From Botryllus schlosseri (taxonomy: Eukaryota): DNA of 64,000 nucleotides. Of the stretch, positions 1-64,000 are shown piece by piece; the stretch's first letter is position 1, and the number at the start of each line of letters is the position of its first letter. Location of the stretch: positions 5,890,001-5,954,000 of the forward strand of contig CM119386.1 in the NCBI GenBank assembly GCA_051294905.1, in the 5' to 3' direction. The position numbers and the translations under genes are program-made. Under the pieces are notes generated by a model. The model did no database searches. It saw only the letters and a program-made list of their open reading frames with translations, and had not been told where the DNA came from.

Positions 1-533
1 ATTTAATCCAACAATTACTATAGAATTTAGAATGTTTGTATTTACCATATTTGGTATTGACGTAGTACGCAGTGACGGAAGATTTTCTTCAGTACTCCCT
101 CTGTTCGGCTGGTGTTATCAATATGATGTGTTTGTTCTGCGCGAAGCTTCTCCGATGATGTCATATGCCCGTATAATTCGTCTTGTTATCTGTTTCACTC
201 GAGGTCCTGATAACATTTCATAACAAATGATTTGGTTAACGATGGGTTGTTCTAGGGATAAGATATTTGTTACTTTGTGGCATTTGTAATTTATGCGAGA
301 CCTTCATTTTTGGTTGCGTAAATTGACGACCAGTGCTGCAACTACTTGTGCGAACATAAATCGCTACATCGGTATTTCGACATTACCTTATTTAAGGAAT
401 CGTCTTCTCCATTCATAGTTCGTTACTGGTCCAATGGGCATGTTTTTTTCGCGTGCTCATATGTACGCAATTGTACCCGAAAACAGTTTATTCGCTGTAA
501 GATTCTTTTGTCGTAGTTTGGTCGTTATTACGA

Positions 534-673
534 TGTTGAGTGCATGGACTGTTGACTGTTGGATTTGCAGTGTCTGCATGATAACTACTTACAGAACGGA
601 ACGCTTTTGTAAGGTTTTCGTAAACTGAACATCTGCTTAGTGGATGTTTTGGGGCGTTCCTACAGTATTTGCA
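534..673 (-). mobile_element. Possible decayed BEL/Pao LTR-retrotransposon gag zinc-knuckle fragment
   Basis: CKYCRNAPKHPLSRCSVYENLTKAFR fits the Pao gag pattern C-x2-C-xn-H-x-L-x2-C-x2-[FY]-x2-L-x4-R. It is followed in another frame by CRHCKSNSQQSMHST. No LTR seen. Confidence 0.3.
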
Positions 674-1364
674 GGTCACTGCATTATCATATTCGGCTCA
701 AATATCACGCAGTCGCGTTCATTAATAAGCAATTCCTTGCCACAATTCCTCGTAATACAATCGCGAGTGGACTAATCACCCTAATCACATTCCGATTATT
801 CTGTATATACTCGTGTCGAAACCTGACCAGTAGTCCGTAGTCGAAATCTGATACCATCACGTTTGTAGCACCTTAAATGCGCTGACCGATGCGTACTGGG
901 TGCAAAGATGACACGGGAAGTTGCAACTGGTGAAATATTAGCTATGTTCTGGACGCTATCACAAGTCAGATCTTTATGTGGCTTGGAGTGTGCGGACCAG
1001 CTGTTGACGATACTCAGTCTCCAGTGGACGGCAATCAATTATCCTTATTTTTCGCAGTTACGAAGCTATTTTGTCGACTTAAGTTGCTCTACCCGTACAC
1101 CCGATTGTCGGTATGTCTTCCATTGTCTGATTCGGGGCCTACCATTTCGAGTAATCGTAATCTGACTCGTAAATCCTATCCCTTGCTTTTTCAATCACAA
1201 CCTATACTGCATGGGCTCAGCAGGTGAATTGGCCTGTACGGGTGGAACGTGGATAATGGCGTATAGAACAGAGATGGGTGAGCTGCCGCCCGTGACAGAA
1301 ATACTGTAGGGCCGCAAAAGCCTCACGCAACAATGTAAAAACGTCGATTTATTGGCGTGAAAAA

Positions 1365-1504
1365 TTCTAATTGTTACAATGTCAATCCAGTGTGACGCCA
1401 CAATTAAAGATTCGATGGCGTCATGGCTAAAAAACAGCAAAAAACAACAACAATAAACACATGTCTTAAAAAAGGGGCATGTTTTAAACATGCTTGTTTT
1501 AAAT
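1365..1504 (+). repeat. Partial copy of the MITE at 32601-33175
   Basis: Aligns by eye with 33013-33149 (caatgtcaatccaStgtgacgYca...aagattcg...gggcat...tttaaat) and ends in the TIR-like tgttttaaatg. Confidence 0.7.
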
Positions 1505-4500
1505 GGATTCTTGGTTTAACTGCATCCCTCGATGAAGCGTATTTTGCCACCATTATACTACGATGGAGCGTTTTTAATCATTAAAGGAGGAGACCCCCTT
1601 TTCGGCATAAGTACAGATTTTCCCTGCTCATAGCGTCCGAAAGAATATTCTCATACCTTTCTATTTCCCGCTCTACATCAGACTATTACATCAGACTCCA
1701 TTTTTGCTTCTATTACACAAGTATTGCATCAGTGACAACGTTACGAAGACTTACTTTTTCCAACCTCCAACATCGAAATACTGATTATAGAGGATGCTCG
1801 ATTATATAGGATAAATCAATGGTTTCAGCATGTGTTAGTGAGAGTTACTCATTATTTTCATCGCATGTCCATCTATTTTCCATGCAGATTTGAAAACGTT
1901 TGAGTATAGAGTTTATCTGGTTTCAACCGCAGCTGTGTGCGGAGTATAGTGTGTTTACTGGTATCTGGAGGAAGCTGAGGCGGAGATGTGTGTCTCCATT
2001 AGATTCAATTATAGATTTGAGTTTAATTTTCGATTTCACTTTCATATAGTAGCCGTTACGTTGGCGGGTTCACAAGAGTCGCAAGTTCAGTATCCGTCTG
2101 CATAAAATAGATATCACTCAGCACAAGGGACTTTTGTTGCCTCGGCAAGGCTACGACGAGAGACACGAGATTGCCCGAACCAAAGAGAAGATACTCAGAG
2201 TCAGCGATCCTGCAACAATTGCCATCAGCACATAAGAGAAACCAGGACGAATTTTGACAAGGTGTCGTGATCGTATCTCGACACGTCCGCATTGTTTCTG
2301 CCATTGTTTTAGGGACGTTTCTCAGATTTGAAACTGTTTGAAATACAAAAGGGTTCGAAAAATGCTCTGCGTTATCAGATGATTTGTTACAACCTTCTTC
2401 TTTCTACCGTTTTCTCCTTACACAGATAGGGTTGTGTCTTGTTTTGAACTCCGATTGTGCCTGAATCATATCAATGTGTTGCTCGTTCTAACCTCTTGGG
2501 TGTTGAGAACAATCAAACCTATGTAGATGAATGCAATTCTATCGGCAGTTAAATATTATTGTAGTTCAGAATAATTTCTAGGGCTGGGCCCCAAAGTGGG
2601 TCCAAACACCCGAGCTATACTTTAGGGGTTCGCGCTAAAATTCGCTGGAGAACTCTTGGTTTCTCACAAAGTGGAAACAGGTACGATTCCTCCGAGATAA
2701 CATTGACTAAAGTATAATCATCTCGCAGAATTGAATAAGGTTGCTCATCGCATGGCCAAATAAAAAATCTCTCACGCCCTGAAACCTAGCAAACTGAAGA
2801 TAATGAAGAAACAAATAACGATGGCTATTTCTTGCATTTGATTATCAAACATTTTTATAGCAAATCATTCTAATTCTATCGCGTAACGTCCAATTAATGC
2901 AGTTAGGACTAGGTCGCAAATGGCGTCCAAGAACACCCATAATACATTTTAGGGGTCTTCGGTAAAATAGTTTGATAATGCCTGCTCCGGAGGAACAAAA
3001 TGTAACAGTAACTTCGTAGCACTCCGTGCCGTGCTAGTCACGTGCCCATTTATTTTTGAATATACGCGGATAATAATCCGCCCTGCGCCTTCCTTATTAG
3101 GAATTGCATCTCGGCGGCATTGGTAGTGACGCGAATTTTTTAAAAATCACTGCCGCGATAGCATCTATAATCGTGATGAGACTAGTTGCACTTGGTGGTT
3201 CGCGTCCGTACTTGCATTCGCCGGGAGCAGAAAAGCAGTGTTGCTCTCCTACGTCACAGCGCGCTGGTTTAAGTTGCCACAACACGGGATACATGGGCAG
3301 AACAATGCCATCGTAAACACACAACACTTTATCGCCTTAAATCTAAGCACGTTAATGTCAGAATAACACGATGCGGGTCGCGCGATTTAGTCGCTGCTTT
3401 CCTCCGCCGTCTAGTTTCGAAATGCGTTTATCACCGTTGCATAACAGGCTTTTTGTAAATTAGGCAGCGCGCCGGGGTAGACTGGTACCATGTGATACCG
3501 TCTATTTCGCGATATTTACGGGTTTTAAGCGATTTATATCCCCCGCACGCATGGCTGCTCACTTCGCAGTCGTGTTGAGGGCGCTACTCTAATAGGAAAA
3601 GCGAAACTCTCGGCGGTTTGCCAACGAAACCAGGGCCTGAAAAATTGTTGCGACTGTTCCCGTGTCCCTGGTGCTAAAACCTAATACTGGGCCCGTATCG
3701 GAGTTTTTGCATTGTGAAAAAAGCTACTAATGCTTCTTTTTTGTTTCGCTGTCACGGGGAACTGTTTTGTATGTTGCAAGTTTCGCCTCGTGTTTTGGGA
3801 TCGCGCCGCTCGACATGGAAAATACTGGTTTCCGCCTGATATCCGTGTAATGCACCTTCAGTTGGAGATTCGCAGCGGACATTGCGCTTTTGCAACTATG
3901 TCTATAATAAAACCTGTACAAATGTCAGCGTGCCATTATATTACAACAAAAATAGATGCATGCCCAATAGTTTCCGTTATGCTTAGTACTCGAGGCGTAA
4001 TTTACTGGTGCCTTTTGACTAACGCGTGAGTAACTCGTGCATCCAGTATATTTTCGATAAGGTGTTATTCAATGAATACTTCGATTGTTGGTCCACAATC
4101 GGTTGGTAACGACAAATCGCGATCCACGATAAGTCAGGTTTGTTCTGTACTGTAATTAGAGTTTATATATAAATTCTTATGTAAAAATCGCTGTAAATAG
4201 GCGCCCGCATTCTAAAATAACGCATTGAATAACACTGAACATTTTTTTAGATTTTGTTGGTTATTCTTTGTGCCTTGTGCGGCTTTCCTAAATATCGTGC
4301 GTCACAATGATACAGGTAATAATTAATTATCGAGATCACGAAACCGCTACCGTTCTCCATGATATATTTATCTGAATAGGCAATGAAAAAGTCAGACATT
4401 TGGACATGATGATATTTGAATCTCTTGAATTTTAAACTTACGCGGAACTTTACCTTGGAATACAGTACGGGTCCATACATGTACGCTCAACTACCCTGGG

Positions 4501-7500
4501 CCCGCCACCAACGCAATGCCTCCCATCTTCAATCAAGAAGGGATAGATGTAGAGCCAGAAGACAGCGAATTCATTATTTCACCAAGGAATGCAGCAGTCA
4601 TTCATATATTTTTAATGGAATTTTGTAGTCTAAGGTAGCAACGGTTTTCGGCCACAGACGGATAAAGCCCCACCTGACAACCTGGCACCGGCCAACTCCA
4701 ACTATTTTATATACCCAATATTTTTTTTGCGTAGAATAAATAAAAATGTAGCTTCGAAATGGCCATGTCTATGCCCAAGTGCAGTTACGCGAAAGCCAAA
4801 CATCGAAATACAATCCAAATGCGATCAGGATCTTCAAATGTTATGCTTTTACATTAAAATACCGCGACCTTCCGATTCTGTAACTCGTGTGTGGTGTTTT
4901 CTTTGTGATGTAAGTTTCATGCAAATGATGAAAAGTGTCGAGCATTGAAAGACCGAGGTGTGTAGAAGTATTTTTGTACAAACCGATCTTCGACGAACTT
5001 GTAACGTCTCGCGGTCGATTGCACGGATTGCATTTTCAAGTTTTAATTTTTTCATGCTTTTTGATGGTTACCCTTACCCATCAGTTTGTAGATTTAATCT
5101 TCAGCAATTCCGGGAGAAAAAGTGATATTGTTATTAATGTGTTTTAATCGCAAGTCACGTTAGTATAGTATTGAACAATGTCATTAATATTGACCTAGGA
5201 TTTGGTCGGTTTGCGGCAGTGATGTCGGTGACTGCATGGTTGCTTGCAACAATATTTCAGAGGTTTCCATGTATAATACCTAGATCAAAGGTGGTCCATT
5301 TAGTCATTGATGACGCCCAAGTATATGGAGAAGTAATGATATTTATTTATACCTAATTACAAATGGTAGTAACGATTGTCAAGATAATCCATAAATTATT
5401 TAAATCGCAAAAAGTGATATCAGAAAATTACCCCAGATGGTTGATGTCAACCGGTAGTTTGGGTATGGGTATGTCATGCTTTTGGTAGTGAATTGTGTGT
5501 TCCAACTTTCAACATTGCAGTGTACATCTTCTCGACTAGCGGAGAATGACCAGTGACCACCATTGCAGAAGAAGTTGAAGTAGTCTTACTGCATAGCTAT
5601 TTCAGTAAGTAGGTAGTAGATAAAACTGCCTGTGCTATTTACTTCGCAGTACTTCGTTACTGGCCACTTTTGAATTTGTGAATATGTCAATGTGAGTCTG
5701 CAACGAAAAGTTTGCGCAACCCCGATGTAGGATATACTTGCTTGGAAGGTTCATGCGTGTAAGCTGGTAAACGAGCTGTTGATAACCACTGGTTAAAATA
5801 TGCTATACGCCAGTGCTGAATCGGCGGACACCCGGGCATCTTATATTGTATTTTATTTGAAAATATTGCTACCCGACCGTGACATCGTTAGTGACTGCAA
5901 AATCACTGCGCGCAACTTCCGATCGTCAAGATAAGCTGGTTCCGAATTCGCATGGAGATTTCAATTATTGTATCTACAAAAGATTATGTGTTATATCTAT
6001 AAATCCTTGTTTTTCTAATCAGGCGTGGTACCTAAATCGGTTTTTCGAAAACTAATGGACAGCGATCATTGTTGTTAAGACAAGTATATGACCGAGTTCA
6101 CGTGTACTCTTTTGTTAAATGCTCTGTTCTTATCGACAACGAAATCACAAGAACCGATGAGGAAGCGCCCGCTAATACATGAATTATACGGGAATCCTTT
6201 CCGCTTTGGGTTACCCGCCGATGGATTTAACAACCCTTTGCGCTAATATTGTTTATTTTGAAATATTTAATTCTCTGACAACCTCCATCATAAGAAGTGT
6301 ATGTTTTGGGAAATTCAATGATGCCGGTGTAAGCTCATTGGTAGAAGTGTATTCTTTGCTGTTTCTAGAATATGGTCTGAATACACAATGCATTACCACT
6401 TCTACCGATAAACTGCTAATTCGGAAATACACAACAATAGTGTGATTTCCGTTTGGTTTCCATGGCGGTCGCTTGTCAGAATTGAATAACTGTGTAGTTT
6501 TAAGGGTAATGCCGTGCCCCAGTGACTGATACACTATATTTAACACTGCAGTGCTGCACTATATTGAACAGTTCATTCTACAATCAATTTGAAACTGTTT
6601 ATGCTATTTTCAGTCAGTAGGGCCCATGTCATTCCTATAATTAACATTCCTATATAGTTATCTCACAGTGTCGGTAGATCATGCGGTTTGTACTCATGTA
6701 GCCATAAGGCCAAAATTGACGCCGCCTTGCACTTGAAGTTCCAAATATAATTGGAGACAGATATAGATTTTTATATAGCCTATTGTTCGCTGATTCGGGC
6801 AGTGGTTTGCAATCTGTAATTTATCAATATAAATATACTCATTCGAATGCTGCAAACTCCATCATCATGTCTTCTTCCTAACGTACTGCTATACATAATT
6901 TCCGTTATACTCAACTCGCAACATGCACATAATCTCAGTATCATTGCCGTCAGTGCCACATCTCTGCTCTGTGGAATGGAGCATTGACGTATCATTTTAA
7001 GTGCATTTGTTTTTATGGACATAACTACACTTACCCGATATTCGTTGCTGACCAATGGTACTTCTATTCTCACTGTAAATTAATAGCTCCCATCCCAATA
7101 TGTCAGACTAGAATGGAACACTTACAGTTCTATGTTCAAGTATATATAGTTTCCATAAACGACTAAAGGTATCGCGTAAGCCATAAACTAGCATGGCTCA
7201 GCAAAACTGCCGCAATTGTACGGAGAGGGGGTTAATGAAGTCACTTAAAATTTGGGACTATGCTTCGCAGAATTAGTCTTGGCGAACAACCTATAAAACA
7301 CATTGAAGTCAACTATTAAGTGAGCTGTATTGTCAATAAACGTGGAATTGTTGCTTAGTCTAGTTAAAAATTATCTCTACTTGTTCAAAACTGGATATGA
7401 AAGACAATATTCAGGTAAAAGACGGGAGTAAAAGTGTATCAAACAGTCTTACTTAGAATTGGTAGAAGTAATTGGTTACTGGTCGCCTAATCTCTGTTCG

Positions 7501-8399
7501 ACTATTCACCGAGCACCTAAACTCTCCACTGGATAGAGCACCAATGCACCTCTAGAATGCCAAAAAATGTATTTGAACATTAACTGATTAGTCCAGATTT
7601 TTGACTAGCATACATAACAAACTGCGCAGTACTCGCGTATACAAGCACTCGAGCTGCCGACTTTGGATTATTTCGTCAGGTAGTTATATCCCACATGTTG
7701 AATATATGTAGTTTTTTTGGCAAAAACCCTCCGAAGTGTAGGTTGATTCCATACAATTCCACGTGTTTCTTCGATTTTACACTGTCCAGCTGGTGGCAGC
7801 GTTATATAGATACACATAGTACATATCTATATATAAGTTCAGTGGTGCCAGAGAACAGTACGTCTGGCCAACACAGGTGAGTCATACTTGTCACTAAGTT
7901 GTCTCTGTTTATGTTTTGCCTGAATGACCATTGACTAATGACCATGGCATTTGGAGTAATGTGAACTGAACATCTGAGAAACATTATTGGTAGTATTAAA
8001 TATTATTGTACGTACATGTATACATATATAATAAGTCATGTATCCTCGTAGGAATAGTGGGAATGACGTAGGCAAAATATCGCAATATTTATTCTATTTT
8101 ACCTAAACATAGAATTCATTTGTTTTCGACCCCCAGGGTGTAGTGACTGTGTGTGATTATTCCTGATGTATCTTATATTTTGAGATATCATAATTCATAA
8201 CGTTGGACCGCAAAGCGCAAGGTGTGGTATCATGATTAGACTTATTGCGATCACTGTTACGGATATGGCACTTGGCATTCAATGCAACAAGCGACTTCAT
8301 CTTTCTGTGCTAGCAGAAAAGTATGTGAAAATGAGATTCATGGGAGCTTTCGCATTATTACAAGTAAAGATCGATGGATACAAATAGGACGAAATAGAC

Positions 8400-9587
8400 C
8401 AGTGGTTCTCAACCTTTTTCACCTCGCGGACCGGTAAAATTTCAAAAAATGTCTGGCGGACCGGTAAACTTTCAAAATTGAAATGAAGTCAAAGTGTAAA
8501 GTATGCAACCGTTTTTTGGAATCATATGATTTTAGAGAGTGACATTTGGAGGGTTTTTATCGTAATCATTATCTTCATGATGGCATCCATGTGATTTTGT
8601 GGTAGTCAGTCTGCTGGGTCGAGGTAAAATTGCCTTGTCCAGATAAACGTGCTACCGCCCAAAGTCGTTTACAGTCTTTCGCGCAGAAGGGCGTGGATTT
8701 AACCGAATATACGCCAACTCGAATAATATTCTTCTCTTCGACAATATCGAGAGAAGAAGCATTTCGGAGTCGAACCAGGCACCTTGCTCATTGCCCGCTG
8801 CCACCGGACGCATAGGCTACTATGGTGGGGTTACCATACGTCCTCTTCTAAGAGGATTTGTCCTGTTTTTTGACTTTTTTGAAAGTGTCCTCGGAGGACG
8901 CCCTTTTGTCCTCTTTTTTGAGATTTTGTCCTCTTATTTGAAAATTTCGGTCACATTTAGAGCAAAATGCGAGTGATATGCCGTAAATTAGCACAGAAGT
9001 GACGCTCCGGCGGGTATTTCGGATTGAAAAACGGTGATCTGAGCTCTGAGCGAAAAGTTGGCCTTTTTTTTTAGTCAACCGATCACAAAGTGGGAAAAAT
9101 TCACCGATTTTTGAGAATTATTATCCGGTTTTGCAAGTCTCAAATTTCTGAAAAAGTGTCCTCTTTTTAGATTTCCAAAATATGGTAAGCCTATATACTA
9201 TGGCAACTACGAATACATTGCGTGCCGCAATATAACACCTGCCCAGTTACGGTCCTGCACAAAATGAATGAATCGAAAACGAATGATCGCGCCAACTGCG
9301 GTGTTTAGCGATGATTCAGGTCGTATCTGTTCTGTACTTGTCGCTCGCATGTCGTCATATGTCACATCTTTAACTTTAAGTCAAATCGAGCATGTTTCCA
9401 GCCCTAATGTTACCTCGCGTAGTTCTGAATCAGTTTAAAATTTAATGTTTAATATATTTTATCGATGGAAAAGCCTTCAACTTTTCATCTGGAATTTAAG
9501 TTATAAAATTGTAAGATACCTCTCGGACCGGCAGGAAAGTCGTCGCGGACCGGCACCGGTCCGCGGACCAGCGGTTGAGAACCACTG
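8400..9587. mobile_element. Non-autonomous hAT (Charlie/Buster-type) element
   Basis: Perfect 15-bp TIRs CAGTGGTTCTCAACC / GGTTGAGAACCACTG. Perfect 8-bp TSD AAATAGAC (8392-8399, 9588-9595). Subterminal CGGACCGG repeats. Confidence 0.93.
8826..9193 (+). mobile_element. Blackjack-like hAT MITE, copy 1, nested in 8400-9587
   Basis: TIR-like ends TGGGGTTACCATA / TATGGTAAGCCTA. TACTATGG at 8818-8825 recurs at 9196-9203 (TSD offset by 2 nt). Repeated GTCCTC motifs. Clearly homologous to 28113-28439 and 36862-37214, also visible in the ORF track. Confidence 0.85.
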
Positions 9588-9845
9588 AAATAGACCACGA
9601 AGATGTCGTTACTTTCCTAGCGGCGAGCTTTTTCGGCTTCGTATGCTTTTCCCGGGATTCTTTATTGTGCGCGGTGTTCATGTGCTGGATTCTGCACTTC
9701 CCGCCAGACCGTTATAAATTGTGAAAAACAGCTACATTTTGTAGGGATAGACTGGTCTAATCCCGTAAGTCCCTTGCCATATTTTCACAAACGGTGTGAC
9801 ACGGTCACATACATGCAGTCTTTGCGGAAAGCCTTAAGTTGAAAT

Positions 9846-10247
9846 TGGTGCGGAGCGGCTCTCTGGTCTGACTCCGAGTCCGGATTTTAGAAATGACCGT
9901 GATCCGGTCCGAAAAAATCCGATAATAATCATCCACTCACAGGAGGGTATTGAATATTGATTGAAACAATGCAAACAGGACAGTAAAAACCCAAAGATCA
10001 AACCCAACCCTTATCTGAATTTATTATGCCAACTTGGTCTTATCATGTGGTTTATTTCCATGAACGTTTCTCTTTAATAATTGATTCGAGGGTGGAAGAG
10101 GGTAAGGATGTCACGCTATTAGTAAAAAGTACTGATCCGGCTCCGCTCCGACTCCGGCCATATCAGAAAAAATACTGACCCGGCTCCGGCCAAAATGAGA
10201 AAATCCGGCCGAATATCCAATCCGTCTCCGGTCCATGCTCCGCCCTA
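9846..10247. mobile_element. MITE with TCCGG/CTCCG subterminal repeats
   Basis: Imperfect TIRs TGGTGCGGAGC / GCTCCGCCCTA. Both ends are dense in actccg/atccgg motifs around an AT-rich core. Possible decayed TSD AGTTG(AAA/CAT). Confidence 0.6.
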
Positions 10248-10699
10248 AGTTGCATCGTAAATATAAGTGAGATGATAAACCTCGTAAGAAAAAGGGACAA
10301 ACATATATTCGATATTCGTGGTGTTATTCTATTAGTACGAATCGCATCCAATAAAGGAATTGACCGTTGACAATTGCACATTTCTTGGCCTTGGCACATG
10401 TCTTTCATGATATTATACAATGTTGTGTTCCAACCTTTGGCAATCTGTGGACTACCTTGAGATGGGAATTCACGTCTTGTTCCCCAGGTGCTATTGGGGC
10501 TAATAAAATAGACAACAAAACTTAGTTATGCCAGTGTGAGTGTATGTTCCACTTGCGCCTGGCAAGTGCGTTTTGAATGTCTCACCATAGATAATTCTGA
10601 TATCTACAAGGTGTTAACTTGCACCGCAAACCGCTAGTGTCCGTAACTGACGATGTCATTTAAACGACTATACACTTGTACAGAGTAATGCAAGAGTTT

Positions 10700-12030
10700 C
10701 ACTTTCCCTCACAACACCAAAAGACCTACTGATAACTATAAAGATGACGCAAAAACACCCTCTCAGCTAAATCGCATAAACTTTAGCGTAGAGCTATCAT
10801 TTGATACCATAATGATAGGTCCGTCCGATTTTACTACTTGACTTACGCCGTCAAATACGGTCGGTAGTTTTTGCGATTGGTTTATATTTACTACGATTCT
10901 ATATTTAGAAACCAGTGACTTGATCACCAATCCCGACGGTTTATTGCGGCTTAACGCGGTGCTTAGACTGCGTAGTTTTTATCGGGTTACCGAAACCTAT
11001 CAATTTTCACATATATCTTTAGAAATTATATTTATGAAATGAAGGTGTACGAATTTCTCCTCTGCTATAGTTTGAAACTTTGTTTCTGACCCGACGGGAA
11101 TTTGCTCGCGTTGATTATCCCCGAAGGTAATTTTATTTCCAAAGTTCCCCAAGTGGTTGTCGTGTCGAGATAGGTGCGATACTGAAATAATGTTAGTATG
11201 GTTTACATTGATGTCTCGGCGGGATGCGTTTATGCGCTAATTTTTCCAATTGCTTTTCGGTGGTAAACTCCTATGAAACCGTGATCGAGATGAAGTTATC
11301 GCTGTCCCAATAGGATTCAATTTTAGTTTCTTTCGGTCACGACAAACGCTCGATTTGTGCTCGTTCTGGTAATGGCCATTAAATCAGACATTGACTGTGG
11401 TGGTACAGAAGGCTTATTGACCTGAACTCTCAATAATCTTCTAGGTGTAGGGGATCTTTCGTTTGTCTTCAAAACTGTTTTACCTCAGTGAGCACGTCCT
11501 ACCTATTTGAGTATAGTTATCGGAACTGATGTAAGCTGTGATAACTGAATAAGTCGATGATGCATCTTTCTATAGATATGTCTATTCCATAAGCATCGTT
11601 TCAAGGCGAGATCTGCCCGAGGTGAAGACAATGTCATTGCTATCCTGATTATAGGAGGGTGAAATCGAATCAAAAATTTTATATTATGAAATATTAATCT
11701 ATGTCACTGAATTGAAGTTCCAGTAGTATTTCGAAATAAAGGTATCTTGAATGAAAGTGGGGAGCAGTATTCACGCTCATTATTGTAGCGACATCAATTT
11801 GACTTTTAAGGGATCTTTGAGAGCGTGACCGTGTTGCCCAAATCATTTAAGATGATTACTGGAAGTTTACAACCAAAACTGCTTTGCCCAATAAGAAGGT
11901 ACAAAGGCCCCTGAATGTGATTACTCCCGTATATGCGCTCAAATCAATTGATTCTATATTCGAACTGTTGACACGATAATTCCAGTCTCCCTGATTCCGG
12001 TGTGCTTGTTTCATTATCCGGAGAATTAAC
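10700..12030 (-). mobile_element. Heavily decayed non-LTR retrotransposon (CR1/L2-like) ORF2: APE endonuclease, linker and start of RT
   Basis: Motif remnants occur in the expected order on the minus strand: PVIILNDL (11836-11862, cf. VIILGDFN), ISPSYNQDSNDIVFTS (11618-11665, cf. PT...DLVFT), FSYHSL (11532-11549, cf. SDH), RVRNKV (11076-11093), GVFASSL (cf. G.FP..WK). Many stops and frameshifts; boundaries approximate. Confidence 0.45.
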
Positions 12031-12780
12031 GGAGACCGCAGAGAATTATGCTAAAACAAATATGAGAACAATTTAGTGATTACCGTGTGTGTATCATGTG
12101 CATGTGCATAATCCTTTTTCATAACTACGAACGGAGAACTATACCTCAACTAAATGGAATATGAATGCACTGTTTGATCACGAGAATATGCCGACTCTTA
12201 TATCGCGAAACGCATCGTACTTATCCGTGTCTGGTGGAACCGTTGATTGCTTGAGACACGCCTTATTTCGTTTTACGGATATAATCCTAATTGTCCGCAC
12301 ACGCAGATCAACAAGTTCCTAATATGGTGCTTCGCCGGTTATCGTACACACACAGTTGCGAGCAGTTGTTTGTTTGGTCGATGTGGCTCGGAACCTAAAC
12401 ACTCGATGCGGATCCGTGTTGTACCGTTCCTATCTGAAGTACAATTGTTTGTTTATGTTTCCGACTGCGTCGAGGCTATTTTTGTGACGATGTTGTTTCA
12501 CGATTTTTCTGTGTTGAAAAGTTAAAATCGAGCATATGTGGTGTTTCGCGCTATTTTTGTCTCTGTGGTCAAAGTTAATACAGTGGACAGTGCGGATTAA
12601 TCATTTTCGTAACTGGAAATGGTCTGTCTTAGCTCCTACCGTGAATAACATCTCAAACTATAACGGCTCTTCCATCTTGCATTGTTCAGAACCTGATTTT
12701 CATTTTCCCATATTATAAGGTTCTGCACAGTACACATTCGCTTCAACTTTAATTTTTTGCATCTGCAATCGAAACCGGAA

Positions 12781-12806
<26 letters not shown>
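12781..12806 (+). repeat. (TG)13 microsatellite
   Basis: Read directly. Confidence 0.97.
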
Positions 12807-12811
<5 letters not shown>

Positions 12812-13072
12812 TTACAGCCTTTGATATCGCACTACAAATGCTCATAAATTCTTTCCGGACCGCAGCCGTTATCTCCAACTATGAAGTTTCAAAAGTAAAC
12901 CACCGGGAGTTCAAAATCCATCCGCACATTTGAATATAGTTGTTGCACGATGAAATGCATCACGTGGCGCCACATTAATACACCCCATTGACTAAGGTGA
13001 GACACGAGTCATATCTGCTGGGTGCGTGGCTCAAACCCTTGTTATTGTGATGTAACATCAAAGGAGACTGTG

Positions 13073-13229
13073 ACATCGGGCACTCGGTCGAGGTGGACAT
13101 CAACTGGTTGGTCGTTCGGCATCCCCCTATCTGTTCATTACATCGCATTGTGTGTCTTGTATATCGCATTGTACATTGTGTGTGTGTCTTGGGCAGATGA
13201 AAATATAATCTGACGATTGATTGATTGAT
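13073..13229 (+). repeat. Interspersed repeat with (GATT)n tail, copy 1 (SINE or LINE 3' end)
   Basis: Shares acatcgggca, ggtcgttcg, a 28-bp core tgtgtcttgtRtatcgcattgYacattg and a gattgattgat tail with 45999-46140. Confidence 0.7.
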
Positions 13230-16200
13230 CCATGGTTGCACCAGCATATATGTATTAAGTATTAGGTATGTATGTATACTAGTATACTATTAACCGGTCG
13301 AAAGAGAGAAAAAAATCGTAATGGTATCAAAGAACGATACATGTACATTGTACAAATGCAATTATAGATATGGAACAGAAGAAAACATTACTACCAGCCG
13401 AATATTACTATACTAAACCCTGAAAAGCTTACACAGATTTACCTCCAATAGTTTATTTGTTTTCATGTGAAAGAGTCTTCGAATTAAATGAATTATGCTG
13501 CAATAAACGTATGGCCTTGTAAACAATATTCAAGTTTTGTACCGCCAGTCAACTATTCAGGTTTTCATTACTGTAAATTCCCATTATTATACGCCGCATG
13601 TTTAGATTGCTCGGTTGTGGTGTTCGCCACGTGTAAGGAGTGATTCACGGCATTCAGAAATTTGAATGCAAAGTTTGCAGCTTTCACCTAGGCTAGATTG
13701 ATATCACCGGCCTTTCTCAATACCGCACCATACTGCAACGCTGATTACCCATAATACATTACCTGTCACCTTAATGACAGTAATTTGACTTAGCCATCGA
13801 AATCATTAGAATCGCATGATCATATGTGATGTCAATTGTCTTTGGTGCTATATCGCCAGTAGAACATTGTGTATACAACAACTGCCATTTGGTATCAATA
13901 ATATTGAGGTGAATATCACGTTGCCCTCCACATGATATGCGTGAGCTAAAATCCGACGGGCGTCGATTTGATTTTTGTTACGCGTTATTTGTCACTTGAT
14001 ATTTTAAAGAGCTTGATTTGTCAAGGGCTAACAAATATTGTTATGACAAAACTATTCTGTCATCTGTAGACATCACAGCTTTAATCGTTTGATTGCGCCA
14101 ATTACTGCATTATACGATAATCGTGACAGATTACACTTCGAATGCAATCGATTATGACCCATAAAACCACAATTACTATACTTCTGAGTCACTTTGACCA
14201 GATATTTGTCAAGTTCATCGAGTAATAAATATACGAGTTCGAATTAGTTTTGCCGAATTGAAAGCATTCTAATCCAAGATGGGGTGGGCCCAAACCTGAC
14301 AATATTGACTGACAATATCTTAGCTCGAAAACTACTAAAAAATTTTAAATCGTTGAATGGTCGTGTGGACATTGGTCCCTACACTGAAGACTGAAATATT
14401 TTCCAATGACCCGACCCCGAAATGCGGACTTACACCTCTGATTGGAAGCATACCCGGCCAGTTGTTGATTGTCAGAAAAATCATTTGGAATGTTTGTGAT
14501 TATGGAACCGATTATTTGACGATTTTTGCGTAATCGCAAATCAGTGTTCAAATAATATCTCCGCCCCTGTATATATGTAGCGCAAGCGTGTACTCACCAG
14601 CTACATACGAAGTTTACCGTGTCGTCACGACGCAGATAAAATCTACAAGATACCATCCGCGTTTATTATTCGCGGCTTGGTGTTCCCGGGCACATGCTTT
14701 TGATGTATTTTAAATTGTCGTGATCGCGCGGTCTGGGCTGAAAAACAGAATTATCTGAGAAACAAAACCAAATTGATTTGCTGACTGGATTTAACATGCT
14801 CCGCACAATAGATTGTTTATTGTTTCTATTTTTGAGTGAGATTGTGTCAACAAAAGAAATCCTCAATCCGCGGAACGAGGCGAGAAGTTTTTCGCGCTCG
14901 GGTGTCGATTGACAACGGCGATTGTGACGGAATCGTGTTTTTCTTCGAAATAGCTCTCTTTCTCTCAGATATTTTTTCCGCGTCCATTTTTTTCGCTCCT
15001 CGAATCTCGCCGCTGTCACCGCCACGAAAAGTATCGGCACTTGTCAGCCAGTAATCTCCTCCAGTATATCCGCTGGCTTATTGTCTCAATTACCTGGATT
15101 ATGGTATTTGTTCTCGGCATCGTTTACGAACCTGGTGCCTTAATCGGTTCAGAGCGCAAGTCTCCATATATTTTCGTGATAGAGTCGTCCTGAACTAGCG
15201 GAAGTTGAGCGTCTGGGCGGAAATACGACATTCGGACATAGGCATTCCCTTTTTACCTTGTTTAGGAGGCCCTTCTTTCTTAAAAGATCTTGTCTGTTCT
15301 GTCGGTTCGCGCAAAAGAAGGAACGCGTCTCAAATCTGACACATCACATACATTTATGGGAGTATTTTCAGAACATGGCATTGAAAATATCCACGGATCC
15401 ATCCATTTTGTGGTGTTATACCTTGTTACGTTTCCGTGTACTTTTCCACCATAAAGAAGAGAAAACCGCGGTGCGGGCGCGCTGATGTTATTTGTCGACT
15501 TACTTATAAAATTCCTTTCTTACGCAATAAATGTCTTCTTTTTGTCAGTCATATCGCTTATCGTTCTTACAACCTGAGTGCAACGGGATGTGTAGTAATC
15601 GCATTTGCGTTAGCTATAAGCACATCCACTACTATCTTACAGAGAGCTTCCGATAAAGAGAAATGAAATATACGCAAATATAAGTGTTAATTGGTCACGT
15701 CATCAACCCGAATACGTGATGCCGTTTGAAGTCCTATTGTCTTTGCTGAACAATTTGGCGATGCACTGAATGGTATCTGATGATATTAAGACCGGATATT
15801 ATAATAAGATTTATATAATAAATACATTTTATGGCTACCATATATGACGTTTTCTATCACTCAAACGACTTTATACTCAATTTGAGTCATGAATAGCCAT
15901 TAGAAGGATAAGTAGTTGGATATGCAGACTCGCCGCGCAGTCGTCTTCGCGCAAGCCAATTTCCACTTACCAAAATGCCTTCGATAATTCGATTCTAAAA
16001 TTTTCGTAATCGCCCGTGCATACTTCAGTGAAATCGTTTCCCGGCACAATTTCCAATCTGAATGTACAACACCTGTCAATCATCGGCGCGGAGCGATATG
16101 ATTCCCACATCAAAGATGTTTAGTAATCTTCACCACTCATGACAAGTCAGTCTGACTATCTTGTTACTGAATTATTTGCCTTACTCACCTATGACTTCTA

Positions 16201-16782
16201 CTCCCCATTGTTTTGCTCTTCAGCCTCTGGGTGCTACTGTGATATACTTAAGCTCCGTGTTATGTTCGGCGTGACGCGATGGGGACGCAGCCAGATTTCG
16301 CACCTGATGTAAGCCAGTAATGCATCAATATTCTTTATGTATGACGTGGTAATTTATGGTGGGTTACGGGCTATTAACATTGTGAGTCGTTGACATACGC
16401 CATATTTTCATACCCCAGAAGAATCCACATTTTTTCGTCCCTCGACGAATCAGTTGCGATTTCAAAATTTACCAATATGATTGGTGTCATCACGAGTTAG
16501 TGGTATCAAAAGATGTTGATTTGCCGAAAAGGAACACAGCCACTCTCACGTTTGCATTCCCATGCGTTGCCCATTAACATTTAGTCACTGCATAAGTTTT
16601 AAAGCTGTAGCAACACTATAGTAAGCTATGTATCGGTACGACATGTATATGAGCTGAAACATTGACAAATGTCGTAACAAACTTCTAGGTGATCAGCATA
16701 CAAAATTAACGTGCACTACGGGATACATGCGCGGACATGATTGAAGTAAACATTGAGAGGATTATCGGTTGCAATTTGCTGT

Positions 16783-16981
16783 ATATCGGACGTGAAAGTA
16801 TCGTCCGAAGTGATTGAAGTAGGATCGAGTTCTAAGGTGATCGCAGTTTGATTGGAAATAGTTAAAATGTCATTTCAAAGATTTTAAAGTCATGTTCTGA
16901 CGATATTCAAGCACACTGCGATCAAACTAAGCCCATCGATCCTACTTAAATGATTTCGGAAAATAGATTCTTGTCCGATGT
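16783..16981. repeat. Foldback / MITE-like element with about 70-bp inverted arms
   Basis: The arm at 16783-16850 is an imperfect reverse complement of 16912-16981 (core aagtaggatcga...tgatcgcagt), around an AT-rich spacer. Confidence 0.7.
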
Positions 16982-19900
16982 CCGGCCCAACCAATTTCTT
17001 ATCATTCGGCAGATATACAGTTATTTCACACCAATAGAAGTAAACTTGCATGATGCCAGCGACTATTTATCTCGTATGGGTCCTTGATATGGTGATCATT
17101 CCGTAAAATATGATACAGCTGATGTAATGTTGTCATATCCCTGTAAATCTTGCGAATCCATGCAATTCTTGCTCCTAATTTCTCTGAATATGCAGGTCTC
17201 ATCCACAACATCAGCGCGAACGCGTGAGAATGGTCGTAGCGTATACTCAATTTTGGCTTCCTAATAGAGAAATTACGTATTTGGCAGCGGTTCAACGTCA
17301 ATCAATCATCCTATTTTATCAATCTGTCACATTCTATAGTTGTTTTCGAGGGGTGTCGTATACCGACGGGATCTTGGATTTTCCACCTCAGACCCTATCC
17401 CATTGGCAAAATATGACAAAGAATCCATTGTTGTTACGTAAAGCAAATTTGCTACCTATGCAAATTGGTTTGATGTAAAACAACCCTTGGTACACCTTCA
17501 ATCCAATTGTCGTATGTAGTTTTCCAAAGCTTATCCTATGCGTTGTGTATGATATATTTCATGTATTATATCGTTGATGCATCATCTCAGTACATAGTTC
17601 ACCCATCTTAGTACCTTCTGTGTTTTCCTCGTCGAAAACGACCCATATGTCTGGTCTGTGATTGTTTGTTCCCGGATGACTTGAACACGTAAGGGAGTTG
17701 TTGCTCGTTTTGGCCGATTTGTTTTCACCGAACCAATGTTGACACCGGGCTACCATACGGTCCCTCGCACAATAATTTGCAGGGATGATTGGTGTTATCA
17801 TATCGCGAGTACTAAATCCTCCGTATGAAATACATTGCTTGTGAAAATAGTCTCAGCAGTAGTCGAGGGTCTGCTTTTCGATTTATTATGACCGGTTTTC
17901 GAGCTTTGTCTCGTAACGCGAACTGATATGCCGCACTGTATCTGTCACCTTGAGTGATTGATGTTCTTATCGTCATATGCTTAGATTGCGTATATACATT
18001 ATGTCATGATCATTGGACGTTCAGTAACCTACTCATTAGACTGATTTTTATGGACATCCCAGCAACAAATCTTGAAACTTGAATCTAAAAATGCCCCAAA
18101 AGAACTGTTGGGGAGCAGTTCACTTTCTTCATTATAATGACATGAATAAACCGTGTTTTTAAAAATACGGTGTAGGAGAAATAGATGGCTTGTTTGAAGT
18201 ATATAGACGGAGGTTGCATTGCAAGCCGTCCATATTACTAGTCTTGTCATATTGCTTCGGAATAATATTGTTGATCCAATCAATGATAGTGGGTACTTCT
18301 CCTCTCGTGCAAAAAGAGAAAATATCCCAATAAATGTAGGTAACTTCGTTAGCTTGTTAGTTTTACTGGGAATCACGGTCACTTAATGATCATGTGAGAT
18401 TCTCATATTCTAAGTGTTAAGTGTTGTAGTCACTAATCGTGAATTACTTGATTTTATTCCCGAAAGAAGGAATGATGAAACTAACTGTTATTGCTTTGTT
18501 ACCATACTATATCTTCTGTACATCTGCTTATTGGATTAATATTCTACCCCTTCCGCAGTTTCCTTACTAAACGCGTTTGGAATGTGAAATAAAAATAATA
18601 TTGGCGACCTAGTTTTTTGGCGGGTTTCTGATTGGTATGATTTTGAATTCTATCTGGGTACCTTTGTTACGAGTCATGCGATAGATATTACGACCGTTTC
18701 CCTAATTAATGTAGGAAGGTATGTTTTTCGGTTGTCTTGTCATGGGCATTGCGCATTAATGTGATTGGAATTTGTTCACGATGTCTTCAAGGAGTTGAAA
18801 TGATTGAACTGCTAAAATATTGTATATTTATCATCGATTGTCGCGGCGATGTGAGCGGATGAAAGATTGACGCAAAGTAACCCAAACAACCGGATCCTAA
18901 CCAGATATTCCATGTCAGATGCGGTCTTAATTGTGGTAACTATATGCAGATTTTATAACGTTTTCTAAAGCACTACTTTGTTTTTCGCACTTCGCTATCT
19001 CAATGTTCACTCCTTTAGCCATTGCCTCAAAATATTTTTATATTGACGGACAGTCCATTTAAAATTTTAGAATGTAATGTTGTAGGCTTTGCGTTACCTG
19101 GTAAACGCTGGATGAGCCCATCATTTCGACAAGATGTTTTGTTGCCGAAATAAGGTCTGTATATGTTCTCAGCCCTCCTACGATGCAAATGTACAAACGA
19201 ATTGTTCACCAATGTAAAAGGGTGTGGTTTCACGTTACCATGGATTACCACAAAGCAAACTTGAAATAATATATCTACATATAAAGATACGATTCGCCCG
19301 TTGACACTGGAAAGTGATCCACTGACGTAAAACCTATATTACTTTCGATTACAGTTCATTAGAATGAAAAATGTTGCTTATTTATTTTGTATTAGAAGCC
19401 GTGCTAGTGAGTGGTACATTCTATTCGAATGAAGTACTTTCTGAAATTGGCCTCTGACCTTATTTTTACGCGTTGATTGGATTTATGAGTCATCCGACCT
19501 AGATTCGAGTGGATATAATTTGCGAATCTTGCGGAAAATGGCGGAAGACAGCGACATGAATTTGAACCCTCTCCAACAAATCATTTTTAAAGCGGTAATT
19601 ATTCGTTGTTTATAGTATAGGAAGATGCGGAACGGAGTTCACGTATATCTCGTCGACAATATCCGTAGCTTGCCCATTACATAATTACTAATATCGTCGG
19701 CTCGCTTGTGGTATCCCAGTCGTCGAGGTCCTTGAATTCACGTGATTTTACAATCTCCAAAAATGGGCTGGCTGGTGTTGATTGCACAATGCACATAATC
19801 GCGCCATACTGTTGAAACGTTTCAGAAGCCCAAACGCGATACCAGGCGCTCGGCCACGCGCAAGGGAGGAAATATTCTCGCTTGATATCTCAGCGGAGAC

Positions 19901-22900
19901 CGCGCGAATTCTCGCAGTAATTACTGCCACCAATCGTCGACATTTGACATGACAATTGCGTTATCCAACGCAAGAGTGCTTGTAAAGATATCCCGTGGCC
20001 GCGTACTCACGGCCTGGTATTTTTCAATGATTTGAATATCGGCTCCGAACTGTCTGTGATGTTGATAACTGCGCTAATATCAGGGAGGCGATTGTAACTC
20101 ACTCGCTATCGGCGGAATTATCCGGGTTGGACCGCATTCAATAGTTTTTGCTCCAGCTGTCGCATAAGAATCTGCATCCAGATATAATAGTGTCGCGGCC
20201 TAGGTAGTATCGGGGCCTATGATACTGTAAGAAAGGCCACATGAAATTCCATCACGAATTCTTCACCGACATTGGTGTGCGTGCATAATACGCACACCAA
20301 GAATTATTTAACCACTGCATAACGGTGTCCTACCCCATACTATAAGCAGGTCGAACCGACAGCTGAACAGATTTTCACTACAATAAAAAGATCGTCCCTG
20401 TAGCTTCAGCTAACTACGGAATCATTCTATAACATTTCCAACGCGGCGACTAGCTCAAAAACTTCACCTCAAACGTGAGAGGTCTGGTAAAGAGTAGTTC
20501 AATCACGTTACTGTAGCTTGCCTAATACTATAAGATGGTAAAAACGGCAGCTCAAAACATCGCAGCCTACCTTCAACTCGAACACTCGCTTGCATAACGC
20601 CAATACCCCTGGTATAAGAAGCGAAAGCAAAACAATCGCCGATTGTCACGTCAAGAGGAATCGTCGAATCAAAAGGATCGCCTCTACAGTGTCAGGCGTA
20701 ATAGCGAATTTCTGTTTGTGAGCGTCGGCCTGTTAGCTCTTGCAAGTGTAATATGCCATTTATAGGGCCGTGAATATCGTAGGCCCCGGTAGTATTTATC
20801 TTCATATCGATCGACGTTAACACTTGTATATTGTATCGTATAGGGTGGATATTCTTCTCCACCATCTCGATATACATGAATGGCAACTTGTGTCTTCAAT
20901 CTGAGGGGGATTTGTCATATCGCAGTCAAATTTGGGATTGGCTGTTCAACTGCGGCACTTTTCGTTGATAATGAACTCTTACTTTTAAGAAGTAGGAAAG
21001 TACTGTTCCATTCGCGCTGTTCTTATAATCTACTTATTTTCCCAAGGATTGTTAGTACAAATTGTGAATTCTCGTGGCTTTTACCATTATTCCTTCGATA
21101 GATTTTGGAAGGAATCTATTGCGTGACCATTCTGTTTTACGAATCTTTCCCCGAAATCACATAAGCATTTGCATACATCAAAGGATTGGTATTCTGGAAG
21201 AGACTCTGTCCTTTTTTGAGTAATTAGTCTCAACATTGTTTTTCAACGATTTTATCAGCTCTCACACGTAGGCGCTCGGAGGATTAGTGCTGCGGCGAGA
21301 TACATTACCGTACGCTTTCGCTGTAAATGCCTGCATAAAAGAGTAACCAAGCAGTCATAATAAAGCGATTCAAATGATGTGCGACGACGCTTATCTTCTA
21401 ACTGATCGTGACCTTTTGACCGTCGCTGTTGTGCTACAATATAAGGAAAGCAAACTTCGCGTCATAATACACCTCGATGGAAACTGCGCTTTATTATTAG
21501 ATCTAGCAAGCAAACTTACAAACAACTTTGCTGCTATAATTGTGGAATTTGTTGTTGAGCAACTTCTGTTGCAAATAGAAACACAAATAAAACTTACAAC
21601 CATCCATTTAGAGAAGCAGCCTTACATCCAGTTTACAAAATCATTGCCAAGCGGGCGTTACCTGCATCAATACAGCCCCCAAATCTCAAGACCAAGAAGC
21701 CGTGTGATTGAGATAGCGATCGCTATCATTAATGTCACGCTATAGATCAGTATCTGCAGTTAACTGATCTGTAGTCACGCGAAGGGCAATTGGGCCAGTA
21801 GCATTGACCTACGCCCTTCGTGGTTTTTGCGTCGCACGACACTTTTGACATGTGTCTACTGGGTGAGATTGGCACTTGGCGAGATAACGTCACGTCCGCC
21901 GGCTTGATGACGCAAATGCGTGCGAGATTATCTTGAGGTCACAATGTGACTGGGGCTGATCAAAAGAAGTAATTCGATTGTGGTGTATCAAGAAGCATAA
22001 TGCAGTTTGGATTGTTGGTATGAATGTTACTTACTTACGCTGTGAAGTCTATTCCTTGTTCATCGCGCGAAGCATTATTCGATACTAAATGCTCAGGAGC
22101 GATGCTACTGTTCAAACATTATGCCACAGTATCATTGACGTAACTCCGTTTGCAATTTGAAAATTGACAACTCAAATTCTACTCGCAACAAGCGACAAGA
22201 TATACCTGCAGGAAAATGACACTGCATTAAAGTATTTCGTGATATCGTGCGCATTTTGGTGAAGGTCTCGTTACTCCTGTTAGAACTGCCAATGTGTGTC
22301 TCAATTTTGAAGAAAATTCGTAAAGTGACAAGCGCTTCGGCACCGGTATCGTCGTTGTTGTCGAGAGCTGCAAATTCTTCAGATACCGCGAAAAGCTACA
22401 CTTGAAGGGGTCTCGCCGCTCGGATTTTCGCCTGGAAATCGTACGGTCTGCACGCTAAATATCTCGGCCGAGACTTGCTCGACATAACAGGAAGCCCGCT
22501 AGGCTGATGATACTGGAATGGGGGAATATCCGCCAAATGAGTTTCGGTAATGGCTCTGCGGAAGAACCGCGCTCTGCCTTCCCGGATTTACTAACAACAC
22601 CACTGTTACACTCAAGTCAACAAATTAGCAGTTACAATACTGTAGTTGATCGTTACGTTTACAGTTGGGCATGCTACTCCCGTATTCTTTGATTGTCTTC
22701 GATTCTACGATCTGATGTTATGTATGCATTCTTCGGATGCCTGCAGACCGATGTTGTCTTTCAACAACAACGAAATGTGATACGGAATTTGATTTTATCA
22801 AACAACCCATACGGTCGCCAAACGATATAACGATATCCCCAAATTAAAATGTTGGAACCCGAGAACCATTCGTATCCAATGTGCGAGGGTGCATATTTCG

Positions 22901-25900
22901 TCGAAAAGTATACTTTGAGTTATGACTTATGGGCCTATTGCCGGTATCTAAACGTATCTATCAAGTATATCTCTCGACGTACGCTGTAGTTGTCCGTTTA
23001 GTTTTGAACAGACTTCTCAAAATTGGATTGCGTATATTTTTTATTCACATATCAATCGTGTCCGAGAGCTGATTTTCAAAATAATATCTTTACTTCGCCG
23101 CTTGCTGTGTCTGAAGTATCCGATACTCTTACTTAATGGTATAGCTCTGCTGATATGACCCAGAAATCGCTAACCAAGTCTTACAGGCTACCATACCATG
23201 CGAACCTGAATTGTCCATACCTACGAAAATGTGCGTCTTTTATATTAATTCGTAATTCCCAAAACATGGGATGATGTCATACTTCCCCCGTATATGTATA
23301 TTTGGAAAAATTATCTATTGGTAGGTCGTATGTTTGAGCTCCGTCCGAAACAGACCGAAAAAACTTATGATATGTGAAGGTGGTATCCAATCCACGGCTT
23401 CCCTGCTAGGCGGTCAATGAGGCGAGGGAATGTGGTGATGCTGACACGATAACATCGCAGTTCCTTCACATCTCTCAGGTCCGAGCACCACGGTGGTGCA
23501 GTTCCTTTACTTCACACTATTATAATCCATCTAATACTATCGCTGGTTAGGATGTATGAAAGGAGATACATTCCGAGGAACAGCCGAACATTGTTCATAA
23601 CAAATACACGTCATTATTACAAAGTGGTATTGCTGTCTCGAGATCTATAGGCGCCGTGCCTTATCTAACGCCTACTTCTGAATTGACTTTCTGAATTGAC
23701 GAATTTAGAACTGAAGAAACCACACCGCAGAGTCTATGGATTTCCACGTGAAGAAATTGTTTGTGAGCAATACAATATATGGTGTGAGAGTTACCTAATG
23801 GAAAACATGTTTTCCGTCGCTATTTAATCCCATGTCTCGGTTTCTTTGTTCCGCGACGCACCAATTTAAACAATCTTCTGACAAAACTCCTGCATACAGA
23901 CACGCGAACAATTGATGTTATTTCCCGATCGGCCGCATCATGATTCTCGCGCGAAGCTGATCCACGTGCTTCGCGTACGCTGCTTTGAAACGTCATGGAC
24001 CGGCATCCTGTATAGCAGGGTTTCCCCAATTGCACGTTGCCGATATCAATTTATCACAAAGTATATAGGCTACTACACATTACACTTTGAAACTATTGAA
24101 CGCTCCGTATGTATAATTTACATACTCTCTGATCAGTACTAATAATATGTAATGCCCCGAATTTTGTTCTGTTGAAAATGATTATTGCAGTTTGATTGAC
24201 AGATAACCGGTGACATTTTGTTAACTGGATCGTCGCATATTCAATGCAGTGAAGTAGCTTGTGATAATACTGGTAACAACCATAAAATATGGTATGGGGA
24301 TATAAAATTGTGCACTGGGTATATCGTAAAATTTAAACAAACAACGTTAGGTTTTTTTGCTCTTCGCTCAATCATTGCAAGAAACAGATTGCGATGTGGG
24401 CCATCCTGGTAGAATGCGATTGATGAGCCTGCCTCTACTGATGAATGAAATATATTGACCAAATTATTATTATTTCCCAATTCATTTTATCCGTCTGAAG
24501 TTGAATTTATTTTTATTCCGCCCTGTGTTTTTATATTATTCGAAAACCACCTTAAAATAACTGGGAGAATGAAAGAGCTCGCTAGCAAAAAAAGTGTGGG
24601 CAACGCTAATGGGACCGACATATCGTAAATCCTGAGTCATGTTTGCGTTGGGCAGTGCTGATCGCATTGACTGACGTCAGTGGATTTGAGTCACCCCCGT
24701 TCACACATTTTCAGAGGATGGTTTGCGATCATGGGAAAGATACTGCGATTTCACGAGATACAATGGTAATTTCACCATATTTGCGTATACAGCTCCATCA
24801 TATAATCTGGAACTAAGCGTATTACGCAGATATGTTTTTACAACAACTACAAACATTTTAAAGACCGTGTTTCCGCGACCAGTGCAATATATATACCACG
24901 TACCACTATACACACCAGTGAGGTTGTGCAAAGTTTCTTTGCCGCACGCCTGATCTACGACGTACTCAGCCCGGCCCCTCTGAAGGCATTTACCCCATGG
25001 CGCGGATTGTGTAGCGATAAAACTTTTAATTTACCATTCGTGTAATTCTTTGCATTTTCCTTCACGATGTTCTAAATGCCACCGTAATCGCGTCGAGAGA
25101 TGTAAATCAGATTGTATCATATGTTATGTATGTCACATTGTCACATGCATGTTTTGAGATTGGAAATTTTATCTGTGTCGCGTTCGGTTGCTGTATCTTA
25201 TATACCGTACTTGGTTTGATGCCCGGCTTGACGCAATCTCTTTTTATTGGTCGCTGCGAAGGAGCGAAGAATTTCTTGTTTCTATTTTCAAGGCGACCTT
25301 GAATAAATTTAACCATCTTAACTCAACCCTAATATAATCTCGATACAGGCCCACCGTTTCTTTCGTATTTCTGATTTCCTGTGTGAAACAGAGATCGGTT
25401 TTTCGACGGCTGTTGCATTAGGGATGATCCCTTATCTAATTCGCAGCGCCTTCTAACCATAGGGCGTCTTAAATTTCCTTCGGTTACCGCTTTACCTGGT
25501 ATTCTTCCATTAAGCGACGGGAAAATGCAGCTCGTTAAATAACTGCCACCCGAACCTGACATTCCATGCTTTCAACCACCTTGTGGCTCTGTTTTCGAAA
25601 CGATCGTGTTTTCCGTCTCGTTTAGATATAGCCTAACCCAGACGCTAACTGACCCGTTACCACCTGCAGAATAATCTTTCGAAAAGATTAGATTGCCGGA
25701 TTGTTATTGCTCAAAAAACAACAACTGAAACCATGCTATCTCTCTTACTAGTTAGGCCGATTGTTTATTGCGGCAAAGTTCGACACAAGGGCCGTGCGAG
25801 GGGTACATATTAGCTTTTCAGTTGATGAGCTATATTCCATCCCGGCATGACCGCAAAGATAATATAGTGGAACATGTTATCCATCGTGCGCACAGCCAGG

Positions 25901-28112
25901 TATTTCTGAGAATGGAATGCATACATACTGATTAAGACGGTGGACTCTCCTTACGGCTACGACTCTGAAATTTATTGCAATAATGTCATCACCAAAGGTG
26001 GCCACTAACGTAGCATTCTACTTTTCTCGGATAGGTTTTGCCTTGTACTACTTGTTCAAGTGATAATGTATTTAAACTACTTTTACACTTTGAATGTTGC
26101 TAAGTAGAAAGTGCTTTTGAGATATGTATCCATCACGTGTTTAATTGAAGTTGTTCTAAAGACTGGGTGAAAGAGCCTCTATAACCCGGAAACTGAATAC
26201 ATTCTGGAAAATTGCTCCAATTTGCAGTGGCACTAGCCATTTTGCATTAGTCGCGAAGATGTATCCCGCTAATTCGAAATTAGCCGCCATCGATGGGCCA
26301 CTAAAAGTATGCGATGTCTGGACCAAAATTACTTTTAAAGACTACTAGCTTGAATACTTTTCAAGTCTTCATTTTCGTCTTCCTCTTTTGACATGACCTG
26401 GAAATTGCTACTTCTACTTGCACGTGAGCCGAAAATTACAATGTTATTTCTGCTCCTACTCAAGTACCAGATGTGACTACTTTTGCCATCTCTGATTATG
26501 ACACGCATCTCCATTTCTGCCACACATGATATGCTTTTCAAAGACTAAGGCCAAAGACGACACCGACACGACTGCCCAAGGTAGGGGGAACGCAGTTTAT
26601 TATTCCCCCTGCCTCATTGCGCAACAAAAAGACAACATGCCTGCAAGACAACTTATCATCCTTATTTGCAAACGATGTTCGTAGTTTTGGCAGGAATGTA
26701 TCCATTGAAATATGCCCAAATGGAGTGTACCCACGGAATCCGCTAAGCTGTTTCGCAATGCTTATTATGTCATCAACCGTCATTTAATACGCCGCGATCC
26801 GTGTGATGATCCGCGTTTGGATATATCCGTGGAATTGATTCGCCACCATTTTCGTTTATCGTACGCGGAATCCATGGCGCTTTGGCAGATTACTCGCGGT
26901 TATTTACATGTTTCGTCCGTGTGGAGCGTATCATGTTTTCACTGCTCCTTCGGTTTTCTGCAGATAAACCGAACTCGCGCTTTCTGTGTTGACCTTTCGG
27001 CTATATGTGAAGCTTTGTTACCGCCTGCCGGAGGCCCGAGCGTGTCACCCTCAATGCGCGCAATAGAGGGTGACCGACCCATTATGGGGTATGTTGTTTA
27101 CTACGATTGGTACCATTTGAAATACGATGGACCCTTTTTAGTATCAATACAATGACAAATGAGGAATTCCGGAATACCTACTTCGGTTTTAGCAACAATT
27201 TCTTCGTGAACGCTACCTTTCGGTGTCATCATGTCTTTTTCTTTATTAATACGTAATTTAGACTAAGCTAGGAGTCTTCTCAATCATACGATTTCACAAT
27301 ATTCAAGTTTTAGTATGAACTCTTTATCAGGGAGCTTATAACCGCATAATGTGGTGAGATGATAGGTAATCAGTATTTGAATTATATCCCCGCCTCAATG
27401 CGACATCACAAACACCGACGACGTCATAATAATTTGATATCAAAAATTTGACAAGCCAATCAACGATCGGCATTTCGGGTTGTTATGGGGTTTAGATGAG
27501 TGTTGGAAACACGGCGCCAATGCAAGTTCACGGATATAATATATCCGTTCAATACATAATTTGTTGTCAAAACATAATAACCAAAGATTGCATGCTCTCT
27601 GGGGCCAGGAAGTATATAGCACTGTTGTAACGCGCCTGATATTACTTGGCAATCGCGGTATCTGTAATAAGAATTTTCCATGCCACACCAGAAATGTTTT
27701 GACATGTAGTGGATTGCGGGCTATCTTGTATTGAGAACAAACAGCGTTTTCCCGTATTACGTCGGTTAGGCAATCGTATTTTCCGAATTCAAATATAGCA
27801 CAACACCAATTACGAAATAAATCTTTGTGTTACTACTTTCAGGTCCGTGGGTTTCGTACAGGTTTTTTTTAGTTCTTGCCTGTGCGAATGGATTGGGAGC
27901 AAATTCAACATAACCGTAGTGAGTTACCCGCAGTCTATCTTCCCAGAAGAAATCGACATTTGTATTATGTTGACCGAGAATCTCAATATTGAATATACCT
28001 GACATGAAATATCAAAAACTTCAGCCTAACTATAATGCGGATCCATGATCCGCTGGACCATAACTACAAGATAAGATACGAATGGCAAACAAGATGATCT
28101 GTGTGGGCGACA

Positions 28113-28439
28113 GTGGGTTACCATACGTCCTCTTTTTTGACTTTTTTGAGAGTGTCCTCGTAGGACGTCCAAATATCCTCTTTTATGAGATTTTGTCCTC
28201 TTTTTTGAGAATTTTGGTTAAATATAGGGCGAAATCCGACCGAGATACAGTTAATCAGCACTGAAGTAGCGCTACGGCGGCTCTTTTGGGAGCTGAGCGG
28301 GAAAGTTGACCTTTTTTCAGTCAACCGACCATGAAGTGCAAAAAAGTCACCATTTTTTTCAGGATTTTCCTCCGGTATTGCAAGTCTGAAATTTTGATAA
28401 AGTGTCCTCTTTTCAGATTGCCGAAATAGGGTGACCCTA
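28113..28439 (+). mobile_element. Blackjack-like hAT MITE, copy 2
   Basis: Ends GTGGGTTACCATA / TAGGGTGACCCTA; collinear with 8826-9193. Confidence 0.85.
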
Positions 28440-29582
28440 TATGACGTTGTCTAATTATGGCGTCATACGATGAAACAGAATTGGAGTGAGGTCCACCGTA
28501 GAAGCCCTGACTGCATGCCATGGGTTACCCCAGATGAGTGAATACTCTTTCTCTTTCCAGCACCAAACTGTGCTTGGATGGAAGTAAACGTACACATATG
28601 GTCAGTGGTCACGCCTTTTTCACACCCGCCACTGCGATATTCAATGCAAATACCCCCATCGTCTGGCGCCGGCCACGGCCTTGTTTTGCGTTCCGAGATG
28701 GTTTAATTTAGTCCTGATATCGTCGCGTATAAGCGATAAGGGAAATGTAAAGCATCTGCGAGACAAGGCGTTCAAATTGACCGCAATGTTATTAGCTAAT
28801 CTGTCGCGCACGGATAAATCAAGTAAAGTTAAGTAACGAATTCCTTTGCGCAAGTCACAAACACCCCTCCCATGAAATCGGCGCGACACCGCGCGCAGAC
28901 CAATATCCACAGTTACGATTGCGAATTCGCTTGTTTCACAATTTGTCGGGACGCATTGCGGCTTAATCGCTATGATGCAATGTCATTCTATCTTTACATG
29001 GGGATATTTGTTGTGTTAGTATATGTCAGCAGAATATGCGATTGTAGCCTGACTCCAAACCACCCCGACCTCATCGCAGATGTGCGAAATCGTTCCACGG
29101 CGAACGGATATATCTGGATCCGTATACGTGACTTTAGATGTGGAAATGAGTTACTATGATCTTTTTTTCTGCCAGGAAATCTGTCAGACTTAGTCGAATG
29201 TCGAACCTGAAAATTTACGCATGCTTAAGAATAAAAATTGACAGATTTTCCTCCGGCAGTAGCAGAAGGAAGCACTTGAAGGACCGCGTTGAACATTGAA
29301 CATCATAAAAACCACTCTTTACTTCAGTATGAAGTTCAGTGCGATTTACAACGCATATTTTCGAATATTAGCCGCAATGTTTGTCAATTACGCACAAGAG
29401 ACCTGACGAATTCAAGGATGTAAAACGTAAGATGTTATTTCGAAAGCGCCTATTCAGAAGATCATTAACAATAACAAAGCATGTACAATATGTGTATAGT
29501 TCTTTTACAAGTCAAGTACGTAACGTGTATCTCTTGGTCCTAATGCGGTCGTTCATGAAATATGGGTTTTTATCCTTGCGAC

Positions 29583-29645
29583 GAGATGGCGTAATGGTAG
29601 GGCTTCCGGCTTCTTGATCGGAAGGTTGTGGATTGATTCCACATT
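29583..29645 (+). pseudogene. tRNA-derived sequence (tRNA-Arg-like pseudogene or SINE head)
   Basis: Consensus Pol III A box TGGCGTAATGG (29587-29597). Anticodon-arm-like stem CTTCCG/CGGAAG around CTTCTTGA. Degenerate B box GGATTGATTCC (29630-29640). No acceptor stem. Confidence 0.55.
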
Positions 29646-32600
29646 AGGATGATGATAGCATGGAGAGGGTGCTACACTGAGAAAGCCTTACGAGGCTATT
29701 CTGTACCTTCCTTGTCCAGCGCCATATGCACATCGTGCACTCAATGGTATATGCATATTCACAGATCGTGTGTATGTATAGTATGCGTCGGTGTATATGC
29801 CGCAAAAACATCAACGAAAAAAATATACAACGTCCTATTGCTATTCCGGACATAGTTAAGGCTCATTGCCGGTGCCACCTGCCTTGTTTCTGATCAGGGT
29901 CGCAATTTAATGGCAAATTTCAAACGATTGTAATCACCCGCGGACGCTTAGGTCTCTGTCACCATAATAATACCGTAGTCAAAATACATACTTACGACTT
30001 TGGACATTTTTACACTATACCGTTTTATGGCTTACGATTAAGTGACTTTGGCATGCCGCGATACGCCTCCCAATGGGCCTTGAGTTTTCTCTGCGAAAGC
30101 ACGCATGCTAAAAAGGAAACGTTTGACCATTCTATTCACTTCAAATCATCTCGTAATTATACAGTGGACACTGGACAGCCAATTGCTATTAATAAATTGA
30201 TTGGCGCATTTCTATGGAGTGCATTGTGCAAGTTATTCGAATATCAGCCCCGTGGGTTGACAAAGTTGTCTTTGCTGCAAACCGCCAAGTCGGTTTCACA
30301 TCCTGTCTCCGCTATCAGATGTCCTATCTCCTCCCGTGTTTGTGGAGACGTGCGGTTAAACCCGACAAAATAACTGCGCCTTTTCATTCTGCACCCTGCC
30401 GCGTAATAATCAAATTAAAACTACATTTCGTGTACTGATCGATATCACAGTATCGAATTTATATCAGTCTACTTTCGGTCACGCCCTTTACCATCTCCGC
30501 AACGGTTGAGGATTGGATATCGGTTGATTTATTGCGGTCGTCGGTTGGTATAATTTCAAAGTTTGTGTCGAGAATTTACTGTGATGATGACGAGCATATA
30601 ATGGGATTGTCGATTTAGCTGGGTATCTACGAAATTGCGCTAAAAAATAAGGTATTCGGTCTCGAAAAGGCAATTTCTATACACTTTTACGAGTCAAATT
30701 ACACTAACCATACCGTCCCATGCATGTGCCAAGATGTGTGGTTTGATCCCGGAATGACCTATAGTCCGAAGTTTACATATTTGCGTCATGACATGTTTGA
30801 TTATGGAATATTGTAGGACTGCGAAAATGTCAATGTACCCCCAGCATACGAATAATTCTCGGTGTGTCCATATTGTGGCGAAAGGATACTAATGCTCAAA
30901 CAGGCTACCTTCAACTCATTGAAATCACACTTCAATATTCCTTATACTATTATGGAGTGACGATGGTATTGGTATAGCCGTCTTCACCGCGTGCATCTTC
31001 TATTTGGTTTACTGTTATATAAAATGGTTTTAAGATTTCACCGGTATTGATCATTTTCGCCTTATTTCATTGATCTGTGTCTGTGGTCAACATAATTGTA
31101 TGAGATCCCGAGGAGCAACGATACGGGAAGACGAACCATCGGCGAAACCTACCCAAAACAATAAATGGGTTCCCGTCCATCGGGAAACAATACGTGGCGA
31201 CCCACCCCCTTAAATTTATAAATTATGACAACACCGGCTAATGTGCCGTTTAGCTTCACGGCCGAGTGAGTGATCCATCGAATTATCTCATCTGACACCT
31301 TCTGTGCACGATGCGCGGGCTTAGCGCTTCACGATGTTTTCCATGCGACAGCGATTGCACAATGCACATTGAACTAGGTCTAAAAATGTATTTACTAGCG
31401 ATGGGAATTTATTTGAAGTACCCGGTTTTCAATTACAGCAATGTAACCACGTCACGGTATCAATATGATGCCATAGACTTTCAAAAATGTAAATTTTTGT
31501 CGTACTGTATACGTACTCGCGGTCACTTGTGCATATGGAGGCACGCTGACTTTTCAACATTATTCAAGCAGCATCTAACCAGAGCTGTATCCGGAATTGT
31601 ATCCTTATATCTCTCCTTCCATTCCCTTTGATCTTCGTGCCAAAACATACGATATAGTTCCAACTCAAACCCACCTCCTTCTTGAGTTATTAAAACACCA
31701 ATGCATTCGGGCGAAATGTAGTTCCCCGAACTAGATTTATTGATTGTTGCAATCGTAATTGTTTAGCGTTGGGTTCATGTACCGAGGCACGTATCGGCAA
31801 GTCCTATATAGCGCTTGGTCCAGGAAAATCCTTATTAATTGGATAACTTGTTGTAATTCCGACATTATCCGCAGTCAAAGTAACATTGTAAACACGTTTT
31901 ACATACTACCGCATTGCTGTGGACATCACAAACAGTCAGAGATTAACAGCGAATCACGGTTCCGCGAAGTAGAATAGTGTCCGTATAATCACGATATGCC
32001 TAAAATGGTCAGATCCACATCGAAACCGAGGCGGCAACATTCATTTGCTGTACGCTTTTGTTATTGATATCGTATCAAGATGCTGCTCGATAGCGCTGCG
32101 GTGCCTTTCTCGTTTGCCGGACAGATACTGTGTATACATATGTGCACTGGCATAGGCGTTGTATTGCCACGCGAAACACCAGTCAAAACATCAACATTCG
32201 GTATTACATCGAAGTATAAACCGAATGCTTGGAAAAGCGGGAGTCCGCATTCAATCCCGTCACGATGTCTTCTGGAAATATATTGGAAGCTACTTACGCG
32301 CATAAGAACTGAAAATTAAATACAGCGCAAAATATGTAAATTTCTGTCATGTAACCCGATGGCGGTTGACGATCAGTGGAAGCTTCGGGCAAATTATTGT
32401 TCTTTGTTGGTTATTTCGATGGATGTTTGTTCAGTTGCGTTTTGCCCACTAGTTCTTCATAGCTTTTGCGTGCATCGGGTTCGTATTGCATTAGTCTGTC
32501 CTGACTGCACCCTATGCTCAAAGGCTGGGAAGATCTGGAATTAGTTGGACCTTACGATGAACTGTTTATAACTTTACTTGTACACTGTACACATATTGTA

Positions 32601-33175
32601 TAGGGTTGCATTTAAAACAAATGGTGTTTGAACCACGTTGTTACAAACATGTTTGAAACCGCGTTTTAAAAAATGCCTTACAAACAAAACGATAATTTTT
32701 TTGAAGTTGTATAATTATGCCATTATGGCATAAATACTTCCGACAAAACATGTATAGTATGAACACACGGACAATTTGTACCCGACATTGTGAACGCGTA
32801 CATAATGGAATGGTTAGAACCCTCGAAATCGCCCTCGGTTCAACCGTTATACCACGAAGATATAGATCATTGGTACGGAATGGGTGTTCTGATGATATGA
32901 CCGCCGATCGTAAAATGCTGCATAACGATGTAGTCTTGGTTAAAGATTTTTGTTTCAGTTTATGACGGGGGTCTAAAGCCTTTTTCATTAAATGAGCGAT
33001 ATTTACCCTGTGTTTTAATTGCCAATGTCAATCCACTGTGACGTCATAGCTGAAGATTCGTGACGTCATTACTAACAAAAACTAACTAAAAAACAATAAA
33101 ATACATGTTTTAAACAAGGGCATATTTTTTAAATATGTTTGATTTAAATTTACTTCTGTTTTAAATGCAAACCTA
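32601..33175. mobile_element. MITE with TAGGGTTGCATTTAAAACA TIRs (hAT-like)
   Basis: 19-bp TIRs matching 18/19; AT-rich subterminal TTTAAA/AAACA motifs; no TSD retained; partial second copy at 1365-1504. Confidence 0.75.
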
Positions 33176-36100
33176 CGTGTGCATTGCTCGTGAATATGGG
33201 CAAATTAGAGTTGGGACTATATGCCGCTCCATCCGTGTTGCAATGAAAGCTGTCGTGACTAGGCTCGAATCGTCTCAAGCAGATTGACAGTGGAAATTTG
33301 AGTCTCATTAGTTCATTGTTGAAGCTTTGCAATATGACTGACTTTGATTCATAAGGAAAAATTGAAACTTGTCCATTTTTTCGTCTCAGAAGTGGCATAG
33401 AATTCGCAGTATTATATTTATATGTCACTCACTTCCCTAGACCTGTCCTAAACAGTGGTCGTTGTCATGCCATTGTAATATCTCCTTCATGATTTTTCGT
33501 TTCCACGCACACCGGTCACAATGTACTGTACACCTTATTCATTTGTTGGATTATCATATAGTAAATTAAATATATTATTCTAGAAAAGCTACGGTGACAC
33601 ACTATCAATTTTGTAAACGTAGCACCCGAATTAAACTCCTGCAATCATTTTCATTATTCGATCTGTGCAAGATAAATCAAGAATCTATAACAAGATTTGA
33701 AGTTACCGTAGCAGAAATACGGTAAATATCACTCATATCAGGTGTCAAATCTGTCTAACAGCGGTTATTATTTGTATATATGTGTTGTAGAGAACTTCGA
33801 TTAATTCCCTGCTTCCGCTTTCCTTCGGGGTTACAAGCATTTTATATTGATAACGTTTATAGCGGTGTGATGCTCATCTTACAATTGGATTACACTCGTT
33901 AGTGGCGGATCCATCAATATCATGACTGTTTGCGTTCCAATCAAAATGCACGCAAATGTGTAATTTCGATGTCGTAAAATAGCCCTCACGTTTCAGTCCA
34001 AGTCTTCTACAAAATGGCGAGCAACGCCTATCTGACTCATTCAGCAATCATACGCAAAGTGCAATGAGTCTTCGTTTTCTCGCGTATGGCTATACGCCAA
34101 GTAATGCATCAAATATTTCAGTTACCGTACATGCGGTTTACTTCACTTTCATAGATCTCAGTGACCAGGTGCTAATTTTATCAAGAGTGACCACTAACTT
34201 CTTTGTTAAGGGAGAAAAACAAATTGCCTTACCTCAACCTTTTTCTTAATGCCATTGACGTCTTCATTTGGATTTGTTTGCTTTGATGTACATTGCTTTG
34301 AGAATTGGTTGCGAATTATTACTTTTGGCGCCGAAAATTCCACGTTTCGGCGGCTTCCTATCGTATAATGTCAATATTCGGTCGTTCTTTTTTTCTAAAT
34401 TGATAGATATGCGCAAAGTAGGTCTCTATGATACCTCGTTCGCGGTCGTTTGACTCAGATTTCGCAGTTCCAGAAACGGCAGACTCAGCGTTGTAGAATC
34501 TTTGAAGGCTTCGGGATTTATCAATGTCACTTTTAAATGGTTGATATATACGGATCCGCCATCTTGTTATAGCAACCAACGTTCCGTTTCTAGATGGACT
34601 TGAGCGTGCTGACTGCTGACTCATGTCGCTCTAAATGTTGGTGGGTGGCTGTTCGGACGACCGTGCCCTCCATAGTTTACTGTAGCATAGTGATGCCCAA
34701 ATTCTTTAGAGCGCTACCCAAATCTGGTTTTTATTAGCGTTTCGCGGCTCAAGCATCGAGCGAAATGCGTTTTCAAGGTTAAGATGCTACGTTATTACGG
34801 GCATGCGAGTGCAGTCAAATCAGTCGATGCATTCTACACAATTCTTTGGCACAGAATTTATTACACAATAAATTCATAAGCGCAGTGTGATTGATGTCAC
34901 TGAAACTTCTCCTTCGTAGTAATTTTATTCAGGACTCTACTGTGTTGTGCGCTACGCGTACGTCATGGTTTTCGACATATTTTCAGTGACTGGCTTGCAG
35001 GAAATGTTCAAGTTCGCATATCCCAAATCGTTGAAATTGGCGCAAACCAACCAATGATATTATGAAAACACGCATTAGACAACAGTTTGCACCCCTATCA
35101 CGCGACAGTTTGCTATAATTGATATCAGGACTTCTGTAAGATTATTCTTCTGCGACCTTATTTAGTTGGGCCTCATTTTACAAGAATCGAAATGATTATT
35201 ATCTACTTGCGCACCGACCTTCGGACTGAGAGTTGTTTTTAGATCGTTTCAACCCAATCTTGATAAGACTTCTCCCAAGTTCCGGTCTCCTTAATTTGCT
35301 GGTCGAATGATTCCATTTCGGTCGGTAGGTGATAGGTAGCTGCATGAGCTTATCTTTTCCTATCAATACCGCACATTTGTCTTGGTGTCGGAAACACTTT
35401 CCAACTGTTTCCTAGCGCTCCCCTCCCTCAGTGATTTTAAATTTATTCGATGTTCAGGATCGTCTCGTGGTCGGGAAAGTACCCTTTGATATGATTCAAG
35501 GGCAGTCGACCATGAATTTGTTTTCGTCATCTCGCATTCGGCGCTATTTTGCGCCAGTGTGGAACTTGGCAAACAGACCACACCCACACTTCTTTACATT
35601 TTTGAAGTAAGATATCAAGTCAGATCTCAAGTAAGCTTCACAAACTCAGGTCGTGTTCAACGGAGTACACGCTGAGTTCAATTCCTTTTGAGCGAAGGTT
35701 TGGTATTCTATGGAGTTGGTGAATGGATGCTGTTGAATATTATCGATCTTTATAGCATTTGTGGATGCTGATGCAATGTGGGTTGCCGAATACTGTCTTT
35801 TTGCGTTAATATATTCTAGTTGAATTCGACACATCATGAAATTACAAAACAAAACGAGACATTACTGTAACAACCAATGGTACTATCTTTTTAGCTCGTA
35901 CTATCCAGGTAACCAATGTAGGTATACTGCATTGCTCACTGCGCAAGTACGCAATGTGCATTCATACGAATGTCATCATTATGGTCGTTATATACATTTA
36001 TCATTCACGTTTCTGAAATTCAATGAAAATTTTGCCGACTATTCGTCATATGACACAGCAAATATTTGGAAATATTGTAATATAACATCAGACGTAAGCA

Positions 36101-36861
36101 CAAGCTATTTGATCCTATCAACATCAAGAACTGTTTTAAGATTAGCCGAATTACTGGTGATGGGTACCGGTACTGCGGTTTTGATAACTCCACCAGACAC
36201 GGCGAGGCCTAATATGATGCAGGGTATACTTTGACAACAGCATCGCACATCATACGAACAGTCAAATATTGAATGTATTCCCGCATGCTCTGACAACGGC
36301 ATACTTTTTTAACTACCATTATTCACGCTTTTCGACACCTTAACAATGTTTGGTCATATTGAAGTGACGAAATACGTGGATGGCAAACTTCGTTTAAGCA
36401 CTGGGTAACGTTTTTAAACACGAATCACCCGCAAGTGTCACTTTCCGATGTATGGAAAAATCTTCATGTAAATATTAAAATTGCATGAAACTAAGGGAAA
36501 CTTTATGCCGATTCCTTGCATTTTATACTTACAAATTACAACAAATTCTATTTTTGTTCTCAATAAGGTGATAATGGAGTGTCCGTCACTTGCATTTCGC
36601 CACTCACAAACAGTGTAGACCAGTGATTCCCAAGTGCGGCCCCAAAAAAATATTAAGAAATCGATTTATGACAAAAAATAAAATTTACATTTATAAAATA
36701 TTCTTGCTTGGCTTGGCCTCTGTAGTTTTTAATTATATAATTGCAGGAAAGTTGTGAGTATAAACTGCTAACGTTACGTCACTGCTGTTTCAATGTAATG
36801 TGCACTAACTTTCCAGTTGAACGGGCAGTAGCTATAGATATAAATAGGTATTGATAACTTT

Positions 36862-37214
36862 CAAAACCGGAGGAAAATCCTGAAAAAATGGTAACTTTTT
36901 CCCACTTCGTGGTCGCTTGACTAAAAAAGAAAAAGAAGCTCAACTCCCGGAAAATACAGTTTTTCTTTCACATTAACAGGTGGTTGACTGAAAAAAGGGT
37001 CAACTTTCCGGTCCAGCTCCCGAAATAGTCGCCGTAGCGATCCCACAGTGCTGACTTAATGTATATCAGTCGAGTTTACCCATGTATGTAACCAAAATCC
37101 TCAAAAAAGAAGACAAAATCTCAAAAAAGAAAACATTTGGGCGTCCTCCGAGAACACTTTCAAAAAATCGAAAATGAGGACAAATCATCTTAAAAGAGGA
37201 CGTATGGTAACCCA
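36862..37214 (-). mobile_element. Blackjack-like hAT MITE, copy 3 (truncated, nested)
   Basis: Reverse complement of copies 1 and 2. Retains one TIR (CGTATGGTAACCCA), lacks the other and has a short internal duplication. Confidence 0.8.
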
Positions 37215-37316
37215 ATGATAACTAGATGTGCAACACGTGACTCGCGGTTGAATACACCGAAATGCACACTGCTTAGCCGGCTAAAAGCAGCATAATCAGT
37301 ATTCCTATAGTCAGCT

Positions 37317-37470
37317 CAGGGCCGTAGCTATCGCACCCCAAACCCACCAATTGAGGGGAGCCGAGCTCGAAGGGGGCACAAAATTATTTCGTGAGTTAGC
37401 ATAAATTATAGAGTATCTTTTGAAAATTTATGCAACTTTTCAAAAAATTTTCGCGCCTTGCGCGATTTCA
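37317..37470 (+). mobile_element. Truncated MITE end beginning CAGGGCCGTAGC, nested in 36621-38646
   Basis: TIR-like start, G-rich subterminal run and the TTCGCGC motif shared with other MITEs; no partner TIR found. Confidence 0.35.
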
Positions 37471-39628
37471 ATTCGCCACAGATCTTGATTATTGGGTAGT
37501 GGGTACTCTTCCCCAAGAAAAAATACGCAAGATTTATAGAAATGGGCATATCACCGTTGGCCATGACCTCACCACAACGCACCAAGACGTATAAAGTTTT
37601 AGGCCATGTAACATGTGACTCCAAGAAGTGTGTCAGAGCGATCAGCAGCTGACCAAAAACTTCGAAATACCAAAAAATTCGTTATATATACCAAATACAT
37701 ATAGGTTTAATTGTCCATATAGGCGCCTGAATGACTGGCGTCGAATGTTTTTGTCTTGGCAATCTGAACCTCACAAGACAAATACCATCCCGCAGGAAAG
37801 AAAATTATATGCCAGTGAAGAAATACCAATCTGAAATCGTGTGATCTTTCAGTTTAGTAGGTTTGGGCAACTCTACATTTTTTGATATAGCAGACAGGAG
37901 GTCACGACATAACATCATGTAAAGAAGTCATACCTAGGGGTCCGCCCGCCCGAAAATGTTTAATTTTACGTGGTCTGCAGTTTCAAAGACACTTCTCACT
38001 CAGCTCCACCGGTAAATCTAATTACGTATGCAAAGAGGACAACCATGCAATTCCCGATCTTATTCACCGATTTTATCATGAATTATCGAAATATTCTCGC
38101 GTCGCATTGTCTCACTAAACAGTACAACTTTAATTTCGTGGCAAAAGCGAAAAACGTGATGCGGGGTCAGTTTATCACCATATGGGACTCTGGGATCCTG
38201 ACGAAGTGCTGTTACGTTCTTGCCAACGGGTATACCCCCGGAGATGTTTAATTACTATTGAGGGGGCCTATAACTTTTAAAACACACCTCACTCAGATCT
38301 ACCGGTCAATCAGTTTACGTGAAAAGAGACAGGATGAAAATTGATAGCAATACATGCAATTCCCGATCATATTGAACGATTCAGTCATGAAACTAAAGAA
38401 ATTCCTCGCGCTTCGCGCGTTTAGGCCAGGAAATCTGATTCACTCAACGGACACCCAATTCAGCAGATAAGTAGGCTAGCGGTAAACAGTGTACAGTTTT
38501 GAAGTCTCGTCAGGGCAATAAAACTACTCCGAAATAGCCACGATGACTGTTTGGGTCCGTTTCATAGCCGTAGTATTCGTGCGGCCCCGACCGTACTCGG
38601 AAATTCTAAATTTGGCCCTCACACCGAAGAAGTTTGGGAACCACTGGTGTAGACAATTACATATCTATTTCTACCCAATGAGATATCTGTCATCATGACA
38701 TAAGTGTCGGACCGTAGCCGCGGATTTCGGCGTAGGCCTACCCTGTCGCTTCGGTTAATCACGTCTGTTCACTGTTCAGTGTTCATTCGATGGCGCATTT
38801 AATATAGTGGTGGTATTAGTAGGGTTGTGCGAATATAGTTTCGGCTGATCACGCGATGCTTTCGCAGGGATAGTGAACTTGTCTTCATCGAAGTATATAT
38901 AATCCTTTTTCGGATACGGTGTATAGTTGATCACGAAGGGGGAAATTGTATAAGCACCCATGGTGTTCTTGTGTAATGTAATGCAGTTTATTTTCTTTGA
39001 TAAATGCTTCTCTGGGAATGACTCTTCACAAAGTTGCCTTGTCCGTAGACGCTCAGGAGAATTGATTTGTTATTATTGGCCCGTGACAACGATTGGTCTG
39101 TGATACAAATCGGTCTTTTCGGTGGCTTGTCTACGCCAAATGCTCCGATAGATGCTATCCCCGCTATGTCAAATCGTAACGGAACAAGATAGCGGTTAAA
39201 ACAGTTTCGTTTCCTTCTCGATCTAAGTTGCGCTGTACGCTTCGTGATAACTAGGGAGACTAATCATATCAAAATAAATAAACACGGTCCCTGATAGCGG
39301 CATTTAGTTGAGCGCAGTTTCGGACTCCACTAATTTTATATGATAGCAATCAAAAACGTAGTCCGGATACGTTGGATATACTACGTACTAATCATTAGCC
39401 CCTAACTAGCATCCTGTGTGCATTTCACATGGTGTCGACTCCATATTCCGACACTTTTCTTGTGAGATGTTATGCTGTGTATGCTACTCCAAATGAAGTG
39501 CATCGTAACCAGTAACCACGTTTGAGGGATTCCATAATGAACGGGGTGCATGTTATGTTTTGGGTGTTTTATTGAATGCAATGGACGTCTGGCAAGCATG
39601 CTGCTGTCATAACAACCAGGCTTTCAAT

Positions 39629-40182
39629 CAGGGTTGTAATGACTCGAGTCACGTTTTTCAGATGACTCGACTTGACTCGAGTCATTTTCTCAAAATACGG
39701 AAATGACTCGACTCGACTCGAGTCAATTTGTGTATTGACTCGACTTGGACTCGAGTCATTGCGCATGACTCGAACCAAGTCATATGACTCGAGACTGAGA
39801 CAGCCAAGAACGACGTTTCATTGTAATTTCGAGGAATAGTAAAGTAATCACACTACTGAGATTTCGTCTATTGGTACTGGTACTTGAAAACGCGTCCAGA
39901 AACTGCTAAAAATGACGAAAATTAGTATATTATAAATGCGAACCATTCGATATCACCAAACAGAGTTATAAAAAGTGGATTTAACAAGCCTTCTACTGGA
40001 AACTGGGCAGTCAGCACAATGACTTGGACTCGACTCGAGTCATAATACCATGACTCGGACTCGACCCTCTATTTGGTGACTTGGACTCGGACTTGACTCG
40101 GCGGTGAATTGAATATGACTCGACTTGACTCGAGTCAAAACTATAAAACTGAGATTGAATTGTGACTCGGAGCCTTGTGACT
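39629..40182. mobile_element. GACTCGAGTC-rich MITE, right end lost in the gap
   Basis: Begins CAGGGTTGTAATGACTCGAGTC. Six perfect GACTCGAGTC palindromes (39641, 39674, 39715, 39748, 40032, 40127) and many GACTCG hexamers lie in two arms around a unique spacer. Confidence 0.7.
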
Positions 40183-40318
40183 NNNNNNNNNNNNNNNNNN
40201 NNNNNNNNNNNNNNNNNNNNNNNNNNNNNNNNNNNNNNNNNNNNNNNNNNNNNNNNNNNNNNNNNNNNNNNNNNNNNNNNNNNNNNNNNNNNNNNNNNNN
40301 NNNNNNNNNNNNNNNNNN
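40183..40318. other. Assembly gap (136 N)
   Basis: Run of N. Confidence 1.
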
Positions 40319-43164
40319 ATAGCGTAGATATGCTGAAGTAGATACTAGATACTACCGATTTTAGGAGTCGGGGTCTTAACCTGCGGAAGTGTGCTTGGTT
40401 TTGGTTCACCGCTGCAGAACTGGGTTGGCGTTCCTACTTCTCATTGTTATTCTATATTTCGCCGGATGATATGAACGAACATAAAGATTTTCGGCCATGC
40501 CATTTCTTTTGCAAAAAAAGAAGATATATGTTGGAATTCGGTGTTCAGAGCACAGGATTTACCTTCCTGCCATTGGAAAACTGCTCGTAAAAACAAAACT
40601 CTTCATCATCACAGCTTGAAATGATCATCTCTCCAACCGCAGTATCTCATTTGCACCTAAATAGTGATGTATTGTTGTATAATGTCGCCCCGAAATAATA
40701 GTATCACATACAGTACGCGGCCTTCTCGGATTTCTGTTGTAAAAATTATCGTAAGATATACTTCAATACTCGAAATAGCCATCGAAACCACTCGCTCTGT
40801 TTTGTGTCTGCGTTCTTATCGAGTTACCTTCCCGCGATGGATAAGCGATTTGCATGTTAGCTCGGAGAACTGCCTTCAAAGGAAGCGGACTTTAACGACA
40901 CGATTCTCTCTCTAATATCAACTTGTCTACTTGATAGTAGCTCGCTTTTGTCTGAAAAGAATTATGAGTCAGGGCATGATTATCGCGACAACTACGCCTG
41001 AAACTGTTTTGATTTTGGAAGCCGCCCCGCTGATATCCATCTTGACATCTGTCCACAGCGATTCTCCTCGCTTCTGTAGTTGTAGAATGCCGCGAACATG
41101 GGCAATGGGCCGTCCGCACTTTGCGATAATGAGATTCCGGCGGTGCATGTCGACAATTAGGAAGATGGCATTTGATATGGGTAGATGACTAGATGTGTGT
41201 TGGTTTCGCAAAGGATGGGATGGAATAAAATGCATTCCATCCGTTGTGTGACATTCGGCAAGCTCTGATTGATTTTAGGTATGGCGATTCACTCCATTTC
41301 GGAAAATAATGAAGGAAATATACGCCCAGTACAGTTGGCTGGTTAGGAGTGATGTCCTACCCACGTTACTTGGCCCTGGCATTATCCTGGTGAGGCTTTG
41401 TTGAGATTACCAACAAAATAAAAAAGCGTAATAAGCCTACCATACATTTGATATAGCGCGTTGGAGTGCCTATACATGTGATGGTTGCATAATGCATATG
41501 CATCTTGACCTCTTGTGGGCACGGACAGGTGACATCTTGATTTGGGTGGAAATGAGGGAACACATATATTGTGAGGCATTCTATGATGTAGTGACCTGAC
41601 ATAGGAATTCGTATTTATTATCGATGCTGAAGACTTCGCGCGAACCTTGCCCATTTGTTTTGGGGTTGAAAACAGGGGAAATGAGACGGATGCTTATTGC
41701 TAGTCTAGAAACGATCGAATGAAATCCCCTGATTAACATCCAGATCTGAGAATAGGAACGATCCCAAACAGAGTCCAAATAATGTTGGTGCGAGCTTACA
41801 AAGCTCGCAAGTCTCGAACAATTTACATCAAGGTGATCGTGTTTGAGATGAGACTAAAAAATGCTTCTTTTATGATCACTTGGCCAAATAAGTAACTTGC
41901 CACCAAATTTACATTTTGTCCGGTTTACCTTTTGCTAAGTTTTATCACCCGCTAGTTTAATGCGAAGGGGTGTTTCATGTGATATTTGTAATGCAAATCG
42001 CGGTTTCTAAAAAGATTCCGTTTTTTTAATTCTACACATTGCACCCAGTATCATATTTTCCAATTTGTTTCGTCAATAAGTAAATCATATTTTAATGTAT
42101 GCCGAAACAGTGAAAGTTCAGAATGTTTAAAGTCTAAATTTAGTATTTTCGCACGTATAAGATTCTATGGCGATATGAATCGAGATAACATTTATCATCG
42201 TATTCAGAAATAGGTGATAATTTTAACTTTGTATTGTTCTAAGCCAGGCGGAAAATCCGATAAAAACGCATCATATAAAAAGTTCTCGAACTATCACCAA
42301 TTTTGAAATCGTCACCGTTATCATCCGACTCTAACCAATCAAAAATAACGCACAGCAACCCATCGGTGCTGTCATTACTCGAGACCTTGCCGTATAGATG
42401 TCAAAGTTTATTGCGAAATTAAAGTGACCAATAGCAACCGCGTCTATTTGAGCTGGAAGTGGGCGGTGCTTTATTGGCACCAATCGTCTACAGGATCAGT
42501 TTGACCGGAGTGATCGGGTATGCGGGCATGCGCGCGGTTGGTAGAGATATTTCCATATCGATGGCCAGGCTCATTGAAGATCCAGACATTGCGTCCTTTA
42601 TTGCACCTTCTTTGGTATTACCGAATCGTTGTAGCAGTCGAATACAGTGCGGTAAACGCGCCAAGTGGATTCAAGCACTCTCGGCCGCAGATTGGTACGT
42701 GCGCGCACAATCCGATACCAAAAATATAACATTCTAATGCCGCCTATTGTTACTATCTGAGTAATGCGACGTTGATGGATGGCCAGTCTCGCGATACACC
42801 TGAACTCGGATGAGTGGTTCGCCGCAAACTGCATTTCGCCGAACACTCGGCGATTGCCAGTCTTTAAGCGAAATCAATCAAGGATTGGAAAAGTTGTTAT
42901 GAGTATTATTCAGATTGAATTTGATAATAGTCAATCCCTGTGGCATTCAACATCGCATAGTTTGTGACCATGGTTGTATCCTGGGAAGCGAAAATGATCC
43001 CTCCCCCTGATTTTACTTTGAAATTGTGACTCTGTCCGTTTTACTGCGTCACAATTCAGCCGTGACGTCGTTAATTTGTCAACGCGTGTTCGCCCACCCT
43101 TACATTTTCAATTGCTTCTCGCAAATTTTCATCCTGGCAATGACTAACTTTGTGACCTTCCATT

Positions 43165-43408
43165 ATGGCTTCTTAACCAGGGGTCCGTGAACCCTTTTGG
43201 GGTACGAAGCAGAAAATCAGGGGGTACGAGATATATTGTGGATTTAGGCATACACGCTATCTAGACTTCAAAATTAATGGGCAAACCAACAAAAAGTTGG
43301 ATATTTTGTTGACGGATTTATTCAACTCAACAATTTTCTTCGCGCTACGCGCGAATTCATGTTGATGGTCTTTTTGATTTGAGCGGTAAAAAGGTTAAAG
43401 AAACAGTG
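43165..43408. mobile_element. Degenerate hAT (Charlie-like) MITE
   Basis: Decayed TIRs (atggcttcttaacc / ggttaaagaaacagtg), GGGGTACG subterminal repeats and the TTCGCGCTACGCGCG motif; no TSD. Confidence 0.5.
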
Positions 43409-44344
43409 ATTAGTCTGACTCGGAAGTAACAAAACTTAGAATCGATGATGAAAAATTATCATCATTGTCTATTATCGACCAAAAGTGTATAGTCAATTTC
43501 CCAAAAGGCTTCATCAAAATATATTGGAAGTGTAAATTATTTTCAACGGGTTACTACTTTTTCTGATGTTGACTAGCATTAATATTAATGATAAAGCTGA
43601 CGTTAAAACGCAATCATAGGAAGACTAGAATCGGGTGCCTTGGCGCGAAAACAAAGTCAACTGGGACATGTGATAATCTTGTAAGCGGATGGATTAACTC
43701 GTAAATCGCGAATACTCGTGCGTTTCATCCAAATGTCTAATATCAACAAGACGATTCCCCGCCATATCCTCGAATAGGAGAAAAACATTCATAAGATCAA
43801 GTAAAAACGCGCCATGCCTACTTTTATAGCGTAACTGTAACATAATACCTAAACCAACATTGCCGCTATTCATGTACGCCAACGCCTTTTACTCGGCGCT
43901 ATCAGTATCGTTATGTAATCGCGCTCTACCTCATTATCCTTGAATATTTACCGAAGAGATTATGAGGTTTACATATTGAAGTTATGTTTGCTGGAACATG
44001 ATTTCTGTCAACAGTCTGGGGTGGCAAGTGTTGTATGTTCGTGTGACTCATTCGTTCGAATCGCTTGCACCACACCGTAGTCGTGTACATTGCGATTGCT
44101 GGTATCACAAATCTGAAGTGCATGTTTCCCGTGAATTATAAATATGTATTGTCGCCCATCGGAATGAGGCGAAAATACTGACCATGTCGTGTACGGGCAG
44201 AGGTATTATTTATCAATTAGAGTGTATATGTGCCGACCCCAGTCAAAATATATATTCTTGTTCGACGTGGATATTTTTGTGCAAACAATTGTAACGTAAG
44301 CCGCCATTTACTTGAAAACATCTGCGATAAACTAAACGATTCCA

Positions 44345-44523
44345 ATCGCAGATTTCCAGAATGCAAATCCAAATCTGCTGTTTTTACATGCTCCACACAT
44401 TACTCTCGAGGTATTCCGCCAATAACCCATCGCAGAATTCCAGAATGCAAATCCAAATCTGCTGTTTTTACATGCTCCACACATTACTCTCGAGGTATTC
44501 CGCCAATAACCCATCGCAGAATT
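44345..44523 (+). repeat. 84-bp tandem duplication (2 units plus 11 nt)
   Basis: Units start at 44345, 44429 and 44513 and are almost identical (gattt vs gaatt near the start; a vs c at the last base). Confidence 0.95.
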
Positions 44524-45598
44524 ACCACCTGTTCCCGCAATCAGGATGTTTATGTTTTCCTAACCTTTTCCGCGACCAATCGCTCTTGAGCCTCGCTCCA
44601 GTCCTCATAATCCTTGTTTTAATATTTACGAGTAAGACCTCTGCCGCCGTGACCTTTAACTCCCTGCCGTATCAGTGTCGCAGTAATTATCTCGCAAAGC
44701 ACGCAATTAGCAAGATAAAATCGCCGGACGACGCCCACAACCTTCGCAATCGCGTTTGAATGATCAGAGGTCACGACCCGAGTAGCCAGTATCGTGCTTT
44801 CGGCGATAGCCATTTGAATTTGGCATTTACATCATCGCCTATTACAATGCATTTTATACATCCTTACAGAGGTGGCATTGAATCGGTCTATCACTCTTCT
44901 GGACGTTACGTCGTTCTTGTGATGTTGGATGGCTTTAAATTGTTGCGTCATTTCGAAGCGATGAGCCGTTTACTCATTCCGGCGCGGCGCGGTCTGTGAC
45001 AAGTCATTCCGTTATTTAGTTGCTGTGTTTCCTGCGCTAATTTGTCGCTGCGGCTTTGTTTGCCTTCTGCTTCTGAATATTCAGCTGTGGATTTATAATT
45101 TATATGTAAACATCACGTGACTGTTTGATGGATGGATGACTGCGACAGTTGAATCTGCCTTTGCGTTAGACTCAGTTGTAATTGCAATTATTCATTACTG
45201 TCCATTTCATGACTAGCGGCAGCCCATATGCCTGCAAACTCATGTTACTATCTATGTCAAGAAGACATTTCATACATTTTCGTGCGGAATTCGCTCCTGT
45301 CACTACAGATGGACTTCGTTGTTACGTGCTGGATTTCCACACCAGCGAGTAAACTTGTACCAGCGTCAGCCTGTCATTATCGTTACGCAACTGGGTACAT
45401 GCAAAACGGAAGGGAACTATCTCCGGCGAGGATGTGCCGCGGATAAGAAAATACATGATGATCCAGAGATTCCCCGTTTAGTAGAATTTACTCCTCCGCC
45501 TGCCTTCTAAAATCTGCTCTTCGCAATTGGATAAAGTCCTGCATAACTGCAGCTCGGTTGTTGTGTTAACGCTGTGCGCCTTTTTCGTGACTATCTCC

Positions 45599-45618
45599 CT
45601 CTCTCTCTCTCTCTCTCT
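45599..45618 (+). repeat. (CT)10 microsatellite
   Basis: Read directly. Confidence 0.95.
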
Positions 45619-45998
45619 CCCCTGCACTGAAAGCTCTAATTTTGCATTAACCTGGAGCCTGTATGATCCGCCTAGTAGTAACGGGGATATAACAATTTCA
45701 CTTTCACGGATTTAAAAATATGGTTCATTTGGTAAATTCACCGCCATCGGCTCGAGATCCCCCCAGTTCGAGCCTGGGCAGTGGCAGGCTTCGAAGTGTC
45801 AAAGTATATCTCGGTTCCCCTCCTCTGGGTCGCTCTTCTGACGGCGTCCAAACAAAAAAAGTCCATACAAAGTCCATGCAGGGCCTACTATATTACTATA
45901 TAGTAGGCCATGGTTCATGTGAAGAACAAATGAAAAAAATACAACGAAATTAATCAAGTTAAATAAGACGGCCGGAAGATCCAAGATCAAACAATTTT

Positions 45999-46140
45999 AC
46001 ATCGGGCATTAGGCAGAGCGGTATGTTAGATTGAGAGACCGCTCTCGGTCGTTCGATATCGAGCTGTGTCTTGTGTATCGCATTGCACATTGCGTCTCTC
46101 TAGCGGATAAAGAAAATAATAGAAGCGCTGATTGATTGAT
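45999..46140 (+). repeat. Interspersed repeat with (GATT)n tail, copy 2
   Basis: Homologous to 13073-13229. Confidence 0.7.
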
Positions 46141-49100
46141 AAACTGACCCCAGGTTTGACCAATCAACAACCCGCAGATGTCGTGTCGTCCGTGGAGTCG
46201 CCACACGCCCGGCGTCATTCTCTTGATTAATTATTCACGTCGTTTAACTTGACTCGATGTACGCGCGAGCGCGGTGGGTGGCGGTGTCGCCGTCGCTAAG
46301 AGTGATGATGACACTTACCGACGGAATCCTTCTGTTTCGTCGCGAATCGGTTTTCAAGTGTTTGCATCTCATCAACGTCCAATTGTAACGACTTCACGGT
46401 CGGGATCAGTCGGGCGGTTAAGTGCATTGCCACACCGGGACTTACGGATGAACTCGTCCGCATGTTTTTGTTGTCATGTGCAACAAATAGTTACAGAAAT
46501 ATATATTGATAGCGGTCGATCATATTTTGAACCATTTCAAAATGCGGGCTCAGGTGATGCAGACGGATCTATAAACCTCGATGAGATTACGGAATCGGTT
46601 CCGTAAAGTTGCTCCGAGCATCATCATCATGGTTTCAACGACCGGAAATAATAATTTCAAACTCTAGTAAACATAGTCGATGGGACCAGCGCGTTTTAAA
46701 GTATATTTTTCATGTATGAGCAATATTTCCATTAACAGATGTGAGCGTTCTTGGTTTTCCAGTTTATAGTAATATAATTTCCCAGCAAAGACATTGCATT
46801 GCGTTCATGATTAGTGACATCAATGAAAAATAAGACGAAATATAGGTGTTGATTTAAGAACTAACATTGTAGGTAAATCTCGTAAAGACATATCTATTGC
46901 ATAGAAACACTAAGCCCTTTTCATTGTAATATGAATGAATGAATCGTCAGCTACTGTCAATGACCTGTATGATAACTCCCTGCAACCTGGGTGACTCACT
47001 TTGAAAAATGCAGTCACAAACTCACAATGGACAGTATGGCATTGGGTGCATTCACAGTTTCGTAATTTCGCTGGATAACGTGTGACTTCAAACGGAAACA
47101 TGACAGCGGCGTGATTTTGTGACAGGTTTCGGCTTCTCCGCACCGACTATCTATATCATCTGACCTTTACAAATCTTGCGCAGTCCTTTCTTTACTCGTT
47201 GCGGTCGTAGTTATGAGTAACGGAATGCGGCTCTTATGATAGGTGCGGGGATTTTCAGCTATTGGCAATGAGTGGCCTTGATTGTATTTCTAGTGTGCTG
47301 CCACTTGTTGCAAAGCGATCCACGGTGACGACTTCTTTGCCGCTAGAAGCGCTATGGTAAAGATGCGATCAAGCAGTCAGCACTGCTACATAACCACGCG
47401 TTTGTCTCGCATGTCATTCATCAGCAATATGACTGTGTATCGGTTTTGCCGGACAATATATATACAATATATAGTAATAGTCGCAATGGCTTCCTTTTGT
47501 TCTGACTGAAATCTGGCCGAATCCGTGACTTCTGACCTTGGATGCTCTTCTCTTACTTTCGCTCGTATTTTCGCTCAAGTGCTCGAGCACATATTTTGAT
47601 TTCTCTAGAAATACCACTAAAGTACCGTTTGCATATAGTTCTCACAGAACGAGGGGGTGGAATATTTGAAATTTTCCAATGAATAATCCTTGGATCATCA
47701 CTTACAAGTGACTCTTTTTATTTTGCGCAATAGCGCTTTATTCGGTCGAATTCTAGTCTTCTGGCGCTTTCAAGCAACATTTATATCCTTCATTAAAGCC
47801 ATGTCGCAGAAATGGGCGCATGGGAGTTTCTGCGAGTGTTTGAGCGCATCACATGCACCACGTGGTGCCCGTTATCACTTATGAAATAGTCTCGCAACCA
47901 CAATATAGGGAACGGGCCGCGATTGCACCATCCTGCAGTCTAGTTGCATCTAGCGTTATCGGACTCTTGGAACTGAGAAGTTAGTTCAATCGCAAGTTCT
48001 CGTAGCGCATCCGCATACTCTGTACGTTGTACCGTAGCCAAATTTGTTCGTTGACTGGACTGGTTTTGGTTTTTGCAATAGCCAACAGTGCGCTATATGC
48101 ATGGGTGCAACAGTGCTCGAACAACTTGGGACCGCTACTACATCATTGCAGTTGACTCTCTATGACTGTAATTTGACAATGCAGGCTAACTGTTGTCGGG
48201 TAACTTCCGAAATGATGTCCAGTCCATACGCCTAAAACTGACAGCTGACTGCGCAATGTCGCAGTGACCATTTACTAATCATACTAATTGAAACCGATAC
48301 AGAACAGGAGCATAGTGCATGCTTCATTTTGCCACATGAATCATATATTTCAACATCACTTCCCGTCCCCGCGTAGACTACACGCACAAATTGCATAGAG
48401 AAGTCTCAAAGGTGGGAATTCACGCCCTCGAAAGCCGCCGCTCTACCAATCATTTTAGTTTCGTAGACCTGCGCTGTCGTACCACGCGTGGGAAATATAT
48501 TCCCGCAAACATTTTCCCGATAAATCACATGGTTTATTTGAAACATGGCTATGAAATCGTCTGTGAGCGCACGGAGCAAATACAGCAACATCCGGCAGGC
48601 TCTGGTCTGCTGCACATCGCATTTATTACCGCCGCGATTGCGCGGGACATGACGCGCTGTCCTTATAGGACAGTCTTCGGATGATTTCCAGCGGCCGCCT
48701 TGATGGATTTACAGCCGATACTACAATCTTTCGATAAAAGCATCGTATTGTTGAAAAAAAAACATTTAATAGAGCGCGAACAATGCCACATTTGGAAGGT
48801 TACGGTACTCTAATGCACCGGATCGTGCTTTCCCACTCTTCCAATTGGTAGCAAGGAGGAGTCAAACACCAATTCCTACGGAGATACCTCCCGGGGATGT
48901 GGGGGCTTCTGCTTTTGTGTACCGCTCCTAGAAATCACGAAGAGGTGGTATAGGGGGGAAAACCCACTACACCTTAAGACCTCCATAAGGACTGGTGCAT
49001 TCGACTCATTTTCACCTAGTAGAATGTGAGCGAAAGCACAATTCGTCTCAGGATAGTGCCGTTAACATGATTCACATACCCAAGCTATGATAGAACTCTG

Positions 49101-52100
49101 ATAAATGCAACTATTTTCCGTCCATGGATTAACGGTATGCTTCGAACTACATAGGATAGTGTGGAAACCATTTCACGTTCAATCACGTTATATGGAGGAA
49201 ACTGTACGACATCATTTGGATTTACAGTGTAACTCGGGGTGTAGTGGAAAAAAGTGATGATTTCACAAAGTAGGCCACGAAGCCAGGAACCTTCCCGAGT
49301 ATATGTGCACTGGCTTGTTGACGCGCGAGTACAAAGTCGTCGATACAGATCCATGCACGGCCGGGAGTGTGTTGTCGAGCGAATGCACTCGGCTGCGTTG
49401 ACATCGAGCGGATTGCGTTCCGGCGCGACTTGATGGCGTTCATGACGAATCTCATGAACTCCCGCTCCGCGCTGCGAGTCTCGGACGACGCTCGGCCACG
49501 TGACCTATAGTGGCCTTGTGACATAATAGGAATTCCTGCGTATTCACAAGTCGCGTAGATTACGGGATTGTGTCGGTATCCGCGATTCGCGAGACGCCCG
49601 TTCTAGGCTTCACCTGGTTTAAGTTATAGTGGGTTTAGTTCTATTGTGGTTCAATCCGTCTTCTACAGTCTTAACGAAGATTGTGTATGTTAAGAGTGTA
49701 GAAGTGAAAATACTGTTATAAGACCGTCCGGTGAACTGCACTTTTTGTTCCAGACTTTGCCCCGTGTACGTACATGCCACTATATTTACACTATGTGTAA
49801 AACTGTGGTTTGAGAATGGCTTTTGGTGTGATTTCAGAGCCACAAAACTGTATGAATTGATTCCAAAAGCCATCGTGAATATGTATTCTGTCAATGGAAT
49901 CGCCTCACACTTAGATGTAATGGCATTCTGAATGGAAACAAATTGTATTCAAACCAACATTTTTTTTTACACATTATGGTTCGAGTTACGCCGCTTATCT
50001 TATTGAAATCCGAGCCCGTAACCGAGGCTTTCAAGGCATTTTTCTGAATAGACAATACTGGTATGGAACGATTATTCCTGCTGTATATTGCAAGCCTTTG
50101 TGAAGTTACGCTAACTTTCTATTGTGTACTGTAAAAGTGACCCTTCTCGATGTCTTGTAAATTTGTACTTCGTTATGTCATGCTGTTCCAGCTATTTCCG
50201 GTACTATCTAATTTCTTGCATTGTCCAATGCCTGTGAGTGCGACTCATGCCGCATATCCATTGAGCCACTGAAACCATTAATGCTCTCCAAAATGAACTT
50301 TCGCATTCGGTATACGCCATGTATTGAACTTTGAATGGGAATGTGACAGTTAATGCCCAGCATTTTAACCCCTTCCATGTCAAGTACAATTGTACATCTT
50401 CAACCTTCTTCTATACATTCCGTTATTCCTCAATGCAAATTGTCTGTATAAATAGTATGTATATTGGCTAGGCGTATGTTCTATAAGTGCATTTAAACGC
50501 GTTTTCATAAAAACTATCAGCCTCTAATTCGAAGCGGACATTCCAGATTGCGTGGGGAACAAGCCTAGTTTCCGACCGTTGCGTATATGATATTATAGGT
50601 GGGCGTGTCGCAATCGGAAATTGTGAAACGTTGATACCGTTTCCGAGTTGCCACGCGATTGGTCCGAAACGCGCCACATCCAGGGCACAAGTTCATTTTC
50701 TTCTACGTGACGGTATTTCCAGTGTGAACTTGAGCCTTCCATACGTGCGTGCGGAAGTAATACACCGCACACCATTTTAAGCTTTCTACCAATTTATGCG
50801 CGACCGCAAATCCGATAACCAACACGGCAACAGTGCTGGACATCATCTACCATACAAACGATAACACGAAAATAGTGTCAGGCGAGTCGCCTGCACTGTA
50901 AACCATAAACAAAATTAAACATGAATGATTTCGAATTTTCGCCATTGCGTGTGCTGCTGTAAATCAGGTTTATGGGACTCTTTGGCTTAGCATACGACTT
51001 TCACATCCAAACCAGTTGGTTAAAATATATAGGATACACTCACTCTCATGAGGCTATATCGTAGCTGTGGAATCGGAGTAGCTCATGTCCATTTTCATCT
51101 GTCGAGAGGCTCAAGTTTTTGTTAAGTTTTGATTTCTTCCGGCCATACATTCGTCATGGCTATGTTTGAAACAGCGTACATTATGGCTGAAAGAAAATGA
51201 AAATTTTACAAAAACTTGATTTTCTCGAGATGTGAAATTAAGTAAACAGAACCCGCGTGTCCAATTAATACTTGCTGTATTTGGATCATTCACAACAACT
51301 GGTATGGGTGAGAATGTCGATTTGCACCCCATGTAACAGTGGAGATGTGGAAAATCAGCCACTATTTTCTACCTGCGTCGTGTACAAAGTGTGATACAGC
51401 TCCTTTGTTACCGCGGGCAGGCCCGTGAGGGTGTCTTACCGTGTATTTCCGTTACGTATTCCGCGCGATTGTCAGGAATTAGCCTCTTGGAAATGAGAGG
51501 CCAGCCGAGTTCTGCGTCGCACCGGCTGATTGCCGGCGAGGTTATTTACTTGCTGTTCTTGCGAAAGTCCTAGATTTTAGAAAGGAAATAACAATCCCAT
51601 TGAAGTCGCGGTTTGGAATTTGGTCGCAGATGACAGCGTAGCCGGATGTCCGCCGTACGCGCCACGCCATTGTGTGCATCCAGTCTTAGGCTTCGGCGAG
51701 AACGCTCTGGGATGCGTGATGTTTATTTTGATGGACTTTGAAATCGTATCTTTTGTTTATTAATTCGCCCTCGCGAGTGATATTGTTTTTCGCGGCGTAC
51801 GATGAGTGATTCATGTCGGCAATTTGCGACTGAGATTTGCCCGTATCTCCCGTTGGATGAGCCTGTGAAGCGGCTTGCAATTGGCGCTTGTGATTAATGC
51901 TTCGTGACGAATCGCGTTGGCATTACACGAAATCATTGGCAATTCAGGAACAATCTGTCAGCGTTTGATAATGAGCGATCGGCGATTATTGTGACATAAC
52001 GCGCTAAATTTATGCGCGACTTTGTCAAGTGCGTATTTTTAGGCTGTCTCATCAGTAACCCGCGACTGTATCAGTTGATTGTTGTAAAAGCAGTCCCAAT

Positions 52101-52510
52101 CACAGAATATATATAGGTTCTGGTAGTAAATTGTCCCTTGCAATTTTATTTATTAGTACCAGCATTGTATAAGCCTCGTTTACAGTGCATAAAATGCCCT
52201 CTTTAAAACTTCTCACGTGGTTGATATGTGTGACGCAACCGTATAGAGGACATTGCGATTAAAATATACGTTTATTGTCACCCTGCTTATAATCATTGGT
52301 GTTGTTTATTTGTGGTATTCATGGTGTTTTTCGACTACAATGGTCATTTACACGGGCCCTATATTCTTTTTCATGATTCCGTATCTACTGACTAGGCTTT
52401 CTAAGACACCGCTAACGCTTACATGCCGAATAGGAGCCAGGATCAACCTCCAACGCCTGGGAAGGAATTCTGGAATCGATATAACCCTCAGCGTTACAGA
52501 ATCATAATGT

Positions 52511-52788
52511 GGCGAGATAACGTAGTGGTTTAATCAACAGCTGCAACACCAATGAGTTATGGGTACGAGTCCGAGTCCGACCGAGGTCGATTCCAGAATT
52601 CCTACCTAAGTGTTGCAGGTTATATCAAGGCTCCTCCTCGCCTTCTCATCCGTGTAAGCGGTGTCTTATAAAACCTAGAAGTGTGCCTTGCTACAAGTCG
52701 GCAGCTACAGAATAACATCGATGAAAGTTGGTCTGGTGTAAATGACTATAGTAGTCGACAACAACAACAACAACAGAATAATAATAAT
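52511..52788 (+). mobile_element. tRNA-derived SINE-like element
   Basis: A box TAACGTAGTGG (52518-52528), B box GGTACGAGTCC (52562-52572), a non-tRNA body and a (CAA)n/(TAA)n tail. Confidence 0.55.
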
Positions 52789-55700
52789 CAGTATGTGTTG
52801 TGGTGACTAATTACGCTGGTAAATATAGATATTGACCTTAGTTATGAATTTATGCCCGGGTGTTTTTGTACATTGTACAATGTACATGGTGGGCGTGTAG
52901 TGTGGTTGACTTTTTGGGTGACCTTTCAGAATAGATGCTACAGCTACACATATTTCGGGCTTTACAATCCAAAATCCCCTCTTCAGCCGGTGCATTATTA
53001 TTCCACACGACTGCGGATAGCGAGAAATCACGAAACGATGCGGCAAACCCAATCTAGGTTACGTTTGCCAAGTTGGATTGTTCGCAGTCCGCTCCGTCTC
53101 AATATAGAAAATTCCCTTTTCCCTTCATTGTGACAAGACTTCCGCTCGGGAAAAATTATCTCCGATTCAATCAAAGCAGAATATCAACTCGCGATGTGAG
53201 CAATTTGGAAGAAGCGCGGAGCGGCGGCGTTTGTCTAATGCGGTTTGACGCCTTGCCACCTGCCACTCCCTTCGTTGATATCGCGATTGTAAGCCGACCT
53301 ATCCTCGAAACTTCTTCAGTCGTCTGCTGTTTGCGATGCGGCCTTAAAAACAGCAATACAAATCTACTATATGTCGTGGCATTCCGAAGTTGTTATTGCT
53401 GTTGTATCTCGATAATCAATCGAATTTCTGCGACAAGTGTTTGTCGCAAATTCTCCATTTCCCAGGCTGTCGCGGTTGGCGATTGTTCCGATGCGACGGG
53501 ACCTTGTAGGCGTAAATATTACACGGAAGTCTCAAAAGTCTAAATTATGTTAGCATTGGTTTCTGATCATTACCAATCTTATAGATTATCAATAGAAAAA
53601 ATAACAAATAGTATCCGACTTTGCATAACCGAAATCGATACGTTGAGAAGAAATCTACGTGAGATAAGGACTTTACCGACACTTCATTTCTCATATCATA
53701 TCGCTAATGATGTAGTAGTGATACCGGCTTGGACAATGCATTACAATGTTTTTATGGATCTCGACACGCCTACTATGTGTGTCCGAATAAGTGCAGTGTA
53801 GCCAGAAATGGGAGCGTGGCATATTTTCCAACACTTCAATTGAGTTTCAAATTGACGTAACAGTGACACAACGAACCTGCTAACAAATATACTATTACAT
53901 ATCTTACACGTCAATTAATTACACGCAACGGACATACACAAAGTTGCATGGTGGGTATTTGCAGTATATAAAATTCAAATAAGTTAGTTTTCATTGTTGA
54001 GGCATACCCATGCCCAAGTGGAGTGATGCTATAGTTGACCGGTTCTTTTGTCCGATAAAATCCATCCTTGTTATTTGTCAACTACGATTACTGCATGACG
54101 GATGAAATGTATACTTGTTCTGAAAAGTACATAGGCGTCGAAAGCATGCTACTCATTTTGTACTATTAGTTTTTGGTGGTAGTATCACATCACAAAATTG
54201 CATTCCTTCATCTCATTCCACTATCAACATTGATCAATTGCGGCTTATATTTGTACAATCTACCGCGCGACCGATACTTGATCTATTCCGGCAGAATTTT
54301 CTTAACCTTCTATCACCATAAGCAAACTAGTAAACCGTTCTGTATTGGATATTTTCGTCTGTTTATCTCTGCACGCATTGGACTTGCAGCTTTCTCACTG
54401 CCGGAGAAGCATCGTAATTTCCCGTCGCTTGGGCGTCTAAGTTGACACGACTCAGAGCGCGTGACTCATTTATCGGATTCCGCGAAAGCGGGTCGTGCTC
54501 GAATGTGTCAAGTTTAAATCCTACTCGGAATCGCGGCGCGTGCCGAGTCGCATGTGTTGGATTCGGGATAAGGAAGACTGTATTTGTTTACCGGAGTAGG
54601 CCTACGGAGTGCATATTATCACCAGCGTTGTAACAAGTTTGCATACATGAGTTTTTATGCTGGACGTCCGTGTGTTGCGAGCTAAGCGAACTAAGGGGTC
54701 GCTGATGCTAACTCGGGATATCGAAATTTGTCTCTACGTTAATTGTGACATCTTTTCCCCGCTACTCTCTAATTGTCTGTCGATCATCCACTTTCTTGAA
54801 ACTTACGATATTTTACCTCGACGGCATTGTGTCCGTGGTTTGGTACATTGCAACGCCAATTTTCCGTGCGAATTGGTATTTTTGTTTGCAATTTCACGCT
54901 CGCAACGGATCTGTGTATTCCGCATCCACCAGTATGATTGTCATGTACCAATACCGAGTTGTTTACACTAAAACCAAGCATTCGACGTAATTTCAAAATT
55001 CCGCGCCGTGACGACAGGCCGTCTTTTCCGCGAAATCTCGGTTGTACGCTGCGCGTGAGCCGTTACAAGACTGACCCTGTGTATATGCGATGATGCTGAG
55101 ATAATCCAAATAACGGTCGCGTAACATAAGAAGCCGCTGTGATTGCGATCAATTACTGATGGTTTGTGACAGTTTACCGAATATCGGCGATTCTATCGGC
55201 GGGTATGACTGAACCGCATATTAAATGTAATTGCCGGGATTTTCAGGAGTCAAGCCATCGCTCTGCACGAAAGCAAATGCATTCGAAGGGGCCTTTTTTC
55301 GTCAGATTTGCGTTTGCTGTGTGATACAAACGTACTGAATATAACTAGTGATGAAAGTTTTGTTTTTATAACCAGATTTCTCTGACCAATATTACTCGTC
55401 GTGTGCTTCACCGTATTTTATAACTCGCTGTTAGCAGTCTATTTCAATATTTATGTATTAATCAACTGTTGGTTGTTTTCTGTGTCAAACTACAAATATA
55501 TTTCTATCGCACATCGATACATTGTAGGACTGATAAAGAAACCGTAAAATTGAATACTTGACGGGAGCCTATGTTGCTGTTCTTTGATATTCACGGTGTT
55601 TCTACAATCTACATCTTGGTCATTTCACACCGGGCCGACAAGGTGATTTATGATTTTTTCTTTTCCGTCTCATATTACGGACAACTACCGTTGTAGGATC

Positions 55701-56169
55701 GCATTGAGATGGGAGGGGTTATACGTAATACGTACTTCACAAGTCAGGCGTGGTATATCCACATCCATATGGGTCTCCGATACATGTACTCAGAGTGATG
55801 TATGCAACACGCAGCATTTGTTTTTTACTTGTTGAAATGTCACCACGACAATAAATAGCGTAGGAACGCTATTTGTCAACTATGTGGTGGCGTGAATCAT
55901 GGAAATGGCCGCTAATTCGCTGATTATTGCCGGGATTTGTTCGGCTTTGGACACGTTCCGATCGAAGTTTATGTTTTGTTGTCATGTTTTGCAATAGAAT
56001 TGAAATCAGTTCATTCTTTGTTATTTTGAAGATACGCCGTAAGAAAAGGCTTCTTTTCTTACGTCGAATCCGTGTTTCAAACCCGCGTTTTCATTTTAAT
56101 CAACAAAATATGTGAGAAATAACTATAAGCTGAAGCATGGTAGACTTATTCAATATTATTTTATTCCAG

Positions 56170-56361
56170 AGGCAGGGGGCGTCTACCACCGTCTTCGTGG
56201 CCACGGCCCGCGAGCTGGAAGGCGTCGGCGGGCTGTATTTCAACAACTGCTTCACTTGCCAGACCAGCGAAACCGCGCAGAGCAGAAATCTTGCGTCGCG
56301 ATTATGGAAAATTACCGAAGACTTGCTGTCAAATCGCTTGACAGCGTCGGTTTACGATTGA
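56170..56361 (+). CDS. WWOX: WW domain-containing oxidoreductase, terminal coding exon (63 aa plus stop)
   Basis: After a good acceptor: RQGASTTVFVATARELEGVGGLYFNNCFTCQTSETAQSRNLASRLWKITEDLL...*. This matches human WWOX exon 9 from recall ([30 protein letters not shown]...LW.LSE.L). YFNNC distinguishes WWOX from RDH-type SDRs. High GC3, phase-0 start. Confidence 0.93.
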   Translation, partial: RQGASTTVFVATARELEGVGGLYFNNCFTCQTSETAQSRNLASRLWKITEDLLSNRLTASVYD

Positions 56362-56597
56362 CGGCAGGCTTATTTTAAGTGTAGAGCGTCCCGTTTCGTT
56401 ACACACGTACAACGCTAATTCGCTTGGATATAGGCAAAGGGCATCTGTGTTTATCTGTCGTGTTTGCTGATTAGTTGTGGTATCTTGTTCATACTGAGTG
56501 TATTCTCACTTCGGCAAATCGCACTTGTTTGTCATTAGCCGGCTCTTCTAATTTTGTATGCGCGGTATTCTAAGTCCGTTGTCGTTTGCAGACTTAA

Positions 56598-56603
56598 AAT
56601 AAA
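56598..56603 (+). terminator. WWOX: Candidate WWOX polyadenylation signal AATAAA
   Basis: First AATAAA after the stop, about 240 nt downstream. Confidence 0.4.
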
Positions 56604-57547
56604 CGGGACACAATACGAATCTACGGAAAATACACTCTCGCAGTGTTCGTAGATAGACCGCCAGTGAGAAAAGGTTTAGTGTATGGGACGTGTATTTTGA
56701 CAGCTGCTTATGCTATATTTGTGGCGGCATGCGTTGTTTATGCGATACACACATTACACACGGTTACAATCCATTGTGTAGGCTCGCGACGAATCGAGCA
56801 AACGAGAAGCGGATGACGCGAATCCGTGTATAAGCCCGATATTTAGCGATTAAATCGCGTTTCTGGTGCTTGACAATCATTGCACGAGTCGCAATGCTCG
56901 CTAAATTTATATCAGAACCTCTATTGGATCTACAGATTCGTTTAGCCAGATGGAGTACATTCAGGGGCCGTCCCTAACAAACTACTACTTTTTCCGAGTA
57001 CTTAAGTAGCTTTTGCGTACTTGCAACTTACTCAAGGGGTTCTATTTTTAGACCTCTTTCAGCTCGTCTAAACAGTTTTAGTCAAAACTACTTACTCTTA
57101 CCAATCTGGATTTTGTAAAGTATAAAGTGGTTTGGGGATATCCCTGCATTGCTTTTGTGTGAAACTGTCACAGTAGCTGGGCGAAAGAGTCCGGTATCGC
57201 GGTAGCTCAATAAACTATCGAAGATTGCACCGATTCTTGGTACCGTCAGTAATTTTGCGCGAGTCGCGAAGATGCGCCCTGCAATTTCGAAAGTGACAAT
57301 CTCCGAATAACTGCTAAAAAAAACTAGAAGTAGTTTTGAATTTTCTTTGTAATGGAATAGAAATATATGGCATTACTTCTACTTGAATTATCTCATGAGT
57401 GCACGTCGGTATGAGGTGTAGGTGGTGGTAACTTGTAAGGCAGTGGTTCCCAACCTGCGGTACGCGTACCACTAGTGGTACGCGAAGGTCTTCAGGTGGT
57501 ACACGAGTAGATTCCTTTTTTTTTAACCGAAGGGAATTATTAGTTAA

Positions 57548-58129
57548 GGTGGGGTTGAACACAAAGATTGTTCTCCAATAAACTTCAGGCTTAGCGTGCC
57601 CTCCTCGTACTCAACTCTAGCTTCTCACGCTATTCCCCAGCTGCTAATTTTACCTTCTACGCGGGAGTGCGAGCAGGGATTTTCATCTCTGATAACCATC
57701 AAGTCGAAGAAACAAAACCGACTTGTTGCGCCTATGCATGACTTTCGATGCGCTGTGAGCAAACATATGCCACGCATCGACCAGCTACTGCAGTGGTTCT
57801 CAAACTGGGGGGCGTGAAAGCTTCTGAAGGGAGGCACGAAGCTCCGGCCAACTGAAAAAAAATTTCGTGCTTCGCGCGATTTACCTCCAATTCATTGTTT
57901 TTGCTCTGTGTATAGTCCTAATTGAATATTTAGGAATTCTCTTATCAACTGTCATAACCTTCCATGCCATCAAATTATTCGTTGAGATTGCCAGCATTCT
58001 GGTTGCATTTTGTGATATGAGGATAAGGGGGTTGGCGAAATTTTTCACTATGATAAACGGGAGCGTGTCTAAAAAAGTACGGGAACCGCTGAGCTAGTGG
58101 AAAATAAGCAAATGCAGCCATCGCATTAA
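57548..58129 (+). pseudogene. hAT transposase C-terminal dimerisation-domain remnant, interrupted by a MITE
   Basis: ...SYSTLASHAIPQLLILPSTRECEQGFSSLITIKSKKQNRL...DFRCAVSKHMPRIDQLL. After removing 57791-58099 it continues in frame as ENKQMQPSH*. This is the typical Charlie/Buster (ZBED5/SCAND3-like) C-terminus. Confidence 0.9.
57791..58091. mobile_element. hAT MITE nested in the transposase remnant
   Basis: Ends CAGTGGTTCTCAAACT / CGGGAACCGCTG; TSD AGCTACTG / AGCTAGTG (7/8). Confidence 0.85.
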
Positions 58130-60322
58130 AACAATTGACGTTTGTTGTTTGCTGTTATTTCATTATGTTGTTCTTCTTATGATTGGTGGTGATAAAACAA
58201 TCCCATGCATCTCATTAACCCTGGCTGATAATGCCTAGTTTAATAGTATTTGCTATTACGCCTCGCATACGTCAAATACGTCATTATTACGTCATAAACG
58301 ACGGAAACATTTTTGACGGCTTTCAGCGCTCGCAACTTATGTAGGTGGTACGCTAGCGCTGCGTAAAACCTCGAAATGGTACGTGAGTGAAAAAGGTTGG
58401 GAACCACTGTTGTAAGGTAACAAACATTGCCAAATGTATATCATTTGCACTCTCTTATTTGGAAAGCATAGCAGATCAGTGTTTTGCGTCCCATGCTAAC
58501 CTTCTGTATTCTAGCCGCACCCGTACTAATGACAGACGCGTATCGTATATTCGGATATAGCTCCGTTGCACACAAGTAGTAACTTAACTAGCGTCGACTC
58601 CAAGCCATCCATAATGTCTTCTCAAACCCGCACAATCGCCATATCATCACTGCGCCAGAAGGCAACGATTTGTCACTCGAAAAGACAAGGGCTGTCAATA
58701 TCTTTGATCCATGCCTTCAATCGTCATCATATTTATTTTTCTTGAGTTTCCAATCAGGCGTCAGTTAGTACAATCCTTCACGGAGGATGGTGTGATATGA
58801 CTGTAGCCCAAGGACTCGCAATGTGTACTACGTGTATAAGTGAAGCAAATGGTTCGTTTCGATGTTGCTCTTGCAAATTTAAGGAATTTTACCCGTTATC
58901 AACAATTGGCTTTCGTACTGTCACCAGTTACAACAATCGCCCGTTTTGCCTCATATTCCATTTTGTTCAACAATGTCCTTCGGCATGCGGATCGTCGGTA
59001 TTAGCGGTCCGGAGTAGCTCCAAGTTTATCGATAGTGTTCGCCGTGCCATGCGAGTTCAGATTAGACTGTGGCTTTTGAAATACGCATCTTCGGATGTCC
59101 GTATGACTTCCCGCTCGTATTTCACCTAAGACTAGAACCGAGCCATAATACAAGCCGAGATAGTCGAACCGCAAGGACGCTGGTGCGTTTCCGCGATTGA
59201 ATAAATCTCGCCGCCGAGGAAATATGAGCCTGCGCGCGATCCTGGATGACCCGTTTTCGCGGACATTTTCTGTCGCAGTCCGGTGTAGGCGCAGATAGAT
59301 AATGTTACACTCTCAGCGTCTGAACCGGGCAAACACACTCCAAAATAGTCAAGTTGAAAAGTGAATTGCCTGTTTGCACTTGTATGAAAATGCACATCAT
59401 CCAACCGCAATCAATGTACACCGAATGCCTTAATTCAATGTCCACATAACCTTGTAACGTAACGCCTGCAACAAGGGACACTGGCCGATACTGCTGTCAC
59501 GAGCGAACCGCAGTCATTCGCCGGGTTTCGATACTGCGTGATTGCGACAGCAATCATCACACGTCAAACATCTTCGCGACGTGTGTTTCAGCGTGCGAAG
59601 TCCGACCTGCGTGGCGTACATGCCATGTGTACCGATGCACATGGAAAATCGGAAATCTGTATGCCTTAATACCGACGTAATGAAATCCTTTATTGTCTTG
59701 GTATATGTAAGCCAAACTTACACTCACAATGTCAGATATAGTGACATTTTTAGACGATTGTTGAGGGGTTCACATGGTTGGGCTTTTATACACCCCCGCA
59801 ATACGAATGCGGCAGTAAGATACACTGTATAAAGTGTGCAATGTACTGTAGAGTGCACCCATAACGCATGACAGCAAACTATTGGCATCCAACCAGAGCA
59901 CAATAACAATTGGTGCAATTTCCAATGTATTACACCCAAAGAAACGAAAATGAATTCATCACAGAGTTTTCATAAACATATTCGAAGGTACTTCTGATTT
60001 TGTTTTTGGGAAATAATTGAGTTTTTAGTTGATTTTTACATTGGCGCGAATTTCCTTCCTGATCTCTTTATCTAAGTAAGTTGCCTATTCATTTACAGTG
60101 ACAAATCGTCTGGTGAAGTTCAGATCCATCCTCATTTCTCATATGTACGATGTAACTTAAAACGAAATGAATGCATGATATTCGTCTCTCCATTATCTGA
60201 AAGTTGGTATTGCCCTAAATGCGCCACCGTGCTTATAGTTTCCAATATCCCCCTATAACTCTCACTCATTCTTGCATTTGTTTGACGCAAGTCTGATAGA
60301 CCAAATATTCATGGAATGAACG

Positions 60323-60328
60323 TTTATT
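60323..60328 (-). terminator. Maf: Candidate Maf polyadenylation signal AATAAA
   Basis: TTTATT on + in an AT-rich tract about 850 nt past the Maf stop; other candidates lie further downstream. Confidence 0.3.
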
Positions 60329-61169
60329 CGAAATTGAATTAAAGATAGAAAAGGAAATGAATAAAAATATTGCGAGGACAAGACTACAAATTACTATTAG
60401 CGTTCACACGATGTTCCAAACAATAATAAGCAAACAAACACGGGCACAATGATTAGGATTTCAATAAATAATTTTTGGAACAAGGGTTATACCGGAAAGT
60501 GACTTTACGTCGAGCATATCCAGTCTTACATTCAAAGTCATGGTATTGAGGTTCTTTTGCCGGCCAGCTCTGCTTACTGCGGCCAGCGCGAAGAGCTCGA
60601 TTGTGTATAACAAAGCGGTGGACGCAGGCAAAATGGCGTCCGCGAGATTCAGGTATTAGAAATCGTAACCGTACAGATTGGCGGAAAACAATAGCAGCAG
60701 CAATTATTATCACGCAACACAGGGAGTTTGATCTAAACTTTTTCCAGGAACTATATTCTCTCCAACATGTAGTCTGGGATCCGTCGACTCCCGTTTCATA
60801 ATAATAGCAGCATGGTCGCATGAAGAAAACATCTTGAATAAATTATTTTGGAACTATATGCCTCTAAATTAAATAACTCGGACCGCGCGCACAAGCACGG
60901 TCGAGGTTCCCCGCGTACGTATGCCGCGCCAAATGTTTCGCTGTGTCGGAGTTCTTCTTTCGGAAGCAAGCAGCCAAAAACGAATGTAGTTTCCTCGTAA
61001 GATTGTAACTTGTGGCTAGAGTCGCATGTTTTTTTCGCGATATGCAGCGAGCCGTTCACAGCCGCAGAAGCAGCAGCGCAATCTCGGAGTTTCACCGTCT
61101 GTCGACGCAGTTCCGAGCCCCCACTCTTGAACTTTTGGATTATTCTCTTGAATATTTCTCATGCGTCTC

Positions 61170-61361
61170 TTACATATTGTACATCTGGTGCATCGGCGTG
61201 GCCATTTGATCGCGCTGCATTTGTTCCGAGTGCTGTGCCGACTGCTGCTGATGGTGTAACCGTTGCTGGTTCATGAGGATCGACTTGAGATGTTCGTACT
61301 TGCCGCGATAGTCTTCGCGCTCTTGCAGAACGCTATTGAGTTGGTGTTGTAACTGAGCGAG
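61170..61361 (-). CDS. Maf: Large Maf bZIP factor, last coding exon (zipper C-half and Q/H-rich tail)
   Basis: Acceptor ttttttttttgacAG, then LAQLQHQLNSVLQEREDYRGKYEHL...MYNM*. Completes the Maf heptads, including the Tyr heptad; phase 0 matches the previous exon. Confidence 0.92.
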   Translation of the reverse strand, partial: LAQLQHQLNSVLQEREDYRGKYEHLKSILMNQQRLHHQQQSAQHSEQMQRDQMATPMHQMYNM

Positions 61362-61857
61362 CTGTCAAAAAAAAATCAAAAACTGTAAATCGTCGGCGGT
61401 CACCAGATGGGTGTTGAGCGAAAGATATCTCGCGGGGGGTTGCACAGAGTTTCGCAATCATCGCTGGTTTACATGGGCTGTTCGCTGTGCGGCTCATCAA
61501 TTCCAAGCAGCCTTTTACGCGAGGAGTTACTGCTCCCATATCGCCAATATTTACTCAAACCGGCGGCCTCTACTATGCGTATTATCATTGGAGCTTGGTG
61601 TTTTTCTAGGCACCTACTTCGTGCCAGTAAATTATTATGCTTTTCAATCAATAATTAACTCGACTGATAAGTTCACTGCGTACTGAACGGTGTCGGCGTT
61701 GCGGGCGATGCATCATAAGTAGTAGGTCTAATATAATTTGGGATGTTTGTAAGATAATGCGCTATAAATAATATTTCAGCACAATACCGTGAGCTTAAAA
61801 TTACAGCAATCGAAAATTACGACCCACTGCAAACGCGTCTCGGTGAAGACAGCTTAC

Positions 61858-61990
61858 CTTTCTTTGAAGATTTGTTTTTTCGTTTTCGAGCATATTTTTC
61901 TGCATTACTCTTTTGCTCCTGCAGGACTGGGCATATCCGCGGTTTTTCAGCGTTCTCCGCCTTTGTTTGAGCGCCGTTATTTGTTCTTTG
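61858..61990 (-). CDS. Maf: Large Maf, basic-region exon (133 nt)
   Basis: ctcgtatttcAG ... AAG|GTAAGC. (S)[50 protein letters not shown] is the large-Maf basic motif (small Mafs have YAASCR). Confidence 0.96.
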
Positions 61991-62265
61991 CTGAAATACG
62001 AGAATTATTGGTTTACATGGGAAACTCAACACCGATCATAGCGTTCGCCGACACAGCTTCACAGAAACGGTCACTACATTGACACTATCCCTCATTGTTC
62101 GCCACGATGGACAGCACACTGGACAACCCGATTTCCAGGATACTTAAGTTACCAATCGCTTTATCGCGAAGAAGTCCATTGATATTTGTGATTCACTTAT
62201 GGAAAGAAACGCCATTCAAAGACCAAAAAATATTCGCTACCAATAGTTACGTCATGACGACTTAC

Positions 62266-63206
62266 CTCATTCCGCGCAACCGTCTATTGAGATCTCTGAC
62301 CGATATCGATATAAGTTCGTTGTCGGGTAATGCTTCGGAGTCACTCAAGCTTTTGGGCGAGTGACAATTCCTTGATCCATTCATGCACTTCTGACTCCCC
62401 TCCATGTCATCGCCATGTTCGCTTGTCCCGGGGCTGTCGTAACTCCAATTGGAACACGACATGCCGCGGTTGAGAACGGTGTGTTGGCCGTGGTAAGATC
62501 CGTCATGTTTCCTTGTCATTTCTGCGAGTCTATATTGCGTACCGTCGGGTAGGCTTGCGGACCTGTACGCTAACGGCGGATTCGGCGAGATGCATTGCGT
62601 CGTTGGGTATACTCCGGCGCAAGCAGCAGTTACGTTTTGCATGGTTTGATCGATCTGATAATGGTTGAAGCGGTTATCTGCAGTGGTTCCAACCGAAGGA
62701 GCGACCGTATATCTTGAGTAGTCTTGTTCGGACTGCTGTGTCATCTGAGGGAAACTGCCACTTACAGTTGCTAATATTGCATCTATACATTCTTCTTCTG
62801 TTGTGTCACATATGCTCCGCGATTCATCCACTTGGTTCTGGGACCAAAAGTTCTCGCAATTGTCAATTTCCTGCTTCTCTGAACAGTGAGTCATTTCCGG
62901 GGATGAAGATAAAGAATGACAGTTTTGCGGTGAGCCCGATGGACTTGACTGGTGGGATCCCGGCTGGTAGCAGTATCCATCGTTCATATTCGGATTTGCA
63001 GGTATTTCATCGGCGGGGTAAGGCTCTTGCTTGACTAAAGACGAATTAGACCGCGAAAATGCTGACCCGTACGGACTATTGTCGGAGTGAGTATTCATCG
63101 GTGATCTGTGGGGTCCAACGAACGATGCAACGTTATAGACAGCGATAGATTGGGCGTCCATCTCAGGTTGCGAGTCTTCAGAAAGTTCGAAGTCGTAATT
63201 AACCAT
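62266..63206 (-). CDS. Maf: Large Maf, first coding exon (transactivation domain and extended homology region)
   Basis: ATG at 63206 (MVNYDFEL...) to PDNELISISVRDLNRRLRGM, donor AG|GTAAGT. The spliced CDS is 941+133+192 = 1266 nt (421 aa) and open throughout. Confidence 0.92.
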
Positions 63207-63710
63207 TCGGAAGTTTCGCCAGATGGTTAACGGAACAGCCGCTGTATATCGTGCTACGATTATTTTAGAAGTAAATATCTGAATTTGAAAAATCACAGTT
63301 AAATGTATGCCGCCCACAGCTTCCGACTAATCGTGGATGGCAATGCAGTGCATTGCCAAGTTTCATCGGCGTCAACAGCTGAGTTGTTATCTAAAGTCTG
63401 AGAACGTGTATCATTGTTTGCCGACTGACGCAGCCGAGCTAATTTGCACAAATCCAATGCGGCCTTTACCTGAATGCCGCCAACTCATCAGCTGAGAAAT
63501 GTGATAGATTTCACCAAACAAATCCGATATATAGAGAGGAGCATTTTTTCCATAAATCTTATTTCTTTGTTTGCAGATTGTGCAATGTGTTTTCGTTCGA
63601 GACACGAAAAACGCGAATTTCCTATCTTATAACCAACTCCCTGACTTTGAGTACCTTTTTCGTGCAAACGCTCTCGAAGTCACCGACTGGGAGCGCAACT
63701 TTCTCCTTAC

Positions 63711-63777
63711 CGTTTGCTGCTAAATATGAAAGTCAAGAAAGCTTGATATATCGGCATCTTCGCTTCACTATAAACTT
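63711..63777 (-). other. Maf: Candidate non-coding first exon of Maf
   Basis: Donor ACG|GTAAGG at 63711/63710 and acceptor tttttcaaattcAG at 63279 define a 432-nt intron, similar in size to the other two (275, 496). The 5' end is inferred from the TATA box. Confidence 0.5.
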
Positions 63778-63795
63778 AATCTGCAGTATTCCCCG

Positions 63796-63869
63796 TTTAT
63801 ATTTATACTTCCGGCTTATTCCATGGAGAAGCATTATGCGCTTCATACATTTGAGTCACCGTCAATTGG
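63796..63869 (-). promoter_or_regulatory. Maf: Candidate Maf core promoter: CCAAT, AP-1, ETS and double TATA
   Basis: On the minus strand: CCAAT 63869-63865, TGACTCA 63858-63852, CCGGAAGT 63814-63807, TATAAA 63807-63802 and 63801-63796, all just upstream of the candidate first exon. Confidence 0.55.
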
Positions 63870-64000
63870 AATGAGGAAATACCAGTATATCACATAAAGC
63901 AACTCTGTAGTGTTACCAATCCACCAGCGGGTGCATAAATTTTGAACGTCGGTGCCTGCAGAAGAAAAACTAGCAATAAATCAATTCACAACAACATGTT

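What the first reader, a model, noticed from the sequence alone, without database searches (positions are those of the whole stretch)
1..56169. Giant last WWOX intron retained: candidate Maf genomic regulatory block
Seen: the terminal exon starts in phase 0 at RQGA, and no convincing upstream WWOX exon lies in 56 kb, while the neighbouring Maf introns are only 275-496 nt. Established: human intron 8 sits before QQGAATT, is roughly 0.8 Mb and overlaps FRA16D. Inference: this particular intron has stayed about 100-fold longer than its neighbours because it houses enhancers acting on Maf across the WWOX 3' end. It would be a small, tractable model of the vertebrate WWOX/MAF domain.
Basis: partly seen in the sequence, partly recalled or inferred. 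Interest (0 to 1): 0.8.

Follow-up and report, generated by a model that had tools for sequence, protein, structure and literature searches.

The report
80-kb last WWOX intron beside Maf
The last intron of this animal's WWOX gene is real, 80 kb long and free of genes, and it lies next to the Maf gene as in humans, so it may hold Maf's control elements, but that role is untested.

Summary
The terminal WWOX exon starts at window 56170, in phase 0 (RQGA...). The previous exon lies 24 kb before the window. The intron runs C16:5865906-5946169, 80,264 bp, GT..AG. Six raw RNA-seq reads join the two exons directly. No WWOX exon lies in 1-56169. The other WWOX introns measure about 0.1-12.5 kb, and the Maf introns are 275 and 496 nt.

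The intron shows no coding signal. Its open-frame spectrum matches random sequence, and there are no real Pfam, Rfam or tRNA hits. At least 8.5% of the window's part is short interspersed repeats. The assembly gap abuts a young high-copy repeat and touches no reading frame.

A related species carries Maf and the last WWOX exon tail-to-tail on one 7.4-kb contig.

Of the published genomic-regulatory-block criteria, two are met: a developmental gene beside a bystander, and a large bystander intron. Conserved linkage is also met. The two decisive criteria, conserved non-coding elements and enhancers acting on Maf, could not be tested here. WWOX is already described as a MAF bystander in vertebrates, so this would be a new member of a known kind. 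The scan also noted the same gene pair separately (s1-306298).

The parts
1..56169 (+). The 3' 70% of the last WWOX intron. The whole intron is C16:5865906-5946169, 80,264 bp, GT..AG.
   Evidence: Exon mapping. RNA-seq reads join the flanking exons. No ORF excess over random sequence. No real Pfam, Rfam or tRNA hits.
40183..40318 (.). Assembly gap of 136 N, length estimated, inside the intron.
   Evidence: The left flank is a high-copy young repeat. No frame crosses the gap. It was not filled.
39627..40182 (.). Young high-copy interspersed repeat with clustered TGACTCGAGTCA palindromes, running into the gap.
   Evidence: At least 40 scored copies at 93-97% identity. The palindrome occurs 6 times against 0.1 expected. 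Repeat structure.
8395..9594 (.). Composite interspersed repeat. The core, 8828-9193, is a roughly 366-bp high-copy element.
   Evidence: At least 39 scored copies, mostly 94-96% identical, from 10,443 first-look candidates. Diverged copies at 28127-28442 and 36857-37213.
9861..10261 (.). Interspersed repeat of about 390 bp.
   Evidence: Copies at 85-88% identity.
13053..13233 (.). Interspersed repeat of about 180 bp.
   Evidence: At least 39 copies at 82-96% identity.
20224..20791 (.). Interspersed repeat of about 560 bp.
   Evidence: Copies at 78-89% identity.
43157..43380 (.). Older interspersed repeat of about 220 bp.
   Evidence: Copies at 74-83% identity.
52296..52792 (.). Inverted dimer of a roughly 250-bp interspersed repeat.
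   Evidence: Matches on both strands at 52296-52479 and 52504-52792. No Rfam hammerhead hit here.
56170..56361 (+). Terminal coding exon of WWOX: 63 codons plus the stop, phase 0.
   Evidence: RNA coverage and the splice junction.
56362..56620 (+). WWOX 3'UTR, with AATAAA at 56598-56603.
   Evidence: RNA contigs end at 56533 and 56599, and read depth stops in the 56485-56681 bin. Sequence.
56621..60351 (.). Spacer between the convergent 3' ends. It contains a transcribed high-copy repeat cluster at 57273-58454.
   Evidence: Depth table and contig pieces.
60352..61361 (-). Maf exon 3: coding part 61361 down to the stop at 61170-61172, then the 3'UTR.
   Evidence: Two RNA contigs cover 60352/60354-61363. 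Translation and boundaries.
61362..61857 (-). Maf intron 2, 496 nt.
   Evidence: The junction appears as a loose end that decodes to ENEKTNLQR.
61858..61990 (-). Maf exon 2, the basic region of the bZIP domain.
   Evidence: Pfam bZIP_Maf, E=4.6e-14. Boundaries.
61991..62265 (-). Maf intron 1, 275 nt.
62266..63206 (-). Coding part of Maf exon 1, from the ATG at 63206.
   Evidence: 81% identical to P0151 of a related species.

Best explanation
What is shown. Window 1-56169 is the larger part of one genuine 80,264-bp terminal intron of the WWOX orthologue. An earlier scan note, which I did not verify, says the genome is a sea squirt's. The intron occupies what appears to be the conserved position of the giant vertebrate intron 8, before [R/Q]QGA. 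It is removed in one piece from the mRNA. It carries no detectable coding gene and no known RNA gene. It consists of sequence not shown to be repeated, sprinkled with short interspersed repeats. WWOX ends about 3.7 kb from the 3' end of a convergent large-Maf gene.

What is inferred. The intron most likely belongs to the cis-regulatory territory of Maf. It would hold enhancers that loop to the Maf promoter about 7-87 kb away. WWOX would be a bystander gene that cannot be separated from Maf or lose this intron without misregulating Maf. That is a genomic regulatory block, as already proposed for vertebrate MAF/WWOX.
For: Structure.
- Exon map.
- Six RNA-seq reads joining C16:5865905 to window 56170.
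- The other WWOX introns are about 0.1-2.2 kb plus one of 12.5 kb. The Maf introns are 275 and 496 nt.

Non-coding content.
- The ORF-length spectrum equals that of Markov-random sequence: 379 against 373+/-14 ORFs of 60 aa or more, and a longest ORF of 185 against 187+/-21.
- 49 ORFs of 100 aa or more give only two marginal DUF hits.
- No Rfam hit at gathering score or at E<=0.01 in the window, none at gathering score in the upstream 24 kb, and no tRNA in the window.

Gene identities.
- bZIP_Maf at E=4.6e-14, plus WW and adh_short matches on the WWOX exons.

Conserved linkage.
- One 7,444-bp contig of a relative carries Maf exon 1 (81% identical), two further Maf-strand ORFs at the places of Maf exons 2 and 3, and the last WWOX exon (74% identical), tail-to-tail.

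Local geometry.
- The nearest gene on Maf's 5' side, a polycystin-like gene, starts within about 16 kb. The WWOX intron is therefore the largest non-coding territory near Maf.

Literature.
- WWOX is named a bystander in the vertebrate MAF regulatory block (PMC2745767).
- Bystander genes characteristically carry very long introns, and conserved pairs in tunicates are enriched in developmental-plus-bystander pairs (PMC3514665).
- Human intron 8 is about 800 kb.

Weak support.
- CpG observed/expected is 1.03-1.36 across the intron and Maf, against 0.86-0.95 over the WWOX 5' exon cluster.
Against: - No conserved non-coding element, open-chromatin site, contact or enhancer activity was shown. Criteria 3 and 4 for a regulatory block are untested.
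- One 8.9-kb intron stretch shares fewer 31-letter words with another individual and with a sister taxon (0.36 and 0.18) than the exon/UTR stretch does (0.53 and 0.49). On average the intron evolves fast. That does not exclude short conserved islands, but it gives them no support.
- No Maf recognition elements are present.
- The repeat share of 8.5% is only a lower bound. Each genome search showed only the top families among thousands of candidates, so a larger transposon contribution is possible.
- The genome has other long introns according to unchecked scan notes.
- WWOX has a second large intron of 12.5 kb that is not next to Maf.
Confidence: 0.5

Rival explanations
1. Neutral bloat. The intron is long because short transposons and other junk accumulated in a tolerant site. 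WWOX and Maf are neighbours only because no rearrangement has yet separated them. The match with the human giant intron is a coincidence.
For: At least a dozen short interspersed repeat copies were found, some young at 93-97% identity. Thousands of first-look candidates were left unscored, so the repeat share may be much above 8.5%. The sampled intron stretch diverges faster than the exon/UTR stretch.
Against: With nine introns, the chance that the largest one falls at the same position as in humans is about 1 in 9. Tail-to-tail linkage is also kept in a relative and in vertebrates. If the sea-squirt identification holds, that persistence is more striking, because tunicate gene order is known (from the literature, my recollection) to be heavily rearranged. 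No large transposon ORFs or remnants were seen. Within the window, self-similarity is low.
Confidence: 0.22
2. The intron serves WWOX itself. It might hold WWOX's own enhancers or alternative promoters or exons, or its length might act as a transcription-time delay. Maf would be irrelevant.
For: Intronic enhancers of the host gene are common. Low RNA-contig coverage is seen in the last 700 nt of the intron in one run (X3).
Against: WWOX is an oxidoreductase. I recall it as broadly expressed, but that was not checked here. Such genes seldom need 80 kb of control DNA. All six junction reads join the penultimate exon directly to the last one. No extra WWOX-like exon lies in the intron. The coverage in X3 may be pre-mRNA or DNA carry-over.
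Confidence: 0.1
3. The intron hosts an unannotated transcription unit, such as a long non-coding RNA, a multi-exon gene with short exons or a new small RNA. That unit would fix the intron's size.
For: RNA coverage was laid on only 670 nt of the intron. Short exons would escape an ORF-length test. A run guessed to be RNA holds 0.10 of the words of 43400-52280 (X3).
Against: No ORF excess, no real Pfam hit and no Rfam hit even at E<=0.01. The 0.10 share may be repeats or DNA carry-over.
Confidence: 0.1
4. Assembly artefact. The two exons are really much closer, and the 80 kb results from a misjoin around the gap at 40183-40318.
For: There is a gap of estimated size inside a high-copy repeat.
Against: Both exons lie in the right order and orientation on one 22.6-Mb scaffold. 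Each side of the gap is tens of kb of sequence with little self-similarity. Contigs of the source sample hold 0.98 of the words of 43400-52280. A misjoin would have to insert DNA on both sides.
Confidence: 0.03

Closest known systems
Vertebrate MAF genomic regulatory block with WWOX as bystander (Synorth, Genome Biol 2009, PMC2745767)
   Same: The same two genes sit next to each other. I recall that they are convergent in human as here, but that was not checked. The non-coding bulk lies in the same last WWOX intron. The target is a developmental bZIP factor and the bystander an oxidoreductase.
   Different: Here the intron is 80 kb rather than about 800 kb. The spacer between the two 3' ends is under 4 kb; I recall a large gene-poor interval in human, which was not checked here. 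Conserved non-coding elements are documented in vertebrates but were not examined here. The lineage, reportedly a tunicate, is one in which the searchable literature does not report this block.
Ancient bystander/target pairs such as Islet-Scaper and Otx-Ehbp1 (Irimia et al. 2012, PMC3514665)
   Same: A developmental regulator is linked to an unrelated gene with an expanded intron, and the linkage persists over long evolutionary distances. The paper reports that such pairs are enriched in tunicates.
   Different: For those pairs, enhancers in bystander introns were shown by 3C and transgenics. Here nothing functional is shown. Whether WWOX-Maf is in that paper's list could not be checked, because its supplements are not held.
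Human WWOX intron 8 / fragile site FRA16D
   Same: Apparently the same intron position, before [Q/R]QGA(A/S)TT, and the largest intron of the gene in both.
   Different: Fragility is a property of very large, late-replicating human genes. An 80-kb intron gives no reason to expect it, and nothing was tested.

Membership tests
Genomic regulatory block (criteria of Irimia et al. 2012, PMC3514665 section 8) | A developmental transcription-factor gene next to a functionally unrelated bystander gene | tested here: met
   Maf: bZIP_Maf at E=4.6e-14 with a 313-aa N-terminal exon. WWOX: WW x2 and adh_short exons. The two are convergent, with 3' ends about 3.7 kb apart.
Genomic regulatory block (criteria of Irimia et al. 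2012, PMC3514665 section 8) | [quoted passage not shown] | tested here: met
   The last intron is 80,264 bp and a second one is 12.5 kb. The others are 2.2 kb or less.
Genomic regulatory block (criteria of Irimia et al. 2012, PMC3514665 section 8) | Linkage of the two genes conserved across lineages | tested here: met
   One 7.4-kb contig of a relative holds both genes tail-to-tail. Linkage in vertebrates comes from the literature. Only one invertebrate relative could be examined.
Genomic regulatory block (criteria of Irimia et al. 2012, PMC3514665 section 8) | Short highly conserved non-coding elements in the bystander intron | not testable with these tools
A metagenome scan found nothing. 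Coarse word shares give no support either way.
Genomic regulatory block (criteria of Irimia et al. 2012, PMC3514665 section 8) | Enhancers in the bystander intron that act on the target gene's promoter | not testable with these tools
   This needs ATAC/ChIP, 4C or Micro-C, and reporter assays.
WWOX orthologue | Two N-terminal WW domains followed by a short-chain dehydrogenase domain, as a single orthologous locus | tested here: met
   Ten exons are collinear with P0016 residues 7-404. P0016 itself carries Pfam WW and adh_short. Other genomic matches are at most 34% identical SDR paralogues.
WWOX orthologue | Cofactor-binding motif TGxxxGxG | tested here: met
   Exon 4 reads ...VAIVTGGNSGLG.
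WWOX orthologue | Catalytic YxxxK motif of the dehydrogenase domain | tested here: not met
   Exon 8 reads IQHNRTKLCN, where P0016 has IAYNDSKLCN and P0018 has VQYNRTKLCN. No alternative exon with Tyr lies between the flanking exons. Not checked in reads, so a strain variant or an assembly error is not excluded.
Large Maf transcription factor | Maf-type extended homology region, basic region and leucine zipper, preceded by a long N-terminal region | tested here: met
   ...ELISISVRDLNRRLRGM | [28 protein letters not shown].... bZIP_Maf hit. Exon 1 has no Pfam hit of its own.

The most novel reading that the evidence does not exclude
The WWOX-last-intron/Maf arrangement is an ancient chordate regulatory block, possibly older. 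Under this reading, the intron that became the 0.8-Mb, FRA16D-bearing intron 8 in humans was already the enhancer-bearing part of Maf's landscape before tunicates and vertebrates split. Selection has held it in place and kept it long in a lineage that scrambled most gene order. This 80-kb version would be a tenfold smaller, electroporation-ready model of the human WWOX/MAF domain.
Probability: 0.4. Interest if true: 0.6.

Novelty: new member of a known kind. Interest (0 to 1): 0.45.

Why it matters
The human WWOX/MAF region spans more than a megabase. I recall it as carrying cancer deletions and disease-association signals, and the papers read here place fragile site FRA16D in intron 8 and report lipid-trait associations there. 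It is hard to tell which gene a given non-coding variant acts on. If the same bystander-target logic operates in an 80-kb intron of an animal whose embryos take reporter DNA easily, the enhancers could be mapped piece by piece. One could then test directly whether WWOX's odd gene structure exists for Maf's sake. It would also add a clear case to the argument that regulatory constraint, not chance, preserves some gene neighbourhoods in highly rearranged genomes. If the intron proves to be neutral filler, the finding is just a correctly described long intron.

Tried and rejected
1. Maf recognition elements (TGCTGASTCAGCA and TGCTGACGTCAGCA, up to 2 mismatches): none, with 0.7 and 0.3 expected. 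No sign of autoregulation.
2. Known RNA genes: Rfam at gathering score over the whole intron and at E<=0.01 in the window, plus tRNA in the window. Nothing.
3. Nested coding genes or transposon ORFs: the ORF spectrum equals random sequence. A Pfam scan of 49 ORFs gave only two marginal DUF hits, taken as chance.
4. Cross-species comparison:
   - The only close relative's contig is listed without DNA.
   - P0016 is a transcript and P0003 sits on a 736-bp contig.
   - The Maf exon 1 protein search found one relative only.
   - The metagenome scan found none.
5. Complete repeat map: own-genome DNA searches score only about 39 candidates each, so every query showed just its one or two most abundant families. 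The 8.5% figure is a lower bound.
The CpG contrast therefore has only a small, biased baseline.
8. Literature: no paper in the library mentions WWOX-Maf linkage outside vertebrates. The supplements of Irimia 2012 are not held.


Full report
**1. What is at the coordinates**

The window is G000:C16:5890001-5954000 of a 495.5-Mb assembly. An earlier follow-up note of this scan (s1-240481) calls the genome a sea squirt's. I did not verify the taxon.

At 56170 an exon opens after ...ttattccag. It reads [31 protein letters not shown]...VYD* to the stop at 56359-56361. A scan of 1.84 billion protein representatives with these 63 residues gave 506 hits. One was a full-length 415-aa protein, P0016. 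P0016 carries Pfam WW and adh_short domains, so it is a WWOX orthologue.

**2. Where the rest of WWOX is**

I searched the whole genome with P0016 and ran tblastn on 144 kb of fetched sequence around the window. Together these give ten collinear exons on C16, numbered here as C16 minus 5,840,000:

| Exon | Position | Content |
|---|---|---|
| 1 | 5387-5461 | first WW domain |
| 2 | 6265-6339 | |
| 3 | 6449-6508 | second WW domain |
| 4 | 7278-7472 | includes TGGNSGLG |
| 5 | 9699-9809 | |
| 6 | 10091-10201 | |
| 7 | 22694-22876 | |
| 8 | about 24742-24819 | |
| 9 | about 25760-25905 | |
| 10 | 106170-106361 | terminal exon, window 56170-56361 |

The penultimate exon ends ...RPFTKSL|gtagga. The last intron is therefore C16:5865906-5946169, which is 80,264 bp with GT..AG ends. 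The window contains its last 56,169 nt. No credible WWOX match lies inside window 1-56169. Judged from the tblastn match ends, the other introns measure about 0.8, 0.1, 0.8, 2.2, 0.3, 12.5, 1.9 and 0.9 kb.

**3. RNA evidence**

I laid two raw RNA-seq runs and two sets of run contigs on window 55500-61400.

- In run X23, six reads that begin at different places reach 56169/56170. They continue upstream with CTTCCTCGTCAGACCATTCACCAAAAGCCT. This is the end of the penultimate exon 80 kb away, with two single-base strain differences.
- The mRNA therefore joins these two exons directly.
- RNA contigs and read depth put the WWOX 3' end near 56600-56620, and AATAAA lies at 56598-56603.
- Two contigs cover 60352/60354-61363, which is the last Maf exon with its 3'UTR. 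Their loose end decodes to ENEKTNLQR, the end of Maf exon 2.

**4. Maf**

On the minus strand the coding exons are 63206-62266, 61990-61858 and 61361 down to the stop at 61170. The introns are exactly 275 and 496 nt. Exon 2 matches Pfam bZIP_Maf at E=4.6e-14.

WWOX and Maf are convergent. Their RNA 3' ends lie about 3.7 kb apart. The spacer holds a transcribed high-copy repeat cluster at 57273-58454.

On Maf's 5' side the next gene is polycystin-like, with GPS and PKD_channel matches. It starts within about 16 kb. The WWOX intron is thus the largest non-coding territory near Maf.

**5. The gap**

The gap at 40183-40318 is intronic and no reading frame crosses it. Its left flank, from about 39627, is a young interspersed repeat. 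At least 40 scored copies are 93-97% identical. The repeat is studded with TGACTCGAGTCA palindromes, 6 against 0.1 expected. That probably explains why assembly broke there. The intron length includes its estimated 136 letters.

**6. What the intron contains**

- **Coding signal:** the number and length of stop-free frames match second-order Markov simulations. There are 379 frames of 60 aa or more against 373+/-14, and 50 of 100 aa or more against 50+/-6. The longest is 185 aa against 187+/-21.
- **Protein families:** a Pfam scan of 49 frames of 100 aa or more gave only two marginal DUF hits.
- **RNA genes:** Rfam gave nothing at gathering score over the whole intron. It also gave nothing at E<=0.01 in the window. 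There is no tRNA in the window.
- **Self-similarity:** low within the window.
- **Repeats:** own-genome DNA searches revealed short interspersed repeats of 180-1200 bp at about a dozen places, 4.8 kb or 8.5% of the window's part. Each search scores only about 39 of thousands of candidates, so this is a lower bound.
- **CpG:** observed/expected is 1.03-1.36 through the intron, Maf and its flanks. It is 0.86-0.95 over the WWOX 5' exon cluster and 0.75-1.0 at eight of nine loci from other chromosomes. This fits a germline-unmethylated domain of the kind seen around developmental genes.

**7. Conservation**

- **Linkage in a relative:** the only close relative in the protein collections has one 7,444-bp contig. 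It carries Maf exon 1 (P0151, 81% identical), two further Maf-strand ORFs and the last WWOX exon (P0001, 74% identical) on the opposite strand. The gap between the last Maf-strand ORF and the WWOX exon ORF is about 1.5 kb. The convergent pair is therefore conserved.
- **Intron position:** genomic ORF fragments from many other animals start their similarity exactly at ...FQ|QQGAATT. The intron position therefore appears widely conserved.
- **Coarse divergence:** another individual holds 0.36 of the 31-letter words of intron stretch 43400-52280, and a sister taxon holds 0.18. For the stretch 56100-57100 with the exon and UTR the shares are 0.53 and 0.49. On average the intron diverges faster. 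This says nothing about short conserved islands.

**8. Interpretation**

The literature names WWOX as a bystander in the vertebrate MAF regulatory block (PMC2745767). It gives four predictions for such blocks (PMC3514665).

- Prediction 1, a developmental gene beside an unrelated gene, is met here.
- Prediction 2, a very long bystander intron, is met here. Conserved linkage is also met.
- Prediction 3, conserved non-coding elements, could not be tested.
- Prediction 4, enhancers acting on the target, could not be tested.

That the same one of nine introns is the giant one in both human (about 800 kb) and this animal argues against pure chance. So does persistent adjacency to Maf. It is circumstantial all the same. 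I put the regulatory-block reading at about 0.5. The rivals are neutral bloat at about 0.2, WWOX's own regulation or an unannotated transcript at about 0.1 each, and assembly error at about 0.03.

**9. Novelty**

The kind is known and the vertebrate case is published. I found no report of the WWOX-Maf pair or of this intron outside vertebrates. The supplementary pair list of Irimia et al. 2012 could not be read. I therefore file this as a new member of a known kind, of moderate interest.

Unchecked scan notes flag similar intron expansions at Islet-Scaper and Otx-Ehbp1 in this same genome. The scan had also noted this same gene pair separately (s1-306298).

Noticed in passing
L015:4742-4819 (C16:5864742-5864819, WWOX exon 8, outside the window): The catalytic Tyr of the dehydrogenase YxxxK motif reads His (IQHNRTKLCN). 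Two other WWOX proteins, P0016 and P0018, have Tyr there. No alternative exon with Tyr lies nearby. It could be a real loss of the canonical catalytic residue, a strain variant or an assembly error.
   Followed up: partly
window 39627-40182: A young high-copy interspersed repeat (at least 40 copies, 93-97% identical) with clustered TGACTCGAGTCA palindromes runs straight into the assembly gap. It looks like the subterminal-repeat region of a DNA transposon.
   Followed up: partly
window 57273-58454: A repeat cluster in the WWOX-Maf spacer has very high summed depth in RNA-run contigs (up to about 6,600) and many odd joints. It appears to be a transcribed high-copy element family.
   Followed up: no
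window 52296-52792: Two copies of a roughly 250-bp interspersed repeat sit as an inverted dimer. Another reader flagged hammerhead repeats in inverted dimers in this genome, but Rfam finds no hammerhead here even at E<=0.01.
   Followed up: partly
window 8395-9594: A 1.2-kb composite repeat. Its 366-bp core (8828-9193) has very many copies at 94-96% identity, with 10,443 first-look candidates for the 20-kb query. Older copies lie at 28127-28442 and 36857-37213.
   Followed up: partly
L001-L005, L007 (C7:10.82-10.85 Mb): A tandem cluster of at least six intronless short-chain dehydrogenase genes, 33-34% identical to the WWOX enzyme domain.
   Followed up: no
L019:5263-5742 and L020:5912-6241 (16-27 kb beyond the window's end, minus strand): A polycystin-like gene (PKD_channel and GPS motif matches) is Maf's neighbour on its 5' side.
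   Followed up: partly
window 60352-61363: RNA runs differ from the assembly at roughly one base in 45 in the Maf 3'UTR and last exon. The species seems highly polymorphic, which would allow population-based tests of constraint.
   Followed up: no
C16:5844001-5856000 versus the window: CpG observed/expected dips to 0.86-0.95 over the WWOX 5' exon cluster but stays at 1.03-1.36 through the last intron and Maf. This may mark a boundary between a methylated gene body and an unmethylated domain.
   Followed up: partly
window 44345-44523: An 84-bp unit is duplicated in tandem (2.1 copies, 98% identical).
   Followed up: no
C8:1758882-1759154: A second locus encodes a complete bZIP_Maf domain in one exon (96 bits), so Maf at this locus is not the only Maf-type gene in the genome.
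   Followed up: no

Follow-up and report, generated by a model that had tools for sequence, protein, structure and literature searches.

Gene content of the locus

Two genes were found tail to tail in the window (the whole 64,000-nucleotide stretch of DNA that was analysed). One is a WWOX orthologue, of which the window contains only the last exon, on the plus strand (56170–56361); the other is a complete, expressed large-Maf gene on the minus strand (63206–61170). The stop codons of the two genes are 4,808 bp apart, and their transcripts end approximately 3.7 kb from each other. A preliminary description of this DNA, made from the letters alone, had proposed a convergent WWOX/large-Maf pair at 56170–63206 with stop codons 4.8 kb apart; these two positions correspond to the start of the WWOX exon and to the Maf ATG. 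The arrangement and both coordinates held in light of the identity, splicing and RNA evidence and of the mRNA of a diverged relative.

The terminal WWOX exon comprises 63 codons and a stop codon (56359–56361), with the acceptor ttccag followed by AGG from position 56170. It aligned with the C-terminal 57 or so residues (approximately 347–405) of 118 named WWOX proteins at 50–58% identity. The exon encodes an SDR-domain extension at the C-terminus that includes the G-x-Y-F-N-N-C motif. YFNNC was shared with most of the top matches and with P0022, a protein bearing a WW domain, while most matches without a WW domain had YF[A/S/T]DC or a similar sequence in its place. A search of the ESM Atlas with the exon returned 'SDR fragment' only. 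In a phylogenetic tree, the exon and the relative's copy were placed inside a clade of all 17 WWOX rows with a support of 80/76, based on 63 columns of modest resolution. The preliminary description had named the exon WWOX and proposed a phylogeny as the check; the tree supported this assignment over an origin from another SDR (RDH/DHRS-like).

RNA contigs and raw reads started at 56169/56170, and their loose end, which comes from the upstream exon, encodes ...FLVRPFTKSL, the WWOX sequence preceding the terminal exon. The last-exon boundary lies at approximately residue 347 in WWOX of oyster, Lingula, Owenia, horseshoe crab, millipede and mayfly, a conserved intron position that is also used by the splice observed here. 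The 3′ UTR was placed at 56362–56620 from RNA, with AATAAA at 56598–56603; RNA contigs reached 56533 and 56599 and the depth dropped past 56600, the exact end being an estimate.

Motif scans revealed no other WWOX exons in the window, and tblastn with full-length WWOX proteins matched only 56170–56358. Since the letters of the upstream exon known from RNA were also absent from the window, the last WWOX intron must exceed 56 kb. The exons expected to encode the two N-terminal WW domains and the SDR catalytic core (TGxxxGxG, YxxxK) accordingly lie beyond the window, at a distance of over 56 kb on the upstream side. Its 3′ part (1–56169, plus strand), which includes an assembly gap at 40183–40318, is gene-free. 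Besides Maf exon 1, the only open reading frames of at least 130 amino acids in the window were five short ones (132–156 amino acids), and an Rfam scan of the window gave zero matches.

The Maf gene has three coding exons on the minus strand, a spliced reading frame of 421 amino acids and exclusively GT-AG introns. Coding exon 1 (62266–63206; ATG at 63206) encodes the N-terminal region and the start of the extended homology region, exon 2 (61858–61990) the basic region, and exon 3 (61170–61361; stop codon at 61172–61170) the leucine zipper and the C-terminus. Intron 1 (61991–62265) is 275 nt long (GTAAGT..CAG) and intron 2 (61362–61857) is 496 nt long (GT..AG). The 3′ UTR (60305–61169), with AATAAA at 60328–60323, was placed from RNA, and its exact end is likewise approximate. 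RNA contigs of two runs spanned 60352/60354–61361. The joint between exons 2 and 3 (61361/61858) was observed in two RNA runs, and for the joint between exons 1 and 2 an RNA loose end at 61992 was identical to 62268–62297. An mRNA contig of the relative aligned in exactly the same three blocks and contained in-frame stop codons upstream of the ATG.

The spliced model contains a Maf-type bZIP domain with an extended homology region. The orthologue P0391 (81–87% identical) scored 99 bits on PF03131 over positions 1–91 of 92, and its full domain scored 101.7 against MafA, 100.2 against MafB and 90.3 against MafG. The basic region reads GYAQSCR as in MafA and MafB, compared with GYAASCR in MafG. 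By this motif and by the scores of P0391, the protein is nearer to large than to small Mafs, as the preliminary description had held. Large Mafs are further set apart from small ones by a long N-terminal region with acidic transactivation motifs. Here, the stretch N-terminal to the extended homology region is approximately 290 residues long, and an alignment showed a shared N-terminal motif (VNYDFDL compared with YVNDFDL) and an invariant Trp. The Pfam model Maf_N (PF08383) matched neither exon 1 of this gene nor mollusc large Mafs. In a protein collection, exon 1 matched only one cluster, from relatives; the N-terminal region is therefore lineage-specific. Overall, sequence comparison supports both gene identities.

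Between the two genes lies a high-copy repeat block (57395–58409), with a word depth of up to approximately 1e5 in one DNA run. Its presence is polymorphic: one DNA contig bridged 57394 to 58410 via 29 other letters. Apart from this repeat, RNA coverage between the two transcript ends was essentially nil.

The pair could in principle be an assembly artefact or the product of misidentified genes (another SDR exon, a small-Maf bZIP or a wrong join), as only a single WWOX exon lies within the window and Maf_N leaves exon 1 unmatched. DNA contigs from another haplotype, however, tiled 56100–62099, and in the relative the convergent pair resides on one independent contig of 7,444 bp, which argues against a misassembly; on these observations, misassembly was rejected. 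Misidentification is opposed by the RNA link from the WWOX exon to an exon encoding RPFTKSL, by the position of the exon in the tree and, for Maf, by the length of the N-terminal region, the GYAQSCR basic region and a score against MafA/MafB that exceeds the MafG score by 10 bits. We therefore consider this explanation largely refuted already and hardly credible.

The pair in other genomes

In the relative, the species of run SRR25569784, the open reading frames flanking the spacer are approximately 1.5 kb apart. Its coding sequence is 71–81% identical to that of the window in nucleotides, and the UTRs are no longer alignable. The preliminary description had taken the linkage to be ancient and had proposed that adjacency and orientation be checked in molluscs, among other groups. 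In the oyster Crassostrea virginica, WWOX (+) and Maf (−) are separated by 4 kb, and in Mactra and Patella the adjacency is evident from neighbouring locus tags. The brachiopod Lingula anatina has the same orientation with one GPCR gene in between, and in the annelid Owenia fusiformis an ORF of 360 amino acids that encodes a Maf-type bZIP is located on the opposite strand, 7.8 kb downstream of WWOX. For vertebrates, linkage of WWOX and MAF has been reported (PMC2745767). A search within 10 kb did not reveal the pair in the mandibulate arthropods Tribolium, Cloeon and Chamberlinius, the horseshoe crab Tachypleus or the octopod Argonauta.

Since the same convergent pair occurs in the relative, in lophotrochozoans and in vertebrates, the linkage is at least bilaterian in age, and the claim of antiquity is supported. 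Judged from these sequence comparisons, the convergent arrangement is inherited from an ancestor at least as old as the bilaterian one, and this lineage retains it. Linkage of a developmental regulator to an unrelated gene thus extends across distant lineages, as expected for a genomic regulatory block (GRB).

The conserved feature is the tail-to-tail orientation, and the spacing in invertebrates is short (approximately 1.5 kb in the relative, 4 kb in oyster and 4.8 kb in the window). Both would suit a coupling of the 3′ ends, in which the genes are tied together by convergent transcription, by common termination or insulation, or by antisense overlap of their transcripts. We regard such a coupling as very unlikely, given that in the window the transcript ends are kilobases apart with a nearly silent spacer, that another gene intervenes in Lingula, and that the convergent human genes are hundreds of kb apart.

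Persistence of the pair

Our preferred interpretation, to which we assign a probability of roughly 0.6, is that the pair was inherited from an ancestor at least bilaterian in age and has persisted through the target/bystander logic of a GRB. Long-range regulatory elements of Maf would be located inside the adjacent WWOX gene or past it, in this genome mainly within its last intron, which exceeds 56 kb and is gene-free, and a break between WWOX and Maf would sever Maf from part of its control. Target/bystander logic is the most likely reason for the persistence of the pair; the Maf elements in the WWOX intron and their role in the linkage are putative. A cis-regulatory constraint holding the pair together, as the preliminary description had proposed, is plausible and fits the giant, gene-free last intron abutting Maf.

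The compact WWOX genes of oyster, Lingula and Owenia (3.9–13 kb overall, with last introns of 0.3–1.2 kb) qualify this interpretation. As the pair is kept in these animals, an enhancer-filled giant intron cannot be the general cause of its retention. The negative results within 10 kb in the arthropods and the octopod further indicate that some lineages can dispense with the constraint.

The same observations bear on a simpler explanation, namely that the two genes have not yet been separated and that their adjacency was inherited without functional protection. In protostomes, the compact WWOX beside Maf gives no hint of an extended regulatory landscape, several arthropods lost the pair without obvious consequence, and the spacer in the window tolerates the polymorphic 1-kb repeat insertion. 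Neutral retention nevertheless seems unlikely to us, because at least four phyla, as well as vertebrates, share the orientation (PMC2745767). In addition, the pair survives in what is described as a tunicate, a group that keeps only 197 conserved pairs, the fewest among the species compared, and randomised gene orders yielded almost no conserved pairs, according to Irimia et al. 2012 (PMC3514665).

Within the GRB interpretation, a more specific proposal can be made. The giant last intron of WWOX beside Maf might be a constrained feature shared by tunicates and vertebrates, with the Maf landscape already in the intron in their common ancestor. We advance this only tentatively and consider it rather doubtful. 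The last intron of human WWOX spans several hundred kb, and the human WWOX–MAF neighbourhood harbours the fragile site FRA16D, the breakpoints of the myeloma translocation t(14;16) and the MAF regulatory desert. If the intron landscape were shared with vertebrates, there would be a regulatory reason for the large human FRA16D intron, and an electroporatable animal would provide a landscape of only tens of kb for dissecting the long-range enhancers of Maf. Should enhancers of Maf reside in the last WWOX intron of this genome, the locus would also offer a compact, practical model of a bystander locked to a developmental regulator. The WWOX–MAF neighbourhood is in any case at least bilaterian in age and not a vertebrate peculiarity, and it persists in a lineage in which most of the ancestral gene order has reportedly been scrambled.

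Comparison with known systems

The lophotrochozoan pairs (C. virginica, L. anatina and O. fusiformis) share the order, the orientation and the kb-scale spacing with the pair described here, and their WWOX has its last intron at the same position. They differ in their compact WWOX genes, where that intron is 0.3–1.2 kb long, in their uninterrupted Maf reading frames, compared with two introns here, and, for Lingula, in the intervening GPCR gene.

Also among the closest known systems is the vertebrate MAF block (human 16q23), where orthologues of both genes likewise lie in convergent orientation. In both, a non-developmental WWOX with a very large last intron adjoins the developmental transcription factor Maf. 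The distances differ, with stop codons 4.8 kb apart in the window and genes hundreds of kb apart in human. The vertebrate block is defined by conserved non-coding elements, whereas the present locus is known from its genes and the gene-free intron. Unlike in the vertebrate system, this Maf has two introns within the bZIP domain. In 2009, WWOX was described as the presumed bystander gene in the MAF regulatory block of vertebrates (Synorth, Dong et al. 2009, PMC2745767). In article texts, literature searches found nothing on WWOX–Maf linkage outside vertebrates, and WWOX was unmentioned in sea-anemone, sponge and 2026 synteny papers and in a 2026 preprint on MAF evolution.

A wider frame is given by the 595 conserved ancestral microsyntenic pairs (CAMPs) listed by Irimia et al. 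2012 (PMC3514665). According to that paper, pairs retained in tunicates mostly combine a developmental with a non-developmental gene, and the bystanders have long introns; WWOX–Maf is not named in the main text. As described there, CAMPs resemble the present pair in that a developmental transcription factor is linked with an unrelated gene across phyla and kept in a fast-rearranging lineage, and in the long intron of the bystander. They are, on the same description, mostly head to head, whereas WWOX and Maf are tail to tail. The WWOX–Maf pair is real but expected: an ancient gene neighbourhood that has been conserved, and a well-documented case of a known phenomenon that introduces no new principle.

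WWOX terminal exon and last intron

An open frame on the + strand followed a canonical acceptor (ttattccag|AGG) at 56170 and ended with a stop codon at 56359–56361. An exhaustive HMMER search with its 64 residues (E ≤ 0.001) matched 535 proteins, the best of which were mostly short single-exon ORF calls. The best full-length match was the database protein P0022 (415 aa, two WW domains and an SDR domain), aligned over residues 349–404. With P0022 as the query, 1,467 proteins were retrieved, and nearly all named proteins among the 120 listed were annotated as 'WW domain-containing oxidoreductase'. Among the matches listed, the last ~57 residues of 118 proteins aligned to the exon, the best with 50–58% identity. 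The G-x-YFNNC motif was present in the exon and most top matches; SDRs without WW domains, lower in the list, mostly had YF[A/S/T]DC or similar and were 33–50% identical to the exon. In a maximum-likelihood tree of the short exon segment, the exon and the copy of a related species were placed inside a clade with 17/17 WWOX rows (support 80/76); measured along the tree path, the closest named rows were vertebrate WWOX sequences.

In two RNA runs, contigs started at 56169/56170, as did six raw reads of another RNA run. The loose 5' end on these sequences (...TTC CTC GTA AGA CCA TTC ACC AAA AGC CT(G)) encoded FLVRPFTKSL, the WWOX sequence directly before the last exon, where P0022 has FVRPFTKSLAQ. 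Since RNA joins the exon to this upstream WWOX-coding sequence, its identity as WWOX is settled. The preliminary description had assigned it to WWOX and not to another SDR, and the tree grouping, the G-x-YFNNC motif and the RNA-joined upstream exon agree with that assignment. The WW domains and catalytic core of this WWOX lay outside the window. In X24, a raw RNA run, five reads diverged from the exon at 56320. A 498-aa protein of the representative library (P0003) contained seven segments similar to the C-terminal exon of WWOX.

The RNA-derived upstream-exon letters did not occur in the window with up to three mismatches allowed, and full-length WWOX proteins compared with the window (tblastn) matched the terminal exon only. 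Positions 1–56169 are therefore part of the last WWOX intron, which exceeds 56 kb. The whole window contained no ORF above 156 aa besides Maf exon 1 and no Rfam match. Within the intron, 40183–40318 consisted of 136 N (an assembly gap or masked stretch). The last WWOX intron, before about residue 347, had the same position in oyster, Lingula, Owenia, horseshoe crab, millipede and mayfly. Protostome versions of the pair had a compact WWOX with last introns of 0.3–1.2 kb. In vertebrates, a very large last WWOX intron adjoins Maf. Such an intron beside Maf is common to them and this genome but was not found in the sampled protostomes.

Structure and identity of the Maf gene

The Maf gene (63206–61170, − strand) comprised three coding pieces. 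Exon 1 (63206–62266) was a 313-codon frame from the ATG at 63206, ending ...ISISVRDLNRRLRGM before GTAAGT. Exon 2 (61990–61858), followed by GTAAGC, and exon 3 (61361–61170; LAQLQHQLNSVLQEREDYRGKYEHL... to the stop) continued the Maf domain. Joined at GT–AG sites, the pieces formed a 1,266-nt in-frame coding sequence (421 aa). Relatives of the exon 1 protein among 5.8 billion proteins amounted to a single cluster (81% identity). One member, P0391 (425 aa), was uninterrupted on a 1,825-bp Logan contig and therefore derives from an mRNA. The spliced model and P0391 aligned end to end, with both predicted junctions read straight through. The P0391 DNA contained in-frame stop codons upstream of the ATG and matched the window in exactly three blocks (63216–62266, 61992–61858 and 61366–61167). 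The 61361|61858 joint was present in two RNA runs of the same organism, and at the exon 1/2 joint an RNA loose end was identical to 62268–62297. In run X24, six plus six reads matched only 61167–61224, both flanks having letters absent from the window, and 87% of aligned reads continued into unlike sequence; these mismatching reads may stem from a diverged haplotype or from an artefact of the library.

Against solved structure chains, exon 2 scored 54 bits with MafB, 52 with MafA and 49 with MafG. Its basic region read GYAQSCR, as in MafA and MafB; MafG has GYAASCR. P0391 matched Pfam bZIP_Maf with 99 bits, and its domain scores were 101.7 (MafA), 100.2 (MafB) and 90.3 (MafG). In an alignment that took in oyster, limpet, scallop, spider, frog and bird large Mafs, P0391 shared the N-terminal motif and the invariant activation-region tryptophan. 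Approximately 290 residues lay N-terminal to the extended homology region. Pfam Maf_N matched neither this Maf nor mollusc large Mafs, and the C-terminal SSPE motif, common to the other aligned large Mafs, was absent. From sequence comparison we conclude that the − strand gene most probably encodes a large Maf, set apart from MafG by its scores and basic-region motif; GYAQSCR and the higher MafA and MafB scores thus favour the original large-Maf assignment. Two introns (61991–62265 and 61362–61857) interrupted the bZIP domain. They look like gains in this lineage, because Maf had an uninterrupted frame in Argonauta and, next to WWOX, in oyster and in Owenia.

Juxtaposition of the two genes

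The stop codons of WWOX and Maf were 4,808 bp apart, and the coordinates and 4.8-kb distance in the preliminary description were exact. DNA contigs from a run with many SNPs and indels relative to the window, lacking a 1-kb repeat, tiled 56100–62099. In the related species behind SRR25569784, one 7,444-bp contig carried, on opposite strands, Maf exon 1 (P0001) and an 88-aa ORF (P0002) that covers the last exon of WWOX and is 73% identical to the window's copy. Two short ORFs between them were located at the expected Maf exons 3 and 2, and this pair was tighter, with ~1.5 kb separating the flanking ORFs. Misassembly, which the preliminary description had allowed for, is excluded by the tiling contigs and the independent contig of the relative, and the pair is real.

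WWOX contigs stopped at 56533 and 56599, beside an AATAAA at 56598, and Maf transcript contigs at 60352/60354, just short of an AATAAA at 60328–60323. Based on these ends, the transcripts terminate ~3.7 kb apart without overlap. The spacer held a high-copy repeat block of ~1 kb (57395–58409; word depth to about 1e5 in one DNA run). Its ends were of the CAGTGGTTCCCAACC type and occurred as both direct and inverted copies. Because one DNA contig joined 57394 to 58410 via 29 other letters, the species is polymorphic for this insertion. Coupling of WWOX and Maf through their 3' ends is an unlikely reason for the arrangement, because the 3.7-kb spacer is silent and accepts a polymorphic repeat insertion.

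Age and distribution of the pair

The gene neighbourhood of WWOX or Maf was surveyed over 10 kb per side in molluscs, a brachiopod, an annelid and arthropods. Locus look-up in Crassostrea virginica placed WWOX (10001–17666, +) before a 325-aa bZIP_Maf gene (21745–22722, −). In Lingula anatina the order was WWOX (+), GPCR (−), bZIP_Maf (−); this 7TM receptor gene (L002 15459–16798), on the Maf strand, indicates that the pair tolerates an intervening gene in brachiopods. In Owenia fusiformis, tblastn detected a 360-aa ORF (L003:30712–31794, −) opposite WWOX and 7.8 kb downstream, with a bZIP_Maf domain (PF03131, 71.7 bits) and a divergent basic region (GYAMNCR). It was missing from the called genes of the locus, which had none downstream of WWOX. 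Mactra antiquata and Patella caerulea had WWOX and Maf on the same chromosome with consecutive locus tags. In Haliotis, Argopecten, Mercenaria, Littorina and Pinctada, WWOX and Maf were on contigs of equal length and so may also share one chromosome. Within 10 kb per side, Tribolium, Cloeon and the millipede Chamberlinius had a compact WWOX followed by other genes; Tachypleus and Argonauta had nothing in 10 kb, and tblastn gave no partner. Human 16q23 has WWOX (+) and MAF (−) in convergent orientation, several hundred kb apart, as the preliminary description stated.

Given its presence in oyster, Lingula, Owenia, this genome and vertebrates, the linkage and its orientation date back at least to the protostome–deuterostome common ancestor. 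At least some arthropods have lost the linkage. The ancient linkage proposed at the outset is thus upheld by oyster, Lingula, Owenia and the related species, with absence near WWOX in some arthropods.

Retention of the pair and relation to known systems

The preliminary description attributed the linkage to cis-regulatory constraint. In the published model, enhancers of a developmental gene lie within or beyond a neighbouring gene, so that breaks between such pairs are selected against. Irimia et al. 2012 (PMC3514665) reported 595 such ancestral pairs and only 197 conserved pairs in Ciona, with tunicate pairs mostly combining a developmental and a non-developmental gene, and bystander introns ~2x as long as those of controls. 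Under this model, Maf enhancers would lie in or beyond WWOX, and breaks would be selected against. The locus fits this description, with a gene-free last WWOX intron of >56 kb that abuts Maf, and the support for regulatory constraint is circumstantial. Neutral retention, by which the pair would have persisted without such selection, is a serious rival to regulatory constraint. A large intronic enhancer field is not the universal cause of linkage, because the protostome pairs have a compact WWOX with last introns of 0.3–1.2 kb.

WWOX–MAF is a published vertebrate regulatory block (PMC2745767). None of the papers searched names the pair outside vertebrates; supplementary lists of microsynteny surveys may well include it. 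To this our analysis adds an RNA-verified pair in this lineage and in a diverged relative, and direct evidence of the pair from oyster, brachiopod and annelid. It also adds the observation of a very large last WWOX intron beside Maf, which this genome has in common with vertebrates and which none of the sampled protostomes showed.
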